Source: a virus
Taxonomy: Duplodnaviria; Caudoviricetes
Reading direction: 5' to 3' (one strand)
Virus record (IMG/VR): IMGVR_UViG_3300042539_001740
Length of the DNA stretch: 64,000 nucleotides
The notes beneath the pieces are model-generated. The model did no database searches, was not told where the DNA came from, and was given only the letters and a program-made list of their open reading frames with translations. Positions 1 to 64,000 of the stretch are shown one piece after another. The position numbers and the translations under genes are program-made. How positions within the stretch are numbered: the first letter of the stretch is position 1; every line of letters starts with the position of its first letter.

Positions 1-120
1 ATGAGCGCATCTCAGAAACAAGCAGCTTGTGCTCAGAAACGTAGGGCTGAAAAGAAAGACCCAAAGTTAGGTACTGGTAACAAACCTACGATGACATCAT
101 ACAAACCAAAGAAAAAATAA
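1..120 (+). CDS. Probable 3' end of a basic phage protein (MSASQKQAACAQKRRAEKKDPKLGTGNKPTMTSYKPKKK*); may begin upstream of the window
   Basis: Open frame from base 1 to TAA at 118-120, followed by a terminator-like hairpin. Confidence 0.55.
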   Translation: MSASQKQAACAQKRRAEKKDPKLGTGNKPTMTSYKPKKK

Positions 121-555
121 TTATTTAGAAGGGGTTAAATCAGATAGTGATTTAACCTTTTTTATTATGTTTTCTAATGAGTGTTCTATTTGTGACATTA
201 TTTGGTCTTCGTACTCTTGTCTAATTGTTTCCACTTTTCCATCATACATTTTTGATAATCTTTCCCAATTTCTATCACCAACAACAACATCATAGTGGTA
301 CACGTGATTTGTGATACTGATTGTTCCGTGGTCTAAGATGCAAAACAAATCTAATTCTGCATTTTTGATATAACGTTTTCCACTTAAAGGTGCTAACAAG
401 AATTTTGATTCGGGATGTGTAATAAGTGAACGAGCAATTGACATACACATTTTTTGGGTTTCTGAGATTTTTTCTTTTTTGGCTACACTTTTACTATTCC
501 AAGTTAACCATTTGACATAGATTCTTTTTGTGATTCGTTTGATGAACTTTTCCAT
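121..555 (-). CDS. Hypothetical protein (144 aa), probably expressed early
   Basis: Clean ORF preceded by a Bacteroidota-type promoter. Confidence 0.75.
   Translation of the reverse strand: MEKFIKRITKRIYVKWLTWNSKSVAKKEKISETQKMCMSIARSLITHPESKFLLAPLSGKRYIKNAELDLFCILDHGTISITNHVYHYDVVVGDRNWERLSKMYDGKVETIRQEYEDQIMSQIEHSLENIIKKVKSLSDLTPSK
133..163 (+). terminator. Intrinsic terminator overlapping the 3' end of the convergent gene
   Basis: GGTTAAATC / GATTTAACC 9-bp stem, 7-nt loop, then T6. Confidence 0.55.
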
Positions 556-581
556 ATGATTGTTTATTTTTTGATTGAGTA

Positions 582-612
582 CAAATATATGGATAGGTTT
601 TGATAAAACAAA
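582..612 (-). promoter_or_regulatory. Bacteroidota primary-sigma promoter (-33 TTTG / -7 TAnnTTTG)
   Basis: Minus strand reads TTTG-N19-TATATTTG, ~27 nt upstream of the ATG at 555. Confidence 0.65.
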
Positions 613-642
613 AAAAAAGGTAGAAAATAATTCTACCTTTTT
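610..642 (-). terminator. Intrinsic terminator, possibly bidirectional
   Basis: AGGTAGAA / TTCTACCT stem flanked by A9 and T5, downstream of ORF 656-1120. Confidence 0.7.
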
Positions 643-655
643 AATAATTTATAAT

Positions 656-1120
656 TTAACAATAAGGTGGGGAACAACGTTTCTTTCCATCTAATCCTTT
701 CATTTTACCTTTACAAACTTGAACGGCAAAACCGTTCGCATAAGCGGAGGGGTACACTTTGAATTTGGATTTAGCTGCAGCTTTTCCTCGACTACATAGT
801 TTTGTACCAGTTTTCTTTTTCCCTTCCATCATAACCATTTCTTCGTCTTCTTCATAGTCATCATATTGAGTTTCATTCATCATAAAATCAAATACCTGAC
901 TTAGATTTTCTTTTGCTACTGTTATATGGTCATCAGCCCAATCGTGACCACCTTTTAGGATAGCTTCAACTTCCATAGGGTCTAACTCTAATAATAATTG
1001 AGCTTGTCTTATCATTTGTTCTAAGTTTGAAAAGAACATATAGTTTTGGATTTGTCCATAATCCTTTTCATTAACTATTTTTTTAACTAAGTTGTTAAGT
1101 TGTGATTCTGTAATTCTCAT
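656..1120 (-). CDS. Hypothetical protein with a 'RITESQL..LVKKIVNE' leader and a basic Cys-containing C-terminal domain (YPSAYANG motif)
   Basis: ORF translation. Confidence 0.75.
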   Translation of the reverse strand: MRITESQLNNLVKKIVNEKDYGQIQNYMFFSNLEQMIRQAQLLLELDPMEVEAILKGGHDWADDHITVAKENLSQVFDFMMNETQYDDYEEDEEMVMMEGKKKTGTKLCSRGKAAAKSKFKVYPSAYANGFAVQVCKGKMKGLDGKKRCSPPYC

Positions 1121-1126
1121 ATTTTT

Positions 1127-1312
1127 TTAATTATTTAATCCATTAGGTCCTCCCAAAACAACTGCGTTCATTTGGATGACAGGTTTATTTTGGGCATCAG
1201 ACCAAACTGGATGAGGTGTTTGGACTGTACGAGTAGTACCAGAACACTCAACACAAAGTAAATATTCTGTGTTTGCACTTGTGGCACTTAATGGGTAAGT
1301 ATATGTAGGCAT
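1127..1312 (-). CDS. Small hypothetical protein, paralogous to the C-terminus of 1338-1979
   Basis: Shared CxxC...PHPxW...VIQxNAVxLGGxNGLNN motif; TATTTAT motif upstream. Confidence 0.75.
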   Translation of the reverse strand: MPTYTYPLSATSANTEYLLCVECSGTTRTVQTPHPVWSDAQNKPVIQMNAVVLGGPNGLNN

Positions 1313-1337
1313 ATTTTTTATTTATAAATATCGTTGT

Positions 1338-1979
1338 TTAATTATTAAGACCATTATGTCCTCCTAATGTTACTGCATTTAGTTGTATTACTGCTTGTCC
1401 TTGACCATTTGTCCAAGTTGGGTGTGGTGCTGTAACGGTCGTAGTTGTATATCCACTTCCATCGTAACACACATTACAAATAGCCGATTCCGTACCTGCT
1501 GAAAAACCATATAAACAAGTGTCACAATCAGGAAAAGACGCTGTACTAAGAAACTCTAATGTATAGAAAGTAGTAAGAAGATAATCCTCAAGTGAAATTT
1601 GACCAAAGGTTCTGACTTTGAAACAACCAACAAAACTATCATATCTACCTGTTGCTCTAATAAAATAAGCACTCTCAATAGTTGGAATTTCCCCAAATTC
1701 TGATATGTCAACAGACAAAATGGTTGCACTATCACAAGATTCTAATTGAACAATCGTATAATTATTAACTAAACATTCATAACAAGAATTATATATTGTA
1801 TTTGCAGTAATTGATGCCATAGGGTCATCAACATCTGTTATTGTTAAACAAACCCTCGTTGCTAAATTTGGGTCTGGGTCATTCCACGCTGATACTATAT
1901 CACCATTTACCAATGCTAATCCATTGAAAAAAACTGAATCTGTACTTAATATATCCTGACACTGAATACTATTTGCCAT
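1338..1979 (-). CDS. Cys-containing putative virion protein
   Basis: ORF with several CxxC pairs, in a structural-gene context. Confidence 0.7.
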   Translation of the reverse strand: MANSIQCQDILSTDSVFFNGLALVNGDIVSAWNDPDPNLATRVCLTITDVDDPMASITANTIYNSCYECLVNNYTIVQLESCDSATILSVDISEFGEIPTIESAYFIRATGRYDSFVGCFKVRTFGQISLEDYLLTTFYTLEFLSTASFPDCDTCLYGFSAGTESAICNVCYDGSGYTTTTVTAPHPTWTNGQGQAVIQLNAVTLGGHNGLNN

Positions 1980-1997
1980 ATTTTTTAGTTATAATAA

Positions 1998-3464
1998 TTA
2001 TTTATAGTTCACAATTTGGAACTTGATTTGTCTTTTATAAGTATTAACCTCCCTACTACTTTCAACTTTAATATCAATAAAGTATTCATTTGGTATTTTA
2101 TCTCTGGTATCAAATATAAAGTAGTATTCATTTGGAGTTCTGTTAATTGCTGTCCAATCTTGAACTTGGACTTCTGTTTGTCCCTCTCTGACATATACAC
2201 GATAGTAAGCACTTACTTTTGGTAATAATCTGTTTGTGGTATATGCTTGTTTGATAATAACCCCAACCTTTCTAATGTCTGTATTAAATATTTTTTCATC
2301 TTGTTTGATACCATAATAATCAAAACCATATATTTTGGGGTCAACTGAGTTTGTTCCAATTGTAAATGTGTTTTTGAATGGTTGGAGTGTAAAGTCATTA
2401 AGTACGTTAGGTAGTGGGAATCCATTATAAAATAGATTTGTCCATCTATCAGAGAATGTACAAGGAGTTTTGTAACCAATAAGTGGCGGTATAACAACTT
2501 CGTAAACACCTTGTGTTCTTTGACAACCAGTGATAGCTGATAAACTTGGAATAACATTACCTGAATTGTCTAAGATTGAAACTATAGGATTTGAATCTAA
2601 ATTAATTGGATTACCATCTTCATATAGATACAAATATAACTTGTTAACTTTACCCAAAGTGAAACTATTTCTATCATCTTGAATAATATCATTGTAATTC
2701 GTTTCTAAAAATGGTTCGTAGAAAGTTTGAGTATGTCTTGTGAAAAATTGAACTTCATAAGTATCTGTTAATCCTGATAGTAATTCAACTTGAGGTAAAT
2801 AGGCAATCCCCCAACCTGTCACACCAGTAATTGCTCCATTAAGAATATTGTTGATTTCGTTTGTCATATCAAAAGATATGTTTTCATCTCCAAATTCAAA
2901 ATGTTGGGTTGCTACAATTGTGAGACCACTATAAGGTGTTGCTCCTGAATTTCTATTATTATATAAACCTGGTGTTTCCCAATCATTTATAGTGGTTCTT
3001 TGAATCCAATTTGATGGTCTTTCTGAAAAGTTTCTATCTAAATCACTGAATTCATATAACAAGTCAGCAAAATCATAACCAACACCCTCATCCCAATATT
3101 GTGGTTGAGCTGGGTCATTATCTATATAAGGTATTCTAAATAAGAACAAATCAAAAGATGTTGCTCTCATTCTAGTCTGTGACGTTGTGGTGTTGAGTAA
3201 TTCTTTATTGAAATTTGATGTATTGGTCATTCTAAGGGTATGTACCATACTATTAGTACATCCAGTAGTAATTGTACCATTCGATATTTTTTGTCTCAAT
3301 AAAGTCAAATCTAAATCAAAAATGAATCTACTATAACCACTTGGAAATTGTGATATAGCTGTAGCTCCGAAAAATAGTTCTGTAACAGGATTTCTTCCAG
3401 TGTTTGTGTAACTATTGGAAATTATTGTATTATTTCTACTGAAATAAGAATTATGAATTGACAT
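1998..3464 (-). CDS. Putative virion structural protein (488 aa)
   Basis: Long beta-rich ORF directly downstream of the spike gene; TATTTAT motif at 3478-3484. Confidence 0.65.
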   Translation of the reverse strand: MSIHNSYFSRNNTIISNSYTNTGRNPVTELFFGATAISQFPSGYSRFIFDLDLTLLRQKISNGTITTGCTNSMVHTLRMTNTSNFNKELLNTTTSQTRMRATSFDLFLFRIPYIDNDPAQPQYWDEGVGYDFADLLYEFSDLDRNFSERPSNWIQRTTINDWETPGLYNNRNSGATPYSGLTIVATQHFEFGDENISFDMTNEINNILNGAITGVTGWGIAYLPQVELLSGLTDTYEVQFFTRHTQTFYEPFLETNYNDIIQDDRNSFTLGKVNKLYLYLYEDGNPINLDSNPIVSILDNSGNVIPSLSAITGCQRTQGVYEVVIPPLIGYKTPCTFSDRWTNLFYNGFPLPNVLNDFTLQPFKNTFTIGTNSVDPKIYGFDYYGIKQDEKIFNTDIRKVGVIIKQAYTTNRLLPKVSAYYRVYVREGQTEVQVQDWTAINRTPNEYYFIFDTRDKIPNEYFIDIKVESSREVNTYKRQIKFQIVNYK

Positions 3465-3484
3465 TTATCTTTTATTAATAAATA

Positions 3485-5059
3485 TCAATTAATTCGGATA
3501 TTTCCATTTAGAATTGTATTTGATGCGTCAGCTAATAATTGACCTATTTCTGTAATTGATTGCCCACTTCTTGTTGAGATTGGTACAGGTTTCATACCAG
3601 GGAATGGGTGAACATGACCTTCAAGAAATGCGTATATTTTGGTTAATAATTTTATTAATTCTTCACCTCTCACAACAGAGAAGGTTAAATTCTCAATTGA
3701 GTTTTCATTACTTCCAATAAATCTATCCTGAGGAATACCATAGATTGTATCTTTTAGTGATAATTTTCTACTTTTTGGACTTGGTGAATCTTGTGATAAT
3801 AAATAAATCCTTTGAGCTCCCATAACGCCATAACTTATTGGTCTATCTGTATAGATTGATGGTTGTGTTGTTTCTTGAACTGGTGTTGCTTGAGGACCTA
3901 TCACAGGACTACCTGCTTTATTACCTGAAACCAAAAAGAATCCACTCTTTAAATTACCTTGAACAAGTTTTATTCCTTGTTTGAATCTCAAATAATTAAT
4001 TCCTTCTTTGAAGTCACTAGCTAAAGTATCAGGTGATATTTTAATACCTGTTTCATATGTAATTTTTGATGGAGTAACTATAAAAGGAAATTGGTCTTTA
4101 AAGTTTTGTTGATTAAAACTATATCCTGTTATAACAATATCACTTTTGAATGTACCCTCAATAAATTTATTAATTAAATATACAGCATCATCATAACTCT
4201 TGTTTGAAAATGTTAATGTATCTAAAGCGGCACCATAGTCAGTACCCATACTCAAAGTTTTAATTGAATCTATTTTAAAGTTTCTTGTATTTGTTTTGAT
4301 AGATGGAATCACATTATGAATTGAAACTGACCCATTGAATGTATCAAATAGGTTTTCAAGATTTTCAATATCCCAAATAATTATTTTTTTGACAAGTTGT
4401 ACATCCTCTTTAAGTGTTGTTGATGTATCAGGTTCACCTAAAACCTTTTCTTGTGTAAAGTTTGTTAATTGAATGAATGCTCTATTTTGATTTTCTTGAG
4501 GTAAGGACTGAGCTGTAATGTTTAATGATTTTCCAGCTCTAATCAAAACTTCATTTTCCTTAAGAATTAAATCAGCTGAACCCCTACCTAAAAATCCGTT
4601 ATCACCAGGTTCAGGAAATATACCTTTAACATTTTCTTTATAACTTCCATCTTGTGGATTTCTTAATGGAAAACTTTCCTTGTTTTGAACACCTGCAGCC
4701 AAATAAGTTTTCGCCCCTTGGAAATATTCGTACTTAGTTGTAAGTGGGGTTGAGAATGGCCCTTGTATATAAAATCTATTTTCTTTATCAAATTTTTTGT
4801 TTTGATAAAAAATATGAACATACTCTTGTATTTTGGGAGTTTGACTTACAAAGAAGGGTAATAATGGTAAAAAAACTAAAGGGTCTTTTCTTGTCCATTT
4901 GTCTTTTTCCTCATTCCAATCGGGAACTGAATTGATTAATGATTGATAATTTTCAGTTTCGGGGATAACCCTTAACCTACCCAACATCATTGGGTCTTTA
5001 TTGTCCAAAACAATACCAGGAAAAATTATCTGGTGAATATTTTCATTACTTATGTTCAT
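3485..5059 (-). CDS. Baseplate hub/spike protein (T4 gp5 / VgrG-like OB-fold N-terminus)
   Basis: N-terminal GIVLDNKDPMMLGRLRV resembles the gp5 OB motif; C-terminal GHVHP is the HxH metal-binding tip motif of spikes. Confidence 0.7.
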   Translation of the reverse strand: MNISNENIHQIIFPGIVLDNKDPMMLGRLRVIPETENYQSLINSVPDWNEEKDKWTRKDPLVFLPLLPFFVSQTPKIQEYVHIFYQNKKFDKENRFYIQGPFSTPLTTKYEYFQGAKTYLAAGVQNKESFPLRNPQDGSYKENVKGIFPEPGDNGFLGRGSADLILKENEVLIRAGKSLNITAQSLPQENQNRAFIQLTNFTQEKVLGEPDTSTTLKEDVQLVKKIIIWDIENLENLFDTFNGSVSIHNVIPSIKTNTRNFKIDSIKTLSMGTDYGAALDTLTFSNKSYDDAVYLINKFIEGTFKSDIVITGYSFNQQNFKDQFPFIVTPSKITYETGIKISPDTLASDFKEGINYLRFKQGIKLVQGNLKSGFFLVSGNKAGSPVIGPQATPVQETTQPSIYTDRPISYGVMGAQRIYLLSQDSPSPKSRKLSLKDTIYGIPQDRFIGSNENSIENLTFSVVRGEELIKLLTKIYAFLEGHVHPFPGMKPVPISTRSGQSITEIGQLLADASNTILNGNIRIN

Positions 5060-5286
5060 TTTTTGACTCTACTTTCGTACTCTTTCAAAATTGTGTTATA
5101 GGTTAGTTCAACCTTATCTAAATGATGAGTTAATTTTATTAAAGTTTCTTTCGTTTGTTCAAAATCTTCTTTCATAAAATCCATAGCAAAAACCAAATCT
5201 TTGTTTGATTGTGATTTGTAATCTTTAACTATATTTAAAACTTTTTCAGCATCTTGTTTTTTTCCCATATTAATATGATTTTCCAA
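5056..5286 (-). CDS. Hypothetical coiled-coil protein
   Basis: ORF overlapping both neighbours in an operon-like arrangement. Confidence 0.7.
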   Translation of the reverse strand: MENHINMGKKQDAEKVLNIVKDYKSQSNKDLVFAMDFMKEDFEQTKETLIKLTHHLDKVELTYNTILKEYESRVKK

Positions 5287-7186
5287 ATCCTGTTGCTGGT
5301 GTTGTAACTCCAGCTGGTGTAATTGCTAATGGTGGAATAAATATTTGTGTTTTTCCATTTTCTGAATTTTCATTAGCCATAGCTTTCATTTGAGCTAATA
5401 TACTCAATATACCCAAATTTGGACTCCCATCTGGTAAATCACCTGTTGGAATTCCTAATCTTTGTAATTCTTCAATTGCACCAATGAATGCTCTTGTTTC
5501 AGAGTACCCATCCAACAATTGAGAAACCGCTAATAAAGGTAATGGAATTTCACCACCCCATCCTGATAACGCTATTTTCAATAGCCAAAGAATTTCATCA
5601 ATAACACTTTTACACTTCCTGAAATCCCTTATAAATTGTGCTATTACTAAAAGTAATTGTACAAGTTTAATAATCATTATTAATCTTTTATCTACTTTTT
5701 CTTTAGCTAAATCTTTTATAACAGTTTGTAATAAATTGAGAATATCTTTTTTGATTAAATTGAAAAGTTCCTCAACAAATATAGCCCCAACTTTGGATAT
5801 GAAATTTATTATAAATTTTCTGAATTGAGTTATAAAATCCCTCCAACTATTAATTTGGTCAATGATAGTTCTTCCTAAAGCTTTTAAGATAATGAATATT
5901 GGTAATAATACTTTCGGAGTTAATATTGAAAATATTAAACCTTGAACAATAAGTTTTACAAAGTTGAAGTCCACTGTAGCTTTGATATCACCTGTTAATA
6001 CTAAACCTTGCCATTGGGGATTGTCAGTTAAGGTTTGTGTTATTTTATCTGCGGCATCGACCAAATCACTATCAGGTATAAATCTTAAATTTTCTAAAGC
6101 ATTTAATATAGAATCAGCATCTACTGGTAAATCAACATTATTACACTCAACAAATGTAACAACACCTTTTTGTATGTTTGCTATTTTTTGCTCTATTTTC
6201 CTTAAATCCAATTCTGTAAGTTCAAAAAATGAATCATCTATACCATCTAGTTCTGCTAATTTTGCAGTACCTTGTACATCAATTTCTGAAACATTATCAA
6301 AACAAAGACCTAAAATTCTTTGTATGAATAATTCAAATCTTGATGCGTTTTCTGCTTGAGCGAAACCAATGTTTGCTGAAATTGATATAGCCCCACACAA
6401 TGATTCTAATATTGCGGGTAAAACTGTTTCAAAATCAAACATTTTTATAGTACCAAAATAATCTAATAAAAAGTCCCCAACTTTATTAACACCATTAACT
6501 CGATTGGCTAACGTGATAGCATAAAAACCACCAGTTTGTCCATAAATTGTTTGGTCAACAAATTGGATATCAAAAAGGGGTTGTCCTGATTTACCTAAAT
6601 AATATGAACCATTGTCTGAATTATATGGTGAACCACTTTGAATCCTTTGATATAGTTCTCTATTCATAGAGAATGGTGCCTTTTGAATGTCTATTTGTAA
6701 TTTTTCATATAGTACTTTACCAGCACCTTCAGTAGGATTCTTTTTTAATAATCCACCTAAGTCAATTGAACTTACTTTAATATAAAGTGGTGCACCACCT
6801 TGGTTTGATGAAAAAGTTTGTTGTTGGTCACAACCTATTGCCGTAATCGCTTCTTCATTTATTATTTCAGCAATTCTTGGTTCAATATTTTTAAGCGTTT
6901 GGATTAAGAGACGTTTGATATAAGAAATTGTATTAGAACCTTTACCACCAGTCACGTTATTCAAATCTAAAAGTTGCTCAAATTGATTTTTTATATCTTT
7001 TTGATATCTTTTAGTTTGTTCTTTTACTTGGTCTAATTTACTTTGGATTGCGTCCAAAGCTTTCTCTTGTGAATCACCAGATTTTTCTTGTGCTTTATCA
7101 AATTTTTCTTTTAAATCTTTATAAGCACTCGTAGCCGCAATTTTTTTCTTGGCTGATTCATAATCAAAACTGAGGTCTAATGACAT
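5270..7186 (-). CDS. Hypothetical protein (638 aa), probably virion-associated
   Basis: Long ORF next to the spike gene; helical, hydrophobic C-terminal half. Confidence 0.7.
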   Translation of the reverse strand: MSLDLSFDYESAKKKIAATSAYKDLKEKFDKAQEKSGDSQEKALDAIQSKLDQVKEQTKRYQKDIKNQFEQLLDLNNVTGGKGSNTISYIKRLLIQTLKNIEPRIAEIINEEAITAIGCDQQQTFSSNQGGAPLYIKVSSIDLGGLLKKNPTEGAGKVLYEKLQIDIQKAPFSMNRELYQRIQSGSPYNSDNGSYYLGKSGQPLFDIQFVDQTIYGQTGGFYAITLANRVNGVNKVGDFLLDYFGTIKMFDFETVLPAILESLCGAISISANIGFAQAENASRFELFIQRILGLCFDNVSEIDVQGTAKLAELDGIDDSFFELTELDLRKIEQKIANIQKGVVTFVECNNVDLPVDADSILNALENLRFIPDSDLVDAADKITQTLTDNPQWQGLVLTGDIKATVDFNFVKLIVQGLIFSILTPKVLLPIFIILKALGRTIIDQINSWRDFITQFRKFIINFISKVGAIFVEELFNLIKKDILNLLQTVIKDLAKEKVDKRLIMIIKLVQLLLVIAQFIRDFRKCKSVIDEILWLLKIALSGWGGEIPLPLLAVSQLLDGYSETRAFIGAIEELQRLGIPTGDLPDGSPNLGILSILAQMKAMANENSENGKTQIFIPPLAITPAGVTTPATGFGKSY

Positions 7187-7560
7187 TATTTTTTCATTTT
7201 GTAAACATTATCAGTTTTTGAAACATCTCTTTCTAATAAATCTTTTATAATATCATCATCAACATCTATATCAGAAATTGAGAATGATTCTTTTGTGTTG
7301 TTACTTTTTTCCCACATTGAGGATTGTAACTTTGAAAGTGTCAACTTTTTCTCAACACAATCATTTATTATCTTTTGTTGTTTTTCTATAACAGGACCTA
7401 TGAGAGTCATATCTTCAGGTTCTTTCATCATAGTCAACATTTTATTTTGTATACGAATAGCTGTGTTTCTCTGTTCTACAAGTTCGTTATATATCTCTTG
7501 CATCAAAGAAAGCATTGATTCTTTCGTTAAATTAATTTCTTTTTTGTGAGGTCTGGCCAT
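7186..7560 (-). CDS. Hypothetical protein
   Basis: ORF translationally coupled to the next gene. Confidence 0.75.
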   Translation of the reverse strand: MARPHKKEINLTKESMLSLMQEIYNELVEQRNTAIRIQNKMLTMMKEPEDMTLIGPVIEKQQKIINDCVEKKLTLSKLQSSMWEKSNNTKESFSISDIDVDDDIIKDLLERDVSKTDNVYKMKK

Positions 7561-7571
7561 AGGTTTTTGTT

Positions 7572-8324
7572 TTATTCTTGCATCATTTTGTCAAGCATAC
7601 TAATATAAATATTTTTATATCGTTTTATACAAACCCTAATTTCTTTAGTTGATAAATTAGTCATTTCTCGAAGGGAAAGAAGAATCACATTTTTATTAAA
7701 TTTATTGTTTGAGTTACCAATAAAAATTGAGTCATAGTTTTCAAACAATTCCATAAGTGCTTGACCTAACTTAAATTCATTTTCTGATAAGTTTTTTTCT
7801 TTCAAAACTTTTTCTAGTTCAATTAAAAAACTCTGAATAATATTTTGAGAATCTAATGTGTCATTATCAATTGAGTATGATAAATTTTCATCATTTTCTA
7901 AATCTGAGGAGATATCCTCGTATGATATTTTTCTATTGGTTTCCTTAGCATCTTTAATTATTTGACCCATCAAATAATTTTTACAGATTGTACCAAAATA
8001 AGAATAAGCCTTCTTTTCCTTCGAGGGCTTAAACTTGTCTATTTTAGTCATTAGAAATGAATGTGTATCTATATGTAGTTCTTCGAAATCCATATCCTTT
8101 CGATATAATTTGTACCTACGAATAATTGATGAAATCATTTTATCAAGTGGAATTCGGAGGAATTCATTATAAATCTTGTTTTTTTCCTCCGATGTCTCCG
8201 CATTAAGATAATCGACTACAGCAACTTCTTCTTGTATATCGAAATAGTTTTTTTGTTTTGGTTTTCTTCCCTTTTTTTTAGAATCTAAAATAGTATCACC
8301 TGAAATGATATTTGTTTCGGTCAT
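7572..8324 (-). CDS. Phage RNA polymerase sigma-like factor (gp55-like)
   Basis: Region-2-like segment FLMTKIDKFKPSKEKKAYSYFGTICKNYL resembles sigma/gp55 'KF.P....AFxYF..I..N'. Confidence 0.6.
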   Translation of the reverse strand: MTETNIISGDTILDSKKKGRKPKQKNYFDIQEEVAVVDYLNAETSEEKNKIYNEFLRIPLDKMISSIIRRYKLYRKDMDFEELHIDTHSFLMTKIDKFKPSKEKKAYSYFGTICKNYLMGQIIKDAKETNRKISYEDISSDLENDENLSYSIDNDTLDSQNIIQSFLIELEKVLKEKNLSENEFKLGQALMELFENYDSIFIGNSNNKFNKNVILLSLREMTNLSTKEIRVCIKRYKNIYISMLDKMMQE

Positions 8325-9127
8325 TAAATTGTTTGTCCTTCATACTTTATTTTTCTATCACTAGTGAAGAAATATTCTTTTTTTGCACTCTCAATCCAAA
8401 ATTTAACTTCATCAGGTTGAAGTTGACTATCTCCATTTTTGTAGTTCCAAAATATAGAACCTGGTCTGAAATTAGTATGTTTGTAACCAATTTTGGGTAG
8501 TGACATAATTTTTAAACCATAATGTGAAGCCCTTAGTAAAAATTCATAACCAAATGTAAGTTTGATAGTTCCTTTGAATAAACCAGTACTTTCTAAAGCT
8601 GATTTTTTAATAACCATACCCGAAATTTGAAAGTTCTGATATTGTTGTAGAACTTCATTTGTCAATAAACCAATTTCACTTGAAATATTCAAAGCAAAGG
8701 TTGCCTCATTAGTAAATCCAACAAATTTTCCTTTTTCATCAGTATCAACAACGATTGGTAGGAATACGTCAACATCATTATAAACTGATGAATATTTTTC
8801 TACGTTGTCAAACCAAATTTTAGAATATTCATCATCAAATTCAAAAATAGAAATCCATTCAGAACTTGATTCTTGGATACCAAGGTTAACTTGTTCACAA
8901 AAGTTAGGTTCATAGTCCCACTTTACTTTTTTAATATTTAAATCACCAAAATCATAAGTATCAAGTACTTCTAATAATTTTGTTTCATCAGTGTGAACAA
9001 TAACTAATTCATTGATTTGAGTTTTTTGTTCTTTAAGTGATGTGATTGCTTTTACAAAGTATTCGTCAAAGTCAAAAGCCGAACCCGATTTTATTGGTAA
9101 TATTACTGATACATTAAATTTTTCCAT
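8324..9127 (-). CDS. Glycosyltransferase, GT-A fold (GT2-like)
   Basis: VSVILP N-terminus, NLGIQ, IFEFDD DxD-like motif. Confidence 0.7.
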   Translation of the reverse strand: MEKFNVSVILPIKSGSAFDFDEYFVKAITSLKEQKTQINELVIVHTDETKLLEVLDTYDFGDLNIKKVKWDYEPNFCEQVNLGIQESSSEWISIFEFDDEYSKIWFDNVEKYSSVYNDVDVFLPIVVDTDEKGKFVGFTNEATFALNISSEIGLLTNEVLQQYQNFQISGMVIKKSALESTGLFKGTIKLTFGYEFLLRASHYGLKIMSLPKIGYKHTNFRPGSIFWNYKNGDSQLQPDEVKFWIESAKKEYFFTSDRKIKYEGQTI

Positions 9128-9128
9128 A

Positions 9129-10187
9129 TTATTCTACTTCTTGTAATTTGTTTAGTTGTTCTTCAAAGGTTATGGCTCTTTTTTCCACGTATTCGTTAAA
9201 TAATTCTTTAACTTTTTTAGTAAAGTTTTCTTTGGTTGGTAAACTTTCAACTGTTTTTTCCATTTCAGAAATAATTTTTGGGTTGGTATTGTCTTCCAAC
9301 CAATTTTGGATGTAATCAGCCAAGAAATCAACAACTTGGGTTTTGTTATTTATCCACAAACCGTTGTCTTCACTCATCCATTCAGGTACTATATTAGGTA
9401 CTAAACCAATGACAGGAATATTAGTTTTCATACTTTCCAAAGGAAAAGTTCCATAAGAACTGGTTTCATCAACCCACACAGAAATGAAACAATTTTTTAG
9501 TTCTTCGGCAAATTGTTCAGTAGTCAAACCTCTCATGTCTTTGAAGGTCACCCATCTATATTGAGGGAATTTTAGATAAAAACTTTTGATTAGGTTTAAA
9601 GTGTCTCTTTGGTCTCTAGTGTGTACTGCAACAATCGGTTTGTTTGGTAATTTTTGTTTTGTAAAACTTTCTGAGATAAATGGTTCTAACACATCAAAAG
9701 AAACCCCTCTCATTGTGTTTTCCAAATATTCCTTAATCATATTTGATGTTGTAATACATTTGTAAAATCCTAATTGAGTCCAAGATTGACCTGGTTGTAA
9801 GGTTTCTAAAATGTGGTCATAAGCTTGGGTTAAAACAATTTTTCCACAAGGTAACTTAGTTATCTGTTCCATAACAAAACCATAAATTTCAGGTACAACT
9901 ATGAAGTCCTCAGGAGCTACAGATAGGTTTTGTCCTTCAATGAATGTGTGTGGAATTTTCATATATTCCTCACCTAACCAAGAACCAACACCATAGTAAT
10001 CATTTTTTTCATGTAACATAATAACATTAAATCCATCTTCCATCAATGTTAACCCCATATTATAAATGTAAGCTACTGATGCTTTTGCATTACCTTTAGT
10101 ATCTTGTACTAAAAGATAAATTTTCGACTTCTTGTCTTTTAAATTTTTAATTGATTGTTCTACTTTTTGTATTTGTTCAGAATTCAT
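9129..10187 (-). CDS. Putative glycosyltransferase, GT-B fold
   Basis: C-terminal 'SSYGTFPLESMKTNIPVIG' resembles the GT4 E-x7-E region. Confidence 0.55.
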   Translation of the reverse strand: MNSEQIQKVEQSIKNLKDKKSKIYLLVQDTKGNAKASVAYIYNMGLTLMEDGFNVIMLHEKNDYYGVGSWLGEEYMKIPHTFIEGQNLSVAPEDFIVVPEIYGFVMEQITKLPCGKIVLTQAYDHILETLQPGQSWTQLGFYKCITTSNMIKEYLENTMRGVSFDVLEPFISESFTKQKLPNKPIVAVHTRDQRDTLNLIKSFYLKFPQYRWVTFKDMRGLTTEQFAEELKNCFISVWVDETSSYGTFPLESMKTNIPVIGLVPNIVPEWMSEDNGLWINNKTQVVDFLADYIQNWLEDNTNPKIISEMEKTVESLPTKENFTKKVKELFNEYVEKRAITFEEQLNKLQEVE

Positions 10188-10188
10188 A

Positions 10189-10458
10189 TTAAATTTTATT
10201 TATTAATTTTTTATATAGTAATGAATTAAATGCTAATCTAAAAGGAATTGAAAGTTCTGTACTTTTCATTCCTAATGTTTCATCTGCTTCTTCGTTTTCT
10301 ACAATAAGTGTTTCAGTCATCATTTTGACCATTTCGTATTTTACTACACTTATATGATTTTGTGGTACACCACTATAATCTTTAGGGGGGTCAACGTTTA
10401 TGTAATTTTCTATCGCATCTATATCGAAATAATAATTTTCGCCTAATATTTTTAACAT
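10189..10458 (-). CDS. Hypothetical protein
   Basis: ORF in the operon. Confidence 0.7.
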   Translation of the reverse strand: MLKILGENYYFDIDAIENYINVDPPKDYSGVPQNHISVVKYEMVKMMTETLIVENEEADETLGMKSTELSIPFRLAFNSLLYKKLINKI

Positions 10459-11105
10459 TATATTATTTGTTTGAGTATTGGTTCTAACTCTTTCAAACTT
10501 GTGATTGAGTCATATTTATTTATATCCTTATTATAATCAGTACTAAATTTGATTACCTTTTTGTCTTTTGGATGATTCAATAATAGGTTAGGATTTGCTG
10601 TAAGTAAAACATCAAATTCATCCCACAAAGAATTTATTGTGATATTAGAATAGAAGACAATCTTTTCCAATTCACACCCAAACTTAGATAAAAAGAAAAG
10701 AGTCGCTGGTTTAGATTTTCCAATTTCATCTGAAACCAAAAGAAAATCAACATTTTGTCTCAGATTATGATAAACATCATTTAAATCATAGAAAGTTGAC
10801 ATTTCTATTGAGGGAGCATGACCAAATAGTTCCATACAATATTCTTCATACATAAATGTATAATATTCCTCTTCATTTTGAAACGCAAAATGGTTCTTCA
10901 AATCCAAACTACTGACATCCGATAAAATTTTGTACTCAAATGGTTCTGAAACATTTTGGATTTCTGTATTACCTGATAAATCAATTGTATACGTTGGATT
11001 TAGGTACTCACTTTGTGGGGAATCAATTAAATGTTTTTCGTATAGTTGTTTAAATTTACCAATAGTATCTCTTAAAACCCCATTAATATCTATAGCTATC
11101 CTCAT
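10458..11105 (-). CDS. HAD-family 5'(3')-deoxyribonucleotidase-like protein
   Basis: MRIAIDINGVLRD HAD motif I; the second Asp is replaced by Asn. Confidence 0.6.
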   Translation of the reverse strand: MRIAIDINGVLRDTIGKFKQLYEKHLIDSPQSEYLNPTYTIDLSGNTEIQNVSEPFEYKILSDVSSLDLKNHFAFQNEEEYYTFMYEEYCMELFGHAPSIEMSTFYDLNDVYHNLRQNVDFLLVSDEIGKSKPATLFFLSKFGCELEKIVFYSNITINSLWDEFDVLLTANPNLLLNHPKDKKVIKFSTDYNKDINKYDSITSLKELEPILKQII

Positions 11106-11827
11106 TTATCTTCGTATCTTCTTAAGATTTTACCAATTAATGGATTTCTTACAACGTCTTGATTAGAGAATTCAAAAATACCCACATCATCAAGTTCTTT
11201 AAACTTTTTAATGGCATCATAAAGTCCTGTATGTGTTTTATCTTTGTACCTATCCGTTTGTTCAAGGTCACCACTTATGAAAAATTTACTATTGAAACCT
11301 ATCCTTGTCAAGAGTAATTTCATTTGATTTGGAGTCGAATTTTGAGCTTCTTCAAATATCAAGATTGAGTTGTCAATATTCATACCTCTCATATACGCCA
11401 AGGCAAAAACTTCGATGATATCGTTTTCTTTAAGTTTTTCTCTTGCTTCCTTCCCAATAATTTTGTTCATCAAATAATATGAAGGAAAAATATATGGGTC
11501 TAATTTTTCTTCTACGTTTCCAGGTAATGCACCTAATTTTTCTTCCGCTTCTACAGCTGGTCTTACGATAATTATTTTCTCATATGGTGACTGAGGGTCA
11601 GCTAATAAGTCAATTGCTGCCTTCATTGCTATATATGATTTACCAACACCTGCTGGTCCTGAACAAATTGTTATTTGATTTTTTTTAAGTAAATCATAAT
11701 AAAACTTTTGATTCTCAGTCAGGAATTTTTCTTTCGACTTTTTTTTAATAATCTCAGAAATTATTTCTTTCTTAGTTTTTTTTGTTTCAGTTTCCTGAGG
11801 TTGTGTTGGTTTTTTTCTTTGTGTCAT
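11102..11827 (-). CDS. phoH: PhoH-like ATPase
   Basis: GPAGVGKS Walker A, RPAVE, GALPG, YMRG, EEAQN, GDLEQ, VVRNPLI. Confidence 0.93.
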   Translation of the reverse strand: MTQRKKPTQPQETETKKTKKEIISEIIKKKSKEKFLTENQKFYYDLLKKNQITICSGPAGVGKSYIAMKAAIDLLADPQSPYEKIIIVRPAVEAEEKLGALPGNVEEKLDPYIFPSYYLMNKIIGKEAREKLKENDIIEVFALAYMRGMNIDNSILIFEEAQNSTPNQMKLLLTRIGFNSKFFISGDLEQTDRYKDKTHTGLYDAIKKFKELDDVGIFEFSNQDVVRNPLIGKILRRYEDK

Positions 11828-11842
11828 TTAACTTTTTTTTTA

Positions 11843-12607
11843 CTATAGGTAAGTAAAATTTTTACATTTTATTTCATTTGGATACCAACCTTTTTCGGGT
11901 TGATTATAGTTTAACCAAAATTTAGGTGCTATTGTTAATTCTTTTTTATTCAACCATGCCGCCCACCATGAAAATGTTGATGCTGATATTATACAATATT
12001 TTGAAAAAAATAGAACTTTAAAATCAGTTATGACATCATTAGATATTATCTCAATATTATCAAAATACGATTTGGATAATTCGACATCATCAGTCACAAT
12101 AACAAAAGATAAATTTTTATTGTGTTGTTTTATTTCGTTAATTGCTTTTTCATAATATTTTTTAGGAATTAACCAATTGTTCGTTCCTATTTTATTATCA
12201 CCTCCTCTGATGTGAATATAACAAAATTTGTCAATAGGATATTTAGATAATATTTCATTAGTTTTTTCACAACTTTCAATTTTGAACCATTCAGTTATTA
12301 AATTTTTATACTTAGAGTAATATTTTTCTGTTTGGAAATAACCATTTAAATTTGTAAAATCTTTTACCCTGAAAATATTTTCATCATAATTTTGTTCAAA
12401 ACTTTCATAATAGTTGTATTTGACAAAACCATCAGATTCTCCTAAATCAATATTGGGAAAACATTTTTTTAAATGTCCACTATATGGTATATAAAATTTG
12501 TAATTATTTTCCATTGCAACTATACGACAAATTGAATATTGGAACATATGGTTACCAAGAGCAATGTTTTCCTCAACAAAAACTTTATTTAAACCAACTG
12601 TAATCAT
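11843..12607 (-). CDS. Alpha-1,2-fucosyltransferase-like (GT11)
   Basis: LGNHMFQY, GYFQTEKY, HIRGGD, STFSWWAAWL. Confidence 0.85.
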   Translation of the reverse strand: MITVGLNKVFVEENIALGNHMFQYSICRIVAMENNYKFYIPYSGHLKKCFPNIDLGESDGFVKYNYYESFEQNYDENIFRVKDFTNLNGYFQTEKYYSKYKNLITEWFKIESCEKTNEILSKYPIDKFCYIHIRGGDNKIGTNNWLIPKKYYEKAINEIKQHNKNLSFVIVTDDVELSKSYFDNIEIISNDVITDFKVLFFSKYCIISASTFSWWAAWLNKKELTIAPKFWLNYNQPEKGWYPNEIKCKNFTYL

Positions 12608-12609
12608 TT

Positions 12610-13335
12610 TTAAAATTCTTTTAACATTTCTTTTATACTTGGGTACATAGTGAAATTTTGGGAATCCTCATTTATTTCTTCCTTAGCATCCATCAAAATT
12701 ATTCCCCTTGCTGCATCTTCAGGAGTCATATACATATGATAACCAAACATTTTTATATGTTCACTATTTGTGTAAGGTGTGGTCAAATCTCTACCATCAT
12801 AAGAGGAAAGTTTTAACCATTTGTAGGCTTGCTCGTCATTTGTTAGTATCATTCCACCTTTACCAATCGGAATTATCTTTTTAATTTGAAAAGATAAAAC
12901 TTGTAGTGCATCTCCACCAACAAACATATTTTTAGTGAATCTACCTGCCCCATCCCAAATTCTAGTATTTTTTAGTTGATAAATCCCTTTCCATTCTACA
13001 TCTTCAATTTCAAAATCTAAACCAGAATGTTTTATTTGCATAGGGACTGAAATATATGTCCTATCAGGTATTATTATTTTGTTTTTACCATCGAGTTCCC
13101 CAATGTGTTGTAGATACTTGAGACTTAAGAAAATACCATTGGAGCAACAATCTACACTCACAGCATATTTACAAGCAGAAAAGTCAGCTACTTTTTTCTC
13201 AAAAATATCGATTACTTCTCTTGGGTCACTCCATTCATAACCTAATTTTTTAATTAAATCCAATTCAGGTCTTTGTAGTTCTTTAGGTATCTTCCCCAAA
13301 GGCCAAACATTATACTTATATTTGTTTTCACTCAT
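12610..13335 (-). CDS. Short DegT/DnrJ/EryC1 PLP-dependent sugar aminotransferase
   Basis: AVSVDCCSNGIFL, SFQIKK..IGKGGMILTND. Confidence 0.8.
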   Translation of the reverse strand: MSENKYKYNVWPLGKIPKELQRPELDLIKKLGYEWSDPREVIDIFEKKVADFSACKYAVSVDCCSNGIFLSLKYLQHIGELDGKNKIIIPDRTYISVPMQIKHSGLDFEIEDVEWKGIYQLKNTRIWDGAGRFTKNMFVGGDALQVLSFQIKKIIPIGKGGMILTNDEQAYKWLKLSSYDGRDLTTPYTNSEHIKMFGYHMYMTPEDAARGIILMDAKEEINEDSQNFTMYPSIKEMLKEF

Positions 13336-13855
13336 TATTATATCCCATTTTTTTTGCGTTTTCTATTATTTTTGTAGGATTTATTTTTTTTACTAATTTA
13401 GCTGGATTACCCTTATAAACACCCCATTCTTCAGTATCTCCCATCAATAAACTACCGGCAGTTAACAAAACACCTTTTCTTAATATTGTTCCAGGTAAAA
13501 CAATTGCGTTAGTACCTATGTTTGAAAATTCCTCCATAATTACAGGTTTTGTTATTTGGTTACCTTTCAATTCTTTCGGGATTAGTACACCAAATAGTCC
13601 ACTTTCATCAAATCTGTCTGATGAACAAATTATCCTTACACCAGCCATAATATTATTAAATCCTTTTACAATGAACTCACTATTTATACCACCTATACAA
13701 GTGACATAGGGTGATATATGAATATAATTACCTAAGGTCAATGAAGTTGTACAATAGAATCCTTTATCAATTGCAATATGATTACCCATTTTCACAAGGT
13801 GAGGACGTTTTATTACAACCCCATCTTCTATTATAACATCTTGCCCTATTATCAT
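13328..13855 (-). CDS. Hexapeptide-repeat (LbH) acyltransferase; start revised to 13855
   Basis: IGQDV-type hexapeptide repeats, IGTNAIVLPG, GNPAK; ATGA overlap with the upstream stop. Confidence 0.8.
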   Translation of the reverse strand: MIIGQDVIIEDGVVIKRPHLVKMGNHIAIDKGFYCTTSLTLGNYIHISPYVTCIGGINSEFIVKGFNNIMAGVRIICSSDRFDESGLFGVLIPKELKGNQITKPVIMEEFSNIGTNAIVLPGTILRKGVLLTAGSLLMGDTEEWGVYKGNPAKLVKKINPTKIIENAKKMGYNNE

Positions 13856-14364
13856 TTCCAACCTGTTAATTGTAATGTATATCGCATATCTTGTCCAATA
13901 TTTGCCGCCATATGTTTTGTATTTCCATACCATGCCACAAAAGTACCTGCTTTATAGTTAAAAAAAGGTTGACCATCAACTTCAAAATAGTGTCCACTTT
14001 TCCAATCCTCCAAAAAGATTAAAACTCTATGGATTTGATTTAATTCCAAATTGAATTTTTTTCTATACACATTATAGTGGTCACTATGTGTGGGTAATAT
14101 AACCCCTGTTTCCATACGATAATAACAAACACCAATGTCTTTTAGACCAAGATTTTCTTCTACATATTTTACAAACTTATCTGTCCAAATTGGATGGTTC
14201 TCGCCAAATGGACACATCATGCCTGAAAATAACTCAACATCTTGTTTATATCCTAAATTACGCCAATTTTCGATATCACTTTGGTTGTTAAAAATTTCTC
14301 GTTTATAATTTAAATTTTTAAATTCGTCATCCCAAAATTTTTCTATTTTACCTTGACTCCACAT
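13852..14364 (-). CDS. 2OG-Fe(II) oxygenase-like protein
   Basis: HxD (THSD), distal His (TKH) and Arg (DMR) on a jelly-roll pattern. Confidence 0.7.
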   Translation of the reverse strand: MWSQGKIEKFWDDEFKNLNYKREIFNNQSDIENWRNLGYKQDVELFSGMMCPFGENHPIWTDKFVKYVEENLGLKDIGVCYYRMETGVILPTHSDHYNVYRKKFNLELNQIHRVLIFLEDWKSGHYFEVDGQPFFNYKAGTFVAWYGNTKHMAANIGQDMRYTLQLTGWK

Positions 14365-14378
14365 ATTTTTATAATTTT

Positions 14379-15620
14379 TTAAGAAATTCCGATTTTTATT
14401 ATTTCGACTTCATTTTGTTCTTTCATAAATCTCCATGGGTCAATAACTATTGAACCTGATGGAAACTGATAATCCAAAAAAGCATCGTGATTCGTTCCTA
14501 TGAAAAATATTGATTTTTTATTGATTGGTGGTTCTTCTGAATCAATCCAAGGGTCAAACATTTCAACGATTATATTTTTTTCATCTAAAATATTCTTCAA
14601 AAGAATTGCTGTACTACCAACAATCAAGTTTGTTTCCTTTTTGAAAGTTTTTCCCAATATTACTATTGGTAAATTATGTTGATTTCTTTTTTCAATAAGT
14701 AAATCAGCTAACCATTCTGTTTGTTTTTCTCTACATTCCATCAAATTACTATACCAGTCAAAACTCAGATTTTCTTTTTGTGCTAACCAAGAAAGAGCTA
14801 TGTTGTCTCTTGGATGGCAACCACCACCATCCCCCATACCACCTAAAAGGTATTTTGTACTTATTAATCTTTGGTTGGCCATAAATAGACCTTTCATTAC
14901 ATTGTCACAATTTATGTTGTTTAATTTGTGTGATAACTCCATAATTGTGTTAGCCAAACAAATTTTCATAGTGATGTACGTATTATAACTTACTTTTATC
15001 ATTTCAGCTTCCTCTATAGTACATTTATAAATTGGTTTATTATGTAATGTTGAATAAAAGTTTGTTACTACATTGTAAGCATTTTCATCATCAACACCAA
15101 ACAAAACAAATTCAGGGTTCATAAAATCATTTATAGTTGTTCCCATAGCAATAAAAAATGGGTTGTAACATAATTTAAGTTTATCACATAATAATGGTTT
15201 TATTTGATTTCTAATCGTTCCTGGTAAAACTGTTGAAATAATTACAACTATTTTTTCGTTTGGTTGATTGTCTATTTCCTTGGAAAGGTTTTTCATACCC
15301 TCAATCAAAAAAGAATAGTCAAAATCCACTCTTTCTTCAGGAATTCTGGTAACTCCCTCATATTTTTCATTATGTGGGGTTTGAATTGGTACAAATATAA
15401 TATCTGAATTATTTACTACTTGAGAGATATCAGACCATATAATACTATGAGTATCCAAAAGTTCTTGGGCGCCCTCCTCTCTATAAGGTAATTTTTTTTC
15501 ATCAAGAATTTTTTTAACTTTTTTATCTATATCAAAACCATAAATTTTATGTCCTTTTTTTTCGATAGCTAAAGCACAAGGTAATCCTAACTTACCCAAA
15601 CCTAAAAAACCTATATTCAT
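14379..15620 (-). CDS. ugd: UDP-glucose/GDP-mannose dehydrogenase family protein
   Basis: GLGKLGL Rossmann motif, YNPFF, EMIKVSYN, GGGCHPRD catalytic Cys. Confidence 0.9.
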   Translation of the reverse strand: MNIGFLGLGKLGLPCALAIEKKGHKIYGFDIDKKVKKILDEKKLPYREEGAQELLDTHSIIWSDISQVVNNSDIIFVPIQTPHNEKYEGVTRIPEERVDFDYSFLIEGMKNLSKEIDNQPNEKIVVIISTVLPGTIRNQIKPLLCDKLKLCYNPFFIAMGTTINDFMNPEFVLFGVDDENAYNVVTNFYSTLHNKPIYKCTIEEAEMIKVSYNTYITMKICLANTIMELSHKLNNINCDNVMKGLFMANQRLISTKYLLGGMGDGGGCHPRDNIALSWLAQKENLSFDWYSNLMECREKQTEWLADLLIEKRNQHNLPIVILGKTFKKETNLIVGSTAILLKNILDEKNIIVEMFDPWIDSEEPPINKKSIFFIGTNHDAFLDYQFPSGSIVIDPWRFMKEQNEVEIIKIGIS

Positions 15621-17356
15621 TAATCAATTATTTTTTTTTGATACATTGGTATTGGTATCATTTTATGTTTATTTTTTTTGTTCAAATCTCTAAATATTTC
15701 TAAAGTATTTTTTTCATCAAATGACAAGTTTGTTTCATCGCCATGAAAATTCATTGCCCATTCTAATTTAGAATATGTTGTACCAATTTGTTCCTCATCA
15801 GTTCTGTTATCTTCCCACAAACCATCGGTGGGACTTGTATAGATAATATTTTTATTAATTTCAAGTTTTTTTGCAATTTCAATCACTTCAGTTTTGGTTA
15901 AGTCAGCTATTGGTGAAATATCAACACCACCATCACCATATTTTGTGAAAAAACCAATACCAAAATCTTCGATTTTATTACCAGTTCCAACAACTATACT
16001 ATTCAAATTACTAGCTATGTGATATAAAGTAACCATCCTTAATCGTGATTTTGTGTTAGCTAAAGATAAACTTTTAGTAAAGTTATTATTTATATTTACG
16101 TCATCTAAAAAAGTTTTATAAACAGATGTTAAGTCGATTTCCAAACTTTCAACATTTTTATAATTTTCTTTTAACCAAGAAATATGTTTTCGAGCTAATG
16201 AAAGTTGTTCTTCATTTCTATTAATTGGTAACGAAACTACGTAGGTTTTAAGTCCCGTAAGAGCACACAATGTAGATGTAACAGCAGAATCCACACCACC
16301 AGAAATGCCAATAACTAAAGACATATTAATATTTGTAGCGTAGTTTTTAATCCACTCAATGATTTCTAAATATTCAAACTCACTCAAAATTTTGTTGTAA
16401 ATTTTTTTTATATCTAATTTATTTAAATCAAAATTATTAATTTTCTCAAAAATGTGAATATTTGATTCTAAAAATTCTTTTGTAATTGTATTATAACTAT
16501 CAACTAATAATACTGGTATATTTTGAAATAGCTCCTCGAAATTTTTATTTTTAATAAGTACTGGTACGCGTTTCATATAAATTGTTTCCCAAACTCTATA
16601 ACAATCACAATTTTTAGCATTACCATCAACAGAAAGTACATAAAAGGATTTTTTAATTTCTTCTAAATAATTTTTATAATCGTCATCACCAATTGATTTT
16701 GGTGTTTGGATGTCACACCAATCAAATTGTTTGAAATAATTATTAACTTGGTTTCTAAAAATATTAGACCCAATACTATGGTTGATGTATAACAAGTTTT
16801 GTGGAGACTCAACTTTATTAATATATTCCTCTATTATATTTAATCTGTTGTCATTTTGTGATACTTTTCTTGGTAGCCCAAATGGGAATGGTCTTACAAT
16901 TTCATTTATATGAATATTCGCTGATGAAACATAAATTTTTAAAACATTCTTAGGTATTCTTTCAAATATTTCTTCATCTATATTTGTATCATCTAAACCA
17001 GTAAAAATTATAAAGTTTAAATAATCAAGTTCTTGACATAATTTTAACAAGTCTTGATTAAAAAAGTTATTGTATAATTCTAATTTTTTCGATTTGTGTT
17101 CTTCAAAATTGTTGTTTGGAAATTCTTCCATATTTGTAAAAATAGAAGATATATTTTTTTGTCTTTTATATAACCTTAAATTATCGATAAATAAAGTTAT
17201 ATTCTTTCTACCCTCTTTTTTCCAATCTTCACATTTTTGTAAAAATTCCAAATTATGTTCGTTAGCTATTTTAAGTTCCCATATATCTATACTTGTATGT
17301 GAACCAAAACAATAGTCACAAATTTCCATCAATTTAGTTGGAGAAAATAAATTCAT
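15620..17356 (-). CDS. nadE: Fusion: exostosin/GT47-like N-terminal domain plus NH3-dependent NAD+ synthetase (about 15623-16387)
   Basis: C-half has SGGVDS, NTKSRLRMVTLY, GTGNKIE, FFTKYGDGGVDISPIADLTK, PTDGLW; N-half is paralogous to 17334-18272. Confidence 0.85.
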   Translation of the reverse strand: MNLFSPTKLMEICDYCFGSHTSIDIWELKIANEHNLEFLQKCEDWKKEGRKNITLFIDNLRLYKRQKNISSIFTNMEEFPNNNFEEHKSKKLELYNNFFNQDLLKLCQELDYLNFIIFTGLDDTNIDEEIFERIPKNVLKIYVSSANIHINEIVRPFPFGLPRKVSQNDNRLNIIEEYINKVESPQNLLYINHSIGSNIFRNQVNNYFKQFDWCDIQTPKSIGDDDYKNYLEEIKKSFYVLSVDGNAKNCDCYRVWETIYMKRVPVLIKNKNFEELFQNIPVLLVDSYNTITKEFLESNIHIFEKINNFDLNKLDIKKIYNKILSEFEYLEIIEWIKNYATNINMSLVIGISGGVDSAVTSTLCALTGLKTYVVSLPINRNEEQLSLARKHISWLKENYKNVESLEIDLTSVYKTFLDDVNINNNFTKSLSLANTKSRLRMVTLYHIASNLNSIVVGTGNKIEDFGIGFFTKYGDGGVDISPIADLTKTEVIEIAKKLEINKNIIYTSPTDGLWEDNRTDEEQIGTTYSKLEWAMNFHGDETNLSFDEKNTLEIFRDLNKKNKHKMIPIPMYQKKIID

Positions 17357-18272
17357 ATTTTAAATTGTTTAAATCAAAATTGGACATCTCATCAAATAGA
17401 TGTGAATTATCTAAAAGTAGTTTTTCAGTCACTTCAGAAAAATCTTTCACAAAAAGTACTGGAATATCTTTGTAAATTTCTCTTAAATAACTTGTATCAA
17501 GAACTATTGGTACCCTTTTCATATATATTGTTTCCCAATCTCTGTGACAATCACAACCTATTGCGTTACCATCAGGACAAAATACAAATTTGTGTTTTTT
17601 TAAATTAATTAAATAATTAGAATAATTTAATTTGTTAATTTCTATCGTTACCCAACTTTCATTTCGAAAAGAATCAATTATTTTTTTTCTATTTGGGTTA
17701 GTTATTGAAAAATTTAAATAAGCTAATTTCGTTGGGGTGATTTCAACATTGATTGTTTGTTTAAGAATTTCATGATTATTGTCAAATTGATTTAATTTCC
17801 TTTTTATACCATAAGGTATGGGTACTACTTTTCCACCAAAGGATATTGCATTAGAAGCATAAATTTTTAACACATTTTCTGGAATTTTATCAAAAATTTC
17901 ATCATCTATTGGTGTGTCCTCAAACCCTGTGTAAATTATAAAATTCATATTTTTTATTTGTCCACAAAGGAACAACAAATCATTTTTTAAAAAAAAATCT
18001 GCAACAACTTTATCTTTATAGATGCGTAATTGTTCATTGTTCAATTCACCAGCTGTGTATTTTATACCATCTCTCTTGTACAATCGTATGTTGTCTATAA
18101 ATAAAGTCATATGTTTTTTTCCTTGTTTGATACACTCATCGACTTTATTTAAAAACTCAAAATTTGACAAATTTGCATCTTTTATTGACACTAAACCATT
18201 TTGATATCCTGATTGGTCACCGAATGAATAATCACAATTAATATGAAAAAAAGTGGGTTCTAGTAACTTCAT
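17334..18272 (-). CDS. Exostosin/GT47-like protein
   Basis: HKFVFCPDGNAIGCDCHRDWETIYMKRVPIV resembles the exostosin 'F.LCP.G....HR.WE.L.....P' motif. Confidence 0.7.
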   Translation of the reverse strand: MKLLEPTFFHINCDYSFGDQSGYQNGLVSIKDANLSNFEFLNKVDECIKQGKKHMTLFIDNIRLYKRDGIKYTAGELNNEQLRIYKDKVVADFFLKNDLLFLCGQIKNMNFIIYTGFEDTPIDDEIFDKIPENVLKIYASNAISFGGKVVPIPYGIKRKLNQFDNNHEILKQTINVEITPTKLAYLNFSITNPNRKKIIDSFRNESWVTIEINKLNYSNYLINLKKHKFVFCPDGNAIGCDCHRDWETIYMKRVPIVLDTSYLREIYKDIPVLFVKDFSEVTEKLLLDNSHLFDEMSNFDLNNLKYEFIFSN

Positions 18273-20833
18273 TTAAACAATTCTTTTTTATGTAAATCCA
18301 TTATGGAAATAAATTTAACCCCCATTTCCACTAAATCTTGGTTATTTTTTAATATTTCATCAAAAAAATTCCAAGCCATAACAACCACTAAATCAGGTTT
18401 ATCTGTCTTAAGTTCATTGATACTTTTTATTGGAACTCGAATTCCAGGTATAATTTTGTTAACTTTAAGTTTGTTATCTTCGACAATATAATCTAAGTAA
18501 GTTGAATCAATTCCAAAATAGTTTAAACTTGTGGTAGCTTTAGCTGGTGAACCATAACCAACAATTTTATTATATTTGTTTCTCAACTTATTAAAATTTT
18601 CTCTGACATTTGTTCTTATTTCAGAAACCTTGACCTCAAAATTTTTATAAATTGTTTTATTTTGGATTCCAAAGTCTTGTTCCAACTTTATAAATTTTTC
18701 TACAGAAAAATCTTTGTTGTTGTTTTTACCTACATACACCCTAATAGAACCACCATGTGTATTAATTTCCTCTACCCTGTTAAGAAATAAACCAAACCTA
18801 TCAAAGAATTTAATTAGAGAAGTAATAGTCCAATAGTTTACATGTTCATGATATATATTGTCAAATGTTAGGTCTTCCATTGTTTTAATGAAGTATTGTA
18901 CTTCAACTATAAAGGTACCATCACTCTTTAATATTTTTTTGACACCATTTACAATGTCATCCAATTCATCACTATGTGCAAAAACATTTGATGCTGTAAC
19001 GAGAGACACTTTTCCAAAATTTTCTAAAATTGTATTTACAACATTTGAATTAAAAAAATCATTTATTGTATATATACCATTATCGTTACATAGTTTAGCC
19101 AAGTTTGTTGCAGGTTCAATACCAATAACTTTTATACCCATTTCTTTCAAAGGACTTAAGAAGACACCATCATTTGAACCAATATCAACAACAATAGAAT
19201 CTGAATTTAATTTAAAGTCTTGGACATATTGTTTTGCTGCATTTTGAAAATGTTTTTTGAAGGTTTGTGTTGTTGACGAAGTATACAAGTAGTTACTAAA
19301 CATTTCTGTTGGAGGGGCAACAATAGATAATTGTACATTTTCACACTTGTTACAATGTTTTATTTCAAGAGGATATAGTTTTTCAATGTCTGATTCTGAA
19401 CTTAATAAGTTATTTGCCAAAGGAGAAAGTCCTAAAGACAAAACATCATTTAGTTTTTGATTATTACAGACTCTACATTGATACTTGTAGTTAGATACGA
19501 TTATTTCTTTTAACTTTTCATCCACTAAAATATAAGGTATAGTATGAGTGATACCATAATTTTCATGCTCTCTTTCACCTCGAACTAAATTTAAAAAAAC
19601 AGAATCCTCTAAAAAAACCATTGTATGTGCAACATTTGGTCGAATTACTGATAAGTCACCAGCATTAACGATTCTAGTTTCGATTACTGAATTTGAATCA
19701 GCTAAGTCTTTGGTTACACTTACATATTTACCTGAGATTAATAAACATTTTTGTTCTTGAATTGGATGGTAATGATTTGCACGAATTGTATTAGCTTTGG
19801 ATTCTATATAACCAATTAAATTAATTGGTTCAGTCAATTCATAGTTTAAAATTCTTCCTCTACTATCAACAAATTCTTTGTTTCCTTCGATGAAATATTC
19901 TAACTCTTGAACTGGTTTCTTTTCACTCCAGTTGGTTACCATTTCATCTATTGAGTTTTCAATATTGTAAAGAAAATTAAATCCCTTTGATAAAAGTTTT
20001 TTATTGGAAAGTGTATATCCCAAATTAGGGATTTCATCGTTTGTTTCTAAAATATTAACTTTAGGGTTTATTTTTTTACAAATTTCGGCGACCTCCTTTA
20101 TAGTTAAGTTTTCGTTAGTTATATGAAAAATTTCTTTGTTCATTTCCGATTCTGCTAAAAATTTCATACTTCTCACAACATCTAATATGTTAACTAAACT
20201 TTTGTATTGAACTCCACCAGAAAACAATTTAATTGTCCCATTAGATGAGGTAATTTTAGAAAAAAGATTTGGCATAATGTTTATCCTCATCGTATCGGTA
20301 GAATAACCATAAACAGTACCTAATCTTAAAATAAGATAGTTTAAATCAGAATTAATAATATCTTGTTCAGACTCATATTTACCTTTGGCATATGATAACA
20401 TAGGACAAGGTGGGAATTCTTCAGAAATCTCAAATTTTGTTTCAGTTAAGCCCTCATATACAACATGTGTAGAAGGGAACACCAACTTTGTACTATTGGA
20501 CAAGTTTTTGAGTAGAACTTTTGTTGCATCAACACCATTTCTTTTAATTGTTAAATCTTTTTCGTCATTAGATTCAGTTTTAGTGTAGGCAACATCGGTT
20601 GTACCTGCCAAATGAAAAACAATATCACAATTTTCTAACAACCTTTTCATTGTATCAGTATCCGTAACATCACAATTAATGTAATTTATACCCCAATCTC
20701 GTAGTTGTTTAACTCTTTCGGAAATAAATCTGTTGTCAATAACAATAATTTCTTTGTATCTTGCTTCACCTGAGTATAATTTACAAAGTTCAGTTCCTAT
20801 GTAACCCAATCCACCTGTTATAATAATTTTCAT
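18269..20833 (-). CDS. Three-domain NDP-sugar enzyme: SDR epimerase/dehydratase + cupin + NDP-hexose 3-C-methyltransferase
   Basis: GGLGYIG and YxxxK; RANHYH cupin; CRVC, DIGSNDG, IYHEHVNY, HGGSIR, GYGSPAK. Confidence 0.85.
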   Translation of the reverse strand: MKIIITGGLGYIGTELCKLYSGEARYKEIIVIDNRFISERVKQLRDWGINYINCDVTDTDTMKRLLENCDIVFHLAGTTDVAYTKTESNDEKDLTIKRNGVDATKVLLKNLSNSTKLVFPSTHVVYEGLTETKFEISEEFPPCPMLSYAKGKYESEQDIINSDLNYLILRLGTVYGYSTDTMRINIMPNLFSKITSSNGTIKLFSGGVQYKSLVNILDVVRSMKFLAESEMNKEIFHITNENLTIKEVAEICKKINPKVNILETNDEIPNLGYTLSNKKLLSKGFNFLYNIENSIDEMVTNWSEKKPVQELEYFIEGNKEFVDSRGRILNYELTEPINLIGYIESKANTIRANHYHPIQEQKCLLISGKYVSVTKDLADSNSVIETRIVNAGDLSVIRPNVAHTMVFLEDSVFLNLVRGEREHENYGITHTIPYILVDEKLKEIIVSNYKYQCRVCNNQKLNDVLSLGLSPLANNLLSSESDIEKLYPLEIKHCNKCENVQLSIVAPPTEMFSNYLYTSSTTQTFKKHFQNAAKQYVQDFKLNSDSIVVDIGSNDGVFLSPLKEMGIKVIGIEPATNLAKLCNDNGIYTINDFFNSNVVNTILENFGKVSLVTASNVFAHSDELDDIVNGVKKILKSDGTFIVEVQYFIKTMEDLTFDNIYHEHVNYWTITSLIKFFDRFGLFLNRVEEINTHGGSIRVYVGKNNNKDFSVEKFIKLEQDFGIQNKTIYKNFEVKVSEIRTNVRENFNKLRNKYNKIVGYGSPAKATTSLNYFGIDSTYLDYIVEDNKLKVNKIIPGIRVPIKSINELKTDKPDLVVVMAWNFFDEILKNNQDLVEMGVKFISIMDLHKKELFK

Positions 20834-20844
20834 TAGTTTTTTTT

Positions 20845-21741
20845 TTATTGTTTTATTAAATAATTATATTTTTCTTTGATTAAATCTAACATTTCTGTAG
20901 GATATTGTGTCAAACTAGTTTCTTTCATTTTAGAAAAAAAGAACTCCTGAAATGGTTCAGAATACCCAAACCTATTGTAAACATCAACACCATTTTTGAT
21001 TTTTGTAGCAACATTGTTGAGGTAAAAATCATTATTAAATTCTTGATGTGCGTAGTTCTGAATTTTTGTTTTTACCCTTTCCACTCCACCCATAAAACTC
21101 AAGTGCCAACCACCATCGAATATCTTTTCAAAATTGACTCTTTTGTTCTTAAGATGGGTTAATGATACTTCTTTAGTGTCAGAAAATTTTACTATATAGT
21201 TTCCATACCAATTAGTATGAGCTAAAAGATTTATATAATAATAAAAACAATCTTGCATTAAACAATGATTGTATAAGTTATTTTCTCGTATTTTTTTAAC
21301 AATTTCAGGTTTTGGTATCTCATCTAAGTCTGAAATCATAATTAAGTCGTCATCCTCACAATCCATAAGACCAAACTTAATAAATTCTTTTTGGAGATAA
21401 TCTCGACAGAATGTTGGGTGTTTCTTCAATTCTCCTTCATTTTCTTCGATATCGTATCTTTCGGAAATTTTATTATACGTAAGTGTATATTTATCATTTC
21501 CTATCTTTGTTCCCATATTTAAAATGTCTTCAGGAAAATTATGTTTAATATGTATGATTTTGTCAGAAAATTTGTCAAACATACTTTTGTTTTCTTCAAA
21601 AAATAGTTTTTTGGGATTGTTAGCATGAGATTTAGTTGTTTCACTAATCACAAAATAATCAACAACATCGTACAAAAGTGTCAATCTAATTTCTAATAAA
21701 TCTAATTCATTGTAAAACTGAAAGCAATCGTATAATTTCAT
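20845..21741 (-). CDS. GT17-like glycosyltransferase (beta-1,4-GlcNAc-transferase III-like)
   Basis: YDCFQFYNELDLLEIRL, ISDLDEIP, GGWHLSFMGG...KIQNYAHQE. Confidence 0.8.
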   Translation of the reverse strand: MKLYDCFQFYNELDLLEIRLTLLYDVVDYFVISETTKSHANNPKKLFFEENKSMFDKFSDKIIHIKHNFPEDILNMGTKIGNDKYTLTYNKISERYDIEENEGELKKHPTFCRDYLQKEFIKFGLMDCEDDDLIMISDLDEIPKPEIVKKIRENNLYNHCLMQDCFYYYINLLAHTNWYGNYIVKFSDTKEVSLTHLKNKRVNFEKIFDGGWHLSFMGGVERVKTKIQNYAHQEFNNDFYLNNVATKIKNGVDVYNRFGYSEPFQEFFFSKMKETSLTQYPTEMLDLIKEKYNYLIKQ

Positions 21742-22670
21742 TATAATAAGTTGTTTTCTTTATAAAAGTTTATTGCGTTATTTTTACATTCCTCATAATT
21801 GACCAAATCACCTTCCCTATTCATATAAGAAAAAAACTTAGAATACGAATCACCTAAAGACCAGTAACCATTACTTACATTATGTTTTGCCCAATAAATT
21901 GGTGCTATAGTTAACTTGGACTTAGTATTTAACCAAGCCGCCCACCAACTAAAACTAGAATTAGCGATTATCAAATATTTACTATTGTTTACCAAATAAA
22001 AGTCAAAACCAATATCAAAATGGTAACAAGGAAAATTACCTACGAACCCTTTTGCATAATTGGGGTCATCACTTACAATTATGAATTTCATATTTGGGTT
22101 TATTGTCAACATTTGATTAATTGAATCAGTCCAGTATTTTTTATTTGGTATTAAATTCATCACATTTTTATATTCCCCACCTCTAAAATTAATCACACAT
22201 AAATTATCATCAAGTACAATACCTAATTCTTTAAGTTTTTCGGTGTATGAATTTTCGTATTCATTTTTAAATTTGAACCAACTAATTACATCATTTCTTC
22301 TTTCTAAAAGATAATCTTCGGATTGACTAATAAGATGAACCATAGTATTATCACTAACATTCCATACATTTTCATCGTACATATTAATTAAACAACTATC
22401 ACCATTATAGATATGTTCTTTGTGAAAGTCATAATACTCATTCGGAATTCCTTGATACTTGTTTAGACCTCTTTCGTTTTTTCCATCAACAAAAACTTCT
22501 TTACCAAAATTAACATCTAAAAAGTAAAATTGATTCATACCATTGTAATAGTCGTGTGTTGGTTTCGGATTGACTCCCCATTCGTAGTTATTTTTTTCGG
22601 CAACTAAACGACATATGGTATAATACCACATATGATTTCCAAAATTTCCAGTCAAGTTTGTTGTTATCAT
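21741..22670 (-). CDS. GT11-like glycosyltransferase (divergent)
   Basis: GNFGNHMW, NFRGGE (variant of HxRxGD), NSSFSWWAAWL. Confidence 0.75.
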   Translation of the reverse strand: MITTNLTGNFGNHMWYYTICRLVAEKNNYEWGVNPKPTHDYYNGMNQFYFLDVNFGKEVFVDGKNERGLNKYQGIPNEYYDFHKEHIYNGDSCLINMYDENVWNVSDNTMVHLISQSEDYLLERRNDVISWFKFKNEYENSYTEKLKELGIVLDDNLCVINFRGGEYKNVMNLIPNKKYWTDSINQMLTINPNMKFIIVSDDPNYAKGFVGNFPCYHFDIGFDFYLVNNSKYLIIANSSFSWWAAWLNTKSKLTIAPIYWAKHNVSNGYWSLGDSYSKFFSYMNREGDLVNYEECKNNAINFYKENNLL

Positions 22671-22708
22671 TAACCTATTTTATATATTTTTTTATTTTTG
22701 TTATTTTA

Positions 22709-23380
22709 TTAAAGTATGGTTTCGAAATTTTTGTTGAAGATATAACACTCTAACCTTTCAATTATCCAAGGACTATTTTCATTTTCTAAAAGAAACTCAA
22801 CAATTTTTTTATAGAATTCTTTACTCCTAACCCAAGCTTGTTCTTTTGTTATTACAAAATGTCCTCCTGGTATAAATTCGTATTGGTTTGGGGGTGTGTG
22901 TACATCTGAAAATAAAATTGACCAGTATTGGTTTACATTAATATTTGAACTTAAATCTTGGGGAAAACCATTAGATTGACAAGATAAAACAAATCCACCA
23001 CCAAATTGATTTGATGGATTCATTTTCCATGCCGTGCCGATATTGTTATTATGAAATCCAAAATACCCATCAATAATTAATGAAGCATTGTTATCTATTT
23101 CACTAATATCGGAATTCAAAACCTCTAATAAGTTACCCCAATGGTCAAATGGAAAATCTTGGACAAAAAAAGTATAATCCGACAAGTTTTCATAGTTCAA
23201 GTAAATGTGGTTAAAAAAAGTATGTACACATCTTCCTCTGTTTGGATTCAAACTGATTTCGTTTTTTTGAATCGGAACAACATTTCCTTTTCTATAAATC
23301 GTAATTTTTATTTCAGGACTAATTTCTTTAATCCAATCCAATGGTTTATCATATGCTGAAATAACTATCTCTTTTACCAT
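22709..23380 (-). CDS. DUF3431-like protein
   Basis: IVISAY, N.GR..H...HI..NY..L....F.Q..PFDH, GHFVIT, ERL. Confidence 0.6.
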   Translation of the reverse strand: MVKEIVISAYDKPLDWIKEISPEIKITIYRKGNVVPIQKNEISLNPNRGRCVHTFFNHIYLNYENLSDYTFFVQDFPFDHWGNLLEVLNSDISEIDNNASLIIDGYFGFHNNNIGTAWKMNPSNQFGGGFVLSCQSNGFPQDLSSNINVNQYWSILFSDVHTPPNQYEFIPGGHFVITKEQAWVRSKEFYKKIVEFLLENENSPWIIERLECYIFNKNFETIL

Positions 23381-23382
23381 TT

Positions 23383-24042
23383 TTAAAACTTGATATATTT
23401 GCTATTAGTACCTGAATAGTTATGAAAAACAAAAGGATTAATACTCACATTTTCGGGTAAATCTGTTTCTCTAGAAAAATATTTAGCAACATCAATATCA
23501 GCAAACCTACAACCTTCTTCCAAATATTTGTGTCGATAGTTTACACAAATAAAACCATCCTCATTTGTAAAACCATAAAAAGGTTTCCATTCTAAATTAA
23601 GTTTTATGGGTATATCTAATAGTTTTTTACTTCTTAAAGAGACACTATTTCCTTGTCTAATGATGTTTCCATTTATATCTCTGTATGAAAAATTATCTTT
23701 AGGTAATGGCCAAGGGGCACCAATATAATCATAATCCAAAAATTCATTCCTCCAAGATTCTGGATGTACAACAAAACCATTGTCGTGTATGAGTAGTGCA
23801 AATTCAGTATCAATGTGTTTAGTCAAATTATAAATAATATTGTAGTTCCATTCATCAATATTGGAACTTTTTTCTGTGTATTCGTGAATTATAAAGTCAG
23901 GTAAGTTATCAGGTTTTATATCTGAAGCTATTTTAACTTTACCAAAATTAATACCTTTACAACTATACTCTAAAGCTTTTATTGTTTGTGGTAAACGGAC
24001 ACTAGTTAGTGCAATTAAAGTAATGTTAGGTAAATCAATCAT
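23383..24042 (-). CDS. DUF5672-like putative glycosyltransferase
   Basis: ALLIHDNGF, YDYIGAPW, GNSVSLRSKKL, NED. Confidence 0.65.
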   Translation of the reverse strand: MIDLPNITLIALTSVRLPQTIKALEYSCKGINFGKVKIASDIKPDNLPDFIIHEYTEKSSNIDEWNYNIIYNLTKHIDTEFALLIHDNGFVVHPESWRNEFLDYDYIGAPWPLPKDNFSYRDINGNIIRQGNSVSLRSKKLLDIPIKLNLEWKPFYGFTNEDGFICVNYRHKYLEEGCRFADIDVAKYFSRETDLPENVSINPFVFHNYSGTNSKYIKF

Positions 24043-25405
24043 ATCTTTCTTTTAACATTTTAAATTCATTATCTTTTAAACTTTGAGGTGTAGTATCTGT
24101 TAATCTATTACCCCATGTTCTATTGACAACTGTGATTTCGTTCAAAATTTTAGGAACACCATATTTTAAAAACATTTTTTGATAATAATCACAATCCATT
24201 AACCAATTTAATCCCTCATCAAAAAAAATCAAGTTTTCATTTTTTAACGTTAATCCACTAGGACAACCCATAGTATTATTACCTGTCCATATCCTATCGT
24301 TCCAAATTGGATGGTATAATCTATAAAATGCTACGCCATCATTACTGTGGTAGAATTTTGTCATTAACCATTTTAAATCATCACCTGAGGTCGTAATAAA
24401 ATTATGTTGAATTTTTAGTGATTTTTCATCATACAAAAAATCATCTTGGAATAAGATTTTAATCCATTTACCTTCACACAAAGTCATTGCATTATTGATA
24501 TTTGGTGATATTATACCTCTACCATTTTCATTTTTTTGATATTTCAAAGTTAATTTATTTTTCCACTTGTTTACAACGTTTAGTATAGTATCGTCAGTAC
24601 TATGGTCGGATATAATAACCTCGAAGTCCTTGAATGTTTGATTATGGATAATTTTTAAACTAAATTCTAAAAATTCAGAACCTCTACCATTATATCCATA
24701 GGTGGGAATTGCAATTGAAAAAAAGGGTTTGTTTTCAAGTTTCATTATGTTCATCGTTGTATTTTTAGGTACATAATCAGGAGAACTGATAGGAATTACA
24801 TTTTTAGTTTGTTGTGCTAAATCAAACATAGATTTAGTTTCAGTTCCAACATTATAAACTCCATTTTTTCTTTCGTATATTAATTGTATAATAATTTGAC
24901 CAATTTTATCAACATAATCGAAATTACCAACTTGGTCAATCCAAGCTTTTTCATATGGAAATGGTTTTGGTTTATGTGTGCATCTTATTAACAAATAATC
25001 GTTTGATATTAATTGGACCAAACCATCACCTAATAATTTTGTATAACCATACCAGTTCCTACAATGAACAGGAACATCTTCTTCACTTGCGTTTTCAATT
25101 GAAAATGTATAAACATAATCAGAAGAAATATGAATTAGTTTTATTTGATTAGTATTACAAAACTCTATTAAATTTTTCAAAAAAACACAATTAGTTTCCC
25201 AATGTGGTTCTCGGTTGTCTAAATAAGTGTTCGTGTTGGCAACACAATTAATAATTGTGTTATATTTTTTTGGTGGGATTGTATGGGTAAAGGTATTAAT
25301 AGAAAAATTTTTTCTTTTTCTTGATATACAATCCCAATTAGTTTGTTTTTCTAATTCAGACCCCAACAATCCATCTCCTAATATTAAAACTTTTAGTTCG
25401 TCCAC
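24035..25405 (-). CDS. Fusion: RmlD-like NDP-4-keto-sugar reductase plus GT2 glycosyltransferase
   Basis: GDGLLGSEL, ISSDYV, YGYTK; then FSIAIPTY, IISDHS, ILFQDD. Confidence 0.8.
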   Translation of the reverse strand: MDELKVLILGDGLLGSELEKQTNWDCISRKRKNFSINTFTHTIPPKKYNTIINCVANTNTYLDNREPHWETNCVFLKNLIEFCNTNQIKLIHISSDYVYTFSIENASEEDVPVHCRNWYGYTKLLGDGLVQLISNDYLLIRCTHKPKPFPYEKAWIDQVGNFDYVDKIGQIIIQLIYERKNGVYNVGTETKSMFDLAQQTKNVIPISSPDYVPKNTTMNIMKLENKPFFSIAIPTYGYNGRGSEFLEFSLKIIHNQTFKDFEVIISDHSTDDTILNVVNKWKNKLTLKYQKNENGRGIISPNINNAMTLCEGKWIKILFQDDFLYDEKSLKIQHNFITTSGDDLKWLMTKFYHSNDGVAFYRLYHPIWNDRIWTGNNTMGCPSGLTLKNENLIFFDEGLNWLMDCDYYQKMFLKYGVPKILNEITVVNRTWGNRLTDTTPQSLKDNEFKMLKERYD

Positions 25406-26691
25406 TTTTCCGCAAATACTTTTTTAACATAATCAAACACTTTATCATCATAGTGTGGTGCAGCACCCAAGAAAAAAACTTTATCTAATACTGTATTAGC
25501 TAAAGGATATTTGTCTAAAGAATCTAAGTGTGAATATCCTGGATGTAATAGAATGTTTCCCGCAAAGTAATTTCTAGTTTGTATTTTATTTTCCTCCAAG
25601 AATGAAACTAATTTATCTTTAATAATTTTTGAGTTGCAAACTAGTGGTGTTCCAAACCAACATGTATCAGCTTTATCTAATTGGATAACCCCTTTTACAC
25701 CATCAACATATTTTGTAATGATGTCTTCCATTTTTTTCTTATTTGATTTTCTTCTACTATCTATCTCGTCAAATTTTTCTAATTGTACTATTCCTATTGC
25801 ACCTTGTAAGTCCATAGGTTTCAAGTTATATCCCATTGTTGTAAAAACATATTTATGGTCAATAATACCATCATAGGATTCTAACCAATTATCAAATCTT
25901 TTACCACAAGTACCACAAGAGAGTAAATTAGCCGAACCAACACAATAACAATCTCGTCCCCACCACGAAAAAGAAACAAATAGTTTTTTTATATCAGGGT
26001 TATTTGTACAAACCATTCCACCCTCACCAGTAGAAATATGATGTGCAGGATAAAATGAAGTTGACCAAGCAACATAATAATCACTTAAATCTTTTCCATC
26101 CCATTTAGACCCCAAACTATCACAACTATCACCAATTAATTGTATATTATGTTTTTTACATAGTTCAGATAAAAAATCCATATTCGGAGGATTACCTAGA
26201 ACTGGTGAAACAAAAATACCTTTAGTTTTCTCAGTAATTTTACTTTCAATTTGAGTCAAGTCAAAATTTAGGGTATCATATTCAATATCAACAAATACTG
26301 GAACTAAATTATTTTGAACAATTGTTGAAATGGTTGTTGGAAACCCAACAGGAGAAACGATTATTTCATCTCCATCATTCCAGCCAAAATATTTTTTAAG
26401 TGCGGCAATTAAAACTAAATTAGCAGAACTACCAGAGTTGACCATATGAGCAAACTTAACTCCAAATTTTCTACTAAAATAGTATTCGAATTTACTAACG
26501 TTTTCGCCTGTCACAACCCACTTACCAAAAATTAAAGATTTTATTGCTGCCATAATTTCTTTTTCGTCCCAATATGGTCCAGAATATAATACTTGGTCTC
26601 TACCTGCTTCAAATTTCTGATTATATAAGTATTTTGGTTTATTATCCTTCAAGTACTCTGATAAATTGTCTACTAAATTTTGAATTTCCAT
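25393..26691 (-). CDS. rfbH: CDP-4-keto-6-deoxyglucose 3-dehydrase (E1, RfbH/DdhC)
   Basis: VNSGSSANL, SFYPAHHISTGEGG (His in place of the PLP Lys), WGRDCYC...CGTCGKRF, RNYFAGN. Confidence 0.88.
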   Translation of the reverse strand: MEIQNLVDNLSEYLKDNKPKYLYNQKFEAGRDQVLYSGPYWDEKEIMAAIKSLIFGKWVVTGENVSKFEYYFSRKFGVKFAHMVNSGSSANLVLIAALKKYFGWNDGDEIIVSPVGFPTTISTIVQNNLVPVFVDIEYDTLNFDLTQIESKITEKTKGIFVSPVLGNPPNMDFLSELCKKHNIQLIGDSCDSLGSKWDGKDLSDYYVAWSTSFYPAHHISTGEGGMVCTNNPDIKKLFVSFSWWGRDCYCVGSANLLSCGTCGKRFDNWLESYDGIIDHKYVFTTMGYNLKPMDLQGAIGIVQLEKFDEIDSRRKSNKKKMEDIITKYVDGVKGVIQLDKADTCWFGTPLVCNSKIIKDKLVSFLEENKIQTRNYFAGNILLHPGYSHLDSLDKYPLANTVLDKVFFLGAAPHYDDKVFDYVKKVFAEKWTN

Positions 26692-26710
26692 TTTTTTTTA
26701 TTTTTAATTT

Positions 26711-27487
26711 TTAAATTTTGAACCATGTTGTTGGGATTAAATTTTCGGTTTCTTTTGGTCCTTTTATCCCGAACCATTTTTTTGGTGTTATTATTTTTTT
26801 ATTTGGATTTTTATTTAGGTATGCCCCCCACCAACTAAAACTACTATTCGAAATTATTATGTTATCTACAAGAGTCATTAGGGTCAAGTCCACAATTTCA
26901 TTACTACCACTATAATAAAAAAAGTTTTCACCTATGAACTCATTTTTTACCCAATTGATGTCATCGGATATAAAAATATAACAACATTTACCTAAAATAT
27001 CAATCCCCTCATAATAATATTCGTTTGAACAAGGTGGGTGAAATTCAGAATTCAAAAGATAATCCCCACGTCTGACATGTATAACACTTGTAGGTAAATT
27101 ATTGGAGTTTATTTCATTTATGAAGTTTGTAAGTTCATTTATAATATCTTCATTAAAATCAAATAAATTTATAATTTCATTTTTAAAATCCTCAAAATAT
27201 TTCTCACTCTGAAAATATCCATTTAGAAGAATATTATTATGATATTCGATTTCAGTATAACTGAATTTTGGTTCATAATAAATTTTGGAGGGGGTAAAAT
27301 TATTTATATTGGTAACTTTTTTGAATAAAGTGTTTTGATACTTCGTAGATTTGAACCCTTGTAAAGGTGTGAAACATTTATCAAAATCAAAAACTGCTTT
27401 ATCATTATTTCTTAAAGCTAACGCATATGCTGCAGCTATTTGAAACATTTGATTTCCTAACCCACCTTGTAAAAAACTTGAAACCAT
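26711..27487 (-). CDS. Alpha-1,2-fucosyltransferase-like (GT11)
   Basis: GGLGNQMFQ, GYFQSEKYF, HVRRGDY, NSSFSWWGAYL. Confidence 0.9.
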   Translation of the reverse strand: MVSSFLQGGLGNQMFQIAAAYALALRNNDKAVFDFDKCFTPLQGFKSTKYQNTLFKKVTNINNFTPSKIYYEPKFSYTEIEYHNNILLNGYFQSEKYFEDFKNEIINLFDFNEDIINELTNFINEINSNNLPTSVIHVRRGDYLLNSEFHPPCSNEYYYEGIDILGKCCYIFISDDINWVKNEFIGENFFYYSGSNEIVDLTLMTLVDNIIISNSSFSWWGAYLNKNPNKKIITPKKWFGIKGPKETENLIPTTWFKI

Positions 27488-27488
27488 A

Positions 27489-28148
27489 TTAATTAGTTTT
27501 ACTTACTTGTTTATCATGAATTCTATAAAATAGCAAAGGTTCTTTTATAATATGTAATTTAGCACCATTTCTGTAACTTCTAATCCAAAGATTTTTATCT
27601 TCTCTTGGTATTTCTTGAGGTATATAAGGACCGAATTCTAACCAAAACTTTTTGGTATATGCAACACAAGGGTGAGCTAATGGTGTGATATCCATATTAA
27701 ATAAAGTTTCTAAATCGTGATTTCCTAAACCAACTGGGGCACTAAAACTATAAATCCCATTTGTTTCTTTTGTAAAAACATATTCTGAGGAAACTATATC
27801 AATATCTCCATTTAAAATGTCAATTTGTTGTTGAAATCTATTTAGAGTATAAAAATCATCTAAATTTATATTAAAACAAATATCATAGTTTTCTTCTTTG
27901 AACACTAAGTCAAGAAGAAAATTCATTGCTTCGGCATGATTGTTCATCTTAACTTTGAAAAAAAAATGTTTTTTATTGATAGTAAATATTTCTTTCAAAT
28001 TTGAACTATCGTCACCATAATTCAATTCAAAAATATCAAAATTAGTATAAGTTTGGTTTAAAATTGTATCTAAACACTTTTGAATCCACTCTTTTTTGTA
28101 GATTGAAAATATATTTGAGTGATATAAAATACAACAAGTTTTCATCAT
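27489..28148 (-). CDS. GT2-like glycosyltransferase
   Basis: CLDTILNQT, NLDD, RFQQQ, HPCV, ED..LW, YRIH. Confidence 0.7.
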   Translation of the reverse strand: MMKTCCILYHSNIFSIYKKEWIQKCLDTILNQTYTNFDIFELNYGDDSSNLKEIFTINKKHFFFKVKMNNHAEAMNFLLDLVFKEENYDICFNINLDDFYTLNRFQQQIDILNGDIDIVSSEYVFTKETNGIYSFSAPVGLGNHDLETLFNMDITPLAHPCVAYTKKFWLEFGPYIPQEIPREDKNLWIRSYRNGAKLHIIKEPLLFYRIHDKQVSKTN

Positions 28149-30046
28149 TTTGATAGAGGTTTATTCATAATATAATCGTATAATTTTCTTTCGTCATTTT
28201 TGATGTTTTGAATCATACTTGGTCTAATGTGTCTATAGTTAAATAATGGTAGAGGTATTCTAACTCCCTTATACCCATTATTTCCTATTCTCCACCAAAA
28301 ATCATAATCCTCCCACCCTTTCATAGATTCATCATAACCTAACACATCGTCCCAAGCTTTTTTTCTGAACAAAGAACAACTTACAATAAAAGGCCCTCTT
28401 TTTAATCTACTCAATGACCATTCAGGTCTTTTTTCCATACCTTGTATAAAACCAATATGATTTGTATCACAATATATTGGACTCAAATTCTCATTCTTCT
28501 CAGCTTCATAAATTGCAAATAACAAATAGTTTTTATCAAATGTATCATCAACATCGTGTGGTAATATATAATATCCTTGTGAGGATTTAATAGCTGTATT
28601 TCTTGCTGCAGAAAGTCCTTTATTTCTTTCGTGATGTAAAACTTTAATATCACTATCTAAATTATTTAATATTTCCAAAGTTTTTGTATCACTCGACCCA
28701 TCATTAATAACGATAATTTCTTTATTTGAGTATGTTAAATCTTTAGCCGATTTTATTGCCTCAGGTAAATATTGACCATCGTTAAAACAAGGGATAATGA
28801 TACTAACTAGAGGACCTAAATTTTTAACGTATTTTTCTGTTAAAAATTTCAAACTCTTTTGATAGTTCTCTTGTTTAAATTGTTCAGAAACTTGTTGGGT
28901 TATATTGTTTTTATATTTTTCAATTATGTTATCTATGTTATTCAAATTACGAAACCAGTTCAAGTCAAATAAAAAACTATCATTACCAATCGACTCAAAA
29001 TTTTCAATTGGTGTTGTTGGGTAACACTTTTGAATAAAATCAGTTAATTCATCATCGAAAAGTTGAATTACATCAAAATCAATTTCTTTTATTTTATACA
29101 ACTGATTTATTTGTGTTGGTTGAAGACCATTTGGTGTGTTAATTTGCCATTTACCATCACCTAATTTATAACCGAAAGGTTCATTTATGGAACTTAAATT
29201 TATTCCTTCTCTTTTAGCTAAACTTGTTATTCTATTTCCCAAATTTGAACATATGTACAAATGATGACCTTTGTTTTTAAGTGACTTCACAAATTCGAAA
29301 ATGAATTTTTCTTTATTTGATTCCCCATTAAAATTAGTGGTTGAAATTAATATTTTTAATTTCTCGTTGGGGTGTATTTTTCTATTTAAGAATACAGGTA
29401 AATTATCTTCATATTTTGATGTGAATTTAATTCTGTTTTCCTCCCATTTAGAATTAGTCATCCCAATCGACTTATGATTAATTCTAATCTCTGTTGTTAC
29501 ACCTATTTTAACACCCGACAAGTAGTTATCAAAACAAAAAGATACATCATAAAAATGAAATCCTTGAAACTCTTCATTGAATGTTTTTTTTATTCTATTT
29601 TTGTCAATAGCAAAAAACAATCCATCAACAACAACAACTTCCTCTAAATTACTCCCCAAATCTTGTGAATATGATGATAACCAAGTTTTACCATTATGTG
29701 TATGTGCTACTTTTCCATACATTTTTTTCATATCTTCCCACCATCTACCCGATGTGGACAAAAACTTTGTACCCGCAACACCAACTACTCCATAATCTAA
29801 ATTTCTATCAAAAATTTTGAGTAGTTTGTTACCCCATTGATTAGTTTCAATAGTCAAATCATCATGACAGAAAACAACTATACTATTTGAGGCTTGTGAT
29901 AAACCTCTATTATATGCCGAGGTTAGAGATTCACCATTATTAACGATTTCAATAACTTCCAACTTGTTATGTAAACCAGAAGTTTTAATTAAATGTTTTT
30001 TATGTTCTTCATTTGAAGTTCTTGTACAATATATTATAGTAATCAT
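28145..30046 (-). CDS. Multi-domain glycosyltransferase (GT-A N-terminal domain plus C-terminal GT2)
   Basis: VFCHDD, VVDGLF, HFYD; LVSIIIPCFN, INDGSSD, GLSAARN, GWEDYDFW. Confidence 0.8.
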   Translation of the reverse strand: MITIIYCTRTSNEEHKKHLIKTSGLHNKLEVIEIVNNGESLTSAYNRGLSQASNSIVVFCHDDLTIETNQWGNKLLKIFDRNLDYGVVGVAGTKFLSTSGRWWEDMKKMYGKVAHTHNGKTWLSSYSQDLGSNLEEVVVVDGLFFAIDKNRIKKTFNEEFQGFHFYDVSFCFDNYLSGVKIGVTTEIRINHKSIGMTNSKWEENRIKFTSKYEDNLPVFLNRKIHPNEKLKILISTTNFNGESNKEKFIFEFVKSLKNKGHHLYICSNLGNRITSLAKREGINLSSINEPFGYKLGDGKWQINTPNGLQPTQINQLYKIKEIDFDVIQLFDDELTDFIQKCYPTTPIENFESIGNDSFLFDLNWFRNLNNIDNIIEKYKNNITQQVSEQFKQENYQKSLKFLTEKYVKNLGPLVSIIIPCFNDGQYLPEAIKSAKDLTYSNKEIIVINDGSSDTKTLEILNNLDSDIKVLHHERNKGLSAARNTAIKSSQGYYILPHDVDDTFDKNYLLFAIYEAEKNENLSPIYCDTNHIGFIQGMEKRPEWSLSRLKRGPFIVSCSLFRKKAWDDVLGYDESMKGWEDYDFWWRIGNNGYKGVRIPLPLFNYRHIRPSMIQNIKNDERKLYDYIMNKPLSK

Positions 30047-30345
30047 ATTCCTGTTGAGCCAAATCCGTTATCACCTCTGTCTTTTTGACCTAAATCTTTC
30101 TTTAGTTCCAAATCAACATATTTTCCGTTTATTACTGGACATAAAACTGCTTGTGCAATTTTCATTCCTTTTTTTATTGTTACTTGGTCTGAATTCGTAT
30201 TAAAAATTATAACTTTTACTTCACCCAAATAACCGCAATTATGTATCAAATGACTATTACAAAAGAAGTTATGATTATTACTTACTGTTATATCATAAGT
30301 TTGTTTTTTTTCTGATGTTATTTTTTTAATCTTCGTTGTTTTCAT
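30043..30345 (-). CDS. dut: Split dUTPase, C-terminal part: IntC (36 aa, ends HN) plus C-extein starting at Cys
   Basis: TYDITVSNNHNFFCNSHLIHN/CGYLGEV...IAQ...RGDNGFGSTG (dUTPase motifs 3-5). Confidence 0.9.
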   Translation of the reverse strand: MKTTKIKKITSEKKQTYDITVSNNHNFFCNSHLIHNCGYLGEVKVIIFNTNSDQVTIKKGMKIAQAVLCPVINGKYVDLELKKDLGQKDRGDNGFGSTGI

Positions 30346-31531
30346 ATATAAAATTTTTTAGTTCTTCAACTGAGTAAAACAATTTATAGTTTGGGTATTC
30401 TTTTAATGCAAATTGTTGTTTTACTAATACTTCCTCAGTTTCCCACCCCTTTAGTTCAATTAAAAAGATTTTACCATTGGCTAATTCAATGTAAAAATCA
30501 GGAACATAGTTTCTGTGTAGTCCATTATAAAAATATCTTATTCGAATACCATGTTTGTTCGTCCATCTTTTTATAAAATTAACTGAGTCAAAAAAAATCA
30601 TAGTTTCCAATTCATATGAGGATGAATATAAAAAGGTTTCATTTTCCTTTGATTCATATTTTCCTGTTTTATATTTGTTACTTGTATTACTTAATTTACC
30701 TGTACTATATAATTCAGAAATAATTTTTGACATATTTTCCCTAAACTCTTTTCCTTTTTCACATCTACCATCACCCAACACTTTTACGATTGATTTGATT
30801 GTTTTTTGTCTATACTCCTCATTTTCCCATCTTTCTTTTGATGTTTTTGATATTTTTTTTATTCTATCTTCAGATTTGACCCACTCTTTAAATTTTTCAC
30901 TTTTATGCCAATTGGTAAAACCTGAATAGATTTCGGGTGTTTCTTTATGTCTCTTTTTTATAATATTAGACATTTTATTTTTGAATTCAGATTTATTATG
31001 GGATACTTGTCTAGATTTTGTCATTTTTTGTTTATATTCAGTATCACTCCATTTAGTTTTTTGTTTCTCTGAAAATATTGTTGCATATTCTTTTGATTTA
31101 ACTAAATTACCTGGATATAACTCTTTGTATTCTTTTGAGGTTAATTTATGTTCAAATTTTAAATGTTCAACAATTGAATATTGTTTTTCAATCCCACAAA
31201 TTTTACATTTTACTGACATACTTATTATCTTTATTGATAAATAGTATCTTGGTTAAAAAAATACAATTATCTCATCATTTTCTTGTAAATCTTTGGCCAA
31301 AACAATCCCTTTATTTGTATAAATTTCTGAATTGGGGGTTACCTCAAGTACACCTTCTTCAGTCTCAATTTTCAATATATCTTGTACATTAGTGTCAAAA
31401 ATTTTAAGAACAATATCTTTTTCAATTTCTAAACTTTTTTCATTGAATGAAAATACTATATCATTTATTTTTAAATCCTTAATATGTTTTTCACCATTTA
31501 TAGTTAAAATTTTCATATCTTCAGAAAAACA
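30238..31531 (-). mobile_element. Split intein plus free-standing endonuclease ('fractured gene' element)
   Basis: IntN 31256-31531, endonuclease 30326-31219, IntC 30238-30345; removal restores PGTVD-CGYLGE. Confidence 0.85.
30326..31219 (-). CDS. Free-standing putative homing endonuclease (zinc finger, basic repeats, TnsA-like PD-(D/E)XK domain)
   Basis: CKIC...H...H; YSSSYE...YVPDF...IELKG; lies between the two dUTPase halves. Confidence 0.75.
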   Translation of the reverse strand: MSVKCKICGIEKQYSIVEHLKFEHKLTSKEYKELYPGNLVKSKEYATIFSEKQKTKWSDTEYKQKMTKSRQVSHNKSEFKNKMSNIIKKRHKETPEIYSGFTNWHKSEKFKEWVKSEDRIKKISKTSKERWENEEYRQKTIKSIVKVLGDGRCEKGKEFRENMSKIISELYSTGKLSNTSNKYKTGKYESKENETFLYSSSYELETMIFFDSVNFIKRWTNKHGIRIRYFYNGLHRNYVPDFYIELANGKIFLIELKGWETEEVLVKQQFALKEYPNYKLFYSVEELKNFIYENNED

Positions 31532-31930
31532 ATCCACAGTTCCTGGTGAATTTAATACAAATAAACCCTGATTTATTGCTAAACCACTTTTTGACCTTAC
31601 TTGTATTTCATAACCATCTTTGATGTCAAAGGCCAATCCTGTTGGTATTAAAGCTCTACCTAATGGGTTTACAACAATTTCTTCTGTTGAGTACAAGTCA
31701 AAGCCTGAGTCACTTATATAATTGTAACTAGGGTCAATAGCATCGGGATTAAGTTTAGTGTAACCAAGTATTTGTTTGGGGACATAATTCAACATTTCTT
31801 GTTCTAGTTGTTTAATGTCAACTCCATAAGTTTCATAGATAATATTGTAATCTATTTCATCTTCCTTTCCTTTTAAATAATTTTGTAAATCATCGACTTG
31901 TTTAAACAAATCTTTCATATTTCCTTGCAT
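31253..31930 (-). CDS. dut: Split dUTPase, N-terminal part: N-extein (133 aa) plus IntN (92 aa)
   Basis: DSGFDL, RSKSGLA, NSPGTVD/CFSEDMKILT...; ends in intein block B-like sequence followed by a stop codon. Confidence 0.9.
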   Translation of the reverse strand: MQGNMKDLFKQVDDLQNYLKGKEDEIDYNIIYETYGVDIKQLEQEMLNYVPKQILGYTKLNPDAIDPSYNYISDSGFDLYSTEEIVVNPLGRALIPTGLAFDIKDGYEIQVRSKSGLAINQGLFVLNSPGTVDCFSEDMKILTINGEKHIKDLKINDIVFSFNEKSLEIEKDIVLKIFDTNVQDILKIETEEGVLEVTPNSEIYTNKGIVLAKDLQENDEIIVFF

Positions 31931-32643
31931 TATCTGAGTTCTTTTAACTTTTTAATTATTTGAATTAAGACATCAACATCTTTTTCACAATATTCACTAA
32001 TACCCTTGATGTTTTGTTTTTCCCAATATTCTGAGTGAACTTTATCACCTTTTACCTCACCATCCTTTGGAGTTGGTATATCCATAGTAGAACATAATAA
32101 ATCGAGTGACCCAATTGAAGAATATGCCCCATATTGCCAAATTTCTTTGGTATCAATTGCTTTGATTTCCCAAGGTTTTGTATCATATGATGGAAGAAGT
32201 GCCGGAGGCATCAATCCATTAATAATCATACGTTTTGCCAACATTGGGATATCAAAGTTTTTCAAATTATGTCCACACAACCAAAAATCTAACTTTGCAC
32301 ATTTGTTTAATAAACCTTGAACATCTTTCAACAATTGATGTTCATTATCATTTGAAAATGTTTGTTTTCTAACAGACCCATCATCTAAAACAAATGCAAA
32401 ACTAACACAAATAATTTTTGCAAATTCAGGAACTAAACCAGCTCTACTTGAAAATACAATATTTTTTTGGTCTTCTTTAATTTCGTTATCTTCAGGAAAC
32501 CTTTTCAAGAACCAATCAAAATATTTGTCAAATTGGTCAGCCACAGATGGGTTTAAATTAGAACACACATCATAGTTGGGACAACCCCCAACTGTTTCAA
32601 TGTCCATAAATAAAATCTTAGTAATTGGTTGTTTGATTAACAT
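31930..32643 (-). CDS. DnaQ/PolB-type 3'-5' exonuclease
   Basis: MDIET, GHNLKNFDIP, YCEKDV (DEDD motifs). Confidence 0.85.
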   Translation of the reverse strand: MLIKQPITKILFMDIETVGGCPNYDVCSNLNPSVADQFDKYFDWFLKRFPEDNEIKEDQKNIVFSSRAGLVPEFAKIICVSFAFVLDDGSVRKQTFSNDNEHQLLKDVQGLLNKCAKLDFWLCGHNLKNFDIPMLAKRMIINGLMPPALLPSYDTKPWEIKAIDTKEIWQYGAYSSIGSLDLLCSTMDIPTPKDGEVKGDKVHSEYWEKQNIKGISEYCEKDVDVLIQIIKKLKELR

Positions 32644-32649
32644 ATATTT

Positions 32650-33864
32650 TTATTTAATTAGTGATTTGTACCATTGAGCTCTATCTCTTGTAACATTTCT
32701 TAAATCATATTTGTCTTTGACTGACTCATATAATCTCTCACCCAAATCTACGATTAAATTCGGATTATTTACAAGAAATTTAATATTTTTTGCCCAATCA
32801 CTATGATTTCTTTCTTCCTTAACTAACAAAGCATTTCCATCAGTAAAATTACCAAAACTTAAAGCGTGTTTGAGGTCAATTGTATAAGGTCCTACTTCAG
32901 ATGCAATTAATGCTTTTTTATAAAAACCAGCCTCAATAACTTTCAGTTGAGATTTTACTCTATTGAATATATGGTTTTTGATTGGTGCCATTGATATATC
33001 AAACTTTGAATAGTTAGTTGCATAAGTATTGATTGGTTTAGTCCAAACTCGTCTATATGGTAAATCACTTATATTTGGGTATTCTTCTTCTTTAAACTGA
33101 AGTAAAAATTGTTTGTAGTTATCATCAATTGTACCATATTTATTCGTGAAAATTTCTTCATATCTCGCCCAAACTGTTTCGTCAGGGTTGATTGGTCTTT
33201 GTTTCTTTTCACCTGTTTGTTGGTTTATTTCAGTAATTGTACCTCTTGTATCAAAACCACACAACACATATTGTACCTTATCCTTCAAAGATATATTCTT
33301 TGAGACAAATCCCTCTAACAATTTCAAGTCATGTAAGTGAGATGAACCACCTAACCAACCAATTCTTATTCTATCTGATTTCTCAGTAGGTTGTTTAAAT
33401 TGACTTTCAGTTGGGTCGATTGCATTTGGGAAAATGACAACATTTCTATTTAATTTTTTGATTTCATCAGCAAAGATATTTGTAGTTGTAGTAACATAAC
33501 TTGCAACTTTTAAATTTGCCATAATTTTCTCATGGATTTTGTCTTGTACAATCAATGTATGAATTGGGTGCTCCTTTCCTGGTAACCAATAATCATCCAA
33601 ATCTACAATAACAACAATACCTATTGATTTCAAAAAATTAATAATACTTGGTGTATGTTCGTAACTATTACCAATATTCCTATGTATATGAACAATTTGA
33701 TATTGTTTCCAATAATTTACATCATTAATTCTAGGTTGATAATCAATATCCACGTGGAAGTCATCTGGATACATATTTTGTAACATTACATGGGGGTCTA
33801 CACTTCTGAATTTTCCAACTCCGGTCGTGTCTGAGGGGGTTACTAGAACTCTAATTTTTGACAT
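32650..33864 (-). CDS. GT-B (GT4-like) glycosyltransferase
   Basis: VDLDDYW, RIGWLGGSSHLHDL, FNRVKSQLKVIEAG. Confidence 0.75.
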   Translation of the reverse strand: MSKIRVLVTPSDTTGVGKFRSVDPHVMLQNMYPDDFHVDIDYQPRINDVNYWKQYQIVHIHRNIGNSYEHTPSIINFLKSIGIVVIVDLDDYWLPGKEHPIHTLIVQDKIHEKIMANLKVASYVTTTTNIFADEIKKLNRNVVIFPNAIDPTESQFKQPTEKSDRIRIGWLGGSSHLHDLKLLEGFVSKNISLKDKVQYVLCGFDTRGTITEINQQTGEKKQRPINPDETVWARYEEIFTNKYGTIDDNYKQFLLQFKEEEYPNISDLPYRRVWTKPINTYATNYSKFDISMAPIKNHIFNRVKSQLKVIEAGFYKKALIASEVGPYTIDLKHALSFGNFTDGNALLVKEERNHSDWAKNIKFLVNNPNLIVDLGERLYESVKDKYDLRNVTRDRAQWYKSLIK

Positions 33865-34615
33865 ATTTTTTAATAATTTTGTTTAATTTTTTATCATCTG
33901 AGAATTCACGTTCCCAGATAACTTCTAAATTATAACCCATTTTTTTCAAATAATCAATTCTTAGTTTATCCTCGTCCCATATTTCTTTTGCTGTCTTTTT
34001 TTTGTGCGGGTGAAAATAATCAGATTTATATTTTTTGGGATTACAATGCCAATAATCACCATAAAATTCAATAATTAAATTGTATTTTTCAATAAAAATA
34101 TCACATATAAATCTATCAATAGACACAGTTCCTTTAGCATCTATTCCCCTATTTTTAATTTCACTCAACAATTTTTTTTCCAATTTAGACACACAACTTT
34201 GTTTTGGTGGATTTTCAGATATTTTTTTGGAAATTAAATCGAGTGTTTGTTTACTATGTTTTTTCCCATAAAAAGGATTTCCTTTACCTCTCTGTAATAA
34301 TAAACTACAAGATTTACAATTACTACTTTTTTTTATTGAGTTGTAATAATTACGACACAATACGGATTTATTTTTCGAGGTTTTTTGGAATTCGTTTTTA
34401 CACATCTTACACGTCCATGATAATGTAAATTTGTCACCAACTTCTTTTATTTTTAAACATTTACATCTATCTTTATACCTCGTTAGTTTGTGTTTTTTTA
34501 TTACAGCTAATATCGTAGGTTTAGATAACCCCACTTTACGTGAAATCATTACAGAACCCAACCCTTTTTTATATTCCTCTATTATAAATTTTTCAGTTTC
34601 AATGTCCATAATCAA
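33851..34615 (-). CDS. Vsr/DUF559-like putative homing endonuclease with a NUMOD3-like DNA-binding motif
   Basis: GKGNPFYGKKHS; SKLE...CDIFI...IIEFYGDYWHCNP. Confidence 0.8.
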   Translation of the reverse strand: MIMDIETEKFIIEEYKKGLGSVMISRKVGLSKPTILAVIKKHKLTRYKDRCKCLKIKEVGDKFTLSWTCKMCKNEFQKTSKNKSVLCRNYYNSIKKSSNCKSCSLLLQRGKGNPFYGKKHSKQTLDLISKKISENPPKQSCVSKLEKKLLSEIKNRGIDAKGTVSIDRFICDIFIEKYNLIIEFYGDYWHCNPKKYKSDYFHPHKKKTAKEIWDEDKLRIDYLKKMGYNLEVIWEREFSDDKKLNKIIKKYVKN

Positions 34616-34671
34616 TATATTTTATATTATATAAATATAAACGTTATGTCAAAAGGAAAGTATTACCCTCT

Positions 34672-34717
34672 AAAAAAACGAAACCCCACAACTTGAATTT
34701 CTTCAGGGGATGTGGGG
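34672..34717 (-). terminator. Intrinsic terminator downstream of 34742-35347
   Basis: CCCCACA / TGTGGGG outer stem, followed by a T-run on the minus strand. Confidence 0.55.
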
Positions 34718-34741
34718 AATAAGAATTATGAAAAAAATAAA

Positions 34742-35347
34742 TTATTTAACTTTTTTAATACGTGTTACTTTTCCTTCGAAAATGTGACTTCCAACTTTAA
34801 ATTGGAACATATCATTTGTTTTATTTGTACTTTCAACTAACAGACCATTTTCACCTAACACTTCTTCGATAGTTTCTCTAATTAAATCTTTTAGAACATT
34901 TTTATCCAAGTTGGATGTTACATTCTGTGATTTCGTTTCTTGTACAACTTTTTTTGGTTGGTATGGATTAACATTATTAGCAATGTCATTGTTCATTAAT
35001 CTTGCTGCTTTTTCAACCAATTCATTACTTAAAACTGAACCCCCACCACCCATATTGTTTGGTTGATTGATTGGATGTTCAATCATTAATCTTTTAATTT
35101 CATCAGGTAATTTAGATGATAGAATTCTATCCTTTGTATTTGTGTGTTGTGGTATTTGTTGTTTAGATTCATTAACACCCATAAATTCCTGAGGTATGTT
35201 GAATTTAGCTTGTGGTACGTCAAATTCTCTTACATTAGTATCAAAATTCATATTACCCCCACCATTTGTATTTCTAGGGGTCTGATTATGACGTTCCATA
35301 ATCTTTTTAGATATAGCTAATTTGTTCATTAAATCATTTTCGTTCAT
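34742..35347 (-). CDS. Hypothetical protein
   Basis: Clean ORF. Confidence 0.75.
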   Translation of the reverse strand: MNENDLMNKLAISKKIMERHNQTPRNTNGGGNMNFDTNVREFDVPQAKFNIPQEFMGVNESKQQIPQHTNTKDRILSSKLPDEIKRLMIEHPINQPNNMGGGGSVLSNELVEKAARLMNNDIANNVNPYQPKKVVQETKSQNVTSNLDKNVLKDLIRETIEEVLGENGLLVESTNKTNDMFQFKVGSHIFEGKVTRIKKVK

Positions 35348-35356
35348 ATAATATTT

Positions 35357-35740
35357 TTAATCAAATTTGGCATTTATTATAACTCTATTCATAGATTTGT
35401 CTCCACTTGGATTATAGTTGGGTCTAGGAGTTTCAAAATTATTTCCTGTTGGTGTTAATGACATAATCCTATCCAATCTAAAAAGTCGCCAACTTGGTAG
35501 TGGTTTTTCTCCTTTGAATCCTCTATGGGAAGCTCCCTCCAAATCCCAAGCTCTAAGAACTGGATTACCTTTTTTTGAATAACCAAAACATACGGGTTCG
35601 ATTTCTCTTAAACCACGTCCACCTGGTTCTTCTCCATCATAATAAATAATAACTCTATTTTTATTTCTAATTGAGTTAATTACGGATTCGATAGAAGCTA
35701 CTTCTAAAATAAGATTTTTGGTTATGTTGTAAAGTTTCAT
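35357..35740 (-). CDS. Stand-alone WYL-domain protein
   Basis: IYYDG...REIEPVCFG...LRAW...WRLFRLDRI. Confidence 0.8.
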   Translation of the reverse strand: MKLYNITKNLILEVASIESVINSIRNKNRVIIYYDGEEPGGRGLREIEPVCFGYSKKGNPVLRAWDLEGASHRGFKGEKPLPSWRLFRLDRIMSLTPTGNNFETPRPNYNPSGDKSMNRVIINAKFD

Positions 35741-36033
35741 TACGCTGGTGGAGTTGTATAAGGTTTGTTTACTTGATACTCGTTCACTTTGATTTCATTT
35801 TTTCTTTCAACAATGTCAGTACGAGTTCCAATGTTTTGATTATAAACATCTAAGAAATTACCAGTACCTCTACCTTTTTCGTCACCATCAGATAAAGCAT
35901 TTGGATTAACTGAAGAATATTGATTATTCGTTGCATAATCATTTTTGGGAAAAAGTTTTTTTCTTTCAGCTTCAGCGATTCTTGACAACTCATTATCAGG
36001 TTGTGCAAAACTTAAAGGTTCTACTTGAGCCAT
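35740..36033 (-). CDS. Hypothetical protein
   Basis: ORF coupled to its neighbours. Confidence 0.7.
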   Translation of the reverse strand: MAQVEPLSFAQPDNELSRIAEAERKKLFPKNDYATNNQYSSVNPNALSDGDEKGRGTGNFLDVYNQNIGTRTDIVERKNEIKVNEYQVNKPYTTPPA

Positions 36034-36034
36034 A

Positions 36035-36505
36035 TTAAATTAATTTTTTTATTAAATCATTTATCCTTTTAAGGTCTTCAGTTACTTGTAAATTATATTT
36101 TTCCAAGGTATTTGAATGACTTTTACTTGGTCTATTAGTTGTTGTGAGATTATTTTTTTGATGTGGTTGTATGTATTGATTTGGTAAAACAACTGATTTT
36201 ATTTCTTTTCCTAATGAAATATCATCTCTCATCGATTTCAACATATTATTTACCCAACCTTTAACATAGTGACCACCATTTAAAATAAAAGGTAAATCAT
36301 TCTGATGTCCGTTAAAATTATCAAAGAAGTTCTTCATTCTTTTGAGTTGTTGATATGTTACAAATCCGGTATCTCTGAGTTCTCTATTTCTTCTAAATCC
36401 TTCTGTACTTTCATCGGCACCAATAGCATTATCATTACATTGTTTAAGATAAACAATAACGTCTTCAGGTAATTCTATTTTTTTGCCGTATAAATCTTTA
36501 TTCAC
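36035..36505 (-). CDS. Hypothetical protein
   Basis: ORF coupled to its neighbours. Confidence 0.7.
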   Translation of the reverse strand: MNKDLYGKKIELPEDVIVYLKQCNDNAIGADESTEGFRRNRELRDTGFVTYQQLKRMKNFFDNFNGHQNDLPFILNGGHYVKGWVNNMLKSMRDDISLGKEIKSVVLPNQYIQPHQKNNLTTTNRPSKSHSNTLEKYNLQVTEDLKRINDLIKKLI

Positions 36506-37298
36506 TTTTTTTCAAAACATTAATTAGTTTATTCAAACTTATACCTTCTTTTTTTGCTAATTTTTTGATACTTTCTAAGTTCTTAATTAAAATTTTAGAT
36601 AAACTATCAACTTTCTCAATAACTTCACCATCACTACCCCCCAACTTATTAGTTATAATATCTTCGACCATTTTAACCATTTTGTTTTTCTTTTCTTCTT
36701 CAATTTCTTTTTCGGTCAATCTTTGTTTTAATTTTCCTTTTCTTTTTTTTACATTTGGAATTTTACCTAGTTGTTTTGTTCTTTGAATTCTTTCTTCAGG
36801 GTCTTCCACACCCATCTTCTTAAAAGTTTTAAGTGTTTCTTTGAAATCCTTATTTTTAGTTTCTTCATATCCAAAAGCATCGGACATATTTTCTTCGTCA
36901 ATAACTTCACCATCTTTATTTTCACTTTCACCATAATAAACACGATATCCTCTTGTAACTGGGTCGTTTGATATTCTTGCAGCAACCACTGTTTGGTCCA
37001 TAGTTTTTTTAGGTGTAAGATACTGATTCAAAAAAGGAATCTTAGAACTTAAAAAAGTACCATCAGTGTCAATCAACTCATCTATTTCTTTTTTGGAATA
37101 TTTTTTTCTTGATTTGGTTATTTTTTCAACTTTACTGACAACATTTTTTAAGTTTTCTTTTTTAAATTTTTTCTTAGTTGGTTTTTTGTCTTCAGTTAAT
37201 AAATTGTAGGTTGTATAGGTCAACGAAAAGTTTTCCCCATCACCTTCGATAATGAAGTGATAATGGTCATTGAAATATTCTTTTCTGAATTTGTTCAT
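36498..37298 (-). CDS. Hypothetical Lys/Glu-rich protein
   Basis: ORF preceded by a TATTTAT motif. Confidence 0.7.
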   Translation of the reverse strand: MNKFRKEYFNDHYHFIIEGDGENFSLTYTTYNLLTEDKKPTKKKFKKENLKNVVSKVEKITKSRKKYSKKEIDELIDTDGTFLSSKIPFLNQYLTPKKTMDQTVVAARISNDPVTRGYRVYYGESENKDGEVIDEENMSDAFGYEETKNKDFKETLKTFKKMGVEDPEERIQRTKQLGKIPNVKKRKGKLKQRLTEKEIEEEKKNKMVKMVEDIITNKLGGSDGEVIEKVDSLSKILIKNLESIKKLAKKEGISLNKLINVLKKSE

Positions 37299-37312
37299 TA
37301 GTAATTTTTCTT

Positions 37313-37341
37313 AATAAATACTTCGTATCAAAGTATTTATT
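37313..37341. promoter_or_regulatory. Back-to-back putative late-promoter motifs at a divergence point
   Basis: Perfect 11-bp inverted repeat AATAAATACTT-N7-AAGTATTTATT between divergent genes. Confidence 0.55.
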
Positions 37342-37351
37342 CTAAAAAAGA

Positions 37352-39502
37352 ATGTCATATCAAAACATAAATCAGTTTAACCCATCAAATTGGTTTTTGA
37401 AGCTATCATTGGAGACACAAGATATGTCTCTTACTTCTGATGAAGTAAATTTTAACCAAGAGGTTGTTTTTTCACCATATTTGATTGCTCAAACATATGG
37501 TAACAGATTACCTTTTTATTTTGATATTAATAGTACGGCATCCACTCAAAATTTAATTTTGACGTACAAAAATTATAATTTCAATAATGTTTTTATTTCT
37601 GAAAACTACTATAACCCAAAAAATGAAGTTTTAAGTTGTCAATTGTCAGGTTCATCTTGTGACATTGGTTTGACAGGAATTGACAATGGTTTGGTTACTG
37701 GTATGTCAGCACAAACTATTGTTTTCACAGATGGTCTATTGCCAAGTAATTTAGAATTCAACAGATTGTATTTTGATAGAAGATTGAAGTTACACCAAGT
37801 TACAGGATTTACATCTACCAACTTGAGATTTTCAGGTTTCGATAAAAATATTTTGTATGAAGTTGTAAGTAAGGAAAGTCCATATGTCGGAAGATACCAC
37901 GAATTATATGGTGGGTTTTATCAAGGTTTTTATAAGTTATTTGGTTACGACTACAATATTTTCCCTGAACGAATGAACAAGGGATGGGCTGTTGAATTAC
38001 TTTTGAAACCAAGATTAACAAATGAGTTTTCAGGTACAACTGGTGAAACAACCCTAAATGAAATATATCCAAACAATAAAAATATATTCTTTTACATAGG
38101 AACAAGAGCCGAAAACAAATTCTATCACCACGCAGATGGAAGTCCTATTTGTGATTCAGGTTATACAAGAGTAACATCAGGTTTAACTAAACTTCAAACT
38201 TGTGCTTGTTGTAATTACAACATTACAAATAGTAGATGTATATATGTTTATCCCCCTCGTTCAGTAAATGGTGTACACGACCCTCATGTCAATTACGGAT
38301 GTGATAAGTGTGGTGGTCACCCTGAAACAAAGATTAGTTGTGGTTGTGGATGTAATGAGTTGGCTTGTCAAACTTGTGGATGGGAATGTCAAACACATAC
38401 TTGTGATGTTACTATACCAGTAACTCCGACACCTACACCAACACCAAGTCCAACACCATCTTGTAATCCTTTCCCACCACAAACAACTTGTACACCTACT
38501 TGTACAAATTGTAATGATTGTTCGTCTTGTAATGATTGTACGACATCAGGGTTTACATCTATTGAGGACACTTGCGAGAAGAATCCATTGTTGGATACAA
38601 TGTCGAATGCTTTGGCCATAAAATTATGTGGTGACCCTAAGAATCCTGGTATTGGGATTAGATTTTTAAGATTTACAGGTGGATGTGAAACTACGGGTAC
38701 TTGTACAACTGGTATTACATATACAACTGGTTATACAATAACAGAAATATGTACACCACCGATATATCCAACTTGTTTACAAGTAAATCCTGCTTGGTTG
38801 GATTTGGAACATTGGTTTCAGGTTGATGTTGTTTGGGAAAGATATAATTTCTTGGATGAGTGTGATTTATATTGGAGAGGTGGATTGGGTGACATAACTA
38901 AAAAGTTATTTTTGGAGGGATTGGTAAATAATTCTGTATCGTTGATTGCTCCACCATACACAAGAAATGAAACTGCTTTACAAGTTGAGTTGATTAACTT
39001 GAATGAGAAGTGGTTACAAGAGGGTAAATATAGAAAAGGTAGGTTGAAGATTTATGTTAATGGTAAGATATTTTATACAATAGAGGACTTTGAGGAGATT
39101 ATACCTAGAGCTTTGAACACTGATAAAGAAAAACAAGTTGGTGTTCCATTTAATATATCTTGGGGTGGTGGTACACAAGGATTGAGGGAGAACTTAACAT
39201 TTACATCATTAAGTAATCCTGATGGTCCTTATCAACAAGACCCTGAATGTTTTCCAATTAATGATTTAAGTGGAACAACATTGAGTGGGTTAAATACAAA
39301 TATATTAATTGAACAAAACTTTGCTGGTACATTTGAGGGGGCAATATCTCAATTGAGAATGTATGTTACTCCATTATCAGCACCAGAAGTGAAACATAAC
39401 TTCAATTTGTTAAAAACTCAGTTTCAAATGTTTAATCCTGATTGTCCTGATTGTTCAACAATAGTTTGTGAACCTGATGATTTCACATTCACAATAAATT
39501 AA
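37352..39502 (+). CDS. Virion structural protein with a Cys-rich insert, a Pro-Thr tract and a possible ConA/LamG-like fold
   Basis: [35 protein letters not shown] resemble LamG-type strands. Confidence 0.65.
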
Positions 39503-39519
39503 AAATATGTAATTATAGT

Positions 39520-40485
39520 ATGAGTCAATCAATAACAATTAGTAGTATAAATTATAGTGGGGAACAAACAAGTATTGTGTTTACACCACAAGGGACTACT
39601 AATGTGTTTAACTTGGGGGTTCAAACTCTACCTTACACATTTTCATCAAATACATTGACACCTCCACAAGAGATTTATGGGACTTATAGTATTTTATCAT
39701 TGAGTGGTGATTGTTTGAGTATTTTGAATGTACCAAGGCCAACACCAACCCCAACACCTACTATTACACCTACAAGGACTCAAACTCCAACTCCGACATC
39801 TACTGTCACACCAACACCGAGTTATGACCCTTGTAAAGTACCAACTCCGACACCAACAACGACACAAACACTTACACCGACACCAACGATATCTGTTACA
39901 CCAACAGTTACACCAAGTAGAAATCCTTGTGTAACTCCAAGTAAGACACCAACTGCGACACCTACACCTACTAAAACACCACCAACAACGGCAACACCAA
40001 CAGTTACACCTACTATAACACCGACTAATACACCAACGAATACGGTGACACCAACGACTACACCTACTACAACACCAACGGTGACACCTACGATTACACC
40101 AACATCAACTGTGACACCAACACCTTCAGTGAGTCCTTTAGGACCTGAATCACCAAAAATATATTATGGTAAGTTCAGTGGTTCGTCAATTACTTCAGGT
40201 GAAACGAGTGGATTAACTAGTGGTTATACAAGTAATCCTGTTAATAGTGCTGTTGTACTGCCAAGTGGTTCAAGTGGTGATTATGGATATATTTTAATAC
40301 CAACTGGTTTAACACAACCAAGTGAGTTTAGAGATAGTAGTGCGGGATGTTTAGGTAGTTTAATACCATTTAATAACATAGGTACGATAATTATAGTAGA
40401 CGCTAATGGGTTTAGCATAACATACAATGTATATAGGACATTCTTCCCATTTGTTGCAAGTGTGAGTGTGTGGTTATGTCCTTAA
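39520..40485 (+). CDS. Virion protein with a long mucin-like Thr-Pro domain
   Basis: About 135 aa of (T/S/V/I)-T-P repeats. Confidence 0.75.
39733..40137 (+). repeat. Coding Thr-Pro low-complexity repeat
   Basis: ACACCAAC-rich degenerate tandem repeat. Confidence 0.9.
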
Positions 40486-40498
40486 AAATTAAATAATA

Positions 40499-41629
40499 AT
40501 GGGTTCATTTAGTTTATCAGGGGGTGTTGAGGTTTTTGGTTTTATTTCTCCGAGTGATACAACGGATACATATCCGGTGATAGACCCCTTATATGGTATT
40601 GATGGATTAAGAAATGTTGATTTATTAAGTGATTTAAATAACATACCAACTTTGAGAAGAAGAGCTGGTATGGTTGTGGGTATAGGTGGAGGTACGACCT
40701 ATTATAAATTAAACTTACCACCTTGGACAAATACATTATCTGATTGGTCTATTTTTAATTCAGGTGGTGGTAGTGGAACATTTACTGGTGGTACTGTGTC
40801 AGGTGCGACTATTTTTTTGGATGGACTAACAGCAAATACAATAAGTGGAGGAACTTTTTTTGGGGATGGAAGTGGTTTAAGTGGATTGACTGATACATAT
40901 GTGACTGGTGCAACATTTAGTGGAACATCGTTAATCATTTCCCAAAATGAGAATCAACCCAACATAACAGCAACTTTATCATCAATATCATTATCTGGTG
41001 CATTATCTTCAATAACATTCAATATTGTTTCAACAGCAGGAATTTCGGCTTCAACAATATCTGCAACAACATATCAAAATTTACCACGAGATGTTTTTGT
41101 AACTGGCGGTACATTTAGTGGTGGAAGTATTGTTTTTACAAATAATACTGGGGGAACATTCAATGTTTCAGGTATTTCTTCTTTTGATACATTTGTTACT
41201 GGATTTACATATTCTAATAATACATTCACAATATCAAGGAATAGTGGTTCAACTCTAACCGCAAGTATTAATAGTGTCACAGGTTGGACAGTAAATGGTA
41301 ATACAAGTATTACTGGGAATTTAATTGTAACGGGAACATCCGCTTTGAATGGTACTATTTCTTCATCAGGATTGGCTGGTTCAACAGATAGAATGGTTCA
41401 AGTTAATTCAGGTGGTACTATTTCAGCAAGTGCCGATATTATACCAGCATATATAACTTCAGGTGGAACTATTGCCAATTTATTAGATGACACAAATAAT
41501 TGGGATATAAATGGAAATTACATTGGGTCAATTATAACGGGAACATTTCAAGGACAAAAACATTACAATAACAATTATTTTTTTGAAGCAGTTGCTGATA
41601 ATCTCTTTATTAGATTTATTAGAGGATAA
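40499..41629 (+). CDS. Tail-fibre-like Gly/Thr-rich protein
   Basis: RRRAGMVV N-terminal motif shared with 49899-52997; VTGGTF repeats. Confidence 0.65.
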   Translation: MGSFSLSGGVEVFGFISPSDTTDTYPVIDPLYGIDGLRNVDLLSDLNNIPTLRRRAGMVVGIGGGTTYYKLNLPPWTNTLSDWSIFNSGGGSGTFTGGTVSGATIFLDGLTANTISGGTFFGDGSGLSGLTDTYVTGATFSGTSLIISQNENQPNITATLSSISLSGALSSITFNIVSTAGISASTISATTYQNLPRDVFVTGGTFSGGSIVFTNNTGGTFNVSGISSFDTFVTGFTYSNNTFTISRNSGSTLTASINSVTGWTVNGNTSITGNLIVTGTSALNGTISSSGLAGSTDRMVQVNSGGTISASADIIPAYITSGGTIANLLDDTNNWDINGNYIGSIITGTFQGQKHYNNNYFFEAVADNLFIRFIRG

Positions 41630-42465
41630 TGATTGTAAAATATGGAAATAATGTTACAAGTTTTAATAATAGGTTTCTTAATTTTCAAAGTGTAATTACC
41701 CAACCCTATTTGCAATTAAATACAATTGCCACTTATCTTCGTAATTATATGTCGGATTTTAGAAATCCAAGTTTTTATACATATAGATTGGATGGTACTG
41801 GATTTTACATATTAGATGGAGGTGGTGATATGTTTGACCAAGGAAATATTACAACACCTTGGTTATCAACCGGACTTTCTTATACAGGAAGTGCTGCTTA
41901 TTCACTTGCTGCTTATCCATCTGCAATTACTTATACAAATTCAGCAACAACAATAATTGACACTGATTTTTACTATATTTCATTAGGTTACACACAATAT
42001 ACCACAACTCAAGACCCAACCTATCTCCCTTTAACTATTATAGGTACTAGAAGTAATTCAGGAAAACCTATTGGGTGGCAAATCGGTGGAAATTCAGGTG
42101 CTGATGGTGGTGGTACATTAGCATCAGGATTAATTTATAACGGAACAATTTTAAGTGGATTCACAACATACGCATTTTTTAGGGAAACATATAACACCAC
42201 AGACCCTTCACATTGTAATTTATACATTTTATTGGGACATAGTAATTGGGGTTCCGTATTTGGTAATGCAATTAATTATGCGGCACAACCAGTTAATTTG
42301 GGTGGTTGTGGTGGATTTCTATATACATCAGGTGCAACGACATCAAACATATTATCAATACAAACTTTATTAAGTAAAAATAATGGGGTATTAGTTACAT
42401 CAGGAGAATGTCAAACTGTGGTTCAAAACTTTGTGATAAGAATAAAAGAAGCATTAAACTATTAA
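41629..42465 (+). CDS. Putative virion/fibre-associated protein
   Basis: ORF in the fibre operon. Confidence 0.65.
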   Translation: MIVKYGNNVTSFNNRFLNFQSVITQPYLQLNTIATYLRNYMSDFRNPSFYTYRLDGTGFYILDGGGDMFDQGNITTPWLSTGLSYTGSAAYSLAAYPSAITYTNSATTIIDTDFYYISLGYTQYTTTQDPTYLPLTIIGTRSNSGKPIGWQIGGNSGADGGGTLASGLIYNGTILSGFTTYAFFRETYNTTDPSHCNLYILLGHSNWGSVFGNAINYAAQPVNLGGCGGFLYTSGATTSNILSIQTLLSKNNGVLVTSGECQTVVQNFVIRIKEALNY

Positions 42466-42466
42466 T

Positions 42467-43249
42467 ATGATTATTACACACGAAGGTAAAATTGTTGATT
42501 TGGGTGGAGTACCAGTCGTGTTAGGTGTTGATGTACCACCAACACCTTCGATTACTCCAACTATAACACCAACATTAACTATTACACCTACACCAACACC
42601 AACTAGTGGTGCAACATCAGCATTAAGGTTATTGATTTTAGGTGATGCTCAAGTATCAACAGTGTCAGGACAAGTTTCAAATGAAATTGTTTCCCTTGGT
42701 TATCCAACACCAACAATTTCAGCTGTAACAATTTCAACAACCTATAGTGGTACTGGTTTAAGTTCAAGTAGTTGGGATGTTGTGTTGTACTACACCAACT
42801 CTTCACAAACTGGTGCCGTTACCTTGAACACTTCTTTGAGGAACTATGTTGATAGTGGTGGTAATTTAGTTGTTGGAACATTTATTTGGAATCTTAGGCC
42901 AATAGGTTTTGATTTTACCTTAACACCTTATGTTGGTACTGTGAATCAAAGTAGTGACTCAACTGGTAATATGACAGTAACAATAGTACATCCAATAACA
43001 ACAGGTGTGGGGACTGGTTTAACAACTAATAGTACAGTACAAAATAATTTGGTAACAACTTTACAAAGTGGTGCAAATACAATTGCTACATATACAACAT
43101 CAGGATATCCAATAATTGGTATTAATACAGTTGGAACAGCAAGATTAGTTGGTATTAACCTTTATTTCCCATCATATATTGCAACTCGTGCTAATTTAAG
43201 AAGATTAGTTACAAATGCTGTACTATGGGCGGGTAAAGTTTTGAATTAA
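42467..43249 (+). CDS. Putative virion protein with a Thr-Pro linker and an alpha/beta C-terminal domain
   Basis: PPTPSITPTITPT linker; LRNYVDSGGNLVV and LVTNAVLWA resemble a class I GATase/ThuA-like fold. Confidence 0.6.
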   Translation: MIITHEGKIVDLGGVPVVLGVDVPPTPSITPTITPTLTITPTPTPTSGATSALRLLILGDAQVSTVSGQVSNEIVSLGYPTPTISAVTISTTYSGTGLSSSSWDVVLYYTNSSQTGAVTLNTSLRNYVDSGGNLVVGTFIWNLRPIGFDFTLTPYVGTVNQSSDSTGNMTVTIVHPITTGVGTGLTTNSTVQNNLVTTLQSGANTIATYTTSGYPIIGINTVGTARLVGINLYFPSYIATRANLRRLVTNAVLWAGKVLN

Positions 43250-43264
43250 CAATATTTATAAAGT

Positions 43265-45289
43265 ATGAGTGCAACACCTAATGTAAGAGGAGAAAAAATT
43301 TTTGGTTCAATAACTGGTATTACCTTATTTTCGGCAACGACAATAAGTGGTGGAACTTTATATGGTGATGGTAGTAACTTAACTGGAATTGTTGGTGGTT
43401 CAGGTACTTCAATAACTGGAGGTACATTTTCAAATGGAAATTTAACACTAAATAATAGTACTGGTGGTACAATTGTTATTTCAGGTTCTGCCCCATATAA
43501 TGCAGGTTTGATAACAAATGCAACAGGATGGACTGATAATAATAATGGAACTCTAACTTTACCTCAAGTTACCGTTGCATTATACAATAATTCAAATTTC
43601 ATTGAACCATTAAAAGTTTATATAGTTCCAAGTGGGACAACTGGAAGTGGTGGAATACCAAGTTTATTTGATGAAGACACAAGTTATGTGGTTATTGAAT
43701 ATAATGGAGGTAGTCCAAGATATTATGTTTATGATAATGATTCTGTAATCACCGATAGTGATGTTGTGTTATTTATGATAACCTACAGAAGTGGTAATTT
43801 TGTGCATGTTTTAGAATTTGATAACTATGGAGCAGGATTACCAAATAAGATAAATGATAGAATTTTATCAACTGATAGATTTGCAAGAGAATCAGGATTT
43901 TCATTGGGCTTGAGTGGTTCGACTGGTGTCGTTACATTATCTGCAGGTGTTGCATGGAATGGGGTCTATCGTCAAGCATTACCCCAACTTAATTCTCAAG
44001 ATGATATATTTTTTCAAAGTTTTCATAGTGGTGGAACTTGGGTTTATACAACAACTGCTAATACTCTGAATAACGAATATTATGACGATGGTACAGATAA
44101 GGTTTTGGCTACAGCTGGTAAGTATTTGGTGAATTGGTATTTCAGGGGGCAAGAAGTGAATGACCACTTATATGAAGTTTGGGGTAATGATGAATATGAT
44201 AGTGTTGCAGAAGCTCAATTATCAGTAGAACCAAGTTTACCCGAATTAGTTACATCTCATGCCTTCTTAACAGGAAGAATAATTGTACAAGTTAGTGCAA
44301 CAACTGGTTCAGTTGAGAGTGCTTTCGTTAGTGTATTTCAATCAACACAAGTTACCGCACATAACGATTTAAATGCAATTCAAGGAGGTAGTGCTGGAGA
44401 ATATTTTCACTTAACTTCAACACAATATTCAAACAATGCTTACACAAATGTTGATAATATTTTTTCAGTTGGTCAGACAATTAATGGTGGTGTAACCGCA
44501 ACAACCTACTATGGTAGTGGTGCAAACTTATCAGGTTTGACTGATGTATTTGTAACTGGGGGAACATATTCAAACGGAGATATTTTATTTAGAAATAATA
44601 CTGGTGGAACATTTAATGTAAGTGGACTTACTCAAGGTACTTTAACAGGTACTGGTGTTACGAATTATTTAGCTAAATGGAATGGTGTTAACGAATTAAT
44701 TGATAGTCAAATTATTGATGATGGTACTGATATAACTTTTGGTGGGAATAGTGTAACTTTTACGGCAGATGTTAATATCAGTGGTACTACAATTATTGAT
44801 GATGATGTTATCATTTACAACGGATTAACCGCAAGTACAATCTCTGCAACCACTTATCAGAATTTACCAACGGATGTTTTTGTTACAGGTGGAACTTATT
44901 CAAATGGTACAACAACATTCACAAATAACACAGGAGGTACATTCAATGTATCAGGATTTTTTACTGGTTATACTAATGTCGTTAATTCTTTAACAACTGG
45001 TGTAGGTCTGTCTGCAAATACAACATCAGGTAATGTAACAATTATTAATACAGCACCTGACCAAACTATAACATTAAGTGGTGGAACTGGTATTACAACA
45101 GGTGGGACTTATCCAAACTTTACCATTACCAATTCATTACCAGACCAAACTGTGACATTAAGTGGTGGTACAAATATATCTGTAACAGGTACTTATCCAA
45201 ATTTCGATATCAGTTTTACAGGTTCAACAACATCAACATTTGATTATGGAAAAACTTACGCAATATCAAATAGTTATCAATTAATATAA
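43265..45289 (+). CDS. Tail-fibre-like protein (674 aa)
   Basis: Gly/Thr-rich repeats shared with neighbouring fibres; TATTTAT motif at 43253-43259. Confidence 0.7.
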   Translation: MSATPNVRGEKIFGSITGITLFSATTISGGTLYGDGSNLTGIVGGSGTSITGGTFSNGNLTLNNSTGGTIVISGSAPYNAGLITNATGWTDNNNGTLTLPQVTVALYNNSNFIEPLKVYIVPSGTTGSGGIPSLFDEDTSYVVIEYNGGSPRYYVYDNDSVITDSDVVLFMITYRSGNFVHVLEFDNYGAGLPNKINDRILSTDRFARESGFSLGLSGSTGVVTLSAGVAWNGVYRQALPQLNSQDDIFFQSFHSGGTWVYTTTANTLNNEYYDDGTDKVLATAGKYLVNWYFRGQEVNDHLYEVWGNDEYDSVAEAQLSVEPSLPELVTSHAFLTGRIIVQVSATTGSVESAFVSVFQSTQVTAHNDLNAIQGGSAGEYFHLTSTQYSNNAYTNVDNIFSVGQTINGGVTATTYYGSGANLSGLTDVFVTGGTYSNGDILFRNNTGGTFNVSGLTQGTLTGTGVTNYLAKWNGVNELIDSQIIDDGTDITFGGNSVTFTADVNISGTTIIDDDVIIYNGLTASTISATTYQNLPTDVFVTGGTYSNGTTTFTNNTGGTFNVSGFFTGYTNVVNSLTTGVGLSANTTSGNVTIINTAPDQTITLSGGTGITTGGTYPNFTITNSLPDQTVTLSGGTNISVTGTYPNFDISFTGSTTSTFDYGKTYAISNSYQLI

Positions 45290-45301
45290 AAATATAAAAA
45301 T

Positions 45302-45721
45302 ATGCCAGCAAATACATCACCAATTTTTACACTAACACCAAAAATACAATGGGCTGATGCAATGACATCAGCTAATACCACAAAAGATTTAACATCAGGC
45401 ACAATTTATCCTGTATTTACGGGTGGAACTAACGGAAGTTATGTTCAGAGAATAAGATTTAGAACTTTGGGTCAAAATCTTGCCGCAACAGTAGGTAGGG
45501 TATGGATTAACAATGGTGGAACAACCGGTACTGCAACAAACAATAATCTATGGGATGAAATAACATTACCAACAACAGCAGCATCTGAGGTTGCAGCACA
45601 ATCGACTTATGAATTACCTTTGAATTTTGCCTTACCCGCAAATTATGTAATTTATGTAACTTTGGGTACGGCACCTAATGCTGCAGGTTGGGATGCAACC
45701 ATAATCGGTGGTGATTACTAA
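45302..45721 (+). CDS. Small beta-rich virion protein
   Basis: ORF directly after the fibre gene. Confidence 0.7.
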   Translation: MPANTSPIFTLTPKIQWADAMTSANTTKDLTSGTIYPVFTGGTNGSYVQRIRFRTLGQNLAATVGRVWINNGGTTGTATNNNLWDEITLPTTAASEVAAQSTYELPLNFALPANYVIYVTLGTAPNAAGWDATIIGGDY

Positions 45722-45732
45722 AAAAATTAATT

Positions 45733-45906
45733 ATGTACATATACGCACTATGTGAGTTTAACTATGGTTATGAAGGTCAATTTTATCAAAGAAATGATGA
45801 GTTTGGTAATACCGCTTTCTTTAGTTTGGTTGGTGACCCTTTGGATTTAGTTTCACCTTATGGATACTTTATAGTTGAAACAAATGTAATTCCACCTTGG
45901 GCTTAA
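45733..45906 (+). CDS. Small protein (57 aa, MYIYALCEFNYGY...PPWA), not in the ORF track
   Basis: Fills the gap between 45721 and 45917 with an AT-rich leader. Confidence 0.7.
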   Translation: MYIYALCEFNYGYEGQFYQRNDEFGNTAFFSLVGDPLDLVSPYGYFIVETNVIPPWA

Positions 45907-45916
45907 ATAATAATTT

Positions 45917-46816
45917 ATGATTGATTATAATAACCTCCCCAATTTAGACAATAGTGTTGCTATATTTTACGCTATTGGTTCGAGTACTTGGCAAACTTGG
46001 CAAAAACCAAGGGGTTGTAAGTTTGTATATATGCTCGTCATCGGTGGTGGGGCTGGAGGTGGTGGAGGTCAATCAGGTACTGGTGTCGGAAGAACTGGTG
46101 GTGGTGGAGGTGGGTCTTCGGGTATGAACAAAGGTATGTTTATGGCTAATACACTACCTGATATTGTATACATCAATGTTGGTTATGGTGGGGCTGGTGG
46201 AACACCAAATAGTAACGGAAGTGCTGGTAGTATTTCATATGTATCAGTTTTACCTGATACTACAAGTGTGAATGTTTTACTATATAGTAATTCCACCACA
46301 CCTGGTGGAGGTGCTGCTGCAGGTACTCTTGGAGGTACTGGTGGTGCACCTACAGCGGCAAATCAAATCTTGGGTTATTCAGGTGTCAATTTATTTGGTG
46401 CAGGTCAAAATGGTACAAGTGGTGGGTCTAATGCAGGAGGTAATGGTACGGCTTTAGCACCAACTTCTCCATTATGTGGTGGGTCTGGTGGAGGTGGGTC
46501 AAGTGCCGCAAACGCAAATGGAACTGGTGGTAATGTGAATACAGGTGGTGTTTTTCCTACATTATCAGGTGGAGCAGCGGGTGGCACAAATAGAGGAACT
46601 GATGGATTTACAGGTTCTTTTCCAAATAAATCAAATGTTTTAAGAAACGCCTTTATTTTTACTGGTGGTTCGGGTGGGGGAGCAAATGGTGCTGGTATAG
46701 GGGGTGATGGTGGTAATGGAGCTTTCGGTTGTGGAGGTGGTGGTGGAGGTGCTGGGACTACTGGTGGTTCAGGTGGAAGAGGTGGTGATGGTTTAGTAAT
46801 AATTATATCTTGGTAA
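45917..46816 (+). CDS. Glycine-rich protein, paralogue 1 (adhesin-like)
   Basis: WQTWQKPRGCKF..IGGGAGGGG ... GGRGGDGLVIIISW. Confidence 0.8.
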   Translation: MIDYNNLPNLDNSVAIFYAIGSSTWQTWQKPRGCKFVYMLVIGGGAGGGGGQSGTGVGRTGGGGGGSSGMNKGMFMANTLPDIVYINVGYGGAGGTPNSNGSAGSISYVSVLPDTTSVNVLLYSNSTTPGGGAAAGTLGGTGGAPTAANQILGYSGVNLFGAGQNGTSGGSNAGGNGTALAPTSPLCGGSGGGGSSAANANGTGGNVNTGGVFPTLSGGAAGGTNRGTDGFTGSFPNKSNVLRNAFIFTGGSGGGANGAGIGGDGGNGAFGCGGGGGGAGTTGGSGGRGGDGLVIIISW

Positions 46817-46817
46817 T

Positions 46818-47708
46818 ATGTTAGATTTATTTCATTTAGCCGATACAACTTATAATACTCAAGTATTTTATAGAACAGGCCCTTGGGAAACTTGGATTAA
46901 ACCTAAAGGTTGTAAATTCATACACTTCTTTGTATTAGGAGGTGGTGCTGGTGGTGCTGGTGGATTGACAGGTATTGCCGGAACTAATAGAAATGGTGGT
47001 GGTGGAGGTGGTAGTAGTGCCCTAACAACACTATTAATTCCCGCTTTTTTTGTCCCTGAAAGATTACATATTTTAATAGGTCCAGGTGGTGCTGGTGGGG
47101 CTGCGTCATCGAATGGTACTGCGGGAACTGTTACTTATGTTGGAATAAATAATGTTACAACATTTGTCCAAAATCATCTAATTATTAGTAGCTCGAGTAA
47201 TAATACCGGTGGGAATTCAAATGCTGCTGCAGGTACTGGTAATAATCCTAATACCGTAGCTAATAGTGTATTGATGGGTATGGGTATTTTTAATTCTATC
47301 GGTGGTGTTAATGGTTCTGTTGGGGGTTCTTTTGGAGCAGGAACAAATATTACAATATCAAGACCAACAACTGGTGGTGCAGGTGGTGGGGGTTTAACTA
47401 CAGCTAATGTTCAAGCCGTTGGTGGTAATATAACTGGAGCAGGGTTTATCCCCACGATAAGTGGTGGAGCTGTTGGTGGATTTAATGGTGGTGCGGGATT
47501 TAATCAATTTAATCCCTCATCGATACTATCAAGTTCTTCACCTTTATTTTTTACAGGTGGTGCTGGTGGTGGTTCGAATGCAAGTGGTACTGGTGGTAAT
47601 GGTGGAGATGGTGGATGGGGTTGTGGCGGAGGTGGTGGAGGGGGTGGACTCACTGGTGGAAGAGGGGGTAGAGGTGGCGATGGTTTAGTAATAATAACTT
47701 GTTGGTAA
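46818..47708 (+). CDS. Glycine-rich protein, paralogue 2
   Basis: WETWIKPKGCKF..LGGGAGG ... GGRGGDGLVIITCW. Confidence 0.8.
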   Translation: MLDLFHLADTTYNTQVFYRTGPWETWIKPKGCKFIHFFVLGGGAGGAGGLTGIAGTNRNGGGGGGSSALTTLLIPAFFVPERLHILIGPGGAGGAASSNGTAGTVTYVGINNVTTFVQNHLIISSSSNNTGGNSNAAAGTGNNPNTVANSVLMGMGIFNSIGGVNGSVGGSFGAGTNITISRPTTGGAGGGGLTTANVQAVGGNITGAGFIPTISGGAVGGFNGGAGFNQFNPSSILSSSSPLFFTGGAGGGSNASGTGGNGGDGGWGCGGGGGGGGLTGGRGGRGGDGLVIITCW

Positions 47709-47712
47709 TAAT

Positions 47713-48633
47713 ATGATAGATAATTTTAATTTACCTAATAATGATAAGAATGTTCAATCATTCTATGGGATAGGTTCGGCTGTTTGGCAAACTTGGCAAA
47801 AACCGAATGGTTGTAAGTTTATGCAAATGATTGTCATCGGTGGAGGTGGAGGAGGTGGTGCGGGTGCTACAAGTATTGCTGGTAGTGCTAGGTCAGGTGG
47901 TGCTGGTGGTGGTGCTTCGGCAATAAGTCGAGCTTTTGGTACACTTTCAACTATTCCTGATACACTTTATATTTTAGTTGGTATGGGGGGTACTGGTGGG
48001 TTACCTACGGCAGGAGCTGGAGGTAATGGTACTGTAGGTACTTTATCGTATGTTAGTGTACAACCAAATACAACAACATCAAATATAATTTTAGCAAGTG
48101 GAGCTGCCGCAGCAGGGGCAGGTAATGGTGGAGCTGTCGGTAGTTCTAATGCTACCGCAGGTAGTGCTGGTACAGTATTTCTTCAGACCGCAGGATTTCT
48201 TAGTTATAATTTTTTGGTATCTTTGATAGCTGGACAATTAGGGGGAAGTGGAGGTAACCAAAATCAATCAGGTACTGCAGTATCTTTGACTAATATCGTT
48301 TCAGGTGGTGCAGGTGGAGCTGGTGTATCAACAACTTCTCGTGTTGGTGCGAATGTAACAGGTTCAGGATTTGTCTCAACAATAAACGGAGGTAATCCAA
48401 CCAACCCATCTGAAGCTGATAGCGGATTCTCATCATATAATGAGCAATTAATCAATATGCCATATAATTTGTTTTTCACAGGTGGTGCTGGAGGATACGC
48501 TAATAATACTACCGCTGGAGGTATTGGAGGAAATGGTGCGTATGGTTCAGGTGGTGGAGGTGGTGGTGCTGGAACTACTGGAGGAAGAGGTGGAAATGGA
48601 GGGGATGGTTTAGTTATAATAACTTGTTGGTAA
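47713..48633 (+). CDS. Glycine-rich protein, paralogue 3
   Basis: WQTWQKPNGCKF..IGGGGGG ... GGNGGDGLVIITCW. Confidence 0.8.
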   Translation: MIDNFNLPNNDKNVQSFYGIGSAVWQTWQKPNGCKFMQMIVIGGGGGGGAGATSIAGSARSGGAGGGASAISRAFGTLSTIPDTLYILVGMGGTGGLPTAGAGGNGTVGTLSYVSVQPNTTTSNIILASGAAAAGAGNGGAVGSSNATAGSAGTVFLQTAGFLSYNFLVSLIAGQLGGSGGNQNQSGTAVSLTNIVSGGAGGAGVSTTSRVGANVTGSGFVSTINGGNPTNPSEADSGFSSYNEQLINMPYNLFFTGGAGGYANNTTAGGIGGNGAYGSGGGGGGAGTTGGRGGNGGDGLVIITCW

Positions 48634-48645
48634 TATTTATCCTAT

Positions 48646-49899
48646 ATGCCACATCAAATAAGTATATCAGCAACAACTGGGACACCCCCATATCAAGTCA
48701 TAGTTTGTGATGTAACATTAATCTATTGTTATACACTAACTGGCTCAACATCATTATCGGCAACAACAACTTTTGATATTCCATCACCTTTAGATGTTGC
48801 GGATAGTATAATTATTAAAGTTATTGATAGTAACGGATGTGAAACATTTTTACCATATAGTTGTCCTGTAACACCGACACCTACTCCAACAATTACACCT
48901 ACACCAAGTTCGACACCAACTGATTTATGTAGATGTATTCAAATAACGAATACTGGAACAACTGGTGGAACTTTTTATTATACACAATGTGATGGAACAA
49001 TTACAAGTGTATTACCAATCAACTCAGGTACAACATTATATTATTGTGGTAGTAATCCAATTGCTTTGACTGAATGTGATATTTTTATTGGTGATGTTTG
49101 TGTAAACAATAGTTGTGTTGCAATCACACCTACACCAACACCAACGATTTCATTAACCCCAAGTGTAACACCAAGTATAACACCAACAATAAGTGTAACA
49201 CCAACAATTTCAGTAACTCCGAGTATAACACCTACAATAAGTGTAACACCAACTATAACACCAACAATAACTCCAACAATAAGTGTAACACCAAGTATTA
49301 CACCATCTGTTACACCAACATCATCTCCATTACCTTCAACATTTGCTTATTTGTTTATTGAACCAATAAGTGCCGCAACAAGTATTGGTAACTATATGTT
49401 TGGTAATGGAGCTCCACAATTCTTTGGTTTCAGTAATACAAGTCAACCAAGTTCAAGTGCAACGACATTTAATACTGAGATGAACTTGTATGTTAATTAT
49501 AGTGGTTGGACAAATGGTGAATTACCAACGATTATAACATCCAATGTACCACAAACAACTGGTGGTGTAGATAGTTTCGGTAATACAAAAATAGCATACA
49601 ATTTTGAAACGACAGAAATACTTCAAAATACAATATTAGACCAAGCTTGGTACACTTGGATTATACCAATTGTTTTAACAAATAATCAATCTCAATTAGA
49701 TATTGATTTAAGTTTAGGTAATCCGAATGTATTTAGTAATGTGTTAACAGAATCAACAATTAGAACAAATACATTTACATATACTGGTTCAACAATACCA
49801 TCAGTAACTTATAGGGTATATACAACATATCCAGCTGGTGATTTCTTAATAGATAATCAAACGACAGATATATATTTTAAAGGAGGTAGTGTAGGCTAA
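48646..49899 (+). CDS. Virion protein with two Thr-Pro tracts and a Cys-containing module
   Basis: ORF translation; TATTTAT motif at 48634-48640. Confidence 0.75.
   Translation: MPHQISISATTGTPPYQVIVCDVTLIYCYTLTGSTSLSATTTFDIPSPLDVADSIIIKVIDSNGCETFLPYSCPVTPTPTPTITPTPSSTPTDLCRCIQITNTGTTGGTFYYTQCDGTITSVLPINSGTTLYYCGSNPIALTECDIFIGDVCVNNSCVAITPTPTPTISLTPSVTPSITPTISVTPTISVTPSITPTISVTPTITPTITPTISVTPSITPSVTPTSSPLPSTFAYLFIEPISAATSIGNYMFGNGAPQFFGFSNTSQPSSSATTFNTEMNLYVNYSGWTNGELPTIITSNVPQTTGGVDSFGNTKIAYNFETTEILQNTILDQAWYTWIIPIVLTNNQSQLDIDLSLGNPNVFSNVLTESTIRTNTFTYTGSTIPSVTYRVYTTYPAGDFLIDNQTTDIYFKGGSVG
49126..49329 (+). repeat. Coding (I/V)TP(T/S) tandem repeat
   Basis: ACACCAACAATAAGTGTA-type units. Confidence 0.9.
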
Positions 49900-52800
49900 T
49901 GAGTTTTCCATATAAAAATCCAATAAGTCCTAATCAATTATTGGGACAACAAAGTTTAGAAAGAACAAAAACATTTGGGACTAGTTACTCAACTTTGTCC
50001 ACTGGTGGTTATATGGAAGTATATTCTTTAGACCAACTATATTACACAATCCCGCCATCCACATTCGGACCAATTGAGTTTAGTGGAAATAGTATTCCAA
50101 TCACATTTTCAAAAGGTAGTGGTACAACATTTTCCTATGATACATTAACTTTACAACCTGACAATATTTCTTCGGGTAGAAGAAAACAAGGTATGTTGGT
50201 TTATGTAAAAGAAGTTGACCAAGTTTATCAATATTCAATTAATAACTACGAAACCCTTTGGAACAATGCAACTGGTTCTACTGGTACAACAATAATATCA
50301 GACTTTGGTACGACCATAAGGGCTAACTCACCTGAAAATATAACTTTCATTAATAGTTGGACAGCAAATACTATTGATGGGGTTGGTGGTGTAACACGAG
50401 CTAATGCTGTATGGAAAAAATATCACGGAACTAATTTAGCTATAACTGGTGGTTCTTATAATTCTATCACGAACACATTGACATTAACAAACATAACTGG
50501 GGGCACTCAAAATATCACTGGTTTTGGAGGTGGAGGTGGTGGGGGTGCTACAATCACTGGTGGTACTTTTGACAAGAACACTGAGACATTAACTTTAAGT
50601 TCTTCAGGTGGTAGTATATTCATTACAGGTTTTACTGATGTTTATACAACTGGTGGTACTTTTGATAATGGTGCAAAATCTTTAGAGTTATATGATAATA
50701 GTGGAAATACTATTACTATAACTGGATTTACATCTGTAACAGGTTTAACAGGTGCTGGAGCTTATGGAAGTTTTTCAGATACAACTAACCAACCAGTTAG
50801 TGGTGCTAATATAGAAACAGTTTGGACATATAACACAACCGAGATTTCCAATGGTATATATATATCAGGTGGTTCAAAAATTAGGGTATCACAATATGGA
50901 ATTTATAGTATAGGATATTCGGGTCAAATTGAAAAAACACAAGGTGGTACTGCAACCGATGTTACAATATGGGCAAAAATAAATGGAAATAATGTGGACA
51001 GAAGTTCATCAACAACTACATTAGTTTCTAACTCCGCATATATACTCCCATTTGTTTCGTACATATTTGAACTATATCCTAATGACTATTTGGAATTTTA
51101 TTTTTCAGCTCCAAGTCAATATGTACAACTAACAACATTATCAGGATTAACTTCACCAACAAGACCAGATTCTCCTTCAGTAATTATTGTTGCACAATCT
51201 GTGTTAGGAACTACCGCAACATTTACTGGTAATACTTCAGCAACTTGTATTACTGACTTGTATGTTGAAAATCTATATGGTTGTTCACCAATTAATGTTA
51301 ATGATTTATTAATTGGAAATTCAGGAATAACAACATCAAGTTTAACAGGTACAACTATTAGAAATAACTTTATTGTTGATAGTGGGAACACAATCACGAT
51401 AAAAAACTCAAATAGACAATTGATGGATACTTCAGGTGTCGTGTCTGTTGATTGGTCAAATAGAACTATTAACGATAGTGGAAACAACATATCAATAGAT
51501 TGGGAAAATAGAAAAGCAAAAGATACTTTAGGTAATAATTCTATCGATTGGGAGAGTAAAGGTTTAATCGATTCTACAAATACAAACTCAGTCGGCTGGG
51601 ATTCAAGAAGAGCATATGATAGTTTGGGTGGAACTAGTTTAGATTGGGAATCTAAGGATTTATATGATTCATCTTCAGTAATTTCGTTAAACTATAACTC
51701 AAGAACTTTAACTGACTCAGGGTCAAATATACTTTTGGATTGGCAAAATGGTATTGCTGATTTAAGTAGTTTATATTCAACAAATATTTCTGCAAATACA
51801 ATATCAGCAACAACTTATCAGAATCTACCAACAGAAGTTTTTGTAACTGGTGCAACTTATTCTAATAATACAATTACTTTCACCAATAATACTGGAGGTA
51901 CTTTCAATGTTTTATTTAACACCTTTACTGGTGCTACGATTAATGGTAATTTAAGTGTAACTGGTTCAACTTCTTCATCTTCATTTAGTGGAAGTAGTGA
52001 TACAATAACTGGCAGTAAAGGTAGTGTAATCACAAGTGGTAGTTCTACAACCGCGTTTATTAATGTTTCAGGTAGTAATACAGTTGGGGGTACTGGATAT
52101 ACTGACTTCATAAGAGTTACAAATACCGCAGCAGGAGCTACAAATATAAACAAAACAATTCGTGTTAACAATAATGGTCGTTTAGAGTTTTTGAATAGTG
52201 CATATACCTTCCAAACATTAAACTTGTCAGATAATGGAATTCTTAGTGTTGGTGGGGATAATTTTGCAGGGACATCATCAAGTGATGGCGTATCAAATTA
52301 CTTACAATTTGGTAATAATGCCTCCCAAATCTATGATGATGGTAATTTTCACATTCATAGTAGGTCTGCTGGGCAATCAATGTGGATTAACACTAATGGT
52401 GGACAATTAAATCTATTAACTCAAGCACCACTTGCTGGTGCCAGTATAGGTTCAGGTATTGCTATTGCAACTACATCATTGAATGGTTATGTAACTATCA
52501 ACACTGGTAGAACTGTTACTACGGCCGCAGCTTATGGATTTTTGACCACGGGTGGTGCTGGTACTTACCCAGGTGGTTCTCAGTCAGTATCCATTTCATT
52601 ATATGCAAACAATCGTATTTGGGGTCAAGAAATAGATGCGTTCTCAGATGAGAGAATGAAGGACATACAAGGTGAAATAACTTTAGAAGAAGGAGTTAAA
52701 TTGGTGAATAATTTAATACCAATTAAATACACTTGGAAAGAAGGTGATGATAAAGATATAAAAGCTGGTTACTCGGCACAACAAGTGTCAAAGGCGGGAT

Positions 52801-52997
52801 TTGACCACCTAATCAGTTTAATACCAAAAGAAGGTTTAGAAGAAACAATAGATGAGGATGGATTTTTAAGTCCAAAAGATACACAATTTTCGATGAATTA
52901 TGACCAAGTAACACCATATCACGGAATTGTTATTAAACATTTATTGGAAGAAATTGAAAACCTTAAAAAAGAGATTGAGAGTTTAAAGAATAAATAA
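49899..52997 (+). CDS. Long tail fibre/spike with a C-terminal peptidase S74 intramolecular chaperone
   Basis: FSDERMKDI...IPIKYTWK...GYSAQQV...MNYDQV followed by a coiled coil. Confidence 0.85.
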   Translation: MSFPYKNPISPNQLLGQQSLERTKTFGTSYSTLSTGGYMEVYSLDQLYYTIPPSTFGPIEFSGNSIPITFSKGSGTTFSYDTLTLQPDNISSGRRKQGMLVYVKEVDQVYQYSINNYETLWNNATGSTGTTIISDFGTTIRANSPENITFINSWTANTIDGVGGVTRANAVWKKYHGTNLAITGGSYNSITNTLTLTNITGGTQNITGFGGGGGGGATITGGTFDKNTETLTLSSSGGSIFITGFTDVYTTGGTFDNGAKSLELYDNSGNTITITGFTSVTGLTGAGAYGSFSDTTNQPVSGANIETVWTYNTTEISNGIYISGGSKIRVSQYGIYSIGYSGQIEKTQGGTATDVTIWAKINGNNVDRSSSTTTLVSNSAYILPFVSYIFELYPNDYLEFYFSAPSQYVQLTTLSGLTSPTRPDSPSVIIVAQSVLGTTATFTGNTSATCITDLYVENLYGCSPINVNDLLIGNSGITTSSLTGTTIRNNFIVDSGNTITIKNSNRQLMDTSGVVSVDWSNRTINDSGNNISIDWENRKAKDTLGNNSIDWESKGLIDSTNTNSVGWDSRRAYDSLGGTSLDWESKDLYDSSSVISLNYNSRTLTDSGSNILLDWQNGIADLSSLYSTNISANTISATTYQNLPTEVFVTGATYSNNTITFTNNTGGTFNVLFNTFTGATINGNLSVTGSTSSSSFSGSSDTITGSKGSVITSGSSTTAFINVSGSNTVGGTGYTDFIRVTNTAAGATNINKTIRVNNNGRLEFLNSAYTFQTLNLSDNGILSVGGDNFAGTSSSDGVSNYLQFGNNASQIYDDGNFHIHSRSAGQSMWINTNGGQLNLLTQAPLAGASIGSGIAIATTSLNGYVTINTGRTVTTAAAYGFLTTGGAGTYPGGSQSVSISLYANNRIWGQEIDAFSDERMKDIQGEITLEEGVKLVNNLIPIKYTWKEGDDKDIKAGYSAQQVSKAGFDHLISLIPKEGLEETIDEDGFLSPKDTQFSMNYDQVTPYHGIVIKHLLEEIENLKKEIESLKNK
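51393..51752 (+). repeat. About 7.5 copies of a 16-aa repeat (xSxDWxxRxLxDSxGx)
   Basis: VSVDWSNRTINDSGNN / ISIDWENRKAKDTLGN / NSIDWESKGLIDSTNT / NSVGWDSRRAYDSLGG ... Confidence 0.85.
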
Positions 52998-53052
52998 TTT
53001 AATTAAATCTATTCTTTCCATCCAATTTTTATATTTTTTGTATAAAAATTCA

Positions 53053-54303
53053 ATGTCAACTATATTCGTACAAATAGCGGCCTTTAGAGACCCCCAACTT
53101 AATCCCACCTTACAAGATATGATTTTCAAAGCCAAGTATCCTGAGAACTTGAGGGTTGGTATTTGTAATCAATATAATGAAGAAGATAATTTCAATTTAG
53201 ATGAATACAGAAATGATGATAGATTTAGAATCATTGATGTGTTAGATAAGGAATCATTGGGTGTATGTTGGGCAAGACATAGTGTGCAACAATTATATTC
53301 AGGTGAAACATATACATTACAGATTGATTCTCATATGAGATTTGAACAAGATTGGGATGTTACCTTAATTGATATGATTAATAGTTTACAGTTAAGTGGT
53401 TACAGTAAACCATTGTTAACTGGTTATGTATCTTCATTTGACCCAGATAATGACCCTGAAGGTAGAGTGAATGAACCTTGGAGAATGACCTTTGATAGAT
53501 TTATACCTGAAGGTGCTGTATTCTTTTTACCTGAAGTTATACCAGGATGGCAAGAACTAACAAGTCCAATTCCCGCAAGATTTTATTCAGCTCATTTCTG
53601 TTTTACATTAGGTGAGTTTAGTAATGAAGTTCAACATGACCCTGAATACTATTTCCACGGAGAAGAAATTAGTGTTGGTGTTAGAGCATTCACTCACGGA
53701 TATGATTTATTCCATCCACATAGAGTTGTTATTTGGCACGAGTATACCAGAAAAGGTAGAACGAAACAATGGGATGTTGATAAGGTTTGGTTTAAGAAGA
53801 ATGAAAAATCACACGCAAGAAATAGAAGATTGTTTGGTATGGATGGTGAAATATTTAACCCTGAAGAGTTTGGTAAATACGGATTTGGTACTGAAAGAAC
53901 TTTAGAAGATTATGAGAAATACGCAGGTATTAAGTTTAATAAAAGAGGAGTACAAAAATATACAACAGATAAATACTATCCACCAAATCCATATAATTTT
54001 GAGACAGAGGAAGATTATTTAAATAGTTTTGCGAGCGTGTTCAAACATTGTATTGATGTTGGATTTACATCTGTACCTGAAAAAGATTATGATTTTTGGG
54101 TTGTAGCATTCCACGACTCAAAAGATGAAACGATGTTTAGACAAGATGCTGACATTAATGAAATAAACAGAGTAATGCAAGACCCTGATGGATATTGTAA
54201 GATATGGAGAGAGTTTAATACGATTCAAAAACCAGCATATTGGGTTGTATGGCCACATTCAAAATCAAAAGGGTGGTGTGATAGATTAACTGGTAATTTG
54301 TAA
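53053..54303 (+). CDS. GT60-like polypeptide/hydroxyproline N-acetylglucosaminyltransferase; start revised to 53053
   Basis: IFVQIAAFRDP, GVCWAR, LQIDSHMRF..DWD, YFHGEEI, RAFTHGYD. Confidence 0.75.
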   Translation: MSTIFVQIAAFRDPQLNPTLQDMIFKAKYPENLRVGICNQYNEEDNFNLDEYRNDDRFRIIDVLDKESLGVCWARHSVQQLYSGETYTLQIDSHMRFEQDWDVTLIDMINSLQLSGYSKPLLTGYVSSFDPDNDPEGRVNEPWRMTFDRFIPEGAVFFLPEVIPGWQELTSPIPARFYSAHFCFTLGEFSNEVQHDPEYYFHGEEISVGVRAFTHGYDLFHPHRVVIWHEYTRKGRTKQWDVDKVWFKKNEKSHARNRRLFGMDGEIFNPEEFGKYGFGTERTLEDYEKYAGIKFNKRGVQKYTTDKYYPPNPYNFETEEDYLNSFASVFKHCIDVGFTSVPEKDYDFWVVAFHDSKDETMFRQDADINEINRVMQDPDGYCKIWREFNTIQKPAYWVVWPHSKSKGWCDRLTGNL

Positions 54304-54304
54304 A

Positions 54305-54997
54305 ATGTTTGATATTCGTAAGGTAAAAAAAATAGTAATAAACTTAGAAAGGAGACCCGATAGATTAAAGTTATTCAAAGACGAAATGGATTTTATTGGT
54401 TGGGAGTATGATATTTTTAAGGCGATTGATTATGGTAGTTATTTAGGTTGTGCTTACTCTCACTTAAAAATATTAGAGGACTTCTTAGCTACTGATGAGA
54501 AATACATTATGATATTTGAGGACGATTGTTATTTTATGCCTTATGTAAAAGAACAATTGGAAAAATCACTATTTGAGTTGAGTGAAGTAGATTGGGATTA
54601 TTTTCATTTAGGACCTAGTATAAATTGTCCTGTTAATAATTTCTCCAACCATTTACTAAATCTTAGTGAATTACCAAAACAAGAAGAACACCATAGGGGA
54701 ATCTATAATACTGTTTGTTATATTATTAATAGGAAGTTTGCTCAGATGGCTATAATATGGAATGAAAAAAATCAAAAAGCTATTGACCAATATTATTATG
54801 AAGACATTTTTAAAGAACTAAAGTGTTTCGCCCCATCTTTACCTTTAGTAACTCAAAGAGTGGGGTTCTCTGATATCAATAAAACCACCGATAACAATCA
54901 TTATTTAATAACTTACAACTGGAACTTGTATACTAAGAACAAATTAGATATACAATATTACGATATAAATTATTGTGAAAACCTGAAATACTCATAA
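54305..54997 (+). CDS. GT25 family glycosyltransferase
   Basis: VINLERRPDRL, GCAYSH, IFEDD. Confidence 0.85.
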   Translation: MFDIRKVKKIVINLERRPDRLKLFKDEMDFIGWEYDIFKAIDYGSYLGCAYSHLKILEDFLATDEKYIMIFEDDCYFMPYVKEQLEKSLFELSEVDWDYFHLGPSINCPVNNFSNHLLNLSELPKQEEHHRGIYNTVCYIINRKFAQMAIIWNEKNQKAIDQYYYEDIFKELKCFAPSLPLVTQRVGFSDINKTTDNNHYLITYNWNLYTKNKLDIQYYDINYCENLKYS

Positions 54998-54998
54998 T

Positions 54999-55877
54999 AT
55001 GAAAACATTATTCCTAACTTGTATATACAATAACTTATTTGGTACTGAGTTTGGTGGTAGACCTAGTAGAGAAGAACATTATAAATATAGCTTGTTATCA
55101 CTATTGAGAATGACAAGTGCCGATTTTATTTGTTATACAAATCCAAGTGATTTGTCAAATCTGGAACATTTTTTTCATAATCAAAATGGAATATCAAAAG
55201 ATAAATTAAAATTCATTCCTTTCAAACTAAAGGATACAAAACATCATCATATTTTTTCGAAGTACAAAGACATTGATACGATAAAGAATGGTGATAGATG
55301 TTTTGAAATTCAGTACAATAAGTTTTTTTGGTTTTTCAATGAAACGTTAAGTTACGACAACTATTATTGGATAGATGCAGGTCTAAGTCATTGTGGTATT
55401 ATTCCCGACAAGTATTTGGTGAACAATAACACTTATCAAAGATATTTTAATTCTTACTTTTTTGATGACACCTTTTTAGATAGGTTAATTGAAAAATCGA
55501 AGGACAAGATTTTAGTAATTGGTAAATCTAATACTGGCTCAAATTTTTGGTCGAATACTTTACCCAATGAATATTATATAGAATACGATAGTTCGTATCA
55601 TATAATTGGTGGTTTATTTGGTGGAACAAAAAAAGTTATGAAAAAATTTGTTGAGGAGTTTGAAAGGATTTTCTTGTGGGTTACTGAAAAAGAAAAAAAA
55701 CTATATTCTGAGGAACAAATTATGACCACAATCTTTATGAATAATAAAGAATGGTTTAATTTATTTTCATTCGATGTTTGGTGGCACGAAAACAATTTAA
55801 CACCTGATTGTCCATCAAATTATTTAACAATTAACAAAAGTTTTTATAAAAGTTTGGAGGATATAAAAGGTGAATAA
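54999..55877 (+). CDS. HtrL/YibB-like putative glycosyltransferase
   Basis: YYWIDAG, IIGGLFGG, SEEQIM; paralogous to the N-half of the next gene. Confidence 0.6.
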   Translation: MKTLFLTCIYNNLFGTEFGGRPSREEHYKYSLLSLLRMTSADFICYTNPSDLSNLEHFFHNQNGISKDKLKFIPFKLKDTKHHHIFSKYKDIDTIKNGDRCFEIQYNKFFWFFNETLSYDNYYWIDAGLSHCGIIPDKYLVNNNTYQRYFNSYFFDDTFLDRLIEKSKDKILVIGKSNTGSNFWSNTLPNEYYIEYDSSYHIIGGLFGGTKKVMKKFVEEFERIFLWVTEKEKKLYSEEQIMTTIFMNNKEWFNLFSFDVWWHENNLTPDCPSNYLTINKSFYKSLEDIKGE

Positions 55878-57543
55878 TTTAACATTAGTAACAGGATTAT
55901 GGGATATAGGTAGAGACCAATTAACTGAAGGTTGGTCAAGAACATACCAACACTATTTAGATAAGTTTGAAAGTTTACTCAAATTAGATGTAAACTTAAT
56001 AATATTTGGTGATACCGACTTACAAAGATTTGTAGAACAAAGAAGAGATTCACATAACACACAATTCATAATAAGACCAAAAGATTGGTTCATTAATAAT
56101 GAGTTCTATCCAAAGATACAAAAGATTAGGCAAGACCCAAGTTGGTACAATCAAGTTGGTTGGTTAAAAGATTCAACCCAAGCAAAACTTGAAATGTATA
56201 ATCCTTTGGTTATGTCCAAAATGTTCTTACTAAATGATGCAAGAATATTGGATAAGTTTAACTCAGATTATATGTTTTGGATTGATGCTGGTATTACAAA
56301 CACAATTCATCCTGGTTATTTTACCCACGATAAAGTATTAGACAAATTACCCAAATATGTAGATAGATTCCATTTCGTTTGTTTCCCTTATGAAACAAGT
56401 ACAGAGATTCACGGATTTGAAATAAATGCGATGAATAATTACACCAAAACAAAAACAAACAGAGTTGCAAGGGGTGGTTTCTTTGGTGGAAAAAAAGAAA
56501 GAATCAATGATATGAACTCATTGTATTATATGTTACTTAATGATTCATTATCAAAAGGATTTATGGGCACTGAAGAATCCATATTCACAATAATGACTTA
56601 TCTATATCCCCAACATATCAACTATTCAATGATAGAGGGTAATGGATTGATGGGTAAGTTTTTTGAGGATTTGAAGAACGACACATTGGAAGTATTAAAT
56701 GAAACACCTGAACCAATCAAATATCAAAGTAATGATATATCTAAGGTGGGTTTATATGTTATCACATTCAACTCACCAAAACAATTTGAGACCTTAATAA
56801 AATCAATGTTAGAATATGATAGGGATTTTATAACCAAACCAAGAAAGTTTTTGTTGGATAACTCAACAGATTTATCAACAACACCAAGATATAAAGAATT
56901 GTGTGAACAATATGGATTTGAACATATAAAGAAAGATAATATTGGCATAATGGGGGGTAGGATATTTGTTGCCGAACATTTTAATGATACCGATTTAGAT
57001 TTCTACTGGTTTTGGGAAGATGATATGTTTTTCTATCCAAAGAATGAAACTTGTAAAAATGGATTTAATAGATATGTAATCAACTTATATCAAAAAAGTT
57101 TAGAGATTATTCAAAAAGAAAAGTTCGATTTTCTTAAACTAAATTATACGGAGTTTTATGGTGACAATGGAACACAGTGGGCGTGGTACAATGTACCCCA
57201 AGATTTTAGACAAAAACATTGGCCAAACAATCCAAAACTTCCACAGATGGGATTAGACCCAAATGCACCTAAAACAAAGTTTGAATTCATCAGTACTCAT
57301 AAAGGTGTACCATATGTAGGTGGAGAAATCTACCTATCAAATTGGCCAATCGTTTTAAGTAAAGAAGGTAATTATAAATGTTATTTGGAAACAAAATGGG
57401 CTCACCCATTCGAACAGACCCTCATGTCGTATTGTTACCAAGAAACAATAAAAGGGAAAATTAAACCTGGTTTATTGTTGTTAACCCCCACCGAGCACAA
57501 TAGGTTCGACCATTACGATTCAAAATTGAGAAAAGAAAATTAA
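55870..57543 (+). CDS. HtrL/YibB-like domain fused to a GT-A domain
   Basis: LVTGLWDIGR, FWIDAG, GGFFGG, TEE; C-half LLDNS, FWEDD. Confidence 0.65.
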   Translation: MNNLTLVTGLWDIGRDQLTEGWSRTYQHYLDKFESLLKLDVNLIIFGDTDLQRFVEQRRDSHNTQFIIRPKDWFINNEFYPKIQKIRQDPSWYNQVGWLKDSTQAKLEMYNPLVMSKMFLLNDARILDKFNSDYMFWIDAGITNTIHPGYFTHDKVLDKLPKYVDRFHFVCFPYETSTEIHGFEINAMNNYTKTKTNRVARGGFFGGKKERINDMNSLYYMLLNDSLSKGFMGTEESIFTIMTYLYPQHINYSMIEGNGLMGKFFEDLKNDTLEVLNETPEPIKYQSNDISKVGLYVITFNSPKQFETLIKSMLEYDRDFITKPRKFLLDNSTDLSTTPRYKELCEQYGFEHIKKDNIGIMGGRIFVAEHFNDTDLDFYWFWEDDMFFYPKNETCKNGFNRYVINLYQKSLEIIQKEKFDFLKLNYTEFYGDNGTQWAWYNVPQDFRQKHWPNNPKLPQMGLDPNAPKTKFEFISTHKGVPYVGGEIYLSNWPIVLSKEGNYKCYLETKWAHPFEQTLMSYCYQETIKGKIKPGLLLLTPTEHNRFDHYDSKLRKEN

Positions 57544-57561
57544 AAAAAAATCAATAAAAGT

Positions 57562-57592
57562 TTTGGATATTTATAAAGAGATTGTATCTTTG
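57562..57592 (+). promoter_or_regulatory. Bacteroidota primary-sigma promoter
   Basis: TTTG-N19-TATCTTTG, with a TATTTAT motif inside the spacer. Confidence 0.7.
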
Positions 57593-57597
57593 TAAAA

Positions 57598-57804
57598 CAA
57601 TAAAGGGTTAGAATAATGGTCTTGGTTGATGACTTTCCTTAAAGTTAGGGTGTGTGGGCAACTCCTGATAGTCGAAAATGATAGACAGCTTGATTACATC
57701 GAAAGATGGTGACTATTGGCTCTCTGGTATATAGCCAAACCAGCGTGTCTCCAAAGTACGAAAATTGGAAACTTGAAAAGGGTGAGAATTATTCTCACCT
57801 TTTT
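57598..57804 (+). ncRNA. Candidate structured non-coding RNA, family not recognised
   Basis: Promoter-to-terminator unit with no credible ORF; about 40% GC by hand count; GNRA-capped stems and long-range complementarity. Confidence 0.5.
57776..57804. terminator. Bidirectional intrinsic terminator
   Basis: GGTGAGAA / TTCTCACC stem with A4 upstream and T5 downstream. Confidence 0.75.
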
Positions 57805-58381
57805 ATATTGTATATTTACCGCAATACTCATAATTTTTATCACGCATTTCAACCCCTTTAATTTGAGTTTTCAATGTTATCCTATATCTTTTACTTTCAA
57901 AGATATTCTTATGGACAACGAATGCGACTGTATATGGTACTATTTTCCCATTCTTGGTTATAGAATCTGTTTTGATAGTAAAACAAAGTTCTTTCTTGTT
58001 ATCCCAATTATTATTAACAATCGTATCATAAATTGAGGGTATTGATTTAAAAACTAAATCGACACCTTCGGTGGTAAAAGGATTGTATATATCAGGGTTA
58101 TTTTTGTTTTCTGGTTCGTCCTTTCTTCTATATCTACTACAATAATGGTCAGTTTGTTCAACAGTAAATCTACTTCTTTTATATTTGTAACTTTTTAATT
58201 CATCGTAATAACTCTCTATTATTTTTTTAGCATAATTAAATAGACCATCATTACATTTTAGTGTTGTTGACCCTTCATTTAATAAAATGAGATGATTTAA
58301 TTCATTTATGGAAATTTCTTTCACATAGATTTTTTTAGGGTAAAATTCCTCAAATAATATTTTTCTTATCAATTTTTCCAT
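57803..58381 (-). CDS. Hypothetical protein; start revised to MEKLIRKILFEE at 58381
   Basis: ORF; the upstream in-frame ATG falls inside the promoter-like inverted repeat. Confidence 0.65.
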   Translation of the reverse strand: MEKLIRKILFEEFYPKKIYVKEISINELNHLILLNEGSTTLKCNDGLFNYAKKIIESYYDELKSYKYKRSRFTVEQTDHYCSRYRRKDEPENKNNPDIYNPFTTEGVDLVFKSIPSIYDTIVNNNWDNKKELCFTIKTDSITKNGKIVPYTVAFVVHKNIFESKRYRITLKTQIKGVEMRDKNYEYCGKYTI

Positions 58382-58386
58382 ACAAA

Positions 58387-58415
58387 TATAAATACCATAC
58401 AAAAGAGTATTTATA
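58387..58415. promoter_or_regulatory. Second back-to-back TATTTAT pair at a divergence point
   Basis: TATAAATAC-N11-GTATTTATA. Confidence 0.5.
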
Positions 58416-58427
58416 TATAAAAACTAA

Positions 58428-59180
58428 ATGGAATTCTTTATTAAAAAGAACGCAACCCTACCCCTCCTTAAGCTTCAGGTGGTGAAGAATGGCAGATTGG
58501 ATTATGATAATTTTATGTCGTTAATCGAAGAATCGGCATTATTCTTTTCAATGATGGATGTGGAGACTGGTGTTCCAAAGATTACATCGAGACCTGCGGG
58601 ATTTGTTGAAAAAACAAATGTTGACCCTAATGCTGACCCTGAATATTATTTATACTATCAATTTCAAAATAGAGACACAAATAGAGTAGGAAGATTCGAG
58701 GGTCAATTTATGTTAAGAAGTTCTGATGGTGTATTAATTTTACCTATTAGAGAAAAGTTATATATTAATGTACAAGAATCTTATATTGCTGATGATTTGG
58801 AATATGATAGTTGTTATGTATCAGAGTTTCCTTGTTGTATAAATGGCCCTGCAACTGGACTAACAATTAATCTTAATTTAACAAGTATTGTAACATCAGG
58901 TTCAGTAAATGTTGATTATGTTATAACTTCATCACAACAATTAAACAATCAATTAGATTTAACTTTCACAAATACATTAGGTCAAATAACTGGTACAGGT
59001 ATTACAATTACATCAGCAATAACAATTAATTCAGGTACAACAATAGGATATGCTCAAGTTATAACTGGTGATGATTATACGGATTTAGATGGTACATCAG
59101 TATTCACTAATTTAGCTGTAACTTATCCTATTTCCTACACTTTCGACATAACCACTAATAGTATTTTTCCTGATTTGTAA
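58428..59180 (+). CDS. Putative virion protein with a BppU-N-like domain
   Basis: FFIKKNATLPLL...YYQFQNRDT...GRFEGQF pattern. Confidence 0.5.
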   Translation: MEFFIKKNATLPLLKLQVVKNGRLDYDNFMSLIEESALFFSMMDVETGVPKITSRPAGFVEKTNVDPNADPEYYLYYQFQNRDTNRVGRFEGQFMLRSSDGVLILPIREKLYINVQESYIADDLEYDSCYVSEFPCCINGPATGLTINLNLTSIVTSGSVNVDYVITSSQQLNNQLDLTFTNTLGQITGTGITITSAITINSGTTIGYAQVITGDDYTDLDGTSVFTNLAVTYPISYTFDITTNSIFPDL

Positions 59181-59227
59181 TTTGACTTAATTAGTTCTTC
59201 ATTTTATATTTATAAGGACAAGGTAAA

Positions 59228-59256
59228 TGTCATCCAGTATGACAGCTAATATACTG
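59228..59256 (+). promoter_or_regulatory. Putative H-type pseudoknot in the polB leader
   Basis: TGTC/GACA and CAGTAT/ATACTG interlocked stems ending 19 nt before the ATG. Confidence 0.4.
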
Positions 59257-59275
59257 AACTTATAAAAATATAATA

Positions 59276-61993
59276 ATGATTACACCTGAAGAAATCGAAA
59301 GTTTCTTAAACGGAAACGACCCCGAAGAGCACATCGTTGCCATAGAATATGATTGGGCAACAGAAAACATTTTCAAAATCAAAGAAATCCCTGGAAAAGG
59401 GAAAGAAATTAGAAAAGATACATTCACCCCATTTGCTTGGGTTGGTGACCTCCACGGACTTAACTTTTACAAATCATCCAAAGGACTTCAAAAAGAAGCA
59501 ATGACCAAACACGGAATCCTAATTGAGAAATTGGATACTGGTGGAAATGAACGATTAGAAAAAGGTCTAAAGTTTTTGGTTAAATCTTTAAAAGGATATA
59601 GAAGTTTAATGCAATTCTTCAAAGAAGGAGGAATTGACCCATATGGAGATAATACTAAAGAATACTTCCTTATACCATCACCAGTAGAACAATACCTTAT
59701 CCAAAAGGAAAAAAGATTGTTTAAGGGTTATGAAGAATACAATGACATTACAAGATTAGGATTCGACTTAGAAACGACCTCTTTAGAACCTAAAGATGGT
59801 CGAATCTTTATGATTGGAATCAAAACAAATAAAGGACTACAAAAAGTAATCGAATGTGCCAATGAAGACCAAGAACGAGCTGGTATTGTTGAGTTCTTTA
59901 GAACAATAGATGAAGTTAAACCATCAATCATTGGTGGATACAATTCATTCAACTTCGACTGGTATTGGATTATGGAAAGATGTAAAGCTCTACATTTGGA
60001 TATCAAAAAGATATGCAAAACTTTACATCCAGAATATAATATGAAACAAACCAAGGGTATGTTAAAACTTGCTAATGAAGTTGAGGAATATACACAGATT
60101 GGAATGTGGGGATATAATGTTATTGATATTCTACACTCCGTTAGAAGAGCACAAGCAATCAACTCAAACATCAAATCCGCTGGTCTTAAATATATTACCC
60201 AATACATCAATGCTGAAGCTGAAGACCGAGTTTATATTGGACATACTGATATCGGTTCAATGTACGCCAAGAAAGAAGAGTATTGGTTAAATGTTAAGAA
60301 TGGTAAATACAAAAAGGCCGACAAACCTGAATACAACGACTTGGATAAAAAATATCCTGGTATCTATATCAAAACAACTGGTGATAATATTGTTGAACGA
60401 TACTTGGATGATGACTTGGAAGAAACCTTGAAGGTGGATGATGAGTTTAATCAAGGAACATTTATGTTGGCATCGATGATTCCAACAACATATGAAAGAG
60501 TTTCCACCATGGGGACAGCCACTTTGTGGAAGATGCTTATGATGGCTTGGTCTTATAAGTATAAATTGGCCATCCCCCAAAAAGAACAAAAGAAAGATTT
60601 TGTTGGTGGATTATCAAGATTGTTAAGAGTGGGTTATTCGAAGGATGTATTAAAACTTGACTACTCATCTCTTTATCCATCTATTCAATTAGTACACGAT
60701 GTTTTCCCTGATTGTGATATTATGGGGGCTATGAAAGGTATGTTGTCTTATTTTAGAAGTGCTCGTATCAAATACAAGAACTTAGCAGCTGAATGGTATG
60801 ACAAGGATAAGAAAAAATCATTGTCCTACGATAGAAAACAATTACCCATTAAGATTTTTATCAACTCAATGTTTGGTGCTTTATCAGCTCCACAAGTGTT
60901 TGCTTGGGGTGATATGTATATGGGTGAACAGATTACTTGTACAGGAAGACAATATCTTCGTCAAATGTTAAAGTTCTTTATGAAGAGGGGTTATACTGCG
61001 TTGGTATGTGATACGGATGGTATGAACTTCTCATTACCTGAAGGTGGTGTTGATGATAGAGTTTATATTGGTAAAGGTCTTAATTGGAAAGTTAAGAAAG
61101 GAAAAGAATATAAAGGTTATGATGCTGATGTTGCTGAGTTCAACGACACCTTTATGAAGGGTGAAATGGCATTAGATTGTGATGGAACTTGGAAATCTTG
61201 TATTAATCTTGCTCGTAAGAATTATGCAACGATGGAACATAATGGTAAAATCAAATTGACTGGTAACTCAATCAAATCCAAAAAACTTCCATTATACATT
61301 GAGGAATATTTGGATAAAGCAATTAGATTATTATTGGAAGGTGAGGGACAGAAGTTTGTTGAATGGTATTATGAATACTTAACTAAAATCTATAACAAAG
61401 AAATCCCCCTTCTTAAAATTGCACAAAGAGCAAAAGTTAAGTTGAGTATTAAGGATTATATTGAGAGGTCAAAACAAACAACCAAATCAGGTGGTGCCAT
61501 GTCTAGAATGGCGCATATGGAACTGGCTATTAAACACAATCTAAAGGTGAATCTTGGTGAGGTGATTTATTATGTTAATAATGGTGTCAAAGCAAGTCAC
61601 GGAGATGTTCAAAAGAAGAAAGATGAAGTGGTATTAAATTGTTATATGTTAAATCCAAATGACATTGAGAATAATCCTGATATGTTGGGTGATTATAATG
61701 TAGCAAGAGCAATAACAACTTTCAATAATCGTATTGAACCTTTATTAGTTGTATTCAAACAAGAAGTTAGAGATACTTTAATTATTGATAACCCTGAGAA
61801 AAGACAATTCTATACACAACAACAATGTGAACTAATTAATGGAGTACCATTTGAAGAAAAAGACCAAGATAGAATCAAAGAGGATTTGTTAGATTTAGAA
61901 CCAAAAGAAATAGAGTATTGGAACAAAAGAGGAATTGACCCCAACTATATTTACGATTTGGCTGAAGAAGGATGGGAACAATATATTGATTAA
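59276..61993 (+). CDS. polB: Family B DNA polymerase
   Basis: FDLET, GYNSFNFD, DYSSLYPS, KIFINSMFG, CDTDG. Confidence 0.95.
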   Translation: MITPEEIESFLNGNDPEEHIVAIEYDWATENIFKIKEIPGKGKEIRKDTFTPFAWVGDLHGLNFYKSSKGLQKEAMTKHGILIEKLDTGGNERLEKGLKFLVKSLKGYRSLMQFFKEGGIDPYGDNTKEYFLIPSPVEQYLIQKEKRLFKGYEEYNDITRLGFDLETTSLEPKDGRIFMIGIKTNKGLQKVIECANEDQERAGIVEFFRTIDEVKPSIIGGYNSFNFDWYWIMERCKALHLDIKKICKTLHPEYNMKQTKGMLKLANEVEEYTQIGMWGYNVIDILHSVRRAQAINSNIKSAGLKYITQYINAEAEDRVYIGHTDIGSMYAKKEEYWLNVKNGKYKKADKPEYNDLDKKYPGIYIKTTGDNIVERYLDDDLEETLKVDDEFNQGTFMLASMIPTTYERVSTMGTATLWKMLMMAWSYKYKLAIPQKEQKKDFVGGLSRLLRVGYSKDVLKLDYSSLYPSIQLVHDVFPDCDIMGAMKGMLSYFRSARIKYKNLAAEWYDKDKKKSLSYDRKQLPIKIFINSMFGALSAPQVFAWGDMYMGEQITCTGRQYLRQMLKFFMKRGYTALVCDTDGMNFSLPEGGVDDRVYIGKGLNWKVKKGKEYKGYDADVAEFNDTFMKGEMALDCDGTWKSCINLARKNYATMEHNGKIKLTGNSIKSKKLPLYIEEYLDKAIRLLLEGEGQKFVEWYYEYLTKIYNKEIPLLKIAQRAKVKLSIKDYIERSKQTTKSGGAMSRMAHMELAIKHNLKVNLGEVIYYVNNGVKASHGDVQKKKDEVVLNCYMLNPNDIENNPDMLGDYNVARAITTFNNRIEPLLVVFKQEVRDTLIIDNPEKRQFYTQQQCELINGVPFEEKDQDRIKEDLLDLEPKEIEYWNKRGIDPNYIYDLAEEGWEQYID

Positions 61994-62013
61994 ACTATTT
62001 ATAAAAAAAACTT

Positions 62014-62184
62014 ATGAAAAAACTTATCTTTTTAATTTTAGTAATTTTAACGATTGGGTTAACATCTTGTGGTAATCCAGTTTACAAAAAAAGAAAAAAA
62101 TGTACAGGAAATGGTAGTTGGTATGGAAATAGAAACTTGGGTGAAAAGACACCAACACAACAAAACACTTATGTAATGAAGTAA
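62014..62184 (+). CDS. Small lipoprotein (56 aa), not in the ORF track
   Basis: MKKLIFLILVILTIGLTS-C signal peptide II/lipobox; TATTTAT motif at 61996-62002. Confidence 0.75.
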   Translation: MKKLIFLILVILTIGLTSCGNPVYKKRKKCTGNGSWYGNRNLGEKTPTQQNTYVMK

Positions 62185-62185
62185 C

Positions 62186-62220
62186 AAAAAACCCCACTCT
62201 TAATAGGTGGGGATTTTTTT
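62186..62220. terminator. Bidirectional terminator between convergent genes
   Basis: CCCCAC / GTGGGG stem flanked by an A-run and T7. Confidence 0.75.
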
Positions 62221-62222
62221 TA

Positions 62223-62501
62223 TTAAAACTTTGTCTCTAAGTACGATAATGCTCGGGATACTTTAACCCAATCTTTTTTTCTGATACCTTGTTCAAGCAA
62301 ATCTATAACGATATCAACCTTTTTTGTTATTTTACCTGACAACTCACCCGATGAATCATCCAATTGTACATCTTCATCATCACCAAGTCTTGAGTACAAT
62401 TTGTCTATTTCTGAATGACCATAAACTCGTTCAAGTTCAGTAACAACTTTCTTAGTTAGTTTTGATAAATCTTTTTCTGTTATTTTTACTACTTTTTTCA
62501 T
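62223..62501 (-). CDS. Small protein with a 'KITEKDL..LTKKVVTE' leader
   Basis: ORF; TATTTAT motif at 62516-62522. Confidence 0.7.
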   Translation of the reverse strand: MKKVVKITEKDLSKLTKKVVTELERVYGHSEIDKLYSRLGDDEDVQLDDSSGELSGKITKKVDIVIDLLEQGIRKKDWVKVSRALSYLETKF

Positions 62502-62532
62502 AATCTTTTTATTTGATAAATATGTTAATAAT

Positions 62533-62561
62533 AAAAACCCCCATCCTTAAAGGTGGGGTTT
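62533..62561 (-). terminator. Intrinsic terminator
   Basis: CCCCA / TGGGG stem, followed by T5 on the minus strand. Confidence 0.6.
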
Positions 62562-62566
62562 AGTTT

Positions 62567-62926
62567 TTATTCTAACTTCATACCATCGGAGGATATTATG
62601 TACCAATTACCCTCAACATATTCTAATTCTACACAAGCCCCATTATCAATTTCGATTTCCTCATATTGGTCATCAATTAAAGAATATTTGGGTACAATAT
62701 TTGTTTTTGTAAGAACTTTTATTTTAATGGATTCTGTTGTATAACCATCTAAAGTAATTGTACAATTATCGACATCTTTTACAACTAAAAGATATTCCCC
62801 ATTTGTTGTATAGGTTGGGGTATTAACTACCTTTTTGATTTTGGTCGAAACTGATTGACCATAACGAATTGTTTTTGACACTTCCCCGAATTGTTTTCTG
62901 ACTAGTTCTGAATTTATTGTTGTCAT
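62567..62926 (-). CDS. Hypothetical, putative structural protein
   Basis: ORF downstream of the neck-protein gene. Confidence 0.7.
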   Translation of the reverse strand: MTTINSELVRKQFGEVSKTIRYGQSVSTKIKKVVNTPTYTTNGEYLLVVKDVDNCTITLDGYTTESIKIKVLTKTNIVPKYSLIDDQYEEIEIDNGACVELEYVEGNWYIISSDGMKLE

Positions 62927-62934
62927 AATTATAA

Positions 62935-64000
62935 TTAAATTACATAAATTTGTCTTGGTAAAGCAGTAAGTTTTTTTACTTTATTTAAGTTTTCAGCTAT
63001 TAATGCTTCTCTTTCCATAACCTTTTCAGGTTTTAATCTTGTTAATTTACCTTCAGCACCAATTAATTCCTCTCTCAATTTGTCTTTTTCGTCCTTAGCT
63101 TCAGTTTGTAAAGTTTGATATTCTAATGTAAGTTCGGCATCAGGTGTTTTGAGTGCACCACTAAACTTACCTCTAACTCTAGACAAGGCCTCTTTAGCAT
63201 AAGCAAAAAACCATTTACGAACCCATATTTGGGCAGGATTATTTAAATCAATCCAACTAATCTTTTCTAGTGGAACATCAGATGGTAATCTAATTATATC
63301 AGGATTTTTCTTTAAACAATCATCTCTGTCTGCACCATCAACTTCATAATACCAATACCAAACTTTACCTCTCATTAAAGTTGCATTACCGAAGTCAAAT
63401 TTACCACCTGGTGTTTGCATTAAATGGATTGCTTTTTTACCTTCAGGTAAAGCCGTTACTCTGTATGTTAAGTCACCTGCAATAATTCTTCTTTGAATAT
63501 TAATTTCTTGCATTCTTAATAACATATCGAATGCTGGCATCATAAAGTATGAACCTGAGTAACCCATTTGAGAATAACCCGCGGGGCCACCTAAACCAAC
63601 ACCACCCAAAGCACCAAATGTCCAAGGGTCAAATAGTAAGTTATTAAGTTCTGATGGTGTAAACCATAATAGCTCATTTAATTCACGACCTGCTGGTATC
63701 TCATAAATTTGTTGACCAGGTACAAGTTGTATATAGTCCTTTTTCATTACAGAATCTCCACCTGCTTGTAAACCAACAATTTTAGAATAAGCATAAGTAT
63801 ATCTTTCCTCGAACTTTAAATCTTTAGTTATGAATGCTTTGGTTAAAGATTCAGTATCTAAGTTTAAGTTATATAGTGAAGTCCATTGTGATTCAATTAA
63901 CCAATCTTGTACGTATTGAGCATAATCCTCAATAGATAGTTCTAATAAAGAATCTAACATTTCATCTTCCAATTCCACAGCCCTTAGTGGTGCACCTAAA
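62935..64000 (-). CDS. Neck / head-tail adaptor protein (T4 gp13-like), 5'-truncated by the window
   Basis: The frame stays open to the edge (LGAPLRAVELEDEM...); C-terminal RVRGKF...LTLEYQTLQTEAKDE resembles gp13-type proteins. Confidence 0.65.
   Translation of the reverse strand, partial: LGAPLRAVELEDEMLDSLLELSIEDYAQYVQDWLIESQWTSLYNLNLDTESLTKAFITKDLKFEERYTYAYSKIVGLQAGGDSVMKKDYIQLVPGQQIYEIPAGRELNELLWFTPSELNNLLFDPWTFGALGGVGLGGPAGYSQMGYSGSYFMMPAFDMLLRMQEINIQRRIIAGDLTYRVTALPEGKKAIHLMQTPGGKFDFGNATLMRGKVWYWYYEVDGADRDDCLKKNPDIIRLPSDVPLEKISWIDLNNPAQIWVRKWFFAYAKEALSRVRGKFSGALKTPDAELTLEYQTLQTEAKDEKDKLREELIGAEGKLTRLKPEKVMEREALIAENLNKVKKLTALPRQIYVI

Follow-up and report, generated by a model that had tools for sequence, protein, structure and literature searches.

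The window examined here, a stretch of 64,000 nucleotides, raises the question of what a phage does with many glycan genes lying on both sides of a fiber operon rich in Thr-Pro (TP) tracts: does it decorate its own particle, or remodel the surface of its host? The window is part of an IMG/VR record of 194,498 bp (about 66% complete, 31% GC); the phage is giant, uncultured and of freshwater. Based on sequence and structural models, we favor with moderate confidence a putative soluble, cytoplasmic mucin-type O-glycosylation of the phage's own fiber/adhesin proteins. The phage probably sugar-coats its own fibers because a GT60 gene directly follows the Thr-Pro fiber genes and adjoins variable sugar genes. 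The fiber genes are as follows:

37352–39502, plus strand: g42, opens the fiber operon; Cys-rich, with a (TP)n tract at about residues 355–375
39520–40485, plus strand: g43, 321 aa; Thr-Pro tract of about 135 residues between small N- and C-terminal domains
40499–41629, plus strand: g44, fiber-repeat protein; the repeat motif is common to g44, g47 and g53
42467–43249, plus strand: g46, 260 aa, N-terminal TP tract
43265–45289, plus strand: g47, fiber-repeat protein by sequence, 674 aa
45917–48633, plus strand: g49, g50 and g51, paralogous glycine-rich-domain proteins (Gly_rich_2, PF21722)
48646–49899, plus strand: g52, 417 aa, two TP tracts, one of about 75 residues
49899–52997, plus strand: g53, tail fiber with a C1q-like domain and a C-terminal S74 intramolecular chaperone (PF13884, Peptidase_S74)

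This plus-strand operon was identified as a fiber operon because of the S74 domain of g53 and its tblastn matches (the phage P60 tail fiber and C1q-like phage proteins), the shared fiber repeats and the Gly_rich_2 paralogs; the composition of g49–g51 also explains a local rise in GC to 43%. The initial annotation had reported Thr-Pro tracts in four proteins of this operon, and these are exactly g42, g43, g46 and g52, whose best 30-residue windows are 60–80% T+P, the background in the proteome being about 6% T and 3–4% P. Overall, g43 consists of 24% T and 16% P, and the tract is retained in all of its homologs in related phages. Relatives of g52 are the commonest gene directly upstream of g54. 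The g42 protein, which weakly matches a PHROG virion structural protein at the latter's C-terminus, is conserved in relatives by synteny; some orthologs lack the TP tract despite the presence of g54 in the genome, which counts against the fiber-glycosylation reading.

The operon runs on, in the same orientation from g42 to g57, into the g54/g56/g57 module, with g55 between g54 and g56; the gap between g53 and g54 is at most 40 nt, and stops and starts overlap inside the module:

53038–54303, plus strand: g54, GT60-family polypeptide-type glycosyltransferase (PF11397), proposed initiating enzyme
54305–54997, plus strand: g55, GT25 (PF01755), member of variable island B
54999–55877, plus strand: g56, unnamed but conserved module protein
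55870–57543, plus strand: g57, two-domain glycosyltransferase with an HtrL-like N-terminal domain (PF09612) and a second GT-A domain with an EDD motif

The g54 protein matched PF11397 over its full length (239 bits, E 1e-70; cut-off 21). Its DxH motif, D97-S98-H99, is conserved, and DxH in place of DxD is a hallmark of GT27/GT60 (PMC7185993). The structural model (pLDDT 95.8) had Dictyostelium Gnt1 as its best Swiss-Prot neighbor (E 1.5e-25); the next 29 Swiss-Prot neighbors and the top 37 PDB chains were all mucin-type ppGalNAc-transferases (GT27). Polypeptides are the substrates of all characterized GT60 enzymes, the acceptor being Thr on Trypanosoma cruzi mucins (KPPTTTTTTTTKPP; Mn2+ required) and Hyp on Skp1 (PMC3769586, PMC8724618). 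By Pfam family, GT-A fold and DxH motif, g54 resembles the CAZy GT60 α-GlcNAc-transferases (Gnt1, Golgi Gnt2, TcOGNT-2). It is soluble like Dictyostelium Gnt1, having no TM helix, and acceptor-like Thr/Pro-rich sequence lies next door. It differs from Gnt1 in its low identity (24%), an extra β-rich C-terminal domain (about residues 330–421), its phage origin and prokaryotic cytoplasmic setting, and the absence of a prolyl hydroxylase from the record. The g57 model (pLDDT 92) matched E. coli HtrL, then LH3, mimivirus R699, LARGE1, K4CP, PmHS2 and PgtA; an initiator together with a two-domain enzyme mirrors the Skp1 pathway, in which Gnt1 is followed by the bifunctional PgtA. The g56 sequence gave no Pfam or NCBIfam match.

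Gene order was compared over 95 distinct alleles from related phages of 270–320 kb, whose kinship means that the counts are not phylogenetically independent. Across these alleles g54 and g57 bracket a cassette of 0–8 glycan-tailoring genes (island B), most commonly GT25, and a TP-rich ORF occupies position −1 from g54 in 42% and −2 in 33%, against 5–12% elsewhere. Testing for co-occurrence of the GT60-like gene and Thr-Pro proteins in related phages had been proposed, and the association held: of 59 fully covered loci, 49 had a TP-rich ORF beside the bracket, at most three genes upstream of g54 or two downstream of g57 (odds ratio 8.9, again among related genomes that are not phylogenetically independent). 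However, TP linkers may be a lineage habit in modular fiber proteins and chance neighbors of a conserved GT pair.

The arrangement recurs in cultured jumbo phages. Homologs of g54 with 45–50% identity occur in the Xanthomonas phages XacN1 and Xoo-sp13 and the Stenotrophomonas phages RAS14 and CM1 (for CM1, only the g54 homolog was examined), which infect Gammaproteobacteria, unlike the phage here. As in our phage, XacN1, Xoo-sp13 and RAS14 encode homologs of g54, g56 (about 28%) and g57 (40–44%) in the same order, the g56 homologs of XacN1 and RAS14 (27–29%) being in the same position. The module of all three adjoins baseplate genes and a protein of 3,100–3,300 aa that has TP or PS tracts close to its C-terminal end. 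In the XacN1 group the cassette contains a carbamoyltransferase instead of GT25, and a large island of the kind described below is lacking. XacN1 virions contain at least two glycoprotein bands stained by periodic acid-Schiff (PAS), not assigned to proteins in that paper, and its ORF334 was not connected there to GT60, ORF330 or TP tracts (PMC5852040); a second GT in XacN1 weakens the tie between bands and module. In phages and bacteria alike, g57 is conserved as the partner of g54, and it adjoins g54 homologs in bacterial genomes. Within T6SS clusters of Burkholderiales, GT60 homologs lie three genes from VgrG spikes with terminal (TP)n tails; this context could equally indicate a secreted effector, and the enrichment in bacteria is modest (14 of 433 vs. 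1 of 205 ORFs).

The second group of glycan genes lies on the other strand:

8324–9127, minus strand: g9, GT2-family glycosyltransferase (PF00535, 25.3 bits, above cut-off), lineage core gene
9129–10187, minus strand: g10, weak GT1/GT4-like protein (PF00534, E 1.3e-3, below cut-off), core gene
11102–11827, minus strand: g13, PhoH (PF02562, E 3e-64), non-glycan; conserved by synteny as the left-hand limit of variable island A
11843–30046, minus strand: island A, strain-specific glycan island of 17 genes (Pfam, NCBIfam), including g14, g23 and g28 (GT11), g15 (short DegT-like protein), g16 (NeuD/PglB/VioB-type acetyltransferase), g18 (NDP-sugar dehydrogenase), g19 (NAD synthase fused to an unknown N-terminal domain), g20 (weak RXYLT1-like match), g21 (854 aa, SDR fused to NDP-hexose C-methyltransferase), g22 (GT17), g24 (DUF3431), g25 (DUF5672), g26 (RmlD-like plus GT2), g27 (RfbH-like), g29 (weak GT2) and g30 (two GT2 domains)

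Pfam matches bore out the GT11, GT17, GT25 and GT60 assignments of the initial annotation, but its count of more than 25 glycan genes was too high: about 17 are firm and about seven weak, and the profile search of the window returned no Exostosin match for its "GT47-like" gene. Above the cut-offs were 12 GT domains in 10 genes, among them the GT2 domains of g9, g26 and g30; six further genes (g10, g20, g24, g25, g29, g56) are weak or putative GTs. The window also holds six or seven sugar-nucleotide enzymes, with Pfam/NCBIfam matches to a nucleotide-sugar dehydrogenase, an RfbH-like dehydrase or aminotransferase, a hexapeptide acetyltransferase and the SDR–C-methyltransferase fusion. Deoxy and methyl-branched sugars, from the RfbH-like enzyme and the C-methyltransferase, are plausible at the family level. 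The two clusters were said to flank the fiber operon; glycan genes do lie on both sides, but the first cluster ends at 30046, and unrelated genes on the minus strand (split dUTPase, exonuclease, homing endonucleases, WYL) fill the roughly 7 kb up to the operon; PhoH lies within this cluster. In relatives, g9 adjoins PhoH in nearly all of about 60 loci and g10 is kept in all, while the interval from PhoH to dUTPase ranges from empty to more than 13 genes, most of them unrelated, a g30-like gene usually being retained on the dUTPase side.

In the pathway we propose, g54, with its DxH metal site and ppGalNAc-T-like fold, would transfer a first HexNAc, most likely α-GlcNAc from UDP-GlcNAc, to Thr/Ser of (T-P)n and (x-T-P-T)n linkers such as those carried by g42, g43, g46 and g52. 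This sugar may be extended into a core by g57 and g56, and variable genes, here the GT25 g55, would add strain-specific outer sugars. Less certainly, the GT11, GT17 and GT2 enzymes of island A might act as finishers, and the island might supply uronic, amino-acetylated, deoxy and C-methyl sugars. The outcome would be stiff, protease-resistant, glycan-coated stalks bearing distal binding domains. Acceptor, sugars, linkage, the part of island A and the biological role are all inferred. The earlier suggestion of own-particle glycosylation is partly supported: the link between the GT60-like gene and Thr-Pro proteins is backed by family and fold, gene order (about 95 alleles), recurrence in cultured phages and the lack of membrane or export machinery; for the first cluster, that island A feeds the g54 pathway can only be inferred.

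The principal competitor, which we consider unlikely, is that soluble GTs at the inner membrane face act on undecaprenyl-linked intermediates of host LPS, capsule or S-layer, altering the receptor during infection so as to exclude superinfection or keep progeny off debris, the Thr-Pro tracts being plain flexible linkers. O-antigen and capsule GTs are mostly soluble or peripheral too, and GT11, GT25, GT2, HtrL, RfbH-like and NeuD/PglB-type enzymes are typical of LPS/capsule loci. Both islands are hypervariable in the manner of surface-polysaccharide loci and have receptor-binding genes nearby, a placement to be expected should GTs and fibers track one host glycan. Cyanophage P-SSM2 carries large "LPS gene" clusters of unknown role. 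Against this explanation stand a core enzyme whose characterized family members all glycosylate polypeptides and whose nearest folds are ppGalNAc-transferases, TP-rich genes directly before g54 far above chance, and the virion glycoproteins of XacN1, which has the same module. Moreover, no GT contains a membrane helix, no polytopic membrane protein is encoded across the 194 kb record, and neither the record nor four near-complete relatives contain an initiating phosphoglycosyltransferase, flippase, polymerase, ligase or Gtr-type membrane protein; Bac_transf and Wzx were absent from these relatives (93–100% complete).

It is rather improbable, in our view, that the functions are split, with g54, g56 and g57 placing a short conserved glycan on phage proteins while island A serves the host envelope, DNA or a small molecule. 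Such a division would fit the position of island A, which lies 7 kb away from the fiber operon and on the other strand, bounded by PhoH and dUTPase and near non-glycan genes. It would also fit the empty PhoH–dUTPase interval of three relatives (L324, L328 and L333) that retain g42 and g54; strand, distance and absence all count against a joint pathway. However, island A has no initiating or exporting enzyme of its own and therefore needs some acceptor pathway, the sole candidate initiator in the record being g54, with the core GTs g9 and g10; moreover, the same types of family recur in both islands, A and B (GT11/GT10-type fucosyltransferases, GT2, methyltransferases, DegT).

Modification of host proteins by g54 as a takeover or counter-defense effector, or glycosylation of phage DNA, is highly improbable: although Gnt1, the nearest characterized relative, acts on a cytosolic regulatory protein, T6SS clusters such as those holding the Burkholderiales homolog commonly encode effectors, and complete relatives carry a ThyA-family gene (in principle a hydroxymethylase), g54 ends a late fiber operon and is accompanied by a two-domain extender and as many as eight tailoring genes, far beyond the needs of regulatory monoglycosylation, the ThyA-family gene is missing from the record, and our searches found no DNA glycosyltransferase-type families and no fold likeness to the T4 α-/β-glucosyltransferases.

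The proposed glycosylation of the phage's own fibers has partial precedents. The PBCV-1 chlorovirus capsid and the mimivirus fibril are glycosylated by means of virus-encoded soluble GTs and nucleotide-sugar enzymes of aminotransferase, acetyltransferase and dehydratase types (as cited in PMC5852040), and mimivirus R699 was among the best g57 fold matches; these are eukaryotic viruses with other initiating chemistry, and to our knowledge the GT60/TP-tract logic is undescribed for either. Phage GTs also vary with host-range genes in serotype-converting prophages (GtrABC, O-antigen acetylases, polymerases), which differ in relying on integral membrane proteins and lysogeny; none was found in the record or the four near-complete relatives. 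Receptor-modifying, serotype-conversion-like systems, too, have hypervariable GT cassettes next to receptor-binding genes, which counts against the fiber-glycosylation reading. Mycobacteriophage GTs, one or two per phage, are described as decorating the phage's own structural proteins, in the cytoplasm, at the C-termini of capsid and tail-tube subunits (Freeman et al., 2023, as cited in PMC12619734); in our phage the candidate acceptors are instead mucin-like fiber linkers, with a GT60 initiator and hypervariable tailoring cassettes. Moraphages, aquatic jumbo phages of up to 307 kb with predicted Bacteroidota hosts, have four core glycosyltransferase orthogroups and, in some members, DnaK; virion glycosylation is one of several possible roles listed for their GTs (PMC12619734). 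The lineage studied here, with relatives of 274–322 kb, core GTs g9, g10, g54 and g57 and DnaK in one of four relatives, resembles them in size, core GTs and DnaK. A further gene lies downstream of the module:

58428–59180, plus strand: g60, N-terminal module only, by comparison with relatives

Its counterparts in relatives extend into long TP linkers and BspA-like leucine-rich repeats.

Four proteins encoded among the 64 genes mapped in the window (g42, g43, g46 and g52) carry Thr-Pro (TP) tracts, as the initial annotation had proposed, and no other window protein does. Thr and Pro together account for 60–80% of the best 30-residue windows of these proteins, and g43 as a whole consists of 24% Thr and 16% Pro. 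Since ACN and CCN codons are disfavoured in a genome of 31% GC, we regard the tracts as selected and not compositional. The assignment of the surrounding operon (37352–52997) as a fibre operon also held: the tail fibre protein g53 combines a C-terminal Peptidase_S74 chaperone and a C1q-like domain with a match to the tail fibre of phage P60, and fibre repeats are present, one of which is common to g44, g47 and g53, alongside three glycine-rich-domain paralogues (g49–g51). A PHROGs search of the fibre-operon proteins returned almost no matches. A sigma-70 promoter and terminator scan of 36.8–56.7 kb gave signal at shuffle level, and a scan for the Bacteroidota-type promoter TAnnTTTG gave no informative signal.

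Two observations on other Thr-Pro proteins can be added. The gene g60 (58428–59180, plus strand) encodes a 250-aa N-terminal module only, whereas its orthologues in close relatives (L014:17369-21064 and L016:16683-19340) are 640–1,230 aa in length and add long TP linkers and, at the C-terminus, an array of BspA-like leucine-rich repeats; this phage has either lost the adhesin part of g60 or exchanged it. Outside the window, at G000:C1:20840-31597 of the full record (L004), there is a second block of large Thr- or Thr-Pro-rich proteins (653, 731 and 806 aa), placed around a PHROG virion structural protein and a protein of 325 aa. The latter falls nearest to viral language-model clusters, with PF23452 (HPAT, hydroxyproline O-arabinosyltransferase) in 10–16% of their members, and it is a possible second peptide-directed glycosyltransferase (GT) candidate, to be taken as a lead only.

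The candidate initiating enzyme, g54, matched PF11397 over the whole domain (239.3 bits with a cut-off of 21; profile positions 1–45 and 92–351 of 352). Its AlphaFold model, computed from an alignment with 42 homologues (pLDDT 95.8), has a GT-A fold, and the residues D97-S98-H99 are at least 90% conserved among 43 homologues; a DxH in place of DxD is specific to GT27 and GT60 (PMC7185993). In a fold search of the Swiss-Prot models the top match was Dictyostelium Gnt1, the Skp1 hydroxyproline GlcNAc-transferase (E 1.5e-25), and the next 29 were all polypeptide GalNAc-transferases of GT27. The first 37 PDB chains were likewise all mucin-type ppGalNAc-Ts, many of them solved with mucin peptides; these PDB matches came from the fold search alone, a sequence search of PDB chains giving none. 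Characterised GT60 enzymes require Mn2+, occur also in soluble cytosolic forms and transfer alpha-GlcNAc onto Thr of mucin-like domains or onto Hyp of Skp1 (PMC3769586, PMC8724618), and the family is set apart from GT27 by a missing C-terminal ricin-type lectin domain (PMC8724618). The g54 protein has neither a TM helix nor a ricin match, but it possesses an extra beta-rich domain at approximately residues 330–421 that Gnt1 leaves unaligned. A complex prediction of g54 with the Thr-Pro tract of g52 (residues 150–240) and Mn scored 0.00, with the partner disordered, and speaks neither for nor against the pairing. No match to a prolyl 4-hydroxylase of the 2OG-Fe(II) type (PF13640, PF03171) was found in the 194-kb record, which is ~66% complete, so that a Hyp-linked glycan finds no hydroxylase there and Thr or Ser is the likelier acceptor of g54.

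The partner enzyme g57 was modelled (pLDDT 92) as two tandem GT-A domains, residues 1–279 and 290–557, of which the N-terminal one superposes on E. coli HtrL (TM 0.71 by hit); at the sequence level no family match beyond HtrL_YibB was obtained. Whole-chain fold matches were to LH3, mimivirus R699, LARGE1, chondroitin polymerase K4CP, heparosan synthase (PmHS2) and Dictyostelium PgtA, the two-domain matches having low TM-scores of ~0.3. PgtA is a bifunctional enzyme that acts after Gnt1 on Skp1, so that there is precedent for an initiating enzyme with a two-headed extender behind it, and g54 and then the two-domain g57 resemble the Skp1 pathway. It is also a remote possibility that g57, the modelled architecture of which resembles that of LARGE1, chondroitin polymerase and heparosan synthase, polymerises a repeating disaccharide, which would give proteoglycan-like fibres.

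Homologues of g54 are plentiful in metagenomes, with 7,159 of 8,000 scored candidates above threshold and 4,702 cluster representatives matched. The loci returned for comparison were all close relatives, none being found among them that had the fibre module without g54, and across 160 IMG/VR loci the gene order was fixed: g41 (minus strand), g42, a variable fibre cassette, g54, 0–8 variable genes, g57, g60 and PolB. The g54–g57 module sits directly 3' of the fibre operon, next to its proposed targets, in an order kept in 95 distinct alleles, and in these alleles a TP-rich gene occupies position -1 of g54 in 42% and position -2 in 33%, as compared with 5–12% elsewhere. Of the 59 loci with full coverage, 49 had a TP-rich gene upstream of g54 by no more than three genes or downstream of g57 by no more than two (odds ratio 8.9, Fisher p 2.5e-29), a count that is not independent because the genomes are related. 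Five giant proteins (P0122, P0123, P0124, P0131 and P0134; 1,600–2,460 aa) were seen to contain up to four separate GT60-like stretches.

The variable interval between g54 and g57 (island B) yielded 242 distinct proteins in 68 homology families, including GT25, GT10, GT34, GT7, a PLOD-type GT, an RXYLT1-like protein, FkbM and other methyltransferases and a carbamoyltransferase; every one of the families is for building or tailoring glycans, with none for export. In the window itself, Pfam and NCBIfam matches established GT2 (g9, g26 and, twice, g30, with g29 weak), three GT11 genes, and the GT17, GT25 and GT60 members that had been read from the sequence, while the supposed GT47-like gene was without any GT47/Exostosin match and the figure of more than 25 glycan genes proved too high, with ~17 firm and ~7 weak genes counted. 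The same databases identified an NDP-sugar dehydrogenase, an RfbH-like PLP/PMP enzyme (E 3e-109), a short DegT-like protein, a NeuD/PglB/VioB-type acetyltransferase, an RmlD-like reductase domain and an 854-aa fusion of SDR, zinc-ribbon and C-methyltransferase. Judged by enzyme family, deoxy, amino-acetylated, uronic and C-methyl-branched sugars are plausible, among them the deoxy and methyl-branched sugars initially suggested (RfbH-like enzyme, C-methyltransferase).

The two glycan clusters were said to flank the fibre operon, and this is true of g54–g57, which adjoin it on the plus strand, whereas cluster 1, on the minus strand, is separated from it by ~7 kb of other genes. Cluster 1, within which PhoH is located, has two parts: the core genes g9–g12 and, between PhoH and the dUTPase gene, island A (11843–30046). 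In relatives the island A interval holds from 0 to more than 13 genes, mostly unrelated, and it is empty in three loci, with g42 and g54 visible within two of them (L324, L333). That island A feeds the g54 pathway is conceivable, and we would put it slightly below an even chance. Directly after the NDP-sugar dehydrogenase, 15620–17356 (minus strand) encodes a 578-aa protein with an unknown N-terminal domain of 330 aa fused to NAD synthase (NadE, PP-loop), which could belong to ordinary NAD metabolism or be an amidotransferase making uronamide sugars; phage Xoo-sp13 also has a NAD synthetase near its GT60 module. The ORFs g17 (13852–14364) and g16 (13328–13933), both on the minus strand, overlap by 82 nt as called, probably reflecting either a start of g16 further downstream or translational coupling.

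Taken together, we moderately favour a reading in which the phage modifies the linkers of its own fibres by mucin-type O-glycosylation in the cytoplasm, where g54 would start the glycan chain on the linkers, g56 (a further protein of the module) and g57 would lengthen it, and the variable cassettes would complete it. The main rival, a remodelling of the surface glycans of the host, appears unlikely to us: no TM helix was predicted in any GT and no protein with four or more predicted helices in the 194 kb, neither Bac_transf nor a Wzx-type flippase (Polysacc_synt) was found in four relatives that are 93–100% complete, and the record and these relatives showed no initiating phosphoglycosyltransferase, flippase, polymerase, ligase or GtrA/GtrB-type membrane protein of a lipid-linked or serotype-converting pathway, although such a route could still draw on the machinery of the host. 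A ThyA-type hydroxymethylase, as for DNA glycosylation, is absent from this record and present in complete relatives, and hence does not discriminate. A split-function model, the second rival, we hold to be improbable. It is more improbable still that the glycans, GT60-primed and g57-extended, and not the protein tips, are host-binding ligands mimicking polysaccharides that the host (probably Bacteroidota) would capture via lectin-like or SusC/D-type uptake receptors, in which case host range would be set by the swapped GT cassettes of islands A and B and not by the fibre proteins.

To our knowledge, only a few cases of virion self-glycosylation by phage enzymes are known; self-glycosylation of viruses is as such established, and the proposed mucin-type modification of fibres would be a variant of it. 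In this case the initiator is a member of the enzyme family responsible for the first step of mucin-type O-glycans in protists, and it lies beside mucin-like Thr-Pro fibre linkers. The new points are the two-island architecture, the core GT set (g9, g10, g54 and g57), the two-domain g57, the connection with cultured phages in which virion glycoproteins have been stained and the recurrence at T6SS/VgrG loci. Joined to g54 are two cassettes in which glycan genes turn over at the pace of an O-antigen locus. If the glycosylation of fibre linkers is true, it would form a second, non-protein layer of strain-level diversity on the phage surface, ignored by sequence-based host-range prediction, it would place a mucin-type pathway in the prokaryotic cytoplasm, and the prokaryotic and viral reservoir of GT60 would be far larger than the protist one.

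Homologues of g54 with 45–50% identity occur in four cultured jumbo phages (XacN1, Xoo-sp13, RAS14 and CM1). In the first three, g54, g56 and g57 homologues stand in the same order beside baseplate wedge genes, and the module adjoins a protein of 3,100–3,300 aa that carries TP or PS tracts towards the C-terminal end. In XacN1 the g54 homologue is ORF334, the g57 homologue ORF330 and the giant protein ORF325. Purified XacN1 virions displayed at least two glycoprotein bands upon Schiff (PAS) staining, for which phage GTs were suggested as makers; that study assigned neither the stained bands nor the GT family (PMC5852040). Bacterial genomes in which homologues of g54 and g57 are direct neighbours include those of Gemmatimonadota, Lewinellaceae, Cytophagaceae and others, and 14 of 433 ORFs within four genes of a GT60 gene were TP-rich versus 1 of 205 further off. 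In Ralstonia, Achromobacter, Paraherbaspirillum and Paraburkholderia the GT60 homologue is inside a T6SS cluster, with TssF upstream, and a VgrG spike (E 2.5e-173 to solved VgrG-family chains) follows at a distance of three genes. The VgrG spikes near GT60 end in a (TP)n or T-rich tail of ~100 residues (L214 from Ralstonia sp. 25C, L224, L194, L240 and other Burkholderiales loci). This recurrence suggests that further contractile injection systems may be subject to such chemistry, and our literature search found no paper on VgrG glycosylation by a GT60-type enzyme; the homologue in the T6SS clusters could instead be an effector. On a metagenomic contig (L171:14-3117), a PqqD-like (RiPP recognition element) gene and a ScmC-family gene lie between two PF11397 genes, a hint at small peptides as the substrates of some bacterial GT60 members.

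The window corresponds to bases 89,525–153,524, reverse strand, of a 194,498-bp IMG/VR virus record with a CheckV-estimated completeness of 66%. Tailed-phage genes in the record include a gp6-like baseplate wedge, a PHROG virion structural protein, class I RNR, DnaB and SF2 helicases, PolB and 15 tRNAs. Relatives near completion measure 274–322 kb, and one of the four encodes DnaK; neither DnaK nor GlnA was found in this ~66% complete record. Megablast with the fibre and GT region and tblastn with g42 gave no match in cultured phages. The best g54 matches in cellular assemblies (62–68% identity) were in Bacteroidota MAGs (Saprospiraceae, Lewinellaceae, Cytophagaceae and Chitinophagia), and part of the contigs involved may be mis-binned phage. 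Moraphages are aquatic phages with predicted Bacteroidota hosts, delimited by clustering of TerL, MCP and PolB, a genome above 200 kb and four core GT orthogroups (PMC12619734). Four core GTs (g9, g10, g54 and g57) were seen in the present lineage; size, core GTs and MAG matches fit this assignment without proving it. The g54 module belongs to the core of a lineage of 270–320 kb freshwater phages that is very abundant.

A further observation concerns the dUTPase gene, which is spread over three ORFs at 30043–31930 (minus strand):
31253–31930, minus strand: N-terminal part of the dUTPase with the N-terminal half of a HINT domain
30326–31219, minus strand: 297-aa DUF1064-like putative endonuclease
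30043–30345, minus strand: intein C-terminal splicing motif with the C-terminal part of the dUTPase
This arrangement resembles that of a split intein whose halves are separated by a free-standing homing endonuclease. Additional homing-endonuclease-like genes were located at 33851–34615 (minus strand; NUMOD3 and REase_MTES_1575) and at G000:C1:77921-79477 (518 aa, HNH type), which suggests that selfish elements pass through this genome frequently.

Follow-up and report, generated by a model that had tools for sequence, protein, structure and literature searches.

The analysed window, a 64,000-nucleotide stretch, belongs to an IMG/VR virus record of 194,498 bases (IMGVR_UViG_3300042539_001740), calculated as 66% complete by CheckV. 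The gene set of the source genome is that of a large tailed phage, with frames recognized by eye as portal-, terminase-, capsid- and sheath-like, together with PhoH and a sigma-like gene. The phage was detected in lake metagenomes, no RNA data set being listed as containing this stretch, and the source of the window is a lake jumbo phage.

The gene under study is a single open frame of 578 codons on the minus strand, overlapping a dehydrogenase gene on one side and a stand-alone paralogue of its own front half on the other (Table 1). The original prediction described one continuous frame joining an exostosin-like domain to a complete NadE, located inside a glycan operon, and both points are borne out, with a full NadE recovered at residues 331-567 and the gene lying within a co-oriented glycan cluster. 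Within this cluster, the GT11 assignments for 11843-12607 were made by similarity to Pfam-annotated homologues.

Table 1. Coordinates and characteristics of the fusion gene, its domains and its surroundings within the window
Feature	Position	Strand	Remarks
Fusion gene: GT114/A075L-like glycosyltransferase + NH3-dependent NAD+ synthetase (NadE)	15620..17356	(-)	578 aa
N-terminal GT-B domain (predicted), residues 1-326	16379..17356	(-)	alignment and fold match to A075L
C-terminal NadE domain, residues 327-578	15620..16378	(-)	SGGVDS, NxxSRLRM, GTGNxxE, FFTKYGDGGVD, PTDGL and HK motifs
In-frame TTG (Leu324), possible internal start for a 255-aa NadE	16385..16387	(-)	not conserved in homologues
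Nucleotide-sugar 6-dehydrogenase, C-H-PRDN subtype, type A	14379..15620	(-)	start overlaps fusion stop
Dehydrogenase-side overlap: fusion stop / ATG of dehydrogenase		(-)	TAATG
Stand-alone GT114/A075L-like paralogue	17334..18272	(-)	312 aa
Upstream overlap: fusion start / paralogue		(-)	23 bases
Co-oriented glycan gene cluster	11843..30046	(-)	~18 kb; three GT11, GT17, GT2s, DUF3431, DUF5672, epimerase-cupin-C-methyltransferase, RfbH-like and short DegT-like aminotransferases, acetyltransferase

Integrity of the fusion gene

The GT-NadE fusion is genuine. The junction is spanned by eight other protein clusters at 47-73% identity, of which six (47-65% identity) cover 97-100% of the fusion protein and two are partial, and in all three homologue contexts examined the fusion gene is likewise followed immediately by the dehydrogenase gene. 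Contigs from four sequencing runs traverse the junction with zero differences, these runs not being counted as independent because they are flagged as possible sources of this same DNA. In the AlphaFold model of the fusion protein (mean pLDDT 81, pTM 0.77) and in the alignment, the two domains meet without a linker, the final helix of the glycosyltransferase passing directly into the opening helix of NadE.

An assembly or lost-stop artefact, which would be absent from all relatives, is ruled out by divergent homologues, down to 47% identity, that keep the frame open across the junction. The internal TTG anticipated near 16387 does exist, but it is not conserved, and no conserved start residue or linker was seen at the Leu324 position in homologues. 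The TTG itself, together with the usual occurrence of both halves as stand-alone proteins elsewhere, would be the grounds for regarding the fusion as an artefact or as a gene read mostly into two proteins; given the open frame in the eight clusters, the recurrent position before the dehydrogenase and the lack of conservation of the TTG, this reading is considered extremely unlikely.

The glycosyltransferase and NadE halves

Residues 1-321 of the fusion protein align with the adjacent 312-aa gene product at 41% identity (E 9e-74), confirming the paralogy that had been proposed. The same half matches A075L of PBCV-1 (PDB 8q8i/8avq) by sequence (E 2e-13) and, in a Foldseek comparison, by fold (E 1e-11, TM 0.63-0.65 depending on the target, rmsd 2.8-3.1). 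A075L is a beta-xylosyltransferase of family GT114, once annotated as exostosin/GT47, with Asp73 as catalytic base and Asn148, Arg158, Arg208 and Glu211 binding the donor (PMC11571054). Alignment to A075L places D123 at D73 (the base), N192 at N148, R201 at R158, N246 at N202, R254 at R208 and E257 at E211; among 14 homologues, D123, R201, N246, R254 and E257 are invariant and N192 is nearly so. By family and catalytic residues, the front half is an inverting GT-B glycosyltransferase of the A075L/GT114 type, sharing with A075L the GT-B fold, the catalytic Asp and the donor-binding Asn/Arg/Arg/Glu. Unlike the chlorovirus enzyme, it comes from a bacteriophage and is fused to NadE, is only about 24% identical to A075L and has about 115 additional N-terminal residues that the sequence alignment does not cover.

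The term exostosin-like, used in the original prediction, holds insofar as the domain resembles A075L by sequence and fold, but GT114-like is the better name because PF03016 (Pfam exostosin, GT47) has no match in the fusion protein at E 0.1. A weak RXYLT1_C match was found only in the paralogue and one homologue. No UDP-xylose synthase was identified beside the glycosyltransferase gene, and a fold search among viral proteins returned only further viral glycosyltransferases.

The NadE half scores 165.4 bits over residues 331-567 against TIGR00552 nadE (cut-off 63.65), is assigned to TIGR00552, PF02540 and phrog_11189, and contains the PP-loop SGGxDS along with the ATP/Mg residues. A nitrilase-like glutaminase domain was absent from the fusion protein in the domain search, and the Pfam/TIGR profile search found neither a glutamine amidotransferase nor an asparagine-synthetase domain in it. 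The domain thereby resembles cellular NH3-dependent NadE, lying above the curated cut-off with every motif intact; unlike cellular NadE, it is encoded by a phage, has a glycosyltransferase fused to it and is linked to a nucleotide-sugar dehydrogenase, a link present in 0 of 78 cellular loci. The best PDB match is 3fiu (Francisella NadE), at just 32% identity; the Francisella enzyme is an NMN synthetase, characterized by a preference for NaMN and a blocked adenosine subsite.

Residues R438, T458, E463, K472, D479, K488, T510, H564 and K565 correspond to known ATP-, Mg- or deamido-NAD-binding positions of E. coli and B. subtilis NadE, the deamido-NAD-binding R438, K472, D479, H564 and K565 being the counterparts of E. 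coli R140, K173, D180, H260 and K261. Conservation at these pocket positions is 97-100% among 86 dereplicated viral NadEs linked to a dehydrogenase and 93-100% among 62 cellular ones, those binding deamido-NAD reaching 98-100% in both sets; zero pocket columns separate the viral from the cellular proteins, and no viral-specific pocket change was found. Cellular members of the clade, from Flavobacteria, Marinimicrobia and MGII archaea, share 49-59% identity and identical pocket residues with the phage NadE, lie in housekeeping surroundings and are the sole full-length NadE found in their own genomes, several of which are incomplete MAGs. On the tree, Marinimicrobia-like and MGII archaeal sequences fall within the viral NadEs, so that the viral and cellular pools look interchangeable. 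Because the pocket is the same as in these single-copy housekeeping enzymes, the NadE half probably retains NAD+ synthetase activity. The clade is abundant, with more than 500 matching stretches in IMG/VR. Both domains of the fusion belong to known families, and phage nadE is already annotated in databases (phrog_11189).

Linkage of nadE to a nucleotide-sugar dehydrogenase

The emphasis initially placed on the exostosin fusion proves misplaced. The GT-NadE fusion occurs in 1 of 60 distinct GT114-like viral loci, and in these 60 loci the glycosyltransferase gene mostly lies 6-10 genes from the dehydrogenase. Members of this NadE clade also occur as fusions with five or more other glycan domains, the partners of close relatives being a GT2, an FkbM-type methyltransferase, a GT25 with an epimerase, an unnamed domain and the dehydrogenase itself. 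GT-NadE therefore looks like one of many neighbour-gene joins, a pattern that points to repeated joining of neighbours in glycan clusters, not to a dedicated transferase-NadE machine. A special GT-NadE partnership as the main story was ruled out by the 59 unfused loci and by the distance between the glycosyltransferase and dehydrogenase genes.

The conserved unit is NadE with the PRDN dehydrogenase, not the glycosyltransferase with NadE. This dehydrogenase lies within six genes of nadE in 88 of 103 viral or phage-like loci, adjacent in 59, and in none of the 78 cellular loci, both sets being centred on the NadE clade with flanks of 8-10 kb (viral) and 6 kb (cellular). The fetched stretch holds no dehydrogenase in the other 15 viral loci, some of which place nadE beside groEL or a kinase-like gene. 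The least biased test of linkage comes from the 60 loci picked by their glycosyltransferase, where both genes are present in 18, the dehydrogenase only in 3, NadE only in 4 and neither in 35 (Fisher p 8e-9, a value that overstates the case because the loci are not phylogenetically independent). Wherever both are present in these loci they stand one or two genes apart, with 12 adjacent pairs against 1.9 expected. Viewed from the dehydrogenase side, viral dehydrogenases have NadE nearby in 53/80 cases for type B and 14/79 for type A, and metagenomic ones of type A in 20/80; nadE is the commonest adjacent neighbour (38/56, versus 23/74 for an epimerase), counts that lean toward NadE because the queries were taken from linked genes. 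Many dehydrogenase loci carry no NadE.

The linked dehydrogenases show C-x-PRDN at the catalytic cysteine, where C-x-PKD is usual, and divide into two deep types, A and B. Coupling to a UDP-sugar dehydrogenase, as originally proposed, stands with regard to the coupling itself, given the TAATG overlap and the viral loci above, but the UDP-sugar label is not established because the best solved relative of the window's enzyme is GDP-mannose 6-dehydrogenase (157 bits, versus 140 for UDP-glucose dehydrogenase). A GDP-mannose-3,5-epimerase-like gene, recognized by motif, accompanies type B in 46/66 loci, with fusions of the two also existing, and type A in 0/22; since the epimerase goes with type B and never with A, the two types may yield different sugars and yet both need NAD+. 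Few of the cellular genomes sampled encode a PRDN-type enzyme (2/401, 7/301 and 1/401); there it is paired with a methyltransferase, and no NadE was found beside it in eight cellular regions or at one giant-virus-like locus.

Fusions of NadE to a dehydrogenase occur in two NadE lineages, P0044 and P0151. P0151, a single sequence of another NadE lineage fused to a PRDN dehydrogenase, carries D-to-A and E-to-V pocket changes at residues that its NadD-fused kin keep, an observation running counter to a role in NAD+ supply. P0178, from a third lineage, belongs to a polysaccharide cluster of a cellular genome and is two genes away from a fusion of epimerase and dehydrogenase. A profile search of 50%-identity clusters, which give no gene context, added nothing decisive. 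Complex prediction for the NadE domain and the dehydrogenase scored 0.00, a value read neither way.

Six cultured phages of Synechococcus, Prochlorococcus and Pelagibacter (S-SSM7, HTVC008M, Bellamy, S-SCSM2R, P-TIM68 and Sf-FS3) also possess the pair. Their nadE, 48-51% identical to the phage NadE described here, stands as in the window next to, or one gene off, an annotated UDP-glucose dehydrogenase in a glycan cluster; unlike the fusion it is stand-alone, and it is annotated as NAD synthetase only, with counter-defence suggested in one paper. Podophage-like genomes have the pair in a DNA-modification cluster, where it follows DNA polymerase A, thymidylate-synthase-like, dCMP-deaminase, kinase and MazG-like genes and no glycan island is present. 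The coupling of nadE and dehydrogenase is far more general than one locus, and a partial literature search found no published report of either the GT-NadE fusion or the nadE-dehydrogenase pair.

Joint acquisition on a single occasion, with the two genes subsequently hitchhiking as a block without a functional link, is very unlikely as an explanation. Many loci do come from related phage groups, and the AU test does not reject a single clade for the linked viral NadEs (p 0.095), which means that multiple captures from cells are not demonstrated. Nevertheless, the spacing and order of the pair vary (+1, -1, +/-2, opposite strand), the genes around it change entirely, the partner type switches between A and B at least 12 times on the NadE tree, and the pair ranges across T4-like cyanophages, pelagiphages, freshwater jumbo phages and podophage-like genomes, all of which argue against a block carried along passively.

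Candidate roles of the nadE-dehydrogenase pair

The reading given most weight, at a probability of roughly 45%, is that NadE serves as a dedicated NAD+ supply for the neighbouring PRDN dehydrogenase. At this locus, two neighbouring genes of a phage glycan cluster would have been joined into a two-enzyme chain whose back half, judging from its motifs, would be an active ammonia-dependent NAD+ synthetase. During infection, NadE would convert host deamido-NAD to NAD+, which would feed the dehydrogenase as the cluster's stoichiometric user of free NAD+, at two per uronic acid, and the resulting glycan would probably decorate virion proteins or the host surface. This supply role fits because the pocket is unchanged, both deep dehydrogenase types are paired with NadE, and the dehydrogenase is a stoichiometric consumer of free NAD+; the sole-copy status of the cellular relatives, and the eight cellular PRDN regions and one giant-virus-like locus without adjacent NadE, are also counted in its favour. 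On the opposite side, turnover of a dehydrogenase needs NADH reoxidation, which NadE does not bring, and such tight adjacency combined with fusions usually marks consecutive pathway steps. Genes for NAPRTase (PF04095) and NadD-like proteins (PF01467) were not found in the 66%-complete record, nor was NAPRTase in a complete 326-kb relative; NadE alone can therefore only pull on host deamido-NAD.

NAD+ supply and uronate amidation, the two options originally put forward, both survive as the leading readings, but the counter-defence side of the former is poorly supported. Amidation is a serious though tentative possibility. Here an NDP-hexose would be oxidized to the NDP-hexuronate, the carboxylate of which NadE would adenylate and combine with ammonia to yield an NDP-hexuronamide; a glycosyltransferase would then transfer this sugar to a glycan of the virion, the surface or DNA, and NAD+ synthesis might persist as a second activity. 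Consecutive steps of this kind would agree with the linkage seen in 88 of 103 viral or phage-like but none of the 78 cellular loci, the constant one- or two-gene spacing and significant co-occurrence in loci picked by the glycosyltransferase, the rank of nadE as commonest adjacent neighbour of the dehydrogenase, the pair's presence in a DNA-modification context without a glycan island, the NadE-dehydrogenase fusions in P0044 and P0151, and the position of P0178 near an epimerase-dehydrogenase fusion. The many dehydrogenase loci without NadE are as an optional tailoring step would predict, and a GDP-sugar would suit a purine subsite. The pocket changes in P0151 point the same way, but concern one sequence. 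Amidation is difficult to reconcile with a pocket indistinguishable from that of sole-copy housekeeping NadE, and chemically, several fewer bonds separate the carboxylate from the diphosphate in an NDP-uronate than in deamido-NAD. A search by N-terminal motif only found no AsnB-type amidotransferase replacing NadE where it is missing; hence no mutual exclusion is seen, which also counts against amidation. No NadE is known to amidate a sugar.

The arrangement resembles Bordetella WbmC/I/Z and the further O-antigen pairs of dehydrogenase and amidotransferase, WbpO/WbpS and WbqA/WbqG, in that a uronate-forming dehydrogenase is clustered with an ATP-dependent carboxylate-amidating enzyme; the O-antigen amidotransferases are glutamine-dependent and asparagine-synthetase-like, whereas here a single-domain NadE keeps its NAD pocket unchanged. 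The Bordetella genes form an O-antigen dehydrogenase and amidotransferase set, and bacterial uronate amidotransferases are thought to act on the sugar nucleotide (PMC2615507). A similarly tentative extension is that a housekeeping-type NadE would work as a nucleotide-sugar amidase across aquatic phages, forming a portable two-gene NDP-uronamide module that is fused here to a transferase possibly using its product.

Returning to NAD+ supply, its dedicated form may be weighed against a general one, in which NadE boosts NAD+ overall or counters NAD-depleting defences and its position in a glycan cluster is incidental. This general role is very unlikely. SIR2 and TIR effectors leave nicotinamide and ADP-ribose, from which NadE alone cannot rebuild NAD+, and nadE tracks the dehydrogenase, far from randomly, instead of NAD-salvage genes, no NAD-salvage family being among its frequent neighbours in the 103 viral loci. 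The 15 viral loci without a dehydrogenase in the fetched stretch, and the NAPRTase-family gene that one of four related phage records has elsewhere, are more in keeping with it. Osterman (2024, as cited in PMC12801897) reportedly described phage NAD+ pathways, NARP1 and NARP2. Counter-defence is also the published reading of S-SCSM2R ORF242, in a phage with NMNAT elsewhere (PMC12801897), yet ORF242 itself adjoins the dehydrogenase ORF243. Some jumbo phages have pncB-nadD-nadE clusters, which favour a general role, and such NAD-pathway jumbo phages also carry UDP-glucose dehydrogenase, the passages on these genes mentioning no linkage to nadE (PMC11662467). The present phage is like the NARP1/NARP2 phages and these NAD-jumbo phages in being a large phage with an NAD+ biosynthetic enzyme; unlike in them, no NAD-salvage partner genes flank the fusion or, for NAPRTase and NadD-like genes, were found in the incomplete genome.

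Current interpretations of phage nadE see it as a means of NAD+ counter-defence or a general aid to metabolism. The pairing described here, in which a common aquatic-phage NadE clade is bound to one dehydrogenase subtype in both glycan and DNA-modification clusters, suggests that its candidate role is in viral glycan synthesis and not in anti-defence. The pair is widespread and, being present in cultured phages and encoding small soluble enzymes, is easily tested. If NAD+ supply is true, nadE would serve to provide cofactor for just one glycan enzyme; if amidation is true, a core metabolic enzyme would provide a new route to uronamide sugars, and a novel residue in viral glycans, perhaps also a novel modification of DNA, would be expected.

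Glycan and tail genes in and outside the window

The glycan cluster includes an 854-aa protein in which an SDR epimerase, a cupin-like middle part and a sugar C-methyltransferase are fused and which is kept at 61-64% in related phages, along with a short DegT-like aminotransferase of 241 aa. DegT-like aminotransferases of comparably short length were found again in 34 dehydrogenase loci, and the shortening is therefore a conserved family trait. Relatives that carry the GT-NadE fusion have, after the dehydrogenase, an SDR gene (L001 in the table) that the window lacks at the equivalent place; its best PDB match, 6vo6, is a Campylobacter GDP-heptose enzyme.

Further along the window, a run of glycine-rich, tail-fibre-like genes is followed by a PF11397 GlcNAc-transferase and a GT25 gene, a placement hinting at protein glycosylation encoded by the phage itself. 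Outside the window, the tail-sheath-like gene is unusually long (1197 aa), and a zinc-finger/endonuclease-like frame of 518 aa comes after it; judged by eye alone, the tail-sheath-like gene is possibly interrupted by an intein or intron.

Genomic locations of the features described
Feature	Location	Strand	Best match
SDR epimerase/cupin-like/C-methyltransferase fusion	window 18269-20833	-	
DegT-like aminotransferase	window 12610-13335	-	
SDR gene	L001 12968-13897		6vo6, E 3e-50
GlcNAc-transferase	window 53038-54303	+	PF11397, E 1e-70
Tail-sheath-like gene region	G000 C1 77921-83159		
P0151, NadE-PRDN dehydrogenase fusion	L432 1556-3922		
Cellular polysaccharide cluster with ABC exporter	L431 8439-15699		
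Bacterial PRDN dehydrogenase and methyltransferase regions	L434 4181-11710; L435 1070-8153; L437 4327-11560		
PRDN-type dehydrogenase-methyltransferase fusion, giant-virus-like contig	L441 10001-12103		
Podophage-like nadE-dehydrogenase clusters	L203 1-8159; L207 64-6794; L241 1198-9406; L202 3690-12036		

NadE and PRDN dehydrogenases in other lineages

The NadE of P0151 is fused to a PRDN dehydrogenase, the partner in other members of its lineage being NadD, and has lost several pocket residues; among individual sequences it is the strongest candidate for a real change of substrate. The cellular polysaccharide cluster runs from an epimerase-dehydrogenase fusion through a 171-aa gene to nadE, with NUDIX and isochorismatase-family genes upstream on the opposite strand.

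In three bacterial loci, the genes for the PRDN dehydrogenase and a methyltransferase lie after flagellin-like genes (called by eye from sequence), an arrangement that suggests glycosylation of flagellin with an uncharacterised sugar. The fetched stretch of the giant-virus-like contig contains no nadE.

Phage nadE contexts and a podophage-like cluster

In a minority of phage loci (L117, L131, L133, L135, L142), nadE lies directly 3' of groES-groEL-like genes rather than beside the dehydrogenase; in L127, L141 and L173 a kinase-like gene of 179-181 aa follows nadE.

The four podophage-like genomes encode a C5 methylase, a MazG-like protein, a 341-aa protein (phrog_14998), a kinase, a thymidylate-synthase-like protein, a dCMP deaminase and DNA polymerase A, with the dehydrogenase and nadE next in line. 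The set appears to be a cluster for DNA hypermodification that may add a uronate or uronamide.

Follow-up and report, generated by a model that had tools for sequence, protein, structure and literature searches.

Natural split inteins are widely used in protein ligation, and fast ones come from the class of 'fractured genes'. In this class a split intein surrounds a free-standing endonuclease gene, as described for gp41-1, NrdJ-1, NrdA-2 and IMPDH-1 (Dassa, London, Stoddard, Schueler-Furman and Pietrokovski 2009, PMC2677866). The dCTP deaminase of cyanophage vB_AphaS-CL131 carries a contiguous intein, for which self-excision was demonstrated in E. coli (PMC6293099). The His of block B is the single most conserved intein residue and essential in many inteins; a small set of naturally occurring inteins splices in its absence, and those of the Tko CDC21-1 type have a bulky Leu at position -1 (PMC6333167).

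The locus described here lies in a large T4-like phage from lake water, within a window of 64,000 nucleotides, and consists of three minus-strand genes (Table 1): one coding for the N-terminal part of a dUTPase fused to IntN, a nuclease ORF of 297 aa, and one coding for IntC fused to the dUTPase's C-terminal portion. The C gene starts inside the end of the nuclease ORF (20-nt overlap). The IntN coding part, the spacer, the nuclease gene and the IntC coding part together form a cassette of 1,294 bp, placed in motif 3 of the dUTPase directly after the catalytic Asp. We consider it very probable that this is a selfish cassette in motif 3, the halves of which trans-splice while its nuclease drives homing. 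The phage would make two polypeptides (dUTPase-N with IntN, and IntC with dUTPase-C), the acidic IntN and the basic IntC would associate into one HINT fold, and a class-1 type reaction (Cys1, block B Thr, block F Asp/His, terminal His-Asn, Cys+1) would join the exteins into a dUTPase of 197 aa, the spliced product having a Cys where intein-free alleles have a Ser. The nuclease would most likely cut intein-free dUTPase alleles in co-infection, with repair copying the cassette in (homing).

Table 1. Features of the split dUTPase locus (positions in the window)
Feature	Position	Strand	Remarks
N gene	31253-31930	-	225 aa = 133-aa N-extein + 92-aa IntN (ORF listing, script)
dUTPase N-extein	31532-31930	-	133 aa; Pfam PF00692 positions 4-63, PHROG 135 positions 130-226
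IntN	31256-31531	-	92 aa; Cys1, block B T-P-N-S; net charge -10, starts CFSED
N-gene stop codon	31253-31255	-	
Spacer between N-gene stop and nuclease gene	31220-31252	-	33 nt
Free-standing homing-endonuclease-like gene	30326-31219	-	297 aa; conserved columns, AF2 model, Foldseek, NCBIfam
PD-(D/E)XK domain of the 297-aa protein	30329-30664	-	~residues 186-297
C gene	30043-30345	-	100 aa = 36-aa IntC + 64-aa C-extein
IntC	30238-30345	-	36 aa; blocks F + G (YDITV...NHNFFCN..LIHN); net charge +4
dUTPase C-extein	30046-30237	-	64 aa, starts CGYLGE; PF00692 positions 71-129, PHROG 135 positions 228-290
Cys+1 codon	30235-30237	-	
C-gene stop codon	30043-30045	-	

The N-extein comprises an N-terminal extension of ~60 aa, motifs 1 and 2 and the opening half of motif 3, and ends in ...SPGTVD with the catalytic Asp at -1, and the C-extein, as aligned to solved dUTPases, completes motif 3 and supplies motifs 4 and 5. 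All five motifs of the trimeric dUTPases (PF00692), including the Asp of motif 3 and the GFGSTG of motif 5, are kept across the exteins. In the Pfam profile search PF00692 is divided between the N and C genes, and there is one break with two same-strand ORFs jointly covering the family profile, as in fractured genes. The match to PHROG 135 (dUTPase) covers positions 130-226 on the N gene and 228-290 on the C gene, and both dUTPase halves therefore abut. The preliminary description had read the end of the N gene as PGTVD followed by CFSED... in an IntN of 92 aa with a charge of about -10, and the opening of the C gene as an IntC of 36 aa with a charge of about +4, ending in HN before CGYLGE; both readings were reproduced exactly by the ORF listing and a script. 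It had also proposed that trans-splicing would restore motif 3 in a 197-aa enzyme, and uninterrupted alleles of exactly this length were indeed found. The intact allele P0056 is identical to the N-extein at 133 of 133 positions and differs from the C-extein at three, one of them being the Ser at +1. The DNA of the intact and split alleles is 98% identical (8/399 and 6/195 differences), with AGT (Ser) as +1 codon in the intact allele versus TGC (Cys) in the split one. The arrangement goes far beyond what chance would give.

Matches to the Hint, PT-HINT and Intein_splicing profiles lie on the intein parts of the N and C genes, with IntN in frame at the end of the N-half and IntC in frame at the opening of the C-half, again as in fractured genes. 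TIGR01443 (intein_Cterm) matches IntC with 19.1 bits, above its cut-off of 15.6, and PF14890 (23.4 versus a cut-off of 35.8), PF07591 (23.3 versus 27.7) and TIGR01445 (17.7 versus 24.5) give significant E-values below their cut-offs. Cys1 is found here and in each of the 98 IntN sequences aligned, a set chosen by a pattern demanding Cys at position 1. Across the family alignment Cys1, the block B Thr, the YDITV/NHNF block and the His-Asn are each at least 90% conserved. The block F Asp and His, the block G His-Asn and the +1 nucleophile of class 1 inteins are found as YDITV, NHNF and LIHN followed by C, and HN followed by C forms the junction in nearly all IntC-bearing matches, one having Ser+1. 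The charge complementarity of the halves pointed out earlier extends to the whole family, the mean net charge being -12.3 for IntN and +4.4 for IntC. Moreover, IntC resembles the C-terminal portions of the inteins gp41-1 and NrdJ-1. Class 3 was rejected, Cys1 being present and the invariant Cys sitting later in block F; the Asp of the class-1 YDI occupies what we take to be the class-3 nucleophile position. By its residues, the intein would be of class-1 type, except for the block B His.

At block B, TPNS aligns with the TGNH of the Spl DnaX mini-intein, the Thr being present and the His replaced by Ser. All ~120 scored family members have TxxS or TxxT there, and of the class 1 TxxH only the Thr is found here. 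P0214, a related contiguous intein, has TDEH at this position. We infer that splicing happens, and that it would do so without the block B His. In the structure prediction of the IntN and IntC complex, the score was 0.78, a value that may in part reflect memory of solved split inteins, and that of the best control was 0.01; among 78 solved complexes 51 reach the mark for this score, as do 2 of 108 mismatched pairs. The prediction runs have at least 93% of contacts in common, with a partner pLDDT of at least 78. The model supports binding between IntN and IntC.

The 297-aa protein starts with a C2H2-type zinc finger (C5, C8, H19, H24), continues with ~150 aa of helical repeats and ends in a PD-(D/E)XK domain. 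E203, D241, E255 and K257 are invariant (alignment A1) and make up the canonical E...PD...ExK motif, lying on a restriction-endonuclease-like fold as in the PD-(D/E)XK superfamily. Its AF2 model has a pLDDT of 83.8, the best Foldseek matches are TnsA chains (E 7e-4 to 2e-3, prob 1.00), and NCBIfam gives restriction-endonuclease matches together with a weak TnsA-like one. A Vsr-like nuclease was rejected, the active-site motif being E...PD...ExK instead of the Vsr Asp/His/Asp; the Pfam Vsr profile has no match on the protein at E<=0.1, a PDB search at E<=10 with a profile of 22 nuclease homologues gave neither Vsr nor a related chain, and the top 50 Foldseek matches include no Vsr-type chain. 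The nuclease type, from motif and model, would be a zinc finger with a TnsA-like PD-(D/E)XK domain, neither GIY-YIG nor Vsr-like. The predicted nuclease probably cleaves the empty dUTPase site, and I-Ssp6803I offers a precedent for a PD-(D/E)XK enzyme as homing endonuclease.

The nuclease gene lies on the same strand between the two halves after a short non-coding spacer, the arrangement of fractured genes. A homologous nuclease gene and an identical three-gene layout are present in 20 of 20 other intein-bearing IMG/VR loci examined. The spacer core ACTATTTATCAATAAAGATAA (gene strand) is kept in seven of nine loci, L006 having one substitution and L025 one deletion, and could form a small hairpin (TTATC/GATAA), the outer stem of which extends to the start codon of the nuclease gene. 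This putative hairpin is conserved, with only one compensatory pair.

A full-length IntN occurs at the same site in 98 of the best 120 N-half clusters, with a truncated IntN in two more. No one-piece dUTPase intein at the motif-3 site was found among the best 120 word-index matches or the best 150 exhaustive representative-search matches listed. Five candidates for such an intein were rejected: P0214 is radical-SAM-like and carries a related mini-intein, P0205 has two dUTPase domains flanking an HNH region, and P0178, P0237 and P0198 are tandem dUTPases. In deposited phage genomes, a megablast search with the locus gave no match, and a tblastn search with the N-half gave only distant uninterrupted dUTPases (<40% identity), in alignments that pass the splice site by a few residues owing to a chance resemblance between the beginning of IntN and the C-extein. 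The locus was found in none of the RNA runs, and one possible RNA run had only the intein-free allele of a relative. The element is common in lake metagenomes, and is therefore new to the literature searched rather than rare. In that literature no paper names a dUTPase split intein, and the opened papers with both intein and dUTPase or deoxyuridine treat the two separately. The preliminary description had not recognised dUTPase as a split-intein host; this unfamiliarity is borne out by the literature searched and by the hosts named in PMC2677866, among which it is absent.

Compared with locus L088 of another phage, identity is 95-100% within the cassette, 90-91% in the extein DNA beside it and 50-88% in the flanks farther out, so that the 1,294-bp cassette looks recently mobile; it is shared at ~99% identity by phages with neighbouring genes at only 50-88%. 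Occupied and empty alleles that are 98% identical both occur in lake water. The pN/pS values of IntN (0.28), IntC (0.19), the nuclease (0.34) and the exteins (0.37-0.49), rough because synonymous sites are near saturation, indicate purifying selection on IntN, IntC and the nuclease.

An assembly or gene-calling artefact behind the three-gene layout, a concern attached to the locus from the beginning, could be imagined for a record that is a metagenome assembly estimated to be 66% complete. However, the exact N-half protein is present on 95 contigs, all sampled words of the locus occur in 19 lake-water runs, three lake runs yielded contigs that bridge every junction with 0 differences (one contig spanning the entire 2.2 kb), and the layout is repeated in 20 other assemblies; the layout stands, and we judge this explanation, whose probability is close to nil, already refuted. 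It is also very unlikely that the cassette inactivated the phage dUTPase and that the pieces are decaying while a host enzyme substitutes. dUTPase is dispensable in some phages, and in locus L009 most of the C-extein is gone, together with a portion of the nuclease gene, but elsewhere both halves are intact in about 100 diverged protein clusters each, the exteins retain all their motifs with the pN/pS given above, and the split gene is the sole dUTPase in the 194-kb record.

A less remote, although improbable, explanation is that of an intein relic, in which the halves, having lost the block B His, no longer splice and merely dock the dUTPase pieces tightly and non-covalently. The His is absent in every scored family member, the complex model speaks to binding and not to chemistry, and there is a precedent for a phage enzyme, fragmented by a nuclease, that assembles non-covalently (PMC3045599). 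Nevertheless, about 100 clusters show almost no variation at Cys1, the terminal His-Asn or Cys+1, which speaks against a relic because docking alone would not hold them, and, apart from one case of Ser+1, intein-bearing alleles have Cys+1 where intein-free ones have Ser. An intein of ~128 aa beside the catalytic Asp of motif 3 would moreover probably block the active site of the trimer, and the small group of inteins splicing without this His (PMC6333167) shows that its loss need not end splicing.

Beyond the selfish, trans-splicing cassette that we favour, we put forward more tentatively, as possible rather than probable, that these loci form a large and actively spreading family of natural split inteins, splicing efficiently without the block B His through an undescribed compensation (by the replacing Ser/Thr or by the host catalytic Asp at -1) and mobilised by a C2H2 zinc finger and TnsA-like PD-(D/E)XK homing endonuclease of a type new to inteins. 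If true, this split intein would have a mechanism of its own and be orthogonal to gp41-1, NrdJ-1, IMPDH-1 and DnaE. The absence of the 'essential' histidine makes the locus a natural test case for catalysis of the first splicing step. With its IntC of 36 aa, strong charge asymmetry and missing block B His, the diverged pair is a candidate for an orthogonal tool, and the locus gives a very clean picture of homing among wild phage populations. The list of intein sites gains dUTPase motif 3, and the free-standing endonucleases inside inteins a TnsA-like PD-(D/E)XK protein. With respect to the literature searched, three features appear new: the host enzyme, a dUTPase broken within motif 3 just behind the catalytic Asp; a predicted zinc-finger and TnsA-like PD-(D/E)XK nuclease in a fractured gene; and the change of the block B His to Ser/Thr in every scored member of a split-intein family.

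The kind of layout itself is already known from the 'fractured gene' class (Dassa 2009), into which the three-gene architecture first proposed for this locus fits. The order is the same (host-N with IntN, short spacer, same-strand endonuclease gene, IntC with host-C), the spacer has 33 nt here versus 27-51 nt there, IntN 92 aa versus 88-105 and IntC 36 aa versus 33-54, and cases with a negative N- and a positive C-half are known there. In contrast, the host types named there do not include dUTPase (PMC2677866), the endonuclease here is neither GIY-YIG nor Vsr-like, block B retains Thr and His in every one of those inteins where the His is Ser/Thr here, and gp41-1 and NrdJ-1 are only marginally similar in sequence (E 0.006-0.07). 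The CL131 intein likewise has a host in the dUTPase/dCTP deaminase superfamily and a freshwater or brackish phage carrier, but it is a single piece with a nested HNH domain, retains the block B His (TPDH) and follows ...GKSTYAR in the region of motif 2, upstream of the present site by about 11-13 profile positions (position 106 versus ~119 of the DCD profile, and ~59 versus ~70 of the dUTPase profile). The insertion points differ, and it was rejected as the same site. TnsA, the endonuclease subunit of the Tn7 transposase, and other PD-(D/E)XK nucleases have in common with the present protein only the nuclease core (a C-terminal E...PD...ExK), whereas a C2H2 zinc finger and helical repeats are added here in a free-standing protein inside an intein. 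Finally, inteins of the Tko CDC21-1 type are contiguous and archaeal, with a nested endonuclease. They likewise lack the block B His and keep the other splicing residues (PMC6333167), whereas the intein of the split dUTPase is naturally split, has the host catalytic Asp at -1 and bears Ser/Thr at the position of the His.

Three closely packed genes, all on the minus strand in the ORF listing, occupy window positions 30043-31930. The Pfam dUTPase profile is divided between the N gene (positions 4-63) and the C gene (71-129), as is that of PHROG 135 (dUTPase; 130-226 and 228-290), so that both dUTPase pieces abut in the family profile. A script recount gave an N-extein of 133 aa ending in SPGTVD, an IntN of 92 aa starting with CFSED (net charge -10), an IntC of 36 aa ending in LIHN (+4) and a C-extein of 64 aa starting with CGYLGE, the two joined exteins making 197 aa; the junctions, half lengths, charges and product size of the preliminary description were thereby matched exactly. 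Ahead of the Pfam domain lies an acidic N-terminal extension of ~60 aa, common to intein-bearing and intein-free relatives. The source record, a 194.5-kb IMG/VR virus contig with 31% G+C and an estimated completeness of ~66%, is a large T4-like phage and harbors a T4 gp23-type capsid gene. This major capsid ORF, outside the window, has 623 aa in an open frame and its Pfam match is broken in two, covering profile positions 3-62 and then 117-356; T4's own capsid protein is shorter.

Coordinates of the fractured dUTPase gene and associated features (window positions, except for the capsid ORF)
Feature	Position	Strand	Description
N gene	31253-31930	-	225 aa; dUTPase start, then N-part of Hint/intein domain at end
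Acidic extension	31751-31930	-	dUTPase residues 1-60
Cassette	31531 down to 30238	-	1,294 bp
Spacer	31220-31252	-	
Middle ORF	30326-31219	-	297 aa; start 33 nt past N-gene stop; 20-nt overlap with C gene
C gene	30043-30345	-	100 aa; intein C-part first, then C-terminal third of dUTPase
IntC	30238-30345	-	
Major capsid ORF	G000:C1:156322-157938		gp23-type; source record

The three-gene layout is not an artefact. All sampled words of the locus are present in 19 lake-water metagenome runs, which may include the source sample, and the exact N-half protein occurs on 95 contigs. An assembly error, which the preliminary description had named as fatal to its reading, was checked against contigs from three of these 19 runs, which match the locus with 0 differences (one of 20.7 kb covers it entirely), and against 20 other IMG/VR assemblies having the same layout with diverged sequence, and the layout stands. 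Uninterrupted dUTPases of 197-198 aa are among the closest homologues. One of these intein-free proteins, P0056 (locus L005), is identical to the window at 133/133 N-extein residues, and its DNA differs at 8/399 N-extein and 6/195 C-extein positions. Its junction reads GAT/AGT (Asp-Ser), whereas the window has GAT/cassette/TGC (Asp...Cys); this comparison defines the cassette and a Ser-to-Cys change at +1. In alignment to solved dUTPases, Cys+1 directly follows the motif 3 Asp, which acts as catalytic base in the E. coli enzyme (Asp90). The +1 residue varies among the fetched relatives (Ser, Asn, Gln), so the Cys scar should be tolerable. A different lake sample (run X20, record 7), labelled RNA-Seq and possibly DNA, yielded a contig of 357 nt in which four letters separate 31533 from 30234, at the precise extein junction. 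It reads Asp-Ser and is ~92% identical, representing an intein-free relative and not a spliced RNA.

A full-length IntN (91-99 aa) occupies this site in 98 of the best 120 N-half clusters and a shortened one in two more, whereas 18 clusters are uninterrupted, all 18 with Ser at +1. The C half matches 335 clusters, and HN/C is found in nearly every IntC-bearing match among the 120 listed. One IntC and dUTPase-C cluster, P0380, reads HN/SGYRGE with Ser for Cys at +1, and would splice with the host's native residue, leaving no scar. An exhaustive search of 50%-identity representatives added dozens of clusters whose match stops at the IntN end, some in far more distant dUTPase-like hosts (for example ...GLID/C and ...GIID/C). 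Database names for the family are "dUTPase" only, or wanting. IntN has a net charge between -8 and -15, IntC one between +2 and +7. Conservation across the family reaches at least 90% for Cys1 and the FSEDMKILT behind it, for the Thr of block B, for the block F stretches YDITV and NHNFFCN, for HLIHN in block G and for Cys+1. The block F Cys (IntC residue 29), kept at this same level, is placed by the fold close to the splice junction; as pure speculation, a disulfide with Cys1 or Cys+1 could act as a redox switch. Estimates of pN/pS, rough since synonymous sites are near saturation, are 0.28 for IntN and 0.19 for IntC, and higher for the exteins (0.37-0.49).

The cassette appears to have moved recently. 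Over 10.7 kb aligned in 150-nt steps with another assembly (L088), identity is 57-93% in the upstream genes and 57-67% in the 5' part of the dUTPase gene, 90% in the final 150 nt of the N-extein, 95-100% in the cassette, 91% and 79% in the two steps past it, and ~50-60% in the downstream glycosyltransferase genes, the profile that homing with co-conversion of flanks would be expected to leave. Across nine distinct loci, likeness is 69% for IntN, 82% for IntC and 66% for the nuclease, and lower, about 50%, for the exteins. A decaying copy (L009:542-2246) has an internally deleted nuclease gene (277 aa) and a C gene shortened to 56 aa, in which IntC is intact and the dUTPase C-extein mostly deleted.

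The middle gene codes for a putative nuclease. Its 22 aligned homologues, with 54-79% identity to the window protein, display an invariant N-terminal C-x2-C...H-x4-H zinc-finger pattern, a helical centre with repeated W..EY(R/K).K and EF(K/R).(K/N)MS motifs, and, C-terminally, the motif E203...P-D241...E255-x-K257. In the AF2 model (pLDDT 83.8) the C-terminal domain is alpha/beta, and of the PDB entries TnsA chains match it best (E 7e-4 to 2e-3, prob 1.00). In NCBIfam, one restriction endonuclease family matched partially (9e-11) and a TnsA-like entry weakly. Pfam, PDB profile search and Foldseek returned no Vsr or Vsr-like match, so the protein is neither GIY-YIG nor Vsr-like, the two fractured-gene types of 2009. 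Remote relatives in Bacillus phages bear endonuclease annotations, and in phage SP-15 one of these sits under an annotation for the major capsid gene. The gene is single-copy in the source record, present in 20/20 other occupied IMG/VR loci examined, and under purifying selection (pN/pS 0.34). The spacer ahead of it (33-40 nt, core ACTATTTATCAATAAAGATAA), compared at the same place in L006, L008, L009, L017-L019, L024 and L025, is better conserved than the surrounding coding DNA. It can form a hairpin whose outer stem spans the nuclease start codon, with covariation in one pair only, and may control translation in the manner known for the free-standing endonuclease genes of T4. A 488-aa metagenomic protein, P0205, is free of intein motifs and has a Cys-rich/HNH endonuclease-like region between two dUTPase domains, another way for a nuclease to lie inside a dUTPase gene.

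Modelling supports binding of IntN to IntC. The predicted complex (residues 129-225 and 1-42) scores 0.78 against 0.01 for the best control, the mark being reached by 51/78 solved complexes and 2/108 mismatched pairs, although solved split inteins memorised by the model may contribute to the score. The runs agree in 93% or more of their contacts, partner pLDDT is at least 78, and the interface takes in all 36 IntC residues. The sole irregularity is block B, where the TxxH of inteins is TPNS, aligned with TGNH of the Spl DnaX mini-intein and TDEH of a related contiguous intein in P0214. None of ~120 scored family members has this His, all being TxxS or TxxT. The two halves might dock without splicing, but we consider this improbable, as the remaining catalytic residues are held fixed by selection; the same constancy leads us to read this intein as functional, with some compensation. 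P0214 itself, of metagenomic origin and 316 aa long, has a CxxxCxxC motif of radical-SAM-like type; its one-piece mini-intein lies directly ahead of this motif, which is followed within a few residues by the N-part of a second intein.

The fractured dUTPase gene is real, widespread and recently mobile, and belongs to a known class, being arranged in every structural respect as the fractured genes of Dassa et al. 2009 (PMC2677866). The hosts named there are gp41, IMPDH, DnaE, NrdA, NrdJ, DNA ligase, terminase and one protein of unknown function, but not dUTPase. Full-text search, with most subscription journals and intein databases outside its scope, found no paper combining "split intein" and dUTPase; those examined with intein plus dUTPase or deoxyuridine treat the two topics separately, and dUTPase is absent from two intein surveys or reviews. 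The host unfamiliar to the preliminary description is thus equally unreported in the literature searched. The nearest described case, the dCTP deaminase intein of cyanophage CL131 (PMC6293099), is one-piece and HNH-bearing whereas ours is split, lies in the motif 2 region 11-13 profile positions upstream of the dUTPase site, and retains the block B His. This His has been described as the most highly conserved of all intein residues, and many inteins depend on it; the Tko CDC21-1 orthologues, a very small natural group, likewise lack it (PMC6333167). New in the searchable literature are the dUTPase host and insertion site of an intein predicted to splice, new for the fractured-gene arrangement is the putative endonuclease type, and new as well, judging from the sequences, is a block B histidine missing family-wide: three features worth a bench test.

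Follow-up and report, generated by a model that had tools for sequence, protein, structure and literature searches.

What does a glycosyltransferase related to the polypeptide GlcNAc-transferases of protists do directly behind the tail-fibre genes of a phage? GT60- and GT27-initiated mucin-type O-glycosylation is regarded as a eukaryotic, Golgi-based process, and to our knowledge glycosylation of phage structural proteins has been demonstrated only rarely. The gene in question lies in a stretch of 64,000 nucleotides (the window) from a large uncultured lake phage, the record of which comprises 194 kb and is 66% complete. An initial annotation had described its product as GT60-like, and had suggested a Thr- or hydroxyproline-linked priming step, the latter involving an oxygenase encoded elsewhere in the window. 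The features discussed here are collected in Table 1.

Table 1. Features of the window in and around the GT60 locus, and the probable oxygenase gene.
Feature	Position	Strand	Evidence
Probable 2OG-Fe(II) oxygenase, 170-aa double-stranded beta-helix protein	13852..14364	-	HxD...H...RxT; fold; inside nucleotide-sugar cluster
Virion-structural-like protein, 716 aa	37352..39502	+	phrog_8510 E 5e-4; TP tract residues 347-386
Candidate acceptor, 321 aa	39520..40485	+	149-residue mucin-like tract, residues 66-214; T 39%, P 26%
260-aa protein	42467..43249	+	TP tract residues 21-54
Three paralogous glycine-rich appendage proteins	45917..48633	+	PF21722; sit between TP-tract genes
Appendage protein, candidate acceptor, 417 aa	48646..49899	+	Two Thr-Pro tracts, residues 66-98 and 156-236
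Tail-fibre protein, 1032 aa, immediately upstream of GT60	49899..52997	+	PF13884 Peptidase_S74 E 2.6e-6, residues 916-968
GT60 (PF11397) GT-A glycosyltransferase	53053..54303	+	Pfam, PHROG, AF2, Foldseek, conserved residues
GT25-family glycosyltransferase, 230 aa	54305..54997	+	PF01755 E 4.7e-15; phrog_2835 glucosyltransferase
292-aa protein, no family match	54999..55877	+	BLASTP; recurrence in related loci
HtrL/YibB-like protein, 557 aa, closes cassette	55870..57543	+	PF09612 E 1.1e-15; TIGR02192
Strong intrinsic-terminator-like hairpin	57776..57804	+	13-bp stem and T run, after HtrL-like gene

Family, fold and location of the GT60 enzyme

The gene is an ATG-started open reading frame of 416 codons. 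Its homologues are 414-416 aa long and align across 100% of it, and the start was therefore placed at 53053 and not at an upstream TTG at 53038. In Pfam the protein matched PF11397, "Glycosyltransferase (GlcNAc)", the family that constitutes CAZy GT60, with an E-value of 1e-70 (239.4 bits, cut-off 21) in two segments aligned to profile positions 1-45 and 92-351, and in PHROG it matched phrog_24687 over its full length (E 1e-163). The catalytic domain extends over residues 1 to approximately 323 and is followed by a C-terminal beta domain (~325-416) without family assignment, for which Pfam at loose thresholds gave no match and a protein-atlas search gave no usable one. An alignment of 44 sequences revealed that the residues of the DxH motif, here found as QIDSH, are kept in at least 90% of them (D92, S93 and H94), that H229 in the motif WHEY is invariant, and that E204-E205 and R211 are conserved as well. 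By analogy with GT27, the DxH motif and H229 would be the metal ligands.

A search of NCBIfam gave no match for the GT60, GT25 or 292-aa proteins. The GT60 sequence gave only a chance match to PDB chains, and thus no solved relative is detectable by sequence. The AF2 model (pLDDT 96.2) was compared with known structures using Foldseek. Among Swiss-Prot structures the top match was Gnt1 from Dictyostelium (E 3e-26, TM 0.65, 24% identity), and in the PDB ranks 1-37 were all occupied by GT27 polypeptide GalNAc-transferases (E 5e-11 to 3e-9). The first glycolipid or polysaccharide enzyme was TarS, a GT2 wall-polymer enzyme, at rank 38. Profile and structure comparison had been suggested as the check on the GT60-like assignment; the profile search returned GT60, the structure comparison put Gnt1 and GT27 ahead of any glycolipid or polysaccharide GT2 enzyme, and the assignment therefore stands.

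Neither signal peptides nor transmembrane segments were found in the four cassette proteins or in the proteins with Thr-Pro (TP) tracts, and the GT60 protein has no hydrophobic segment. Judged from its sequence, the enzyme is soluble and cytoplasmic. We found no functional study in the literature on GT60 or PF11397 together with phage; in a preprint on sponge viromes GT60 is mentioned only as an entry in a list of viral CAZymes. A megablast search with 16 kb around the gene gave no match to cultured phages.

Fibre genes, Thr-Pro tracts and the downstream cassette

The initial annotation had placed the gene after the fibre operon and in the orientation of the Pro-Thr-rich genes. This was confirmed, as the gene immediately upstream, on the same strand, encodes a tail fibre with a C-terminal intramolecular chaperone domain. 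Four genes of the upstream appendage block contain Thr-Pro tracts (37352-39502, 39520-40485, 42467-43249 and 48646-49899), the first of which also opens this + strand block. The tracts of the 417-aa protein consist of 30% T and 21% P and contain PT[VI][TS] motifs. Homologues of this protein that have TP tracts are found at related loci as well, where their genes either immediately precede GT60 genes or are interspersed among them. None of the TP proteins matched Pfam at loose thresholds. The region of the glycine-rich paralogues has a local GC content of 43.5%, compared to about 30% elsewhere.

Since the gene directly follows the Thr-Pro tail-fibre genes, its product probably sugar-coats the phage's own fibres. 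The explanation that we favour, with moderate confidence, is priming of the phage's own virion fibre proteins in the cytoplasm, by transfer of a HexNAc to the hydroxyl group of Thr or Ser. The GT60 enzyme, presumed to be metal-dependent through its DxH motif, would attach the first sugar directly to Thr (or Ser). The donor is probably UDP-GlcNAc, giving alpha-GlcNAc, as every characterised GT60 enzyme is a polypeptide alpha-GlcNAc-transferase (PMC8724618). Likely targets are the Thr-Pro tracts of the fibre and appendage proteins, with the modification presumably taking place no later than the assembly of the virion. The GT25, 292-aa and two-domain HtrL-like proteins, probably encoded on the same transcript, would then lengthen the first sugar, possibly with a contribution from further transferases and nucleotide-sugar enzymes encoded at 9-30 kb. 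Family, fold, motifs, the missing anchor, synteny and the co-occurrence with TP tracts are observed. Donor and acceptor are in this proposal extrapolated from protist enzymes with only 24% identity, and the choice of acceptor proteins and the sequence of the steps are inferred too.

The genes of the cassette are separated by 1-nt gaps or overlap, with the GT25 gene beginning 1 nt after the GT60 stop, and the GT25 and HtrL-like successors named in the initial annotation were both recovered by Pfam. The 292-aa protein has no match in Pfam, at loose thresholds too, or in PHROG; by BLASTP it is 27-30% identical to ORF332 of phage XacN1 and to Xoo-sp13_302. In the HtrL-like protein, which is 43% identical to XacN1 ORF330, the N-terminal half corresponds to HtrL_YibB and the C-terminal 300 aa have a GT2-like lead from a language-model (atlas) search only; Pfam at loose thresholds found nothing for this C-terminal half or for the 250-aa protein downstream. 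The hairpin behind the HtrL-like gene is likely the end of a fibre-plus-GT transcription unit, and the stretch from the fibre gene to the four GT genes shows no comparable + strand terminator. A scan for sigma-70 promoters gave 65 sites where 73 were expected.

Comparison of 65 non-redundant related loci revealed that GT60 leads a same-strand cassette in all of them, and that an HtrL-like gene is located downstream in 61. Between the two are 0-7 genes from at least 43 families, mostly glycan-tailoring, including GT34, GT25, GT10, GT2, GT7, PLOD-GT, and methyl- and carbamoyl-transferases. GT25 fills this variable slot and is found in only some of the loci, and the 292-aa protein is often retained. 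In related phages GT60 and the HtrL-like gene represent the fixed ends of a cassette with an exchangeable interior, and because the interior is swapped we propose that it gives rise to mucin-like, strain-specific glycan coats on hypervariable fibres. Three more distant homologues were traced, mostly to short contigs, of which one from Tara encodes GT60-GT60-methyltransferase-sulfotransferase-HtrL. Scanning viral contigs with P0217 as the seed gave no relatives.

At the level of genomes, TP tracts co-occur with GT60. A TP-tract ORF is located at most three genes upstream of GT60 in 31 of 48 related loci, and none was found at GT60 itself or at the next gene. Tracts encoding TPTPTPT are present in 10/10 large contigs with GT60 vs 0/12 without, a comparison based on a small number of clades, not on many independent events, and with control contigs taken from other groups of phages. 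When large contigs were chosen solely for their TP tracts, 7 of 13 carried GT60, and tracts also occur in large phages without it (G023, 100% complete, and G033, 93%). In a second clade, TP-tract genes are interspersed among tandem copies of GT60, and all three complete genomes have TP tracts. In a third clade, comprising XacN1 and Xoo-sp13, the cassette lies beside a baseplate module that includes a TP-tract protein of 3313 aa (ORF325). For one GT60 subclade, no gene with a TP tract was found within 8 kb. Of the two linkages suggested in the initial annotation, the one to Thr gains indirect support from synteny, from the TP co-occurrence in three clades and from the published Schiff-stained glycoproteins of XacN1; the hydroxyproline branch is not supported.

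GT25 and HtrL/YibB are classically LPS-core families. The cassette could accordingly build or remodel a host glycan (LPS core, O-antigen, capsule or a lipid-linked oligosaccharide), for instance against superinfection, with the adjacency to fibre genes being incidental. In a review of jumbo phages, clusters of phage GT genes are taken to modify outer polysaccharides (PMC7824862), the hypervariability of the GT cassettes is reminiscent of O-antigen loci, and one bacterial GT60 homologue adjoins a Bac_transf polysaccharide priming transferase. We consider this reading unlikely: no characterised GT60 enzyme has a non-protein acceptor (PMC8724618), the structural neighbours are polypeptide transferases with TarS far down the list, and neither a lipid-carrier (polyprenyl-phosphate) priming transferase nor a Wzx flippase was found in the 66% of the genome that the record represents. 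The strong TP-tract co-occurrence and the glycoproteins in XacN1 virions also argue against it.

PF11397 is also found in bacterial chromosomes, at no fewer than 583 loci of mixed context. The neighbour Pfam tally includes the T6SS component TssF in three Burkholderiaceae loci, and in Ralstonia and Cupriavidus the homologue directly follows an MrkD-like adhesin gene. Such neighbours, the soluble cytoplasmic nature of the enzyme and a C-terminal beta domain that could be a targeting module would fit a takeover or conflict effector that glycosylates proteins of the host or of competing phages, like bacterial GlcNAc-transferase toxins. This seems improbable, as GT60 is located at the end of a late-type structural operon and not among early genes, is followed by a multi-enzyme glycan-extension cassette that a single-sugar toxin would not need, and is associated with TP tracts in proteins of the phage itself.

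Downstream of the cassette lies a gene for DNA polymerase PolB (59276-61993), and in XacN1 both PolB and RNase H are encoded near it. This adjacency would fit glycosylation of the phage DNA, via sugars on hydroxymethyl-pyrimidines, as an escape from restriction, and phage GT-A enzymes can indeed make multi-sugar DNA modifications (bioRxiv 10.1101/2023.12.21.572611). However, the same source describes those enzymes as resembling JGT/TarP, with R...DDD...EDY motifs, and as always accompanied by a thymidylate-synthase-like hydroxymethylase or a TET-type dioxygenase. The corresponding families PF00303 and PF12851 were both not found in the record, and the DxH motif and polypeptide-transferase neighbours of the present enzyme point elsewhere, so that modification of DNA is highly unlikely.

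The probable oxygenase gene and the proposed hydroxyproline route

The initial annotation had paired GT60 with a 2OG-Fe(II) oxygenase at 13852-14364. The residues H93, D95, H151, R161 and T163 are invariant in 32 homologues of this protein, and its AF2 model (pLDDT 94.8) gave double-stranded beta-helix (DSBH) matches to P4H, AspH, OkaE and PolD. On its own the protein has no significant match in Pfam or NCBIfam (the AspH family PF05118 at E 0.15), and PF05118 is weakly matched by 8 of the 32 homologues, at best with 3e-5. A search of PDB sequences with the profile of this family returned only a chance match, the late-gene activator of phi29. The reading frame, the HxD...H...RxT signature and the fold are thus as expected of such an oxygenase and the identification is plausible, but weaker than that of GT60 because no curated family is matched significantly.

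Whether this oxygenase acts together with GT60 is a separate matter. In a Skp1-like route it would hydroxylate Pro in the TP tracts, and GT60 would then add GlcNAc to hydroxyproline (Hyp). The closest named relative, Gnt1, is Hyp-specific, the oxygenase signature is intact, and the top TM-scores (0.59-0.61) are to prolyl 4-hydroxylases. On the other hand, the Foldseek E-values, about 1e-5, did not separate AspH from Pro-3-hydroxylases, from lipid hydroxylases or from plain cupins, and the P4H family PF13640 was found neither in this protein nor elsewhere in the record. The gene lies 39 kb from GT60, on the opposite strand and within a nucleotide-sugar cluster. Furthermore, the oxygenase is absent from 10 of 10 related GT60 contigs (5 are at least 93% complete), and GT60 from 12 of 12 oxygenase contigs (5 are at least 92% complete), with positive controls that worked. 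The two never co-occur elsewhere, which argues against the hydroxyproline route; we regard that route as very improbable and place the oxygenase outside the GT60 system, its suggested role as a prolyl-hydroxylase partner being unsupported.

Significance and comparison with known systems

Direct Thr priming remains the preferred explanation, and on this basis a wider and more tentative proposal can be made. Many aquatic and soil phages may possess a "glyco-code" locus, in which a fixed GT60 and HtrL-like pair brackets swapped tailoring genes beside variable Thr-Pro fibre genes and specifies strain-specific mucin-like O-glycan coats made in the bacterial cytoplasm. Such a locus would be the equivalent, in viruses of prokaryotes, of eukaryotic mucin-type O-glycosylation, possibly tied to its origin. 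When its proteins are clustered, the phage GT60 group amounts to more than 7000 clusters at 90% identity and to 4682 at 50%. If the TP tracts are indeed primed in this way, very abundant environmental phages would run soluble, cytoplasmic mucin-type chemistry, equipped in addition with a plug-in cassette for diversifying the glycan. Such a system would bear on host recognition by fibres, on protease resistance and on sticking to surfaces, would be a source of compact enzymes with which defined O-glycopeptides can be produced in bacteria, and would offer a testable link from bacterial and phage GT60 genes to the eukaryotic enzymes. Four phages carrying the cassette, XacN1, Xoo-sp13, Stenotrophomonas CM1 and RAS14, are in culture, which makes it practical to test.

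A precedent for phage-encoded transferases decorating the phage's own structural proteins in the cytoplasm is known from mycobacteriophages (Freeman et al. 2023, as summarised in PMC12619734). In that summary it is capsid and tail-tube subunits that carry the glycans, at their C-termini, rather than Thr-Pro tracts of fibres.

Dictyostelium discoideum Gnt1 (UniProt Q8T1C6), the GT60 enzyme that transfers GlcNAc to Hyp of Skp1, belongs to the same Pfam family, and its structural match covers residues 3-323. Both are soluble, cytoplasmic enzymes of approximately 420 aa without an anchor, and in both systems the first sugar is, or in the phage would be, extended by further transferases. Gnt1, however, requires a prolyl 4-hydroxylase and modifies one Hyp of one protein, whereas the phage has no conserved hydroxylase and long Thr-Pro candidate acceptors. 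The C-terminal beta domain of the phage enzyme is extra and lies outside the Gnt1-aligned region.

The GT60 enzymes that initiate mucin-type glycosylation in Dictyostelium and Trypanosoma cruzi act on Thr/Ser in Thr- and Pro-rich mucin-like repeats (PMC8724618), and by description these resemble the products of the phage neighbour genes. Elaboration of the first sugar by variable transferases is common to these systems and to our proposal. The protist initiators are Golgi type II membrane proteins, whereas the phage enzyme is anchorless and would act in the bacterial cytoplasm. The closest solved structures are those of the animal and apicomplexan GT27 polypeptide GalNAc-transferases, such as human GalNAc-T2 and T4 (2ffu, 6h0b), which share the GT-A fold, the DxH metal motif and the order of a catalytic followed by a C-terminal accessory domain. 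They belong to another family with 10-15% identity, use UDP-GalNAc as the donor and have a ricin-type lectin domain at the C-terminus in place of the small beta domain.

The nearest counterparts are found in the Xanthomonas jumbo phages XacN1 and Xoo-sp13. XacN1 ORF334 (BBA65482.1) and Xoo-sp13_304 are 48-50% identical to the phage enzyme over the full length, including the C-terminal domain. Virions of XacN1 gave at least two Schiff-positive glycoprotein bands (PMC5852040), for which ORF334 may be responsible. The cassette of the two phages adjoins the giant TP-tract protein, after the baseplate genes. The interior holds a carbamoyltransferase instead of GT25, and a further difference is the host, a gammaproteobacterium with 50% GC. 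The ends of the cassette match those found here, from GT60 to the HtrL-like protein, as does the homologue of the 292-aa protein. PolB is only 21-27% identical to that of XacN1 and Xoo-sp13, and the cassette is therefore far better conserved than the replication core.

GT60 enzyme and its gene neighbourhood

The gene directly downstream of the fibre genes had been assigned from its motifs to glycosyltransferase family GT60, and we found that both sequence and fold place it there. The product matches PF11397, "Glycosyltransferase (GlcNAc)" (CAZy GT60), with an E-value of 1e-70 in Pfam, and phrog_24687 in PHROG end to end. Since homologues of 414–416 aa cover the whole ORF, the ATG at 53053 is taken as its start. 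In an alignment of 44 homologues (36–90% identity), the N-terminal strand IFVQIA.(Y/F)RD and a DxH motif (LQ[IL]DSH; D92-S93-H94) are conserved, and W101-D102, E204-E205, R211, G216 and H229 (in WHEY) are invariant.

AlphaFold2 modelled the protein with very high confidence (pLDDT 96.2, pTM 0.90), as a GT-A domain that leads into a distinct beta domain at approximately residues 325–416. The model's top match among Swiss-Prot models is Dictyostelium Gnt1, the Skp1 hydroxyproline GlcNAc-transferase (residues 3–323; E 3e-26, TM 0.65, 24% identity), and the subsequent matches are all polypeptide GalNAc-transferases (approximately 1e-11). Ranks 1–37 in the PDB are occupied by GT27 polypeptide GalNAc-transferases from human, mouse, fly and Toxoplasma, with TarS, the first wall-polymer GT2 enzyme, at rank 38. 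The initial annotation had named a glycolipid or polysaccharide GT2 enzyme as the best structural match that would count against it; this is not what we found, as Gnt1 and the GT27 enzymes outrank TarS. The ORF thus encodes a genuine GT60-family enzyme. No hydrophobic segments were found in any of the four cassette proteins (GT60, GT25, a 292-aa protein and an HtrL/YibB-like protein; maximum 19-residue Kyte-Doolittle mean below 1.0), and the GT60 enzyme is predicted to be a soluble protein of the cytoplasm, as Gnt1 is, in contrast to the Golgi forms of GT60.

The window, which encodes PhoH, a family-B DNA polymerase (PolB) and a tail fibre carrying a Peptidase_S74 chaperone domain, comes from an IMG/VR record of 194.5 kb and about 30% GC, estimated to be 66% complete. 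The source phage is a jumbo phage, since its relatives reach 290–322 kb. The genome-collection contigs nearest to it have been binned with Saprospiraceae, Bacteroidia and Chitinophagia MAGs, which fits a Bacteroidota host.

A plus-strand block from 37.3 kb on encodes appendage proteins, four of which carry Thr-Pro repeat stretches (TP tracts). The glycine-rich trio has a local GC of 43.5%, versus 30% for the genome, and also precedes GT60 in several related loci (L006, L057, L061). The gap between fibre and GT60 genes is 55 nt. Gaps of 1 nt separate GT60 from GT25 and GT25 from the gene of the 292-aa protein, and the 557-aa HtrL/YibB-like gene overlaps by 8 nt. The gene order therefore confirms that GT60 is co-oriented with the TP-tract genes and followed by GT25 and HtrL-like genes.

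Features of the window around the GT60 cassette and the sugar-gene cluster
Feature	Position	Strand	Details
Glycosyltransferase cluster	9–30 kb	-	three GT11, one GT17, several GT2
Probable 2OG oxygenase, 170 aa	13852–14364	-	HxD...H...RxT signature, double-stranded beta-helix model
NAD-dependent epimerase/dehydratase + zinc-binding sugar C-methyltransferase fusion, 854 aa	18269–20833	-	
TP-tract protein, 716 aa	37352–39502	+	tract at residues 347–386
TP-tract protein, 321 aa	39520–40485	+	tract at residues 66–214, 39% Thr, 26% Pro
TP-tract protein, 260 aa	42467–43249	+	tract at residues 21–54
Three tandem glycine-rich paralogues	45917–48633	+	PF21722
TP-tract protein, 417 aa	48646–49899	+	tracts at residues 66–98 and 156–236; repeated PT[VI][TS] units
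Fibre with chaperone domain, 1032 aa	directly upstream of GT60	+	Peptidase_S74
GT60-family glycosyltransferase, 416 aa	53053–54303	+	PF11397, phrog_24687
Strong hairpin terminator	57776–57804		after HtrL-like gene
Protein between GT cassette and PolB, 250 aa	58428–59180	+	

Cassette variability and candidate acceptors

We found 80 related loci in IMG/VR with GT60 proteins 66–98% identical, giving 65 contexts after removal of redundancy. A same-strand cassette headed by GT60 is present in all 65, and 61 have an HtrL-like gene downstream, separated from GT60 by 0 to 7 genes. The interiors hold 111 distinct proteins, among them transferases (GT34, DUF273, GT25, GT10, GT2, GT7, PLOD-type GT, RXYLT1_C and nucleotide-diphospho-sugar transferases), several methyltransferases, a carbamoyltransferase, nucleotidyltransferases and a HAD phosphatase (Pfam). 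As GT60 and the HtrL-like enzyme stay constant while this interior spans 43 clusters, they form the stable borders of a glycan-tailoring cassette that is otherwise hypervariable. The genes upstream of GT60 are as variable as the interior.

Both GT25 and HtrL are families of the LPS type, and PF11397 is also common on bacterial chromosomes, with at least 583 loci in a mixture of contexts; these observations would suit a less likely reading in which the cassette remodels host polysaccharide. Glycosylation of DNA is another explanation, an unlikely one: the GT-A enzymes known to act on phage DNA are similar to JGT and TarP and are accompanied by a hydroxymethylase or a TET-type dioxygenase, neither of which was found in the record.

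Across genomes, TP tracts co-occur with GT60. The DNA pattern for TPTPTPT occurs 3–27 times in each of 10 large GT60-bearing contigs and in none of 12 large contigs without GT60 (5 of them at least 92% complete). A reversed-pattern control gave one match across all 22 contigs. Furthermore, 7 of 13 large contigs picked solely for a (TP)4.5 tract encode PF11397, compared with only 4 of 50,697 cultured phage records; one complete genome (G023) has TP tracts without GT60. Striking as they are, such counts set clades against each other and not independent events, and the control contigs are from other phage groups. Among the related contexts, a TP-tract ORF lies immediately upstream of GT60 in 22 of 60 and at most three genes upstream in 31 of 48, with none at the position of GT60 or of the next gene. 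Homologues of the 250-aa protein 3' of the HtrL-like gene (L005–L082) vary in length between about 120 and 1231 aa, and since many of them gain TP tracts, this family may provide a second variable candidate acceptor downstream of the cassette.

We consider, with slightly better than even confidence, that the most likely mechanism is cytoplasmic priming, in which GT60 would attach HexNAc to Thr/Ser in the TP tracts of fibre proteins and cassette enzymes would then extend it in a strain-specific manner. The family, fold, motifs, solubility, synteny and co-occurrence form the basis of this reading, and from them we infer the donor, the acceptor and the order of steps.

The 2OG oxygenase and the sugar-gene cluster

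A hydroxyproline-linked route had also been proposed, with the oxygenase as the prolyl hydroxylase partner of GT60. The ORF has no significant Pfam or NCBIfam match of its own, and 8 of 32 homologues give weak matches to the Asp/Asn beta-hydroxylase family, at best with E 3e-5. It is probably a 2OG oxygenase, because H93, D95, H151, R161 and T163 are invariant in its family (1940 protein clusters, at least 595 viral contigs, including marine Tara ones) and the model is a double-stranded beta-helix (pLDDT 94.8). In Foldseek, prolyl 4-hydroxylases reach the highest TM (0.59–0.61), but their E-values of about 1e-5 are the same as those of AspH, proline 3-hydroxylases, lipid hydroxylases, fungal dioxygenases and plain cupins. 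The gene lies between those of a UDP-sugar dehydrogenase and an acetyltransferase, suggesting sugar chemistry as much as protein chemistry.

The partnership with GT60 was not supported, and co-occurrence weighed most in this. The oxygenase profile, which recovers the source genome's own copy at E 2e-85, found none in 10 related GT60 contigs, five of them 93–100% complete; PF11397 was absent from 12 oxygenase contigs in a search that finds it in GT60 controls, and no PF13640 prolyl hydroxylase was found in the genome. GT60 therefore evidently works without the oxygenase in these relatives, and the simpler assumption is that it acts on Thr/Ser directly.

The minus-strand cluster around the oxygenase further encodes DegT aminotransferases, a hexapeptide acetyltransferase, a UDP-sugar dehydrogenase and the epimerase–C-methyltransferase fusion, which points to a branched or C-methylated deoxysugar made by the phage. 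One DegT/DnrJ-type ORF (12610–13335, minus strand; 241 aa) matches a 360-position profile in two stretches and may be a truncated or split gene; its full-length paralogue is located at 25393–26691. The acetyltransferase ORF (13328–13933, minus strand) as called overlaps the oxygenase ORF by 82 nt, and its real start is probably a downstream ATG. Neither a polyprenyl-phosphate priming transferase (PF02397, PF00953) nor a Wzx flippase (PF01943) was found in the 194.5-kb record.

GT60 in other phages and bacteria

Homologues in bacterial chromosomes include those of Ralstonia (L200:6894–9400) and Cupriavidus (L205:6899–9400), of 465–478 aa and matched in the catalytic domain only, which directly follow a MrkD-like fimbrial adhesin gene; Paraburkholderia locus L224 has a similar gene order, judged by ORF sizes. 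In Burkholderiaceae loci, the Pfam tally places the T6SS component TssF near PF11397 in three, TssG in two and ImpA/TssA in two. From gene context, this setting, again one of protein appendages, suggests that the homologue may either glycosylate the adhesin or be a secreted effector. Metagenomic proteins of 1600–2461 aa (P0124, P0125, P0126, P0134, P0136) contain up to four separate GT60-domain matches.

A second clade, of phages of about 170 kb (44% identity), has two tandem GT60 genes, 2–8 variable genes and an HtrL-like gene. All three complete genomes of this clade have a TP tract, and in one subclade the tandem GT60 genes are immediately preceded, and even separated, by genes for TP-tract homologues of the 417-aa protein. 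A Tara Oceans contig has the order GT60-GT60-methyltransferase-sulfotransferase-HtrL.

Only 4 of 50,697 cultured phage records carry the gene, at 45–50% identity: the jumbo phages XacN1 and Xoo-sp13 of Xanthomonas, and CM1 and RAS14 of Stenotrophomonas. GT60 and the HtrL-like protein of XacN1 and Xoo-sp13 are 43–50% identical to those of the window, versus 21–27% for PolB (59276–61993), which suggests, as far as sequence comparison goes, that the cassette either is under unusually strong constraint or moves horizontally. In these two phages the cassette interior holds a carbamoyltransferase instead of GT25, and a baseplate-wedge module about 3 kb away has a 3313-aa TP-tract protein at its end. 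Purified XacN1 virions show at least two periodic-acid-Schiff-positive glycoprotein bands, and the GT60 homologue ORF334 is one of two candidate enzymes named for these glycoproteins (PMC5852040).

The protein already bears the label glycosyltransferase in a PHROG entry and in the annotation of XacN1; a literature search found no published description of a GT60 cassette together with TP tracts. The arrangement joins two known kinds of system, the GT60 polypeptide transferases and phage virion glycosylation.
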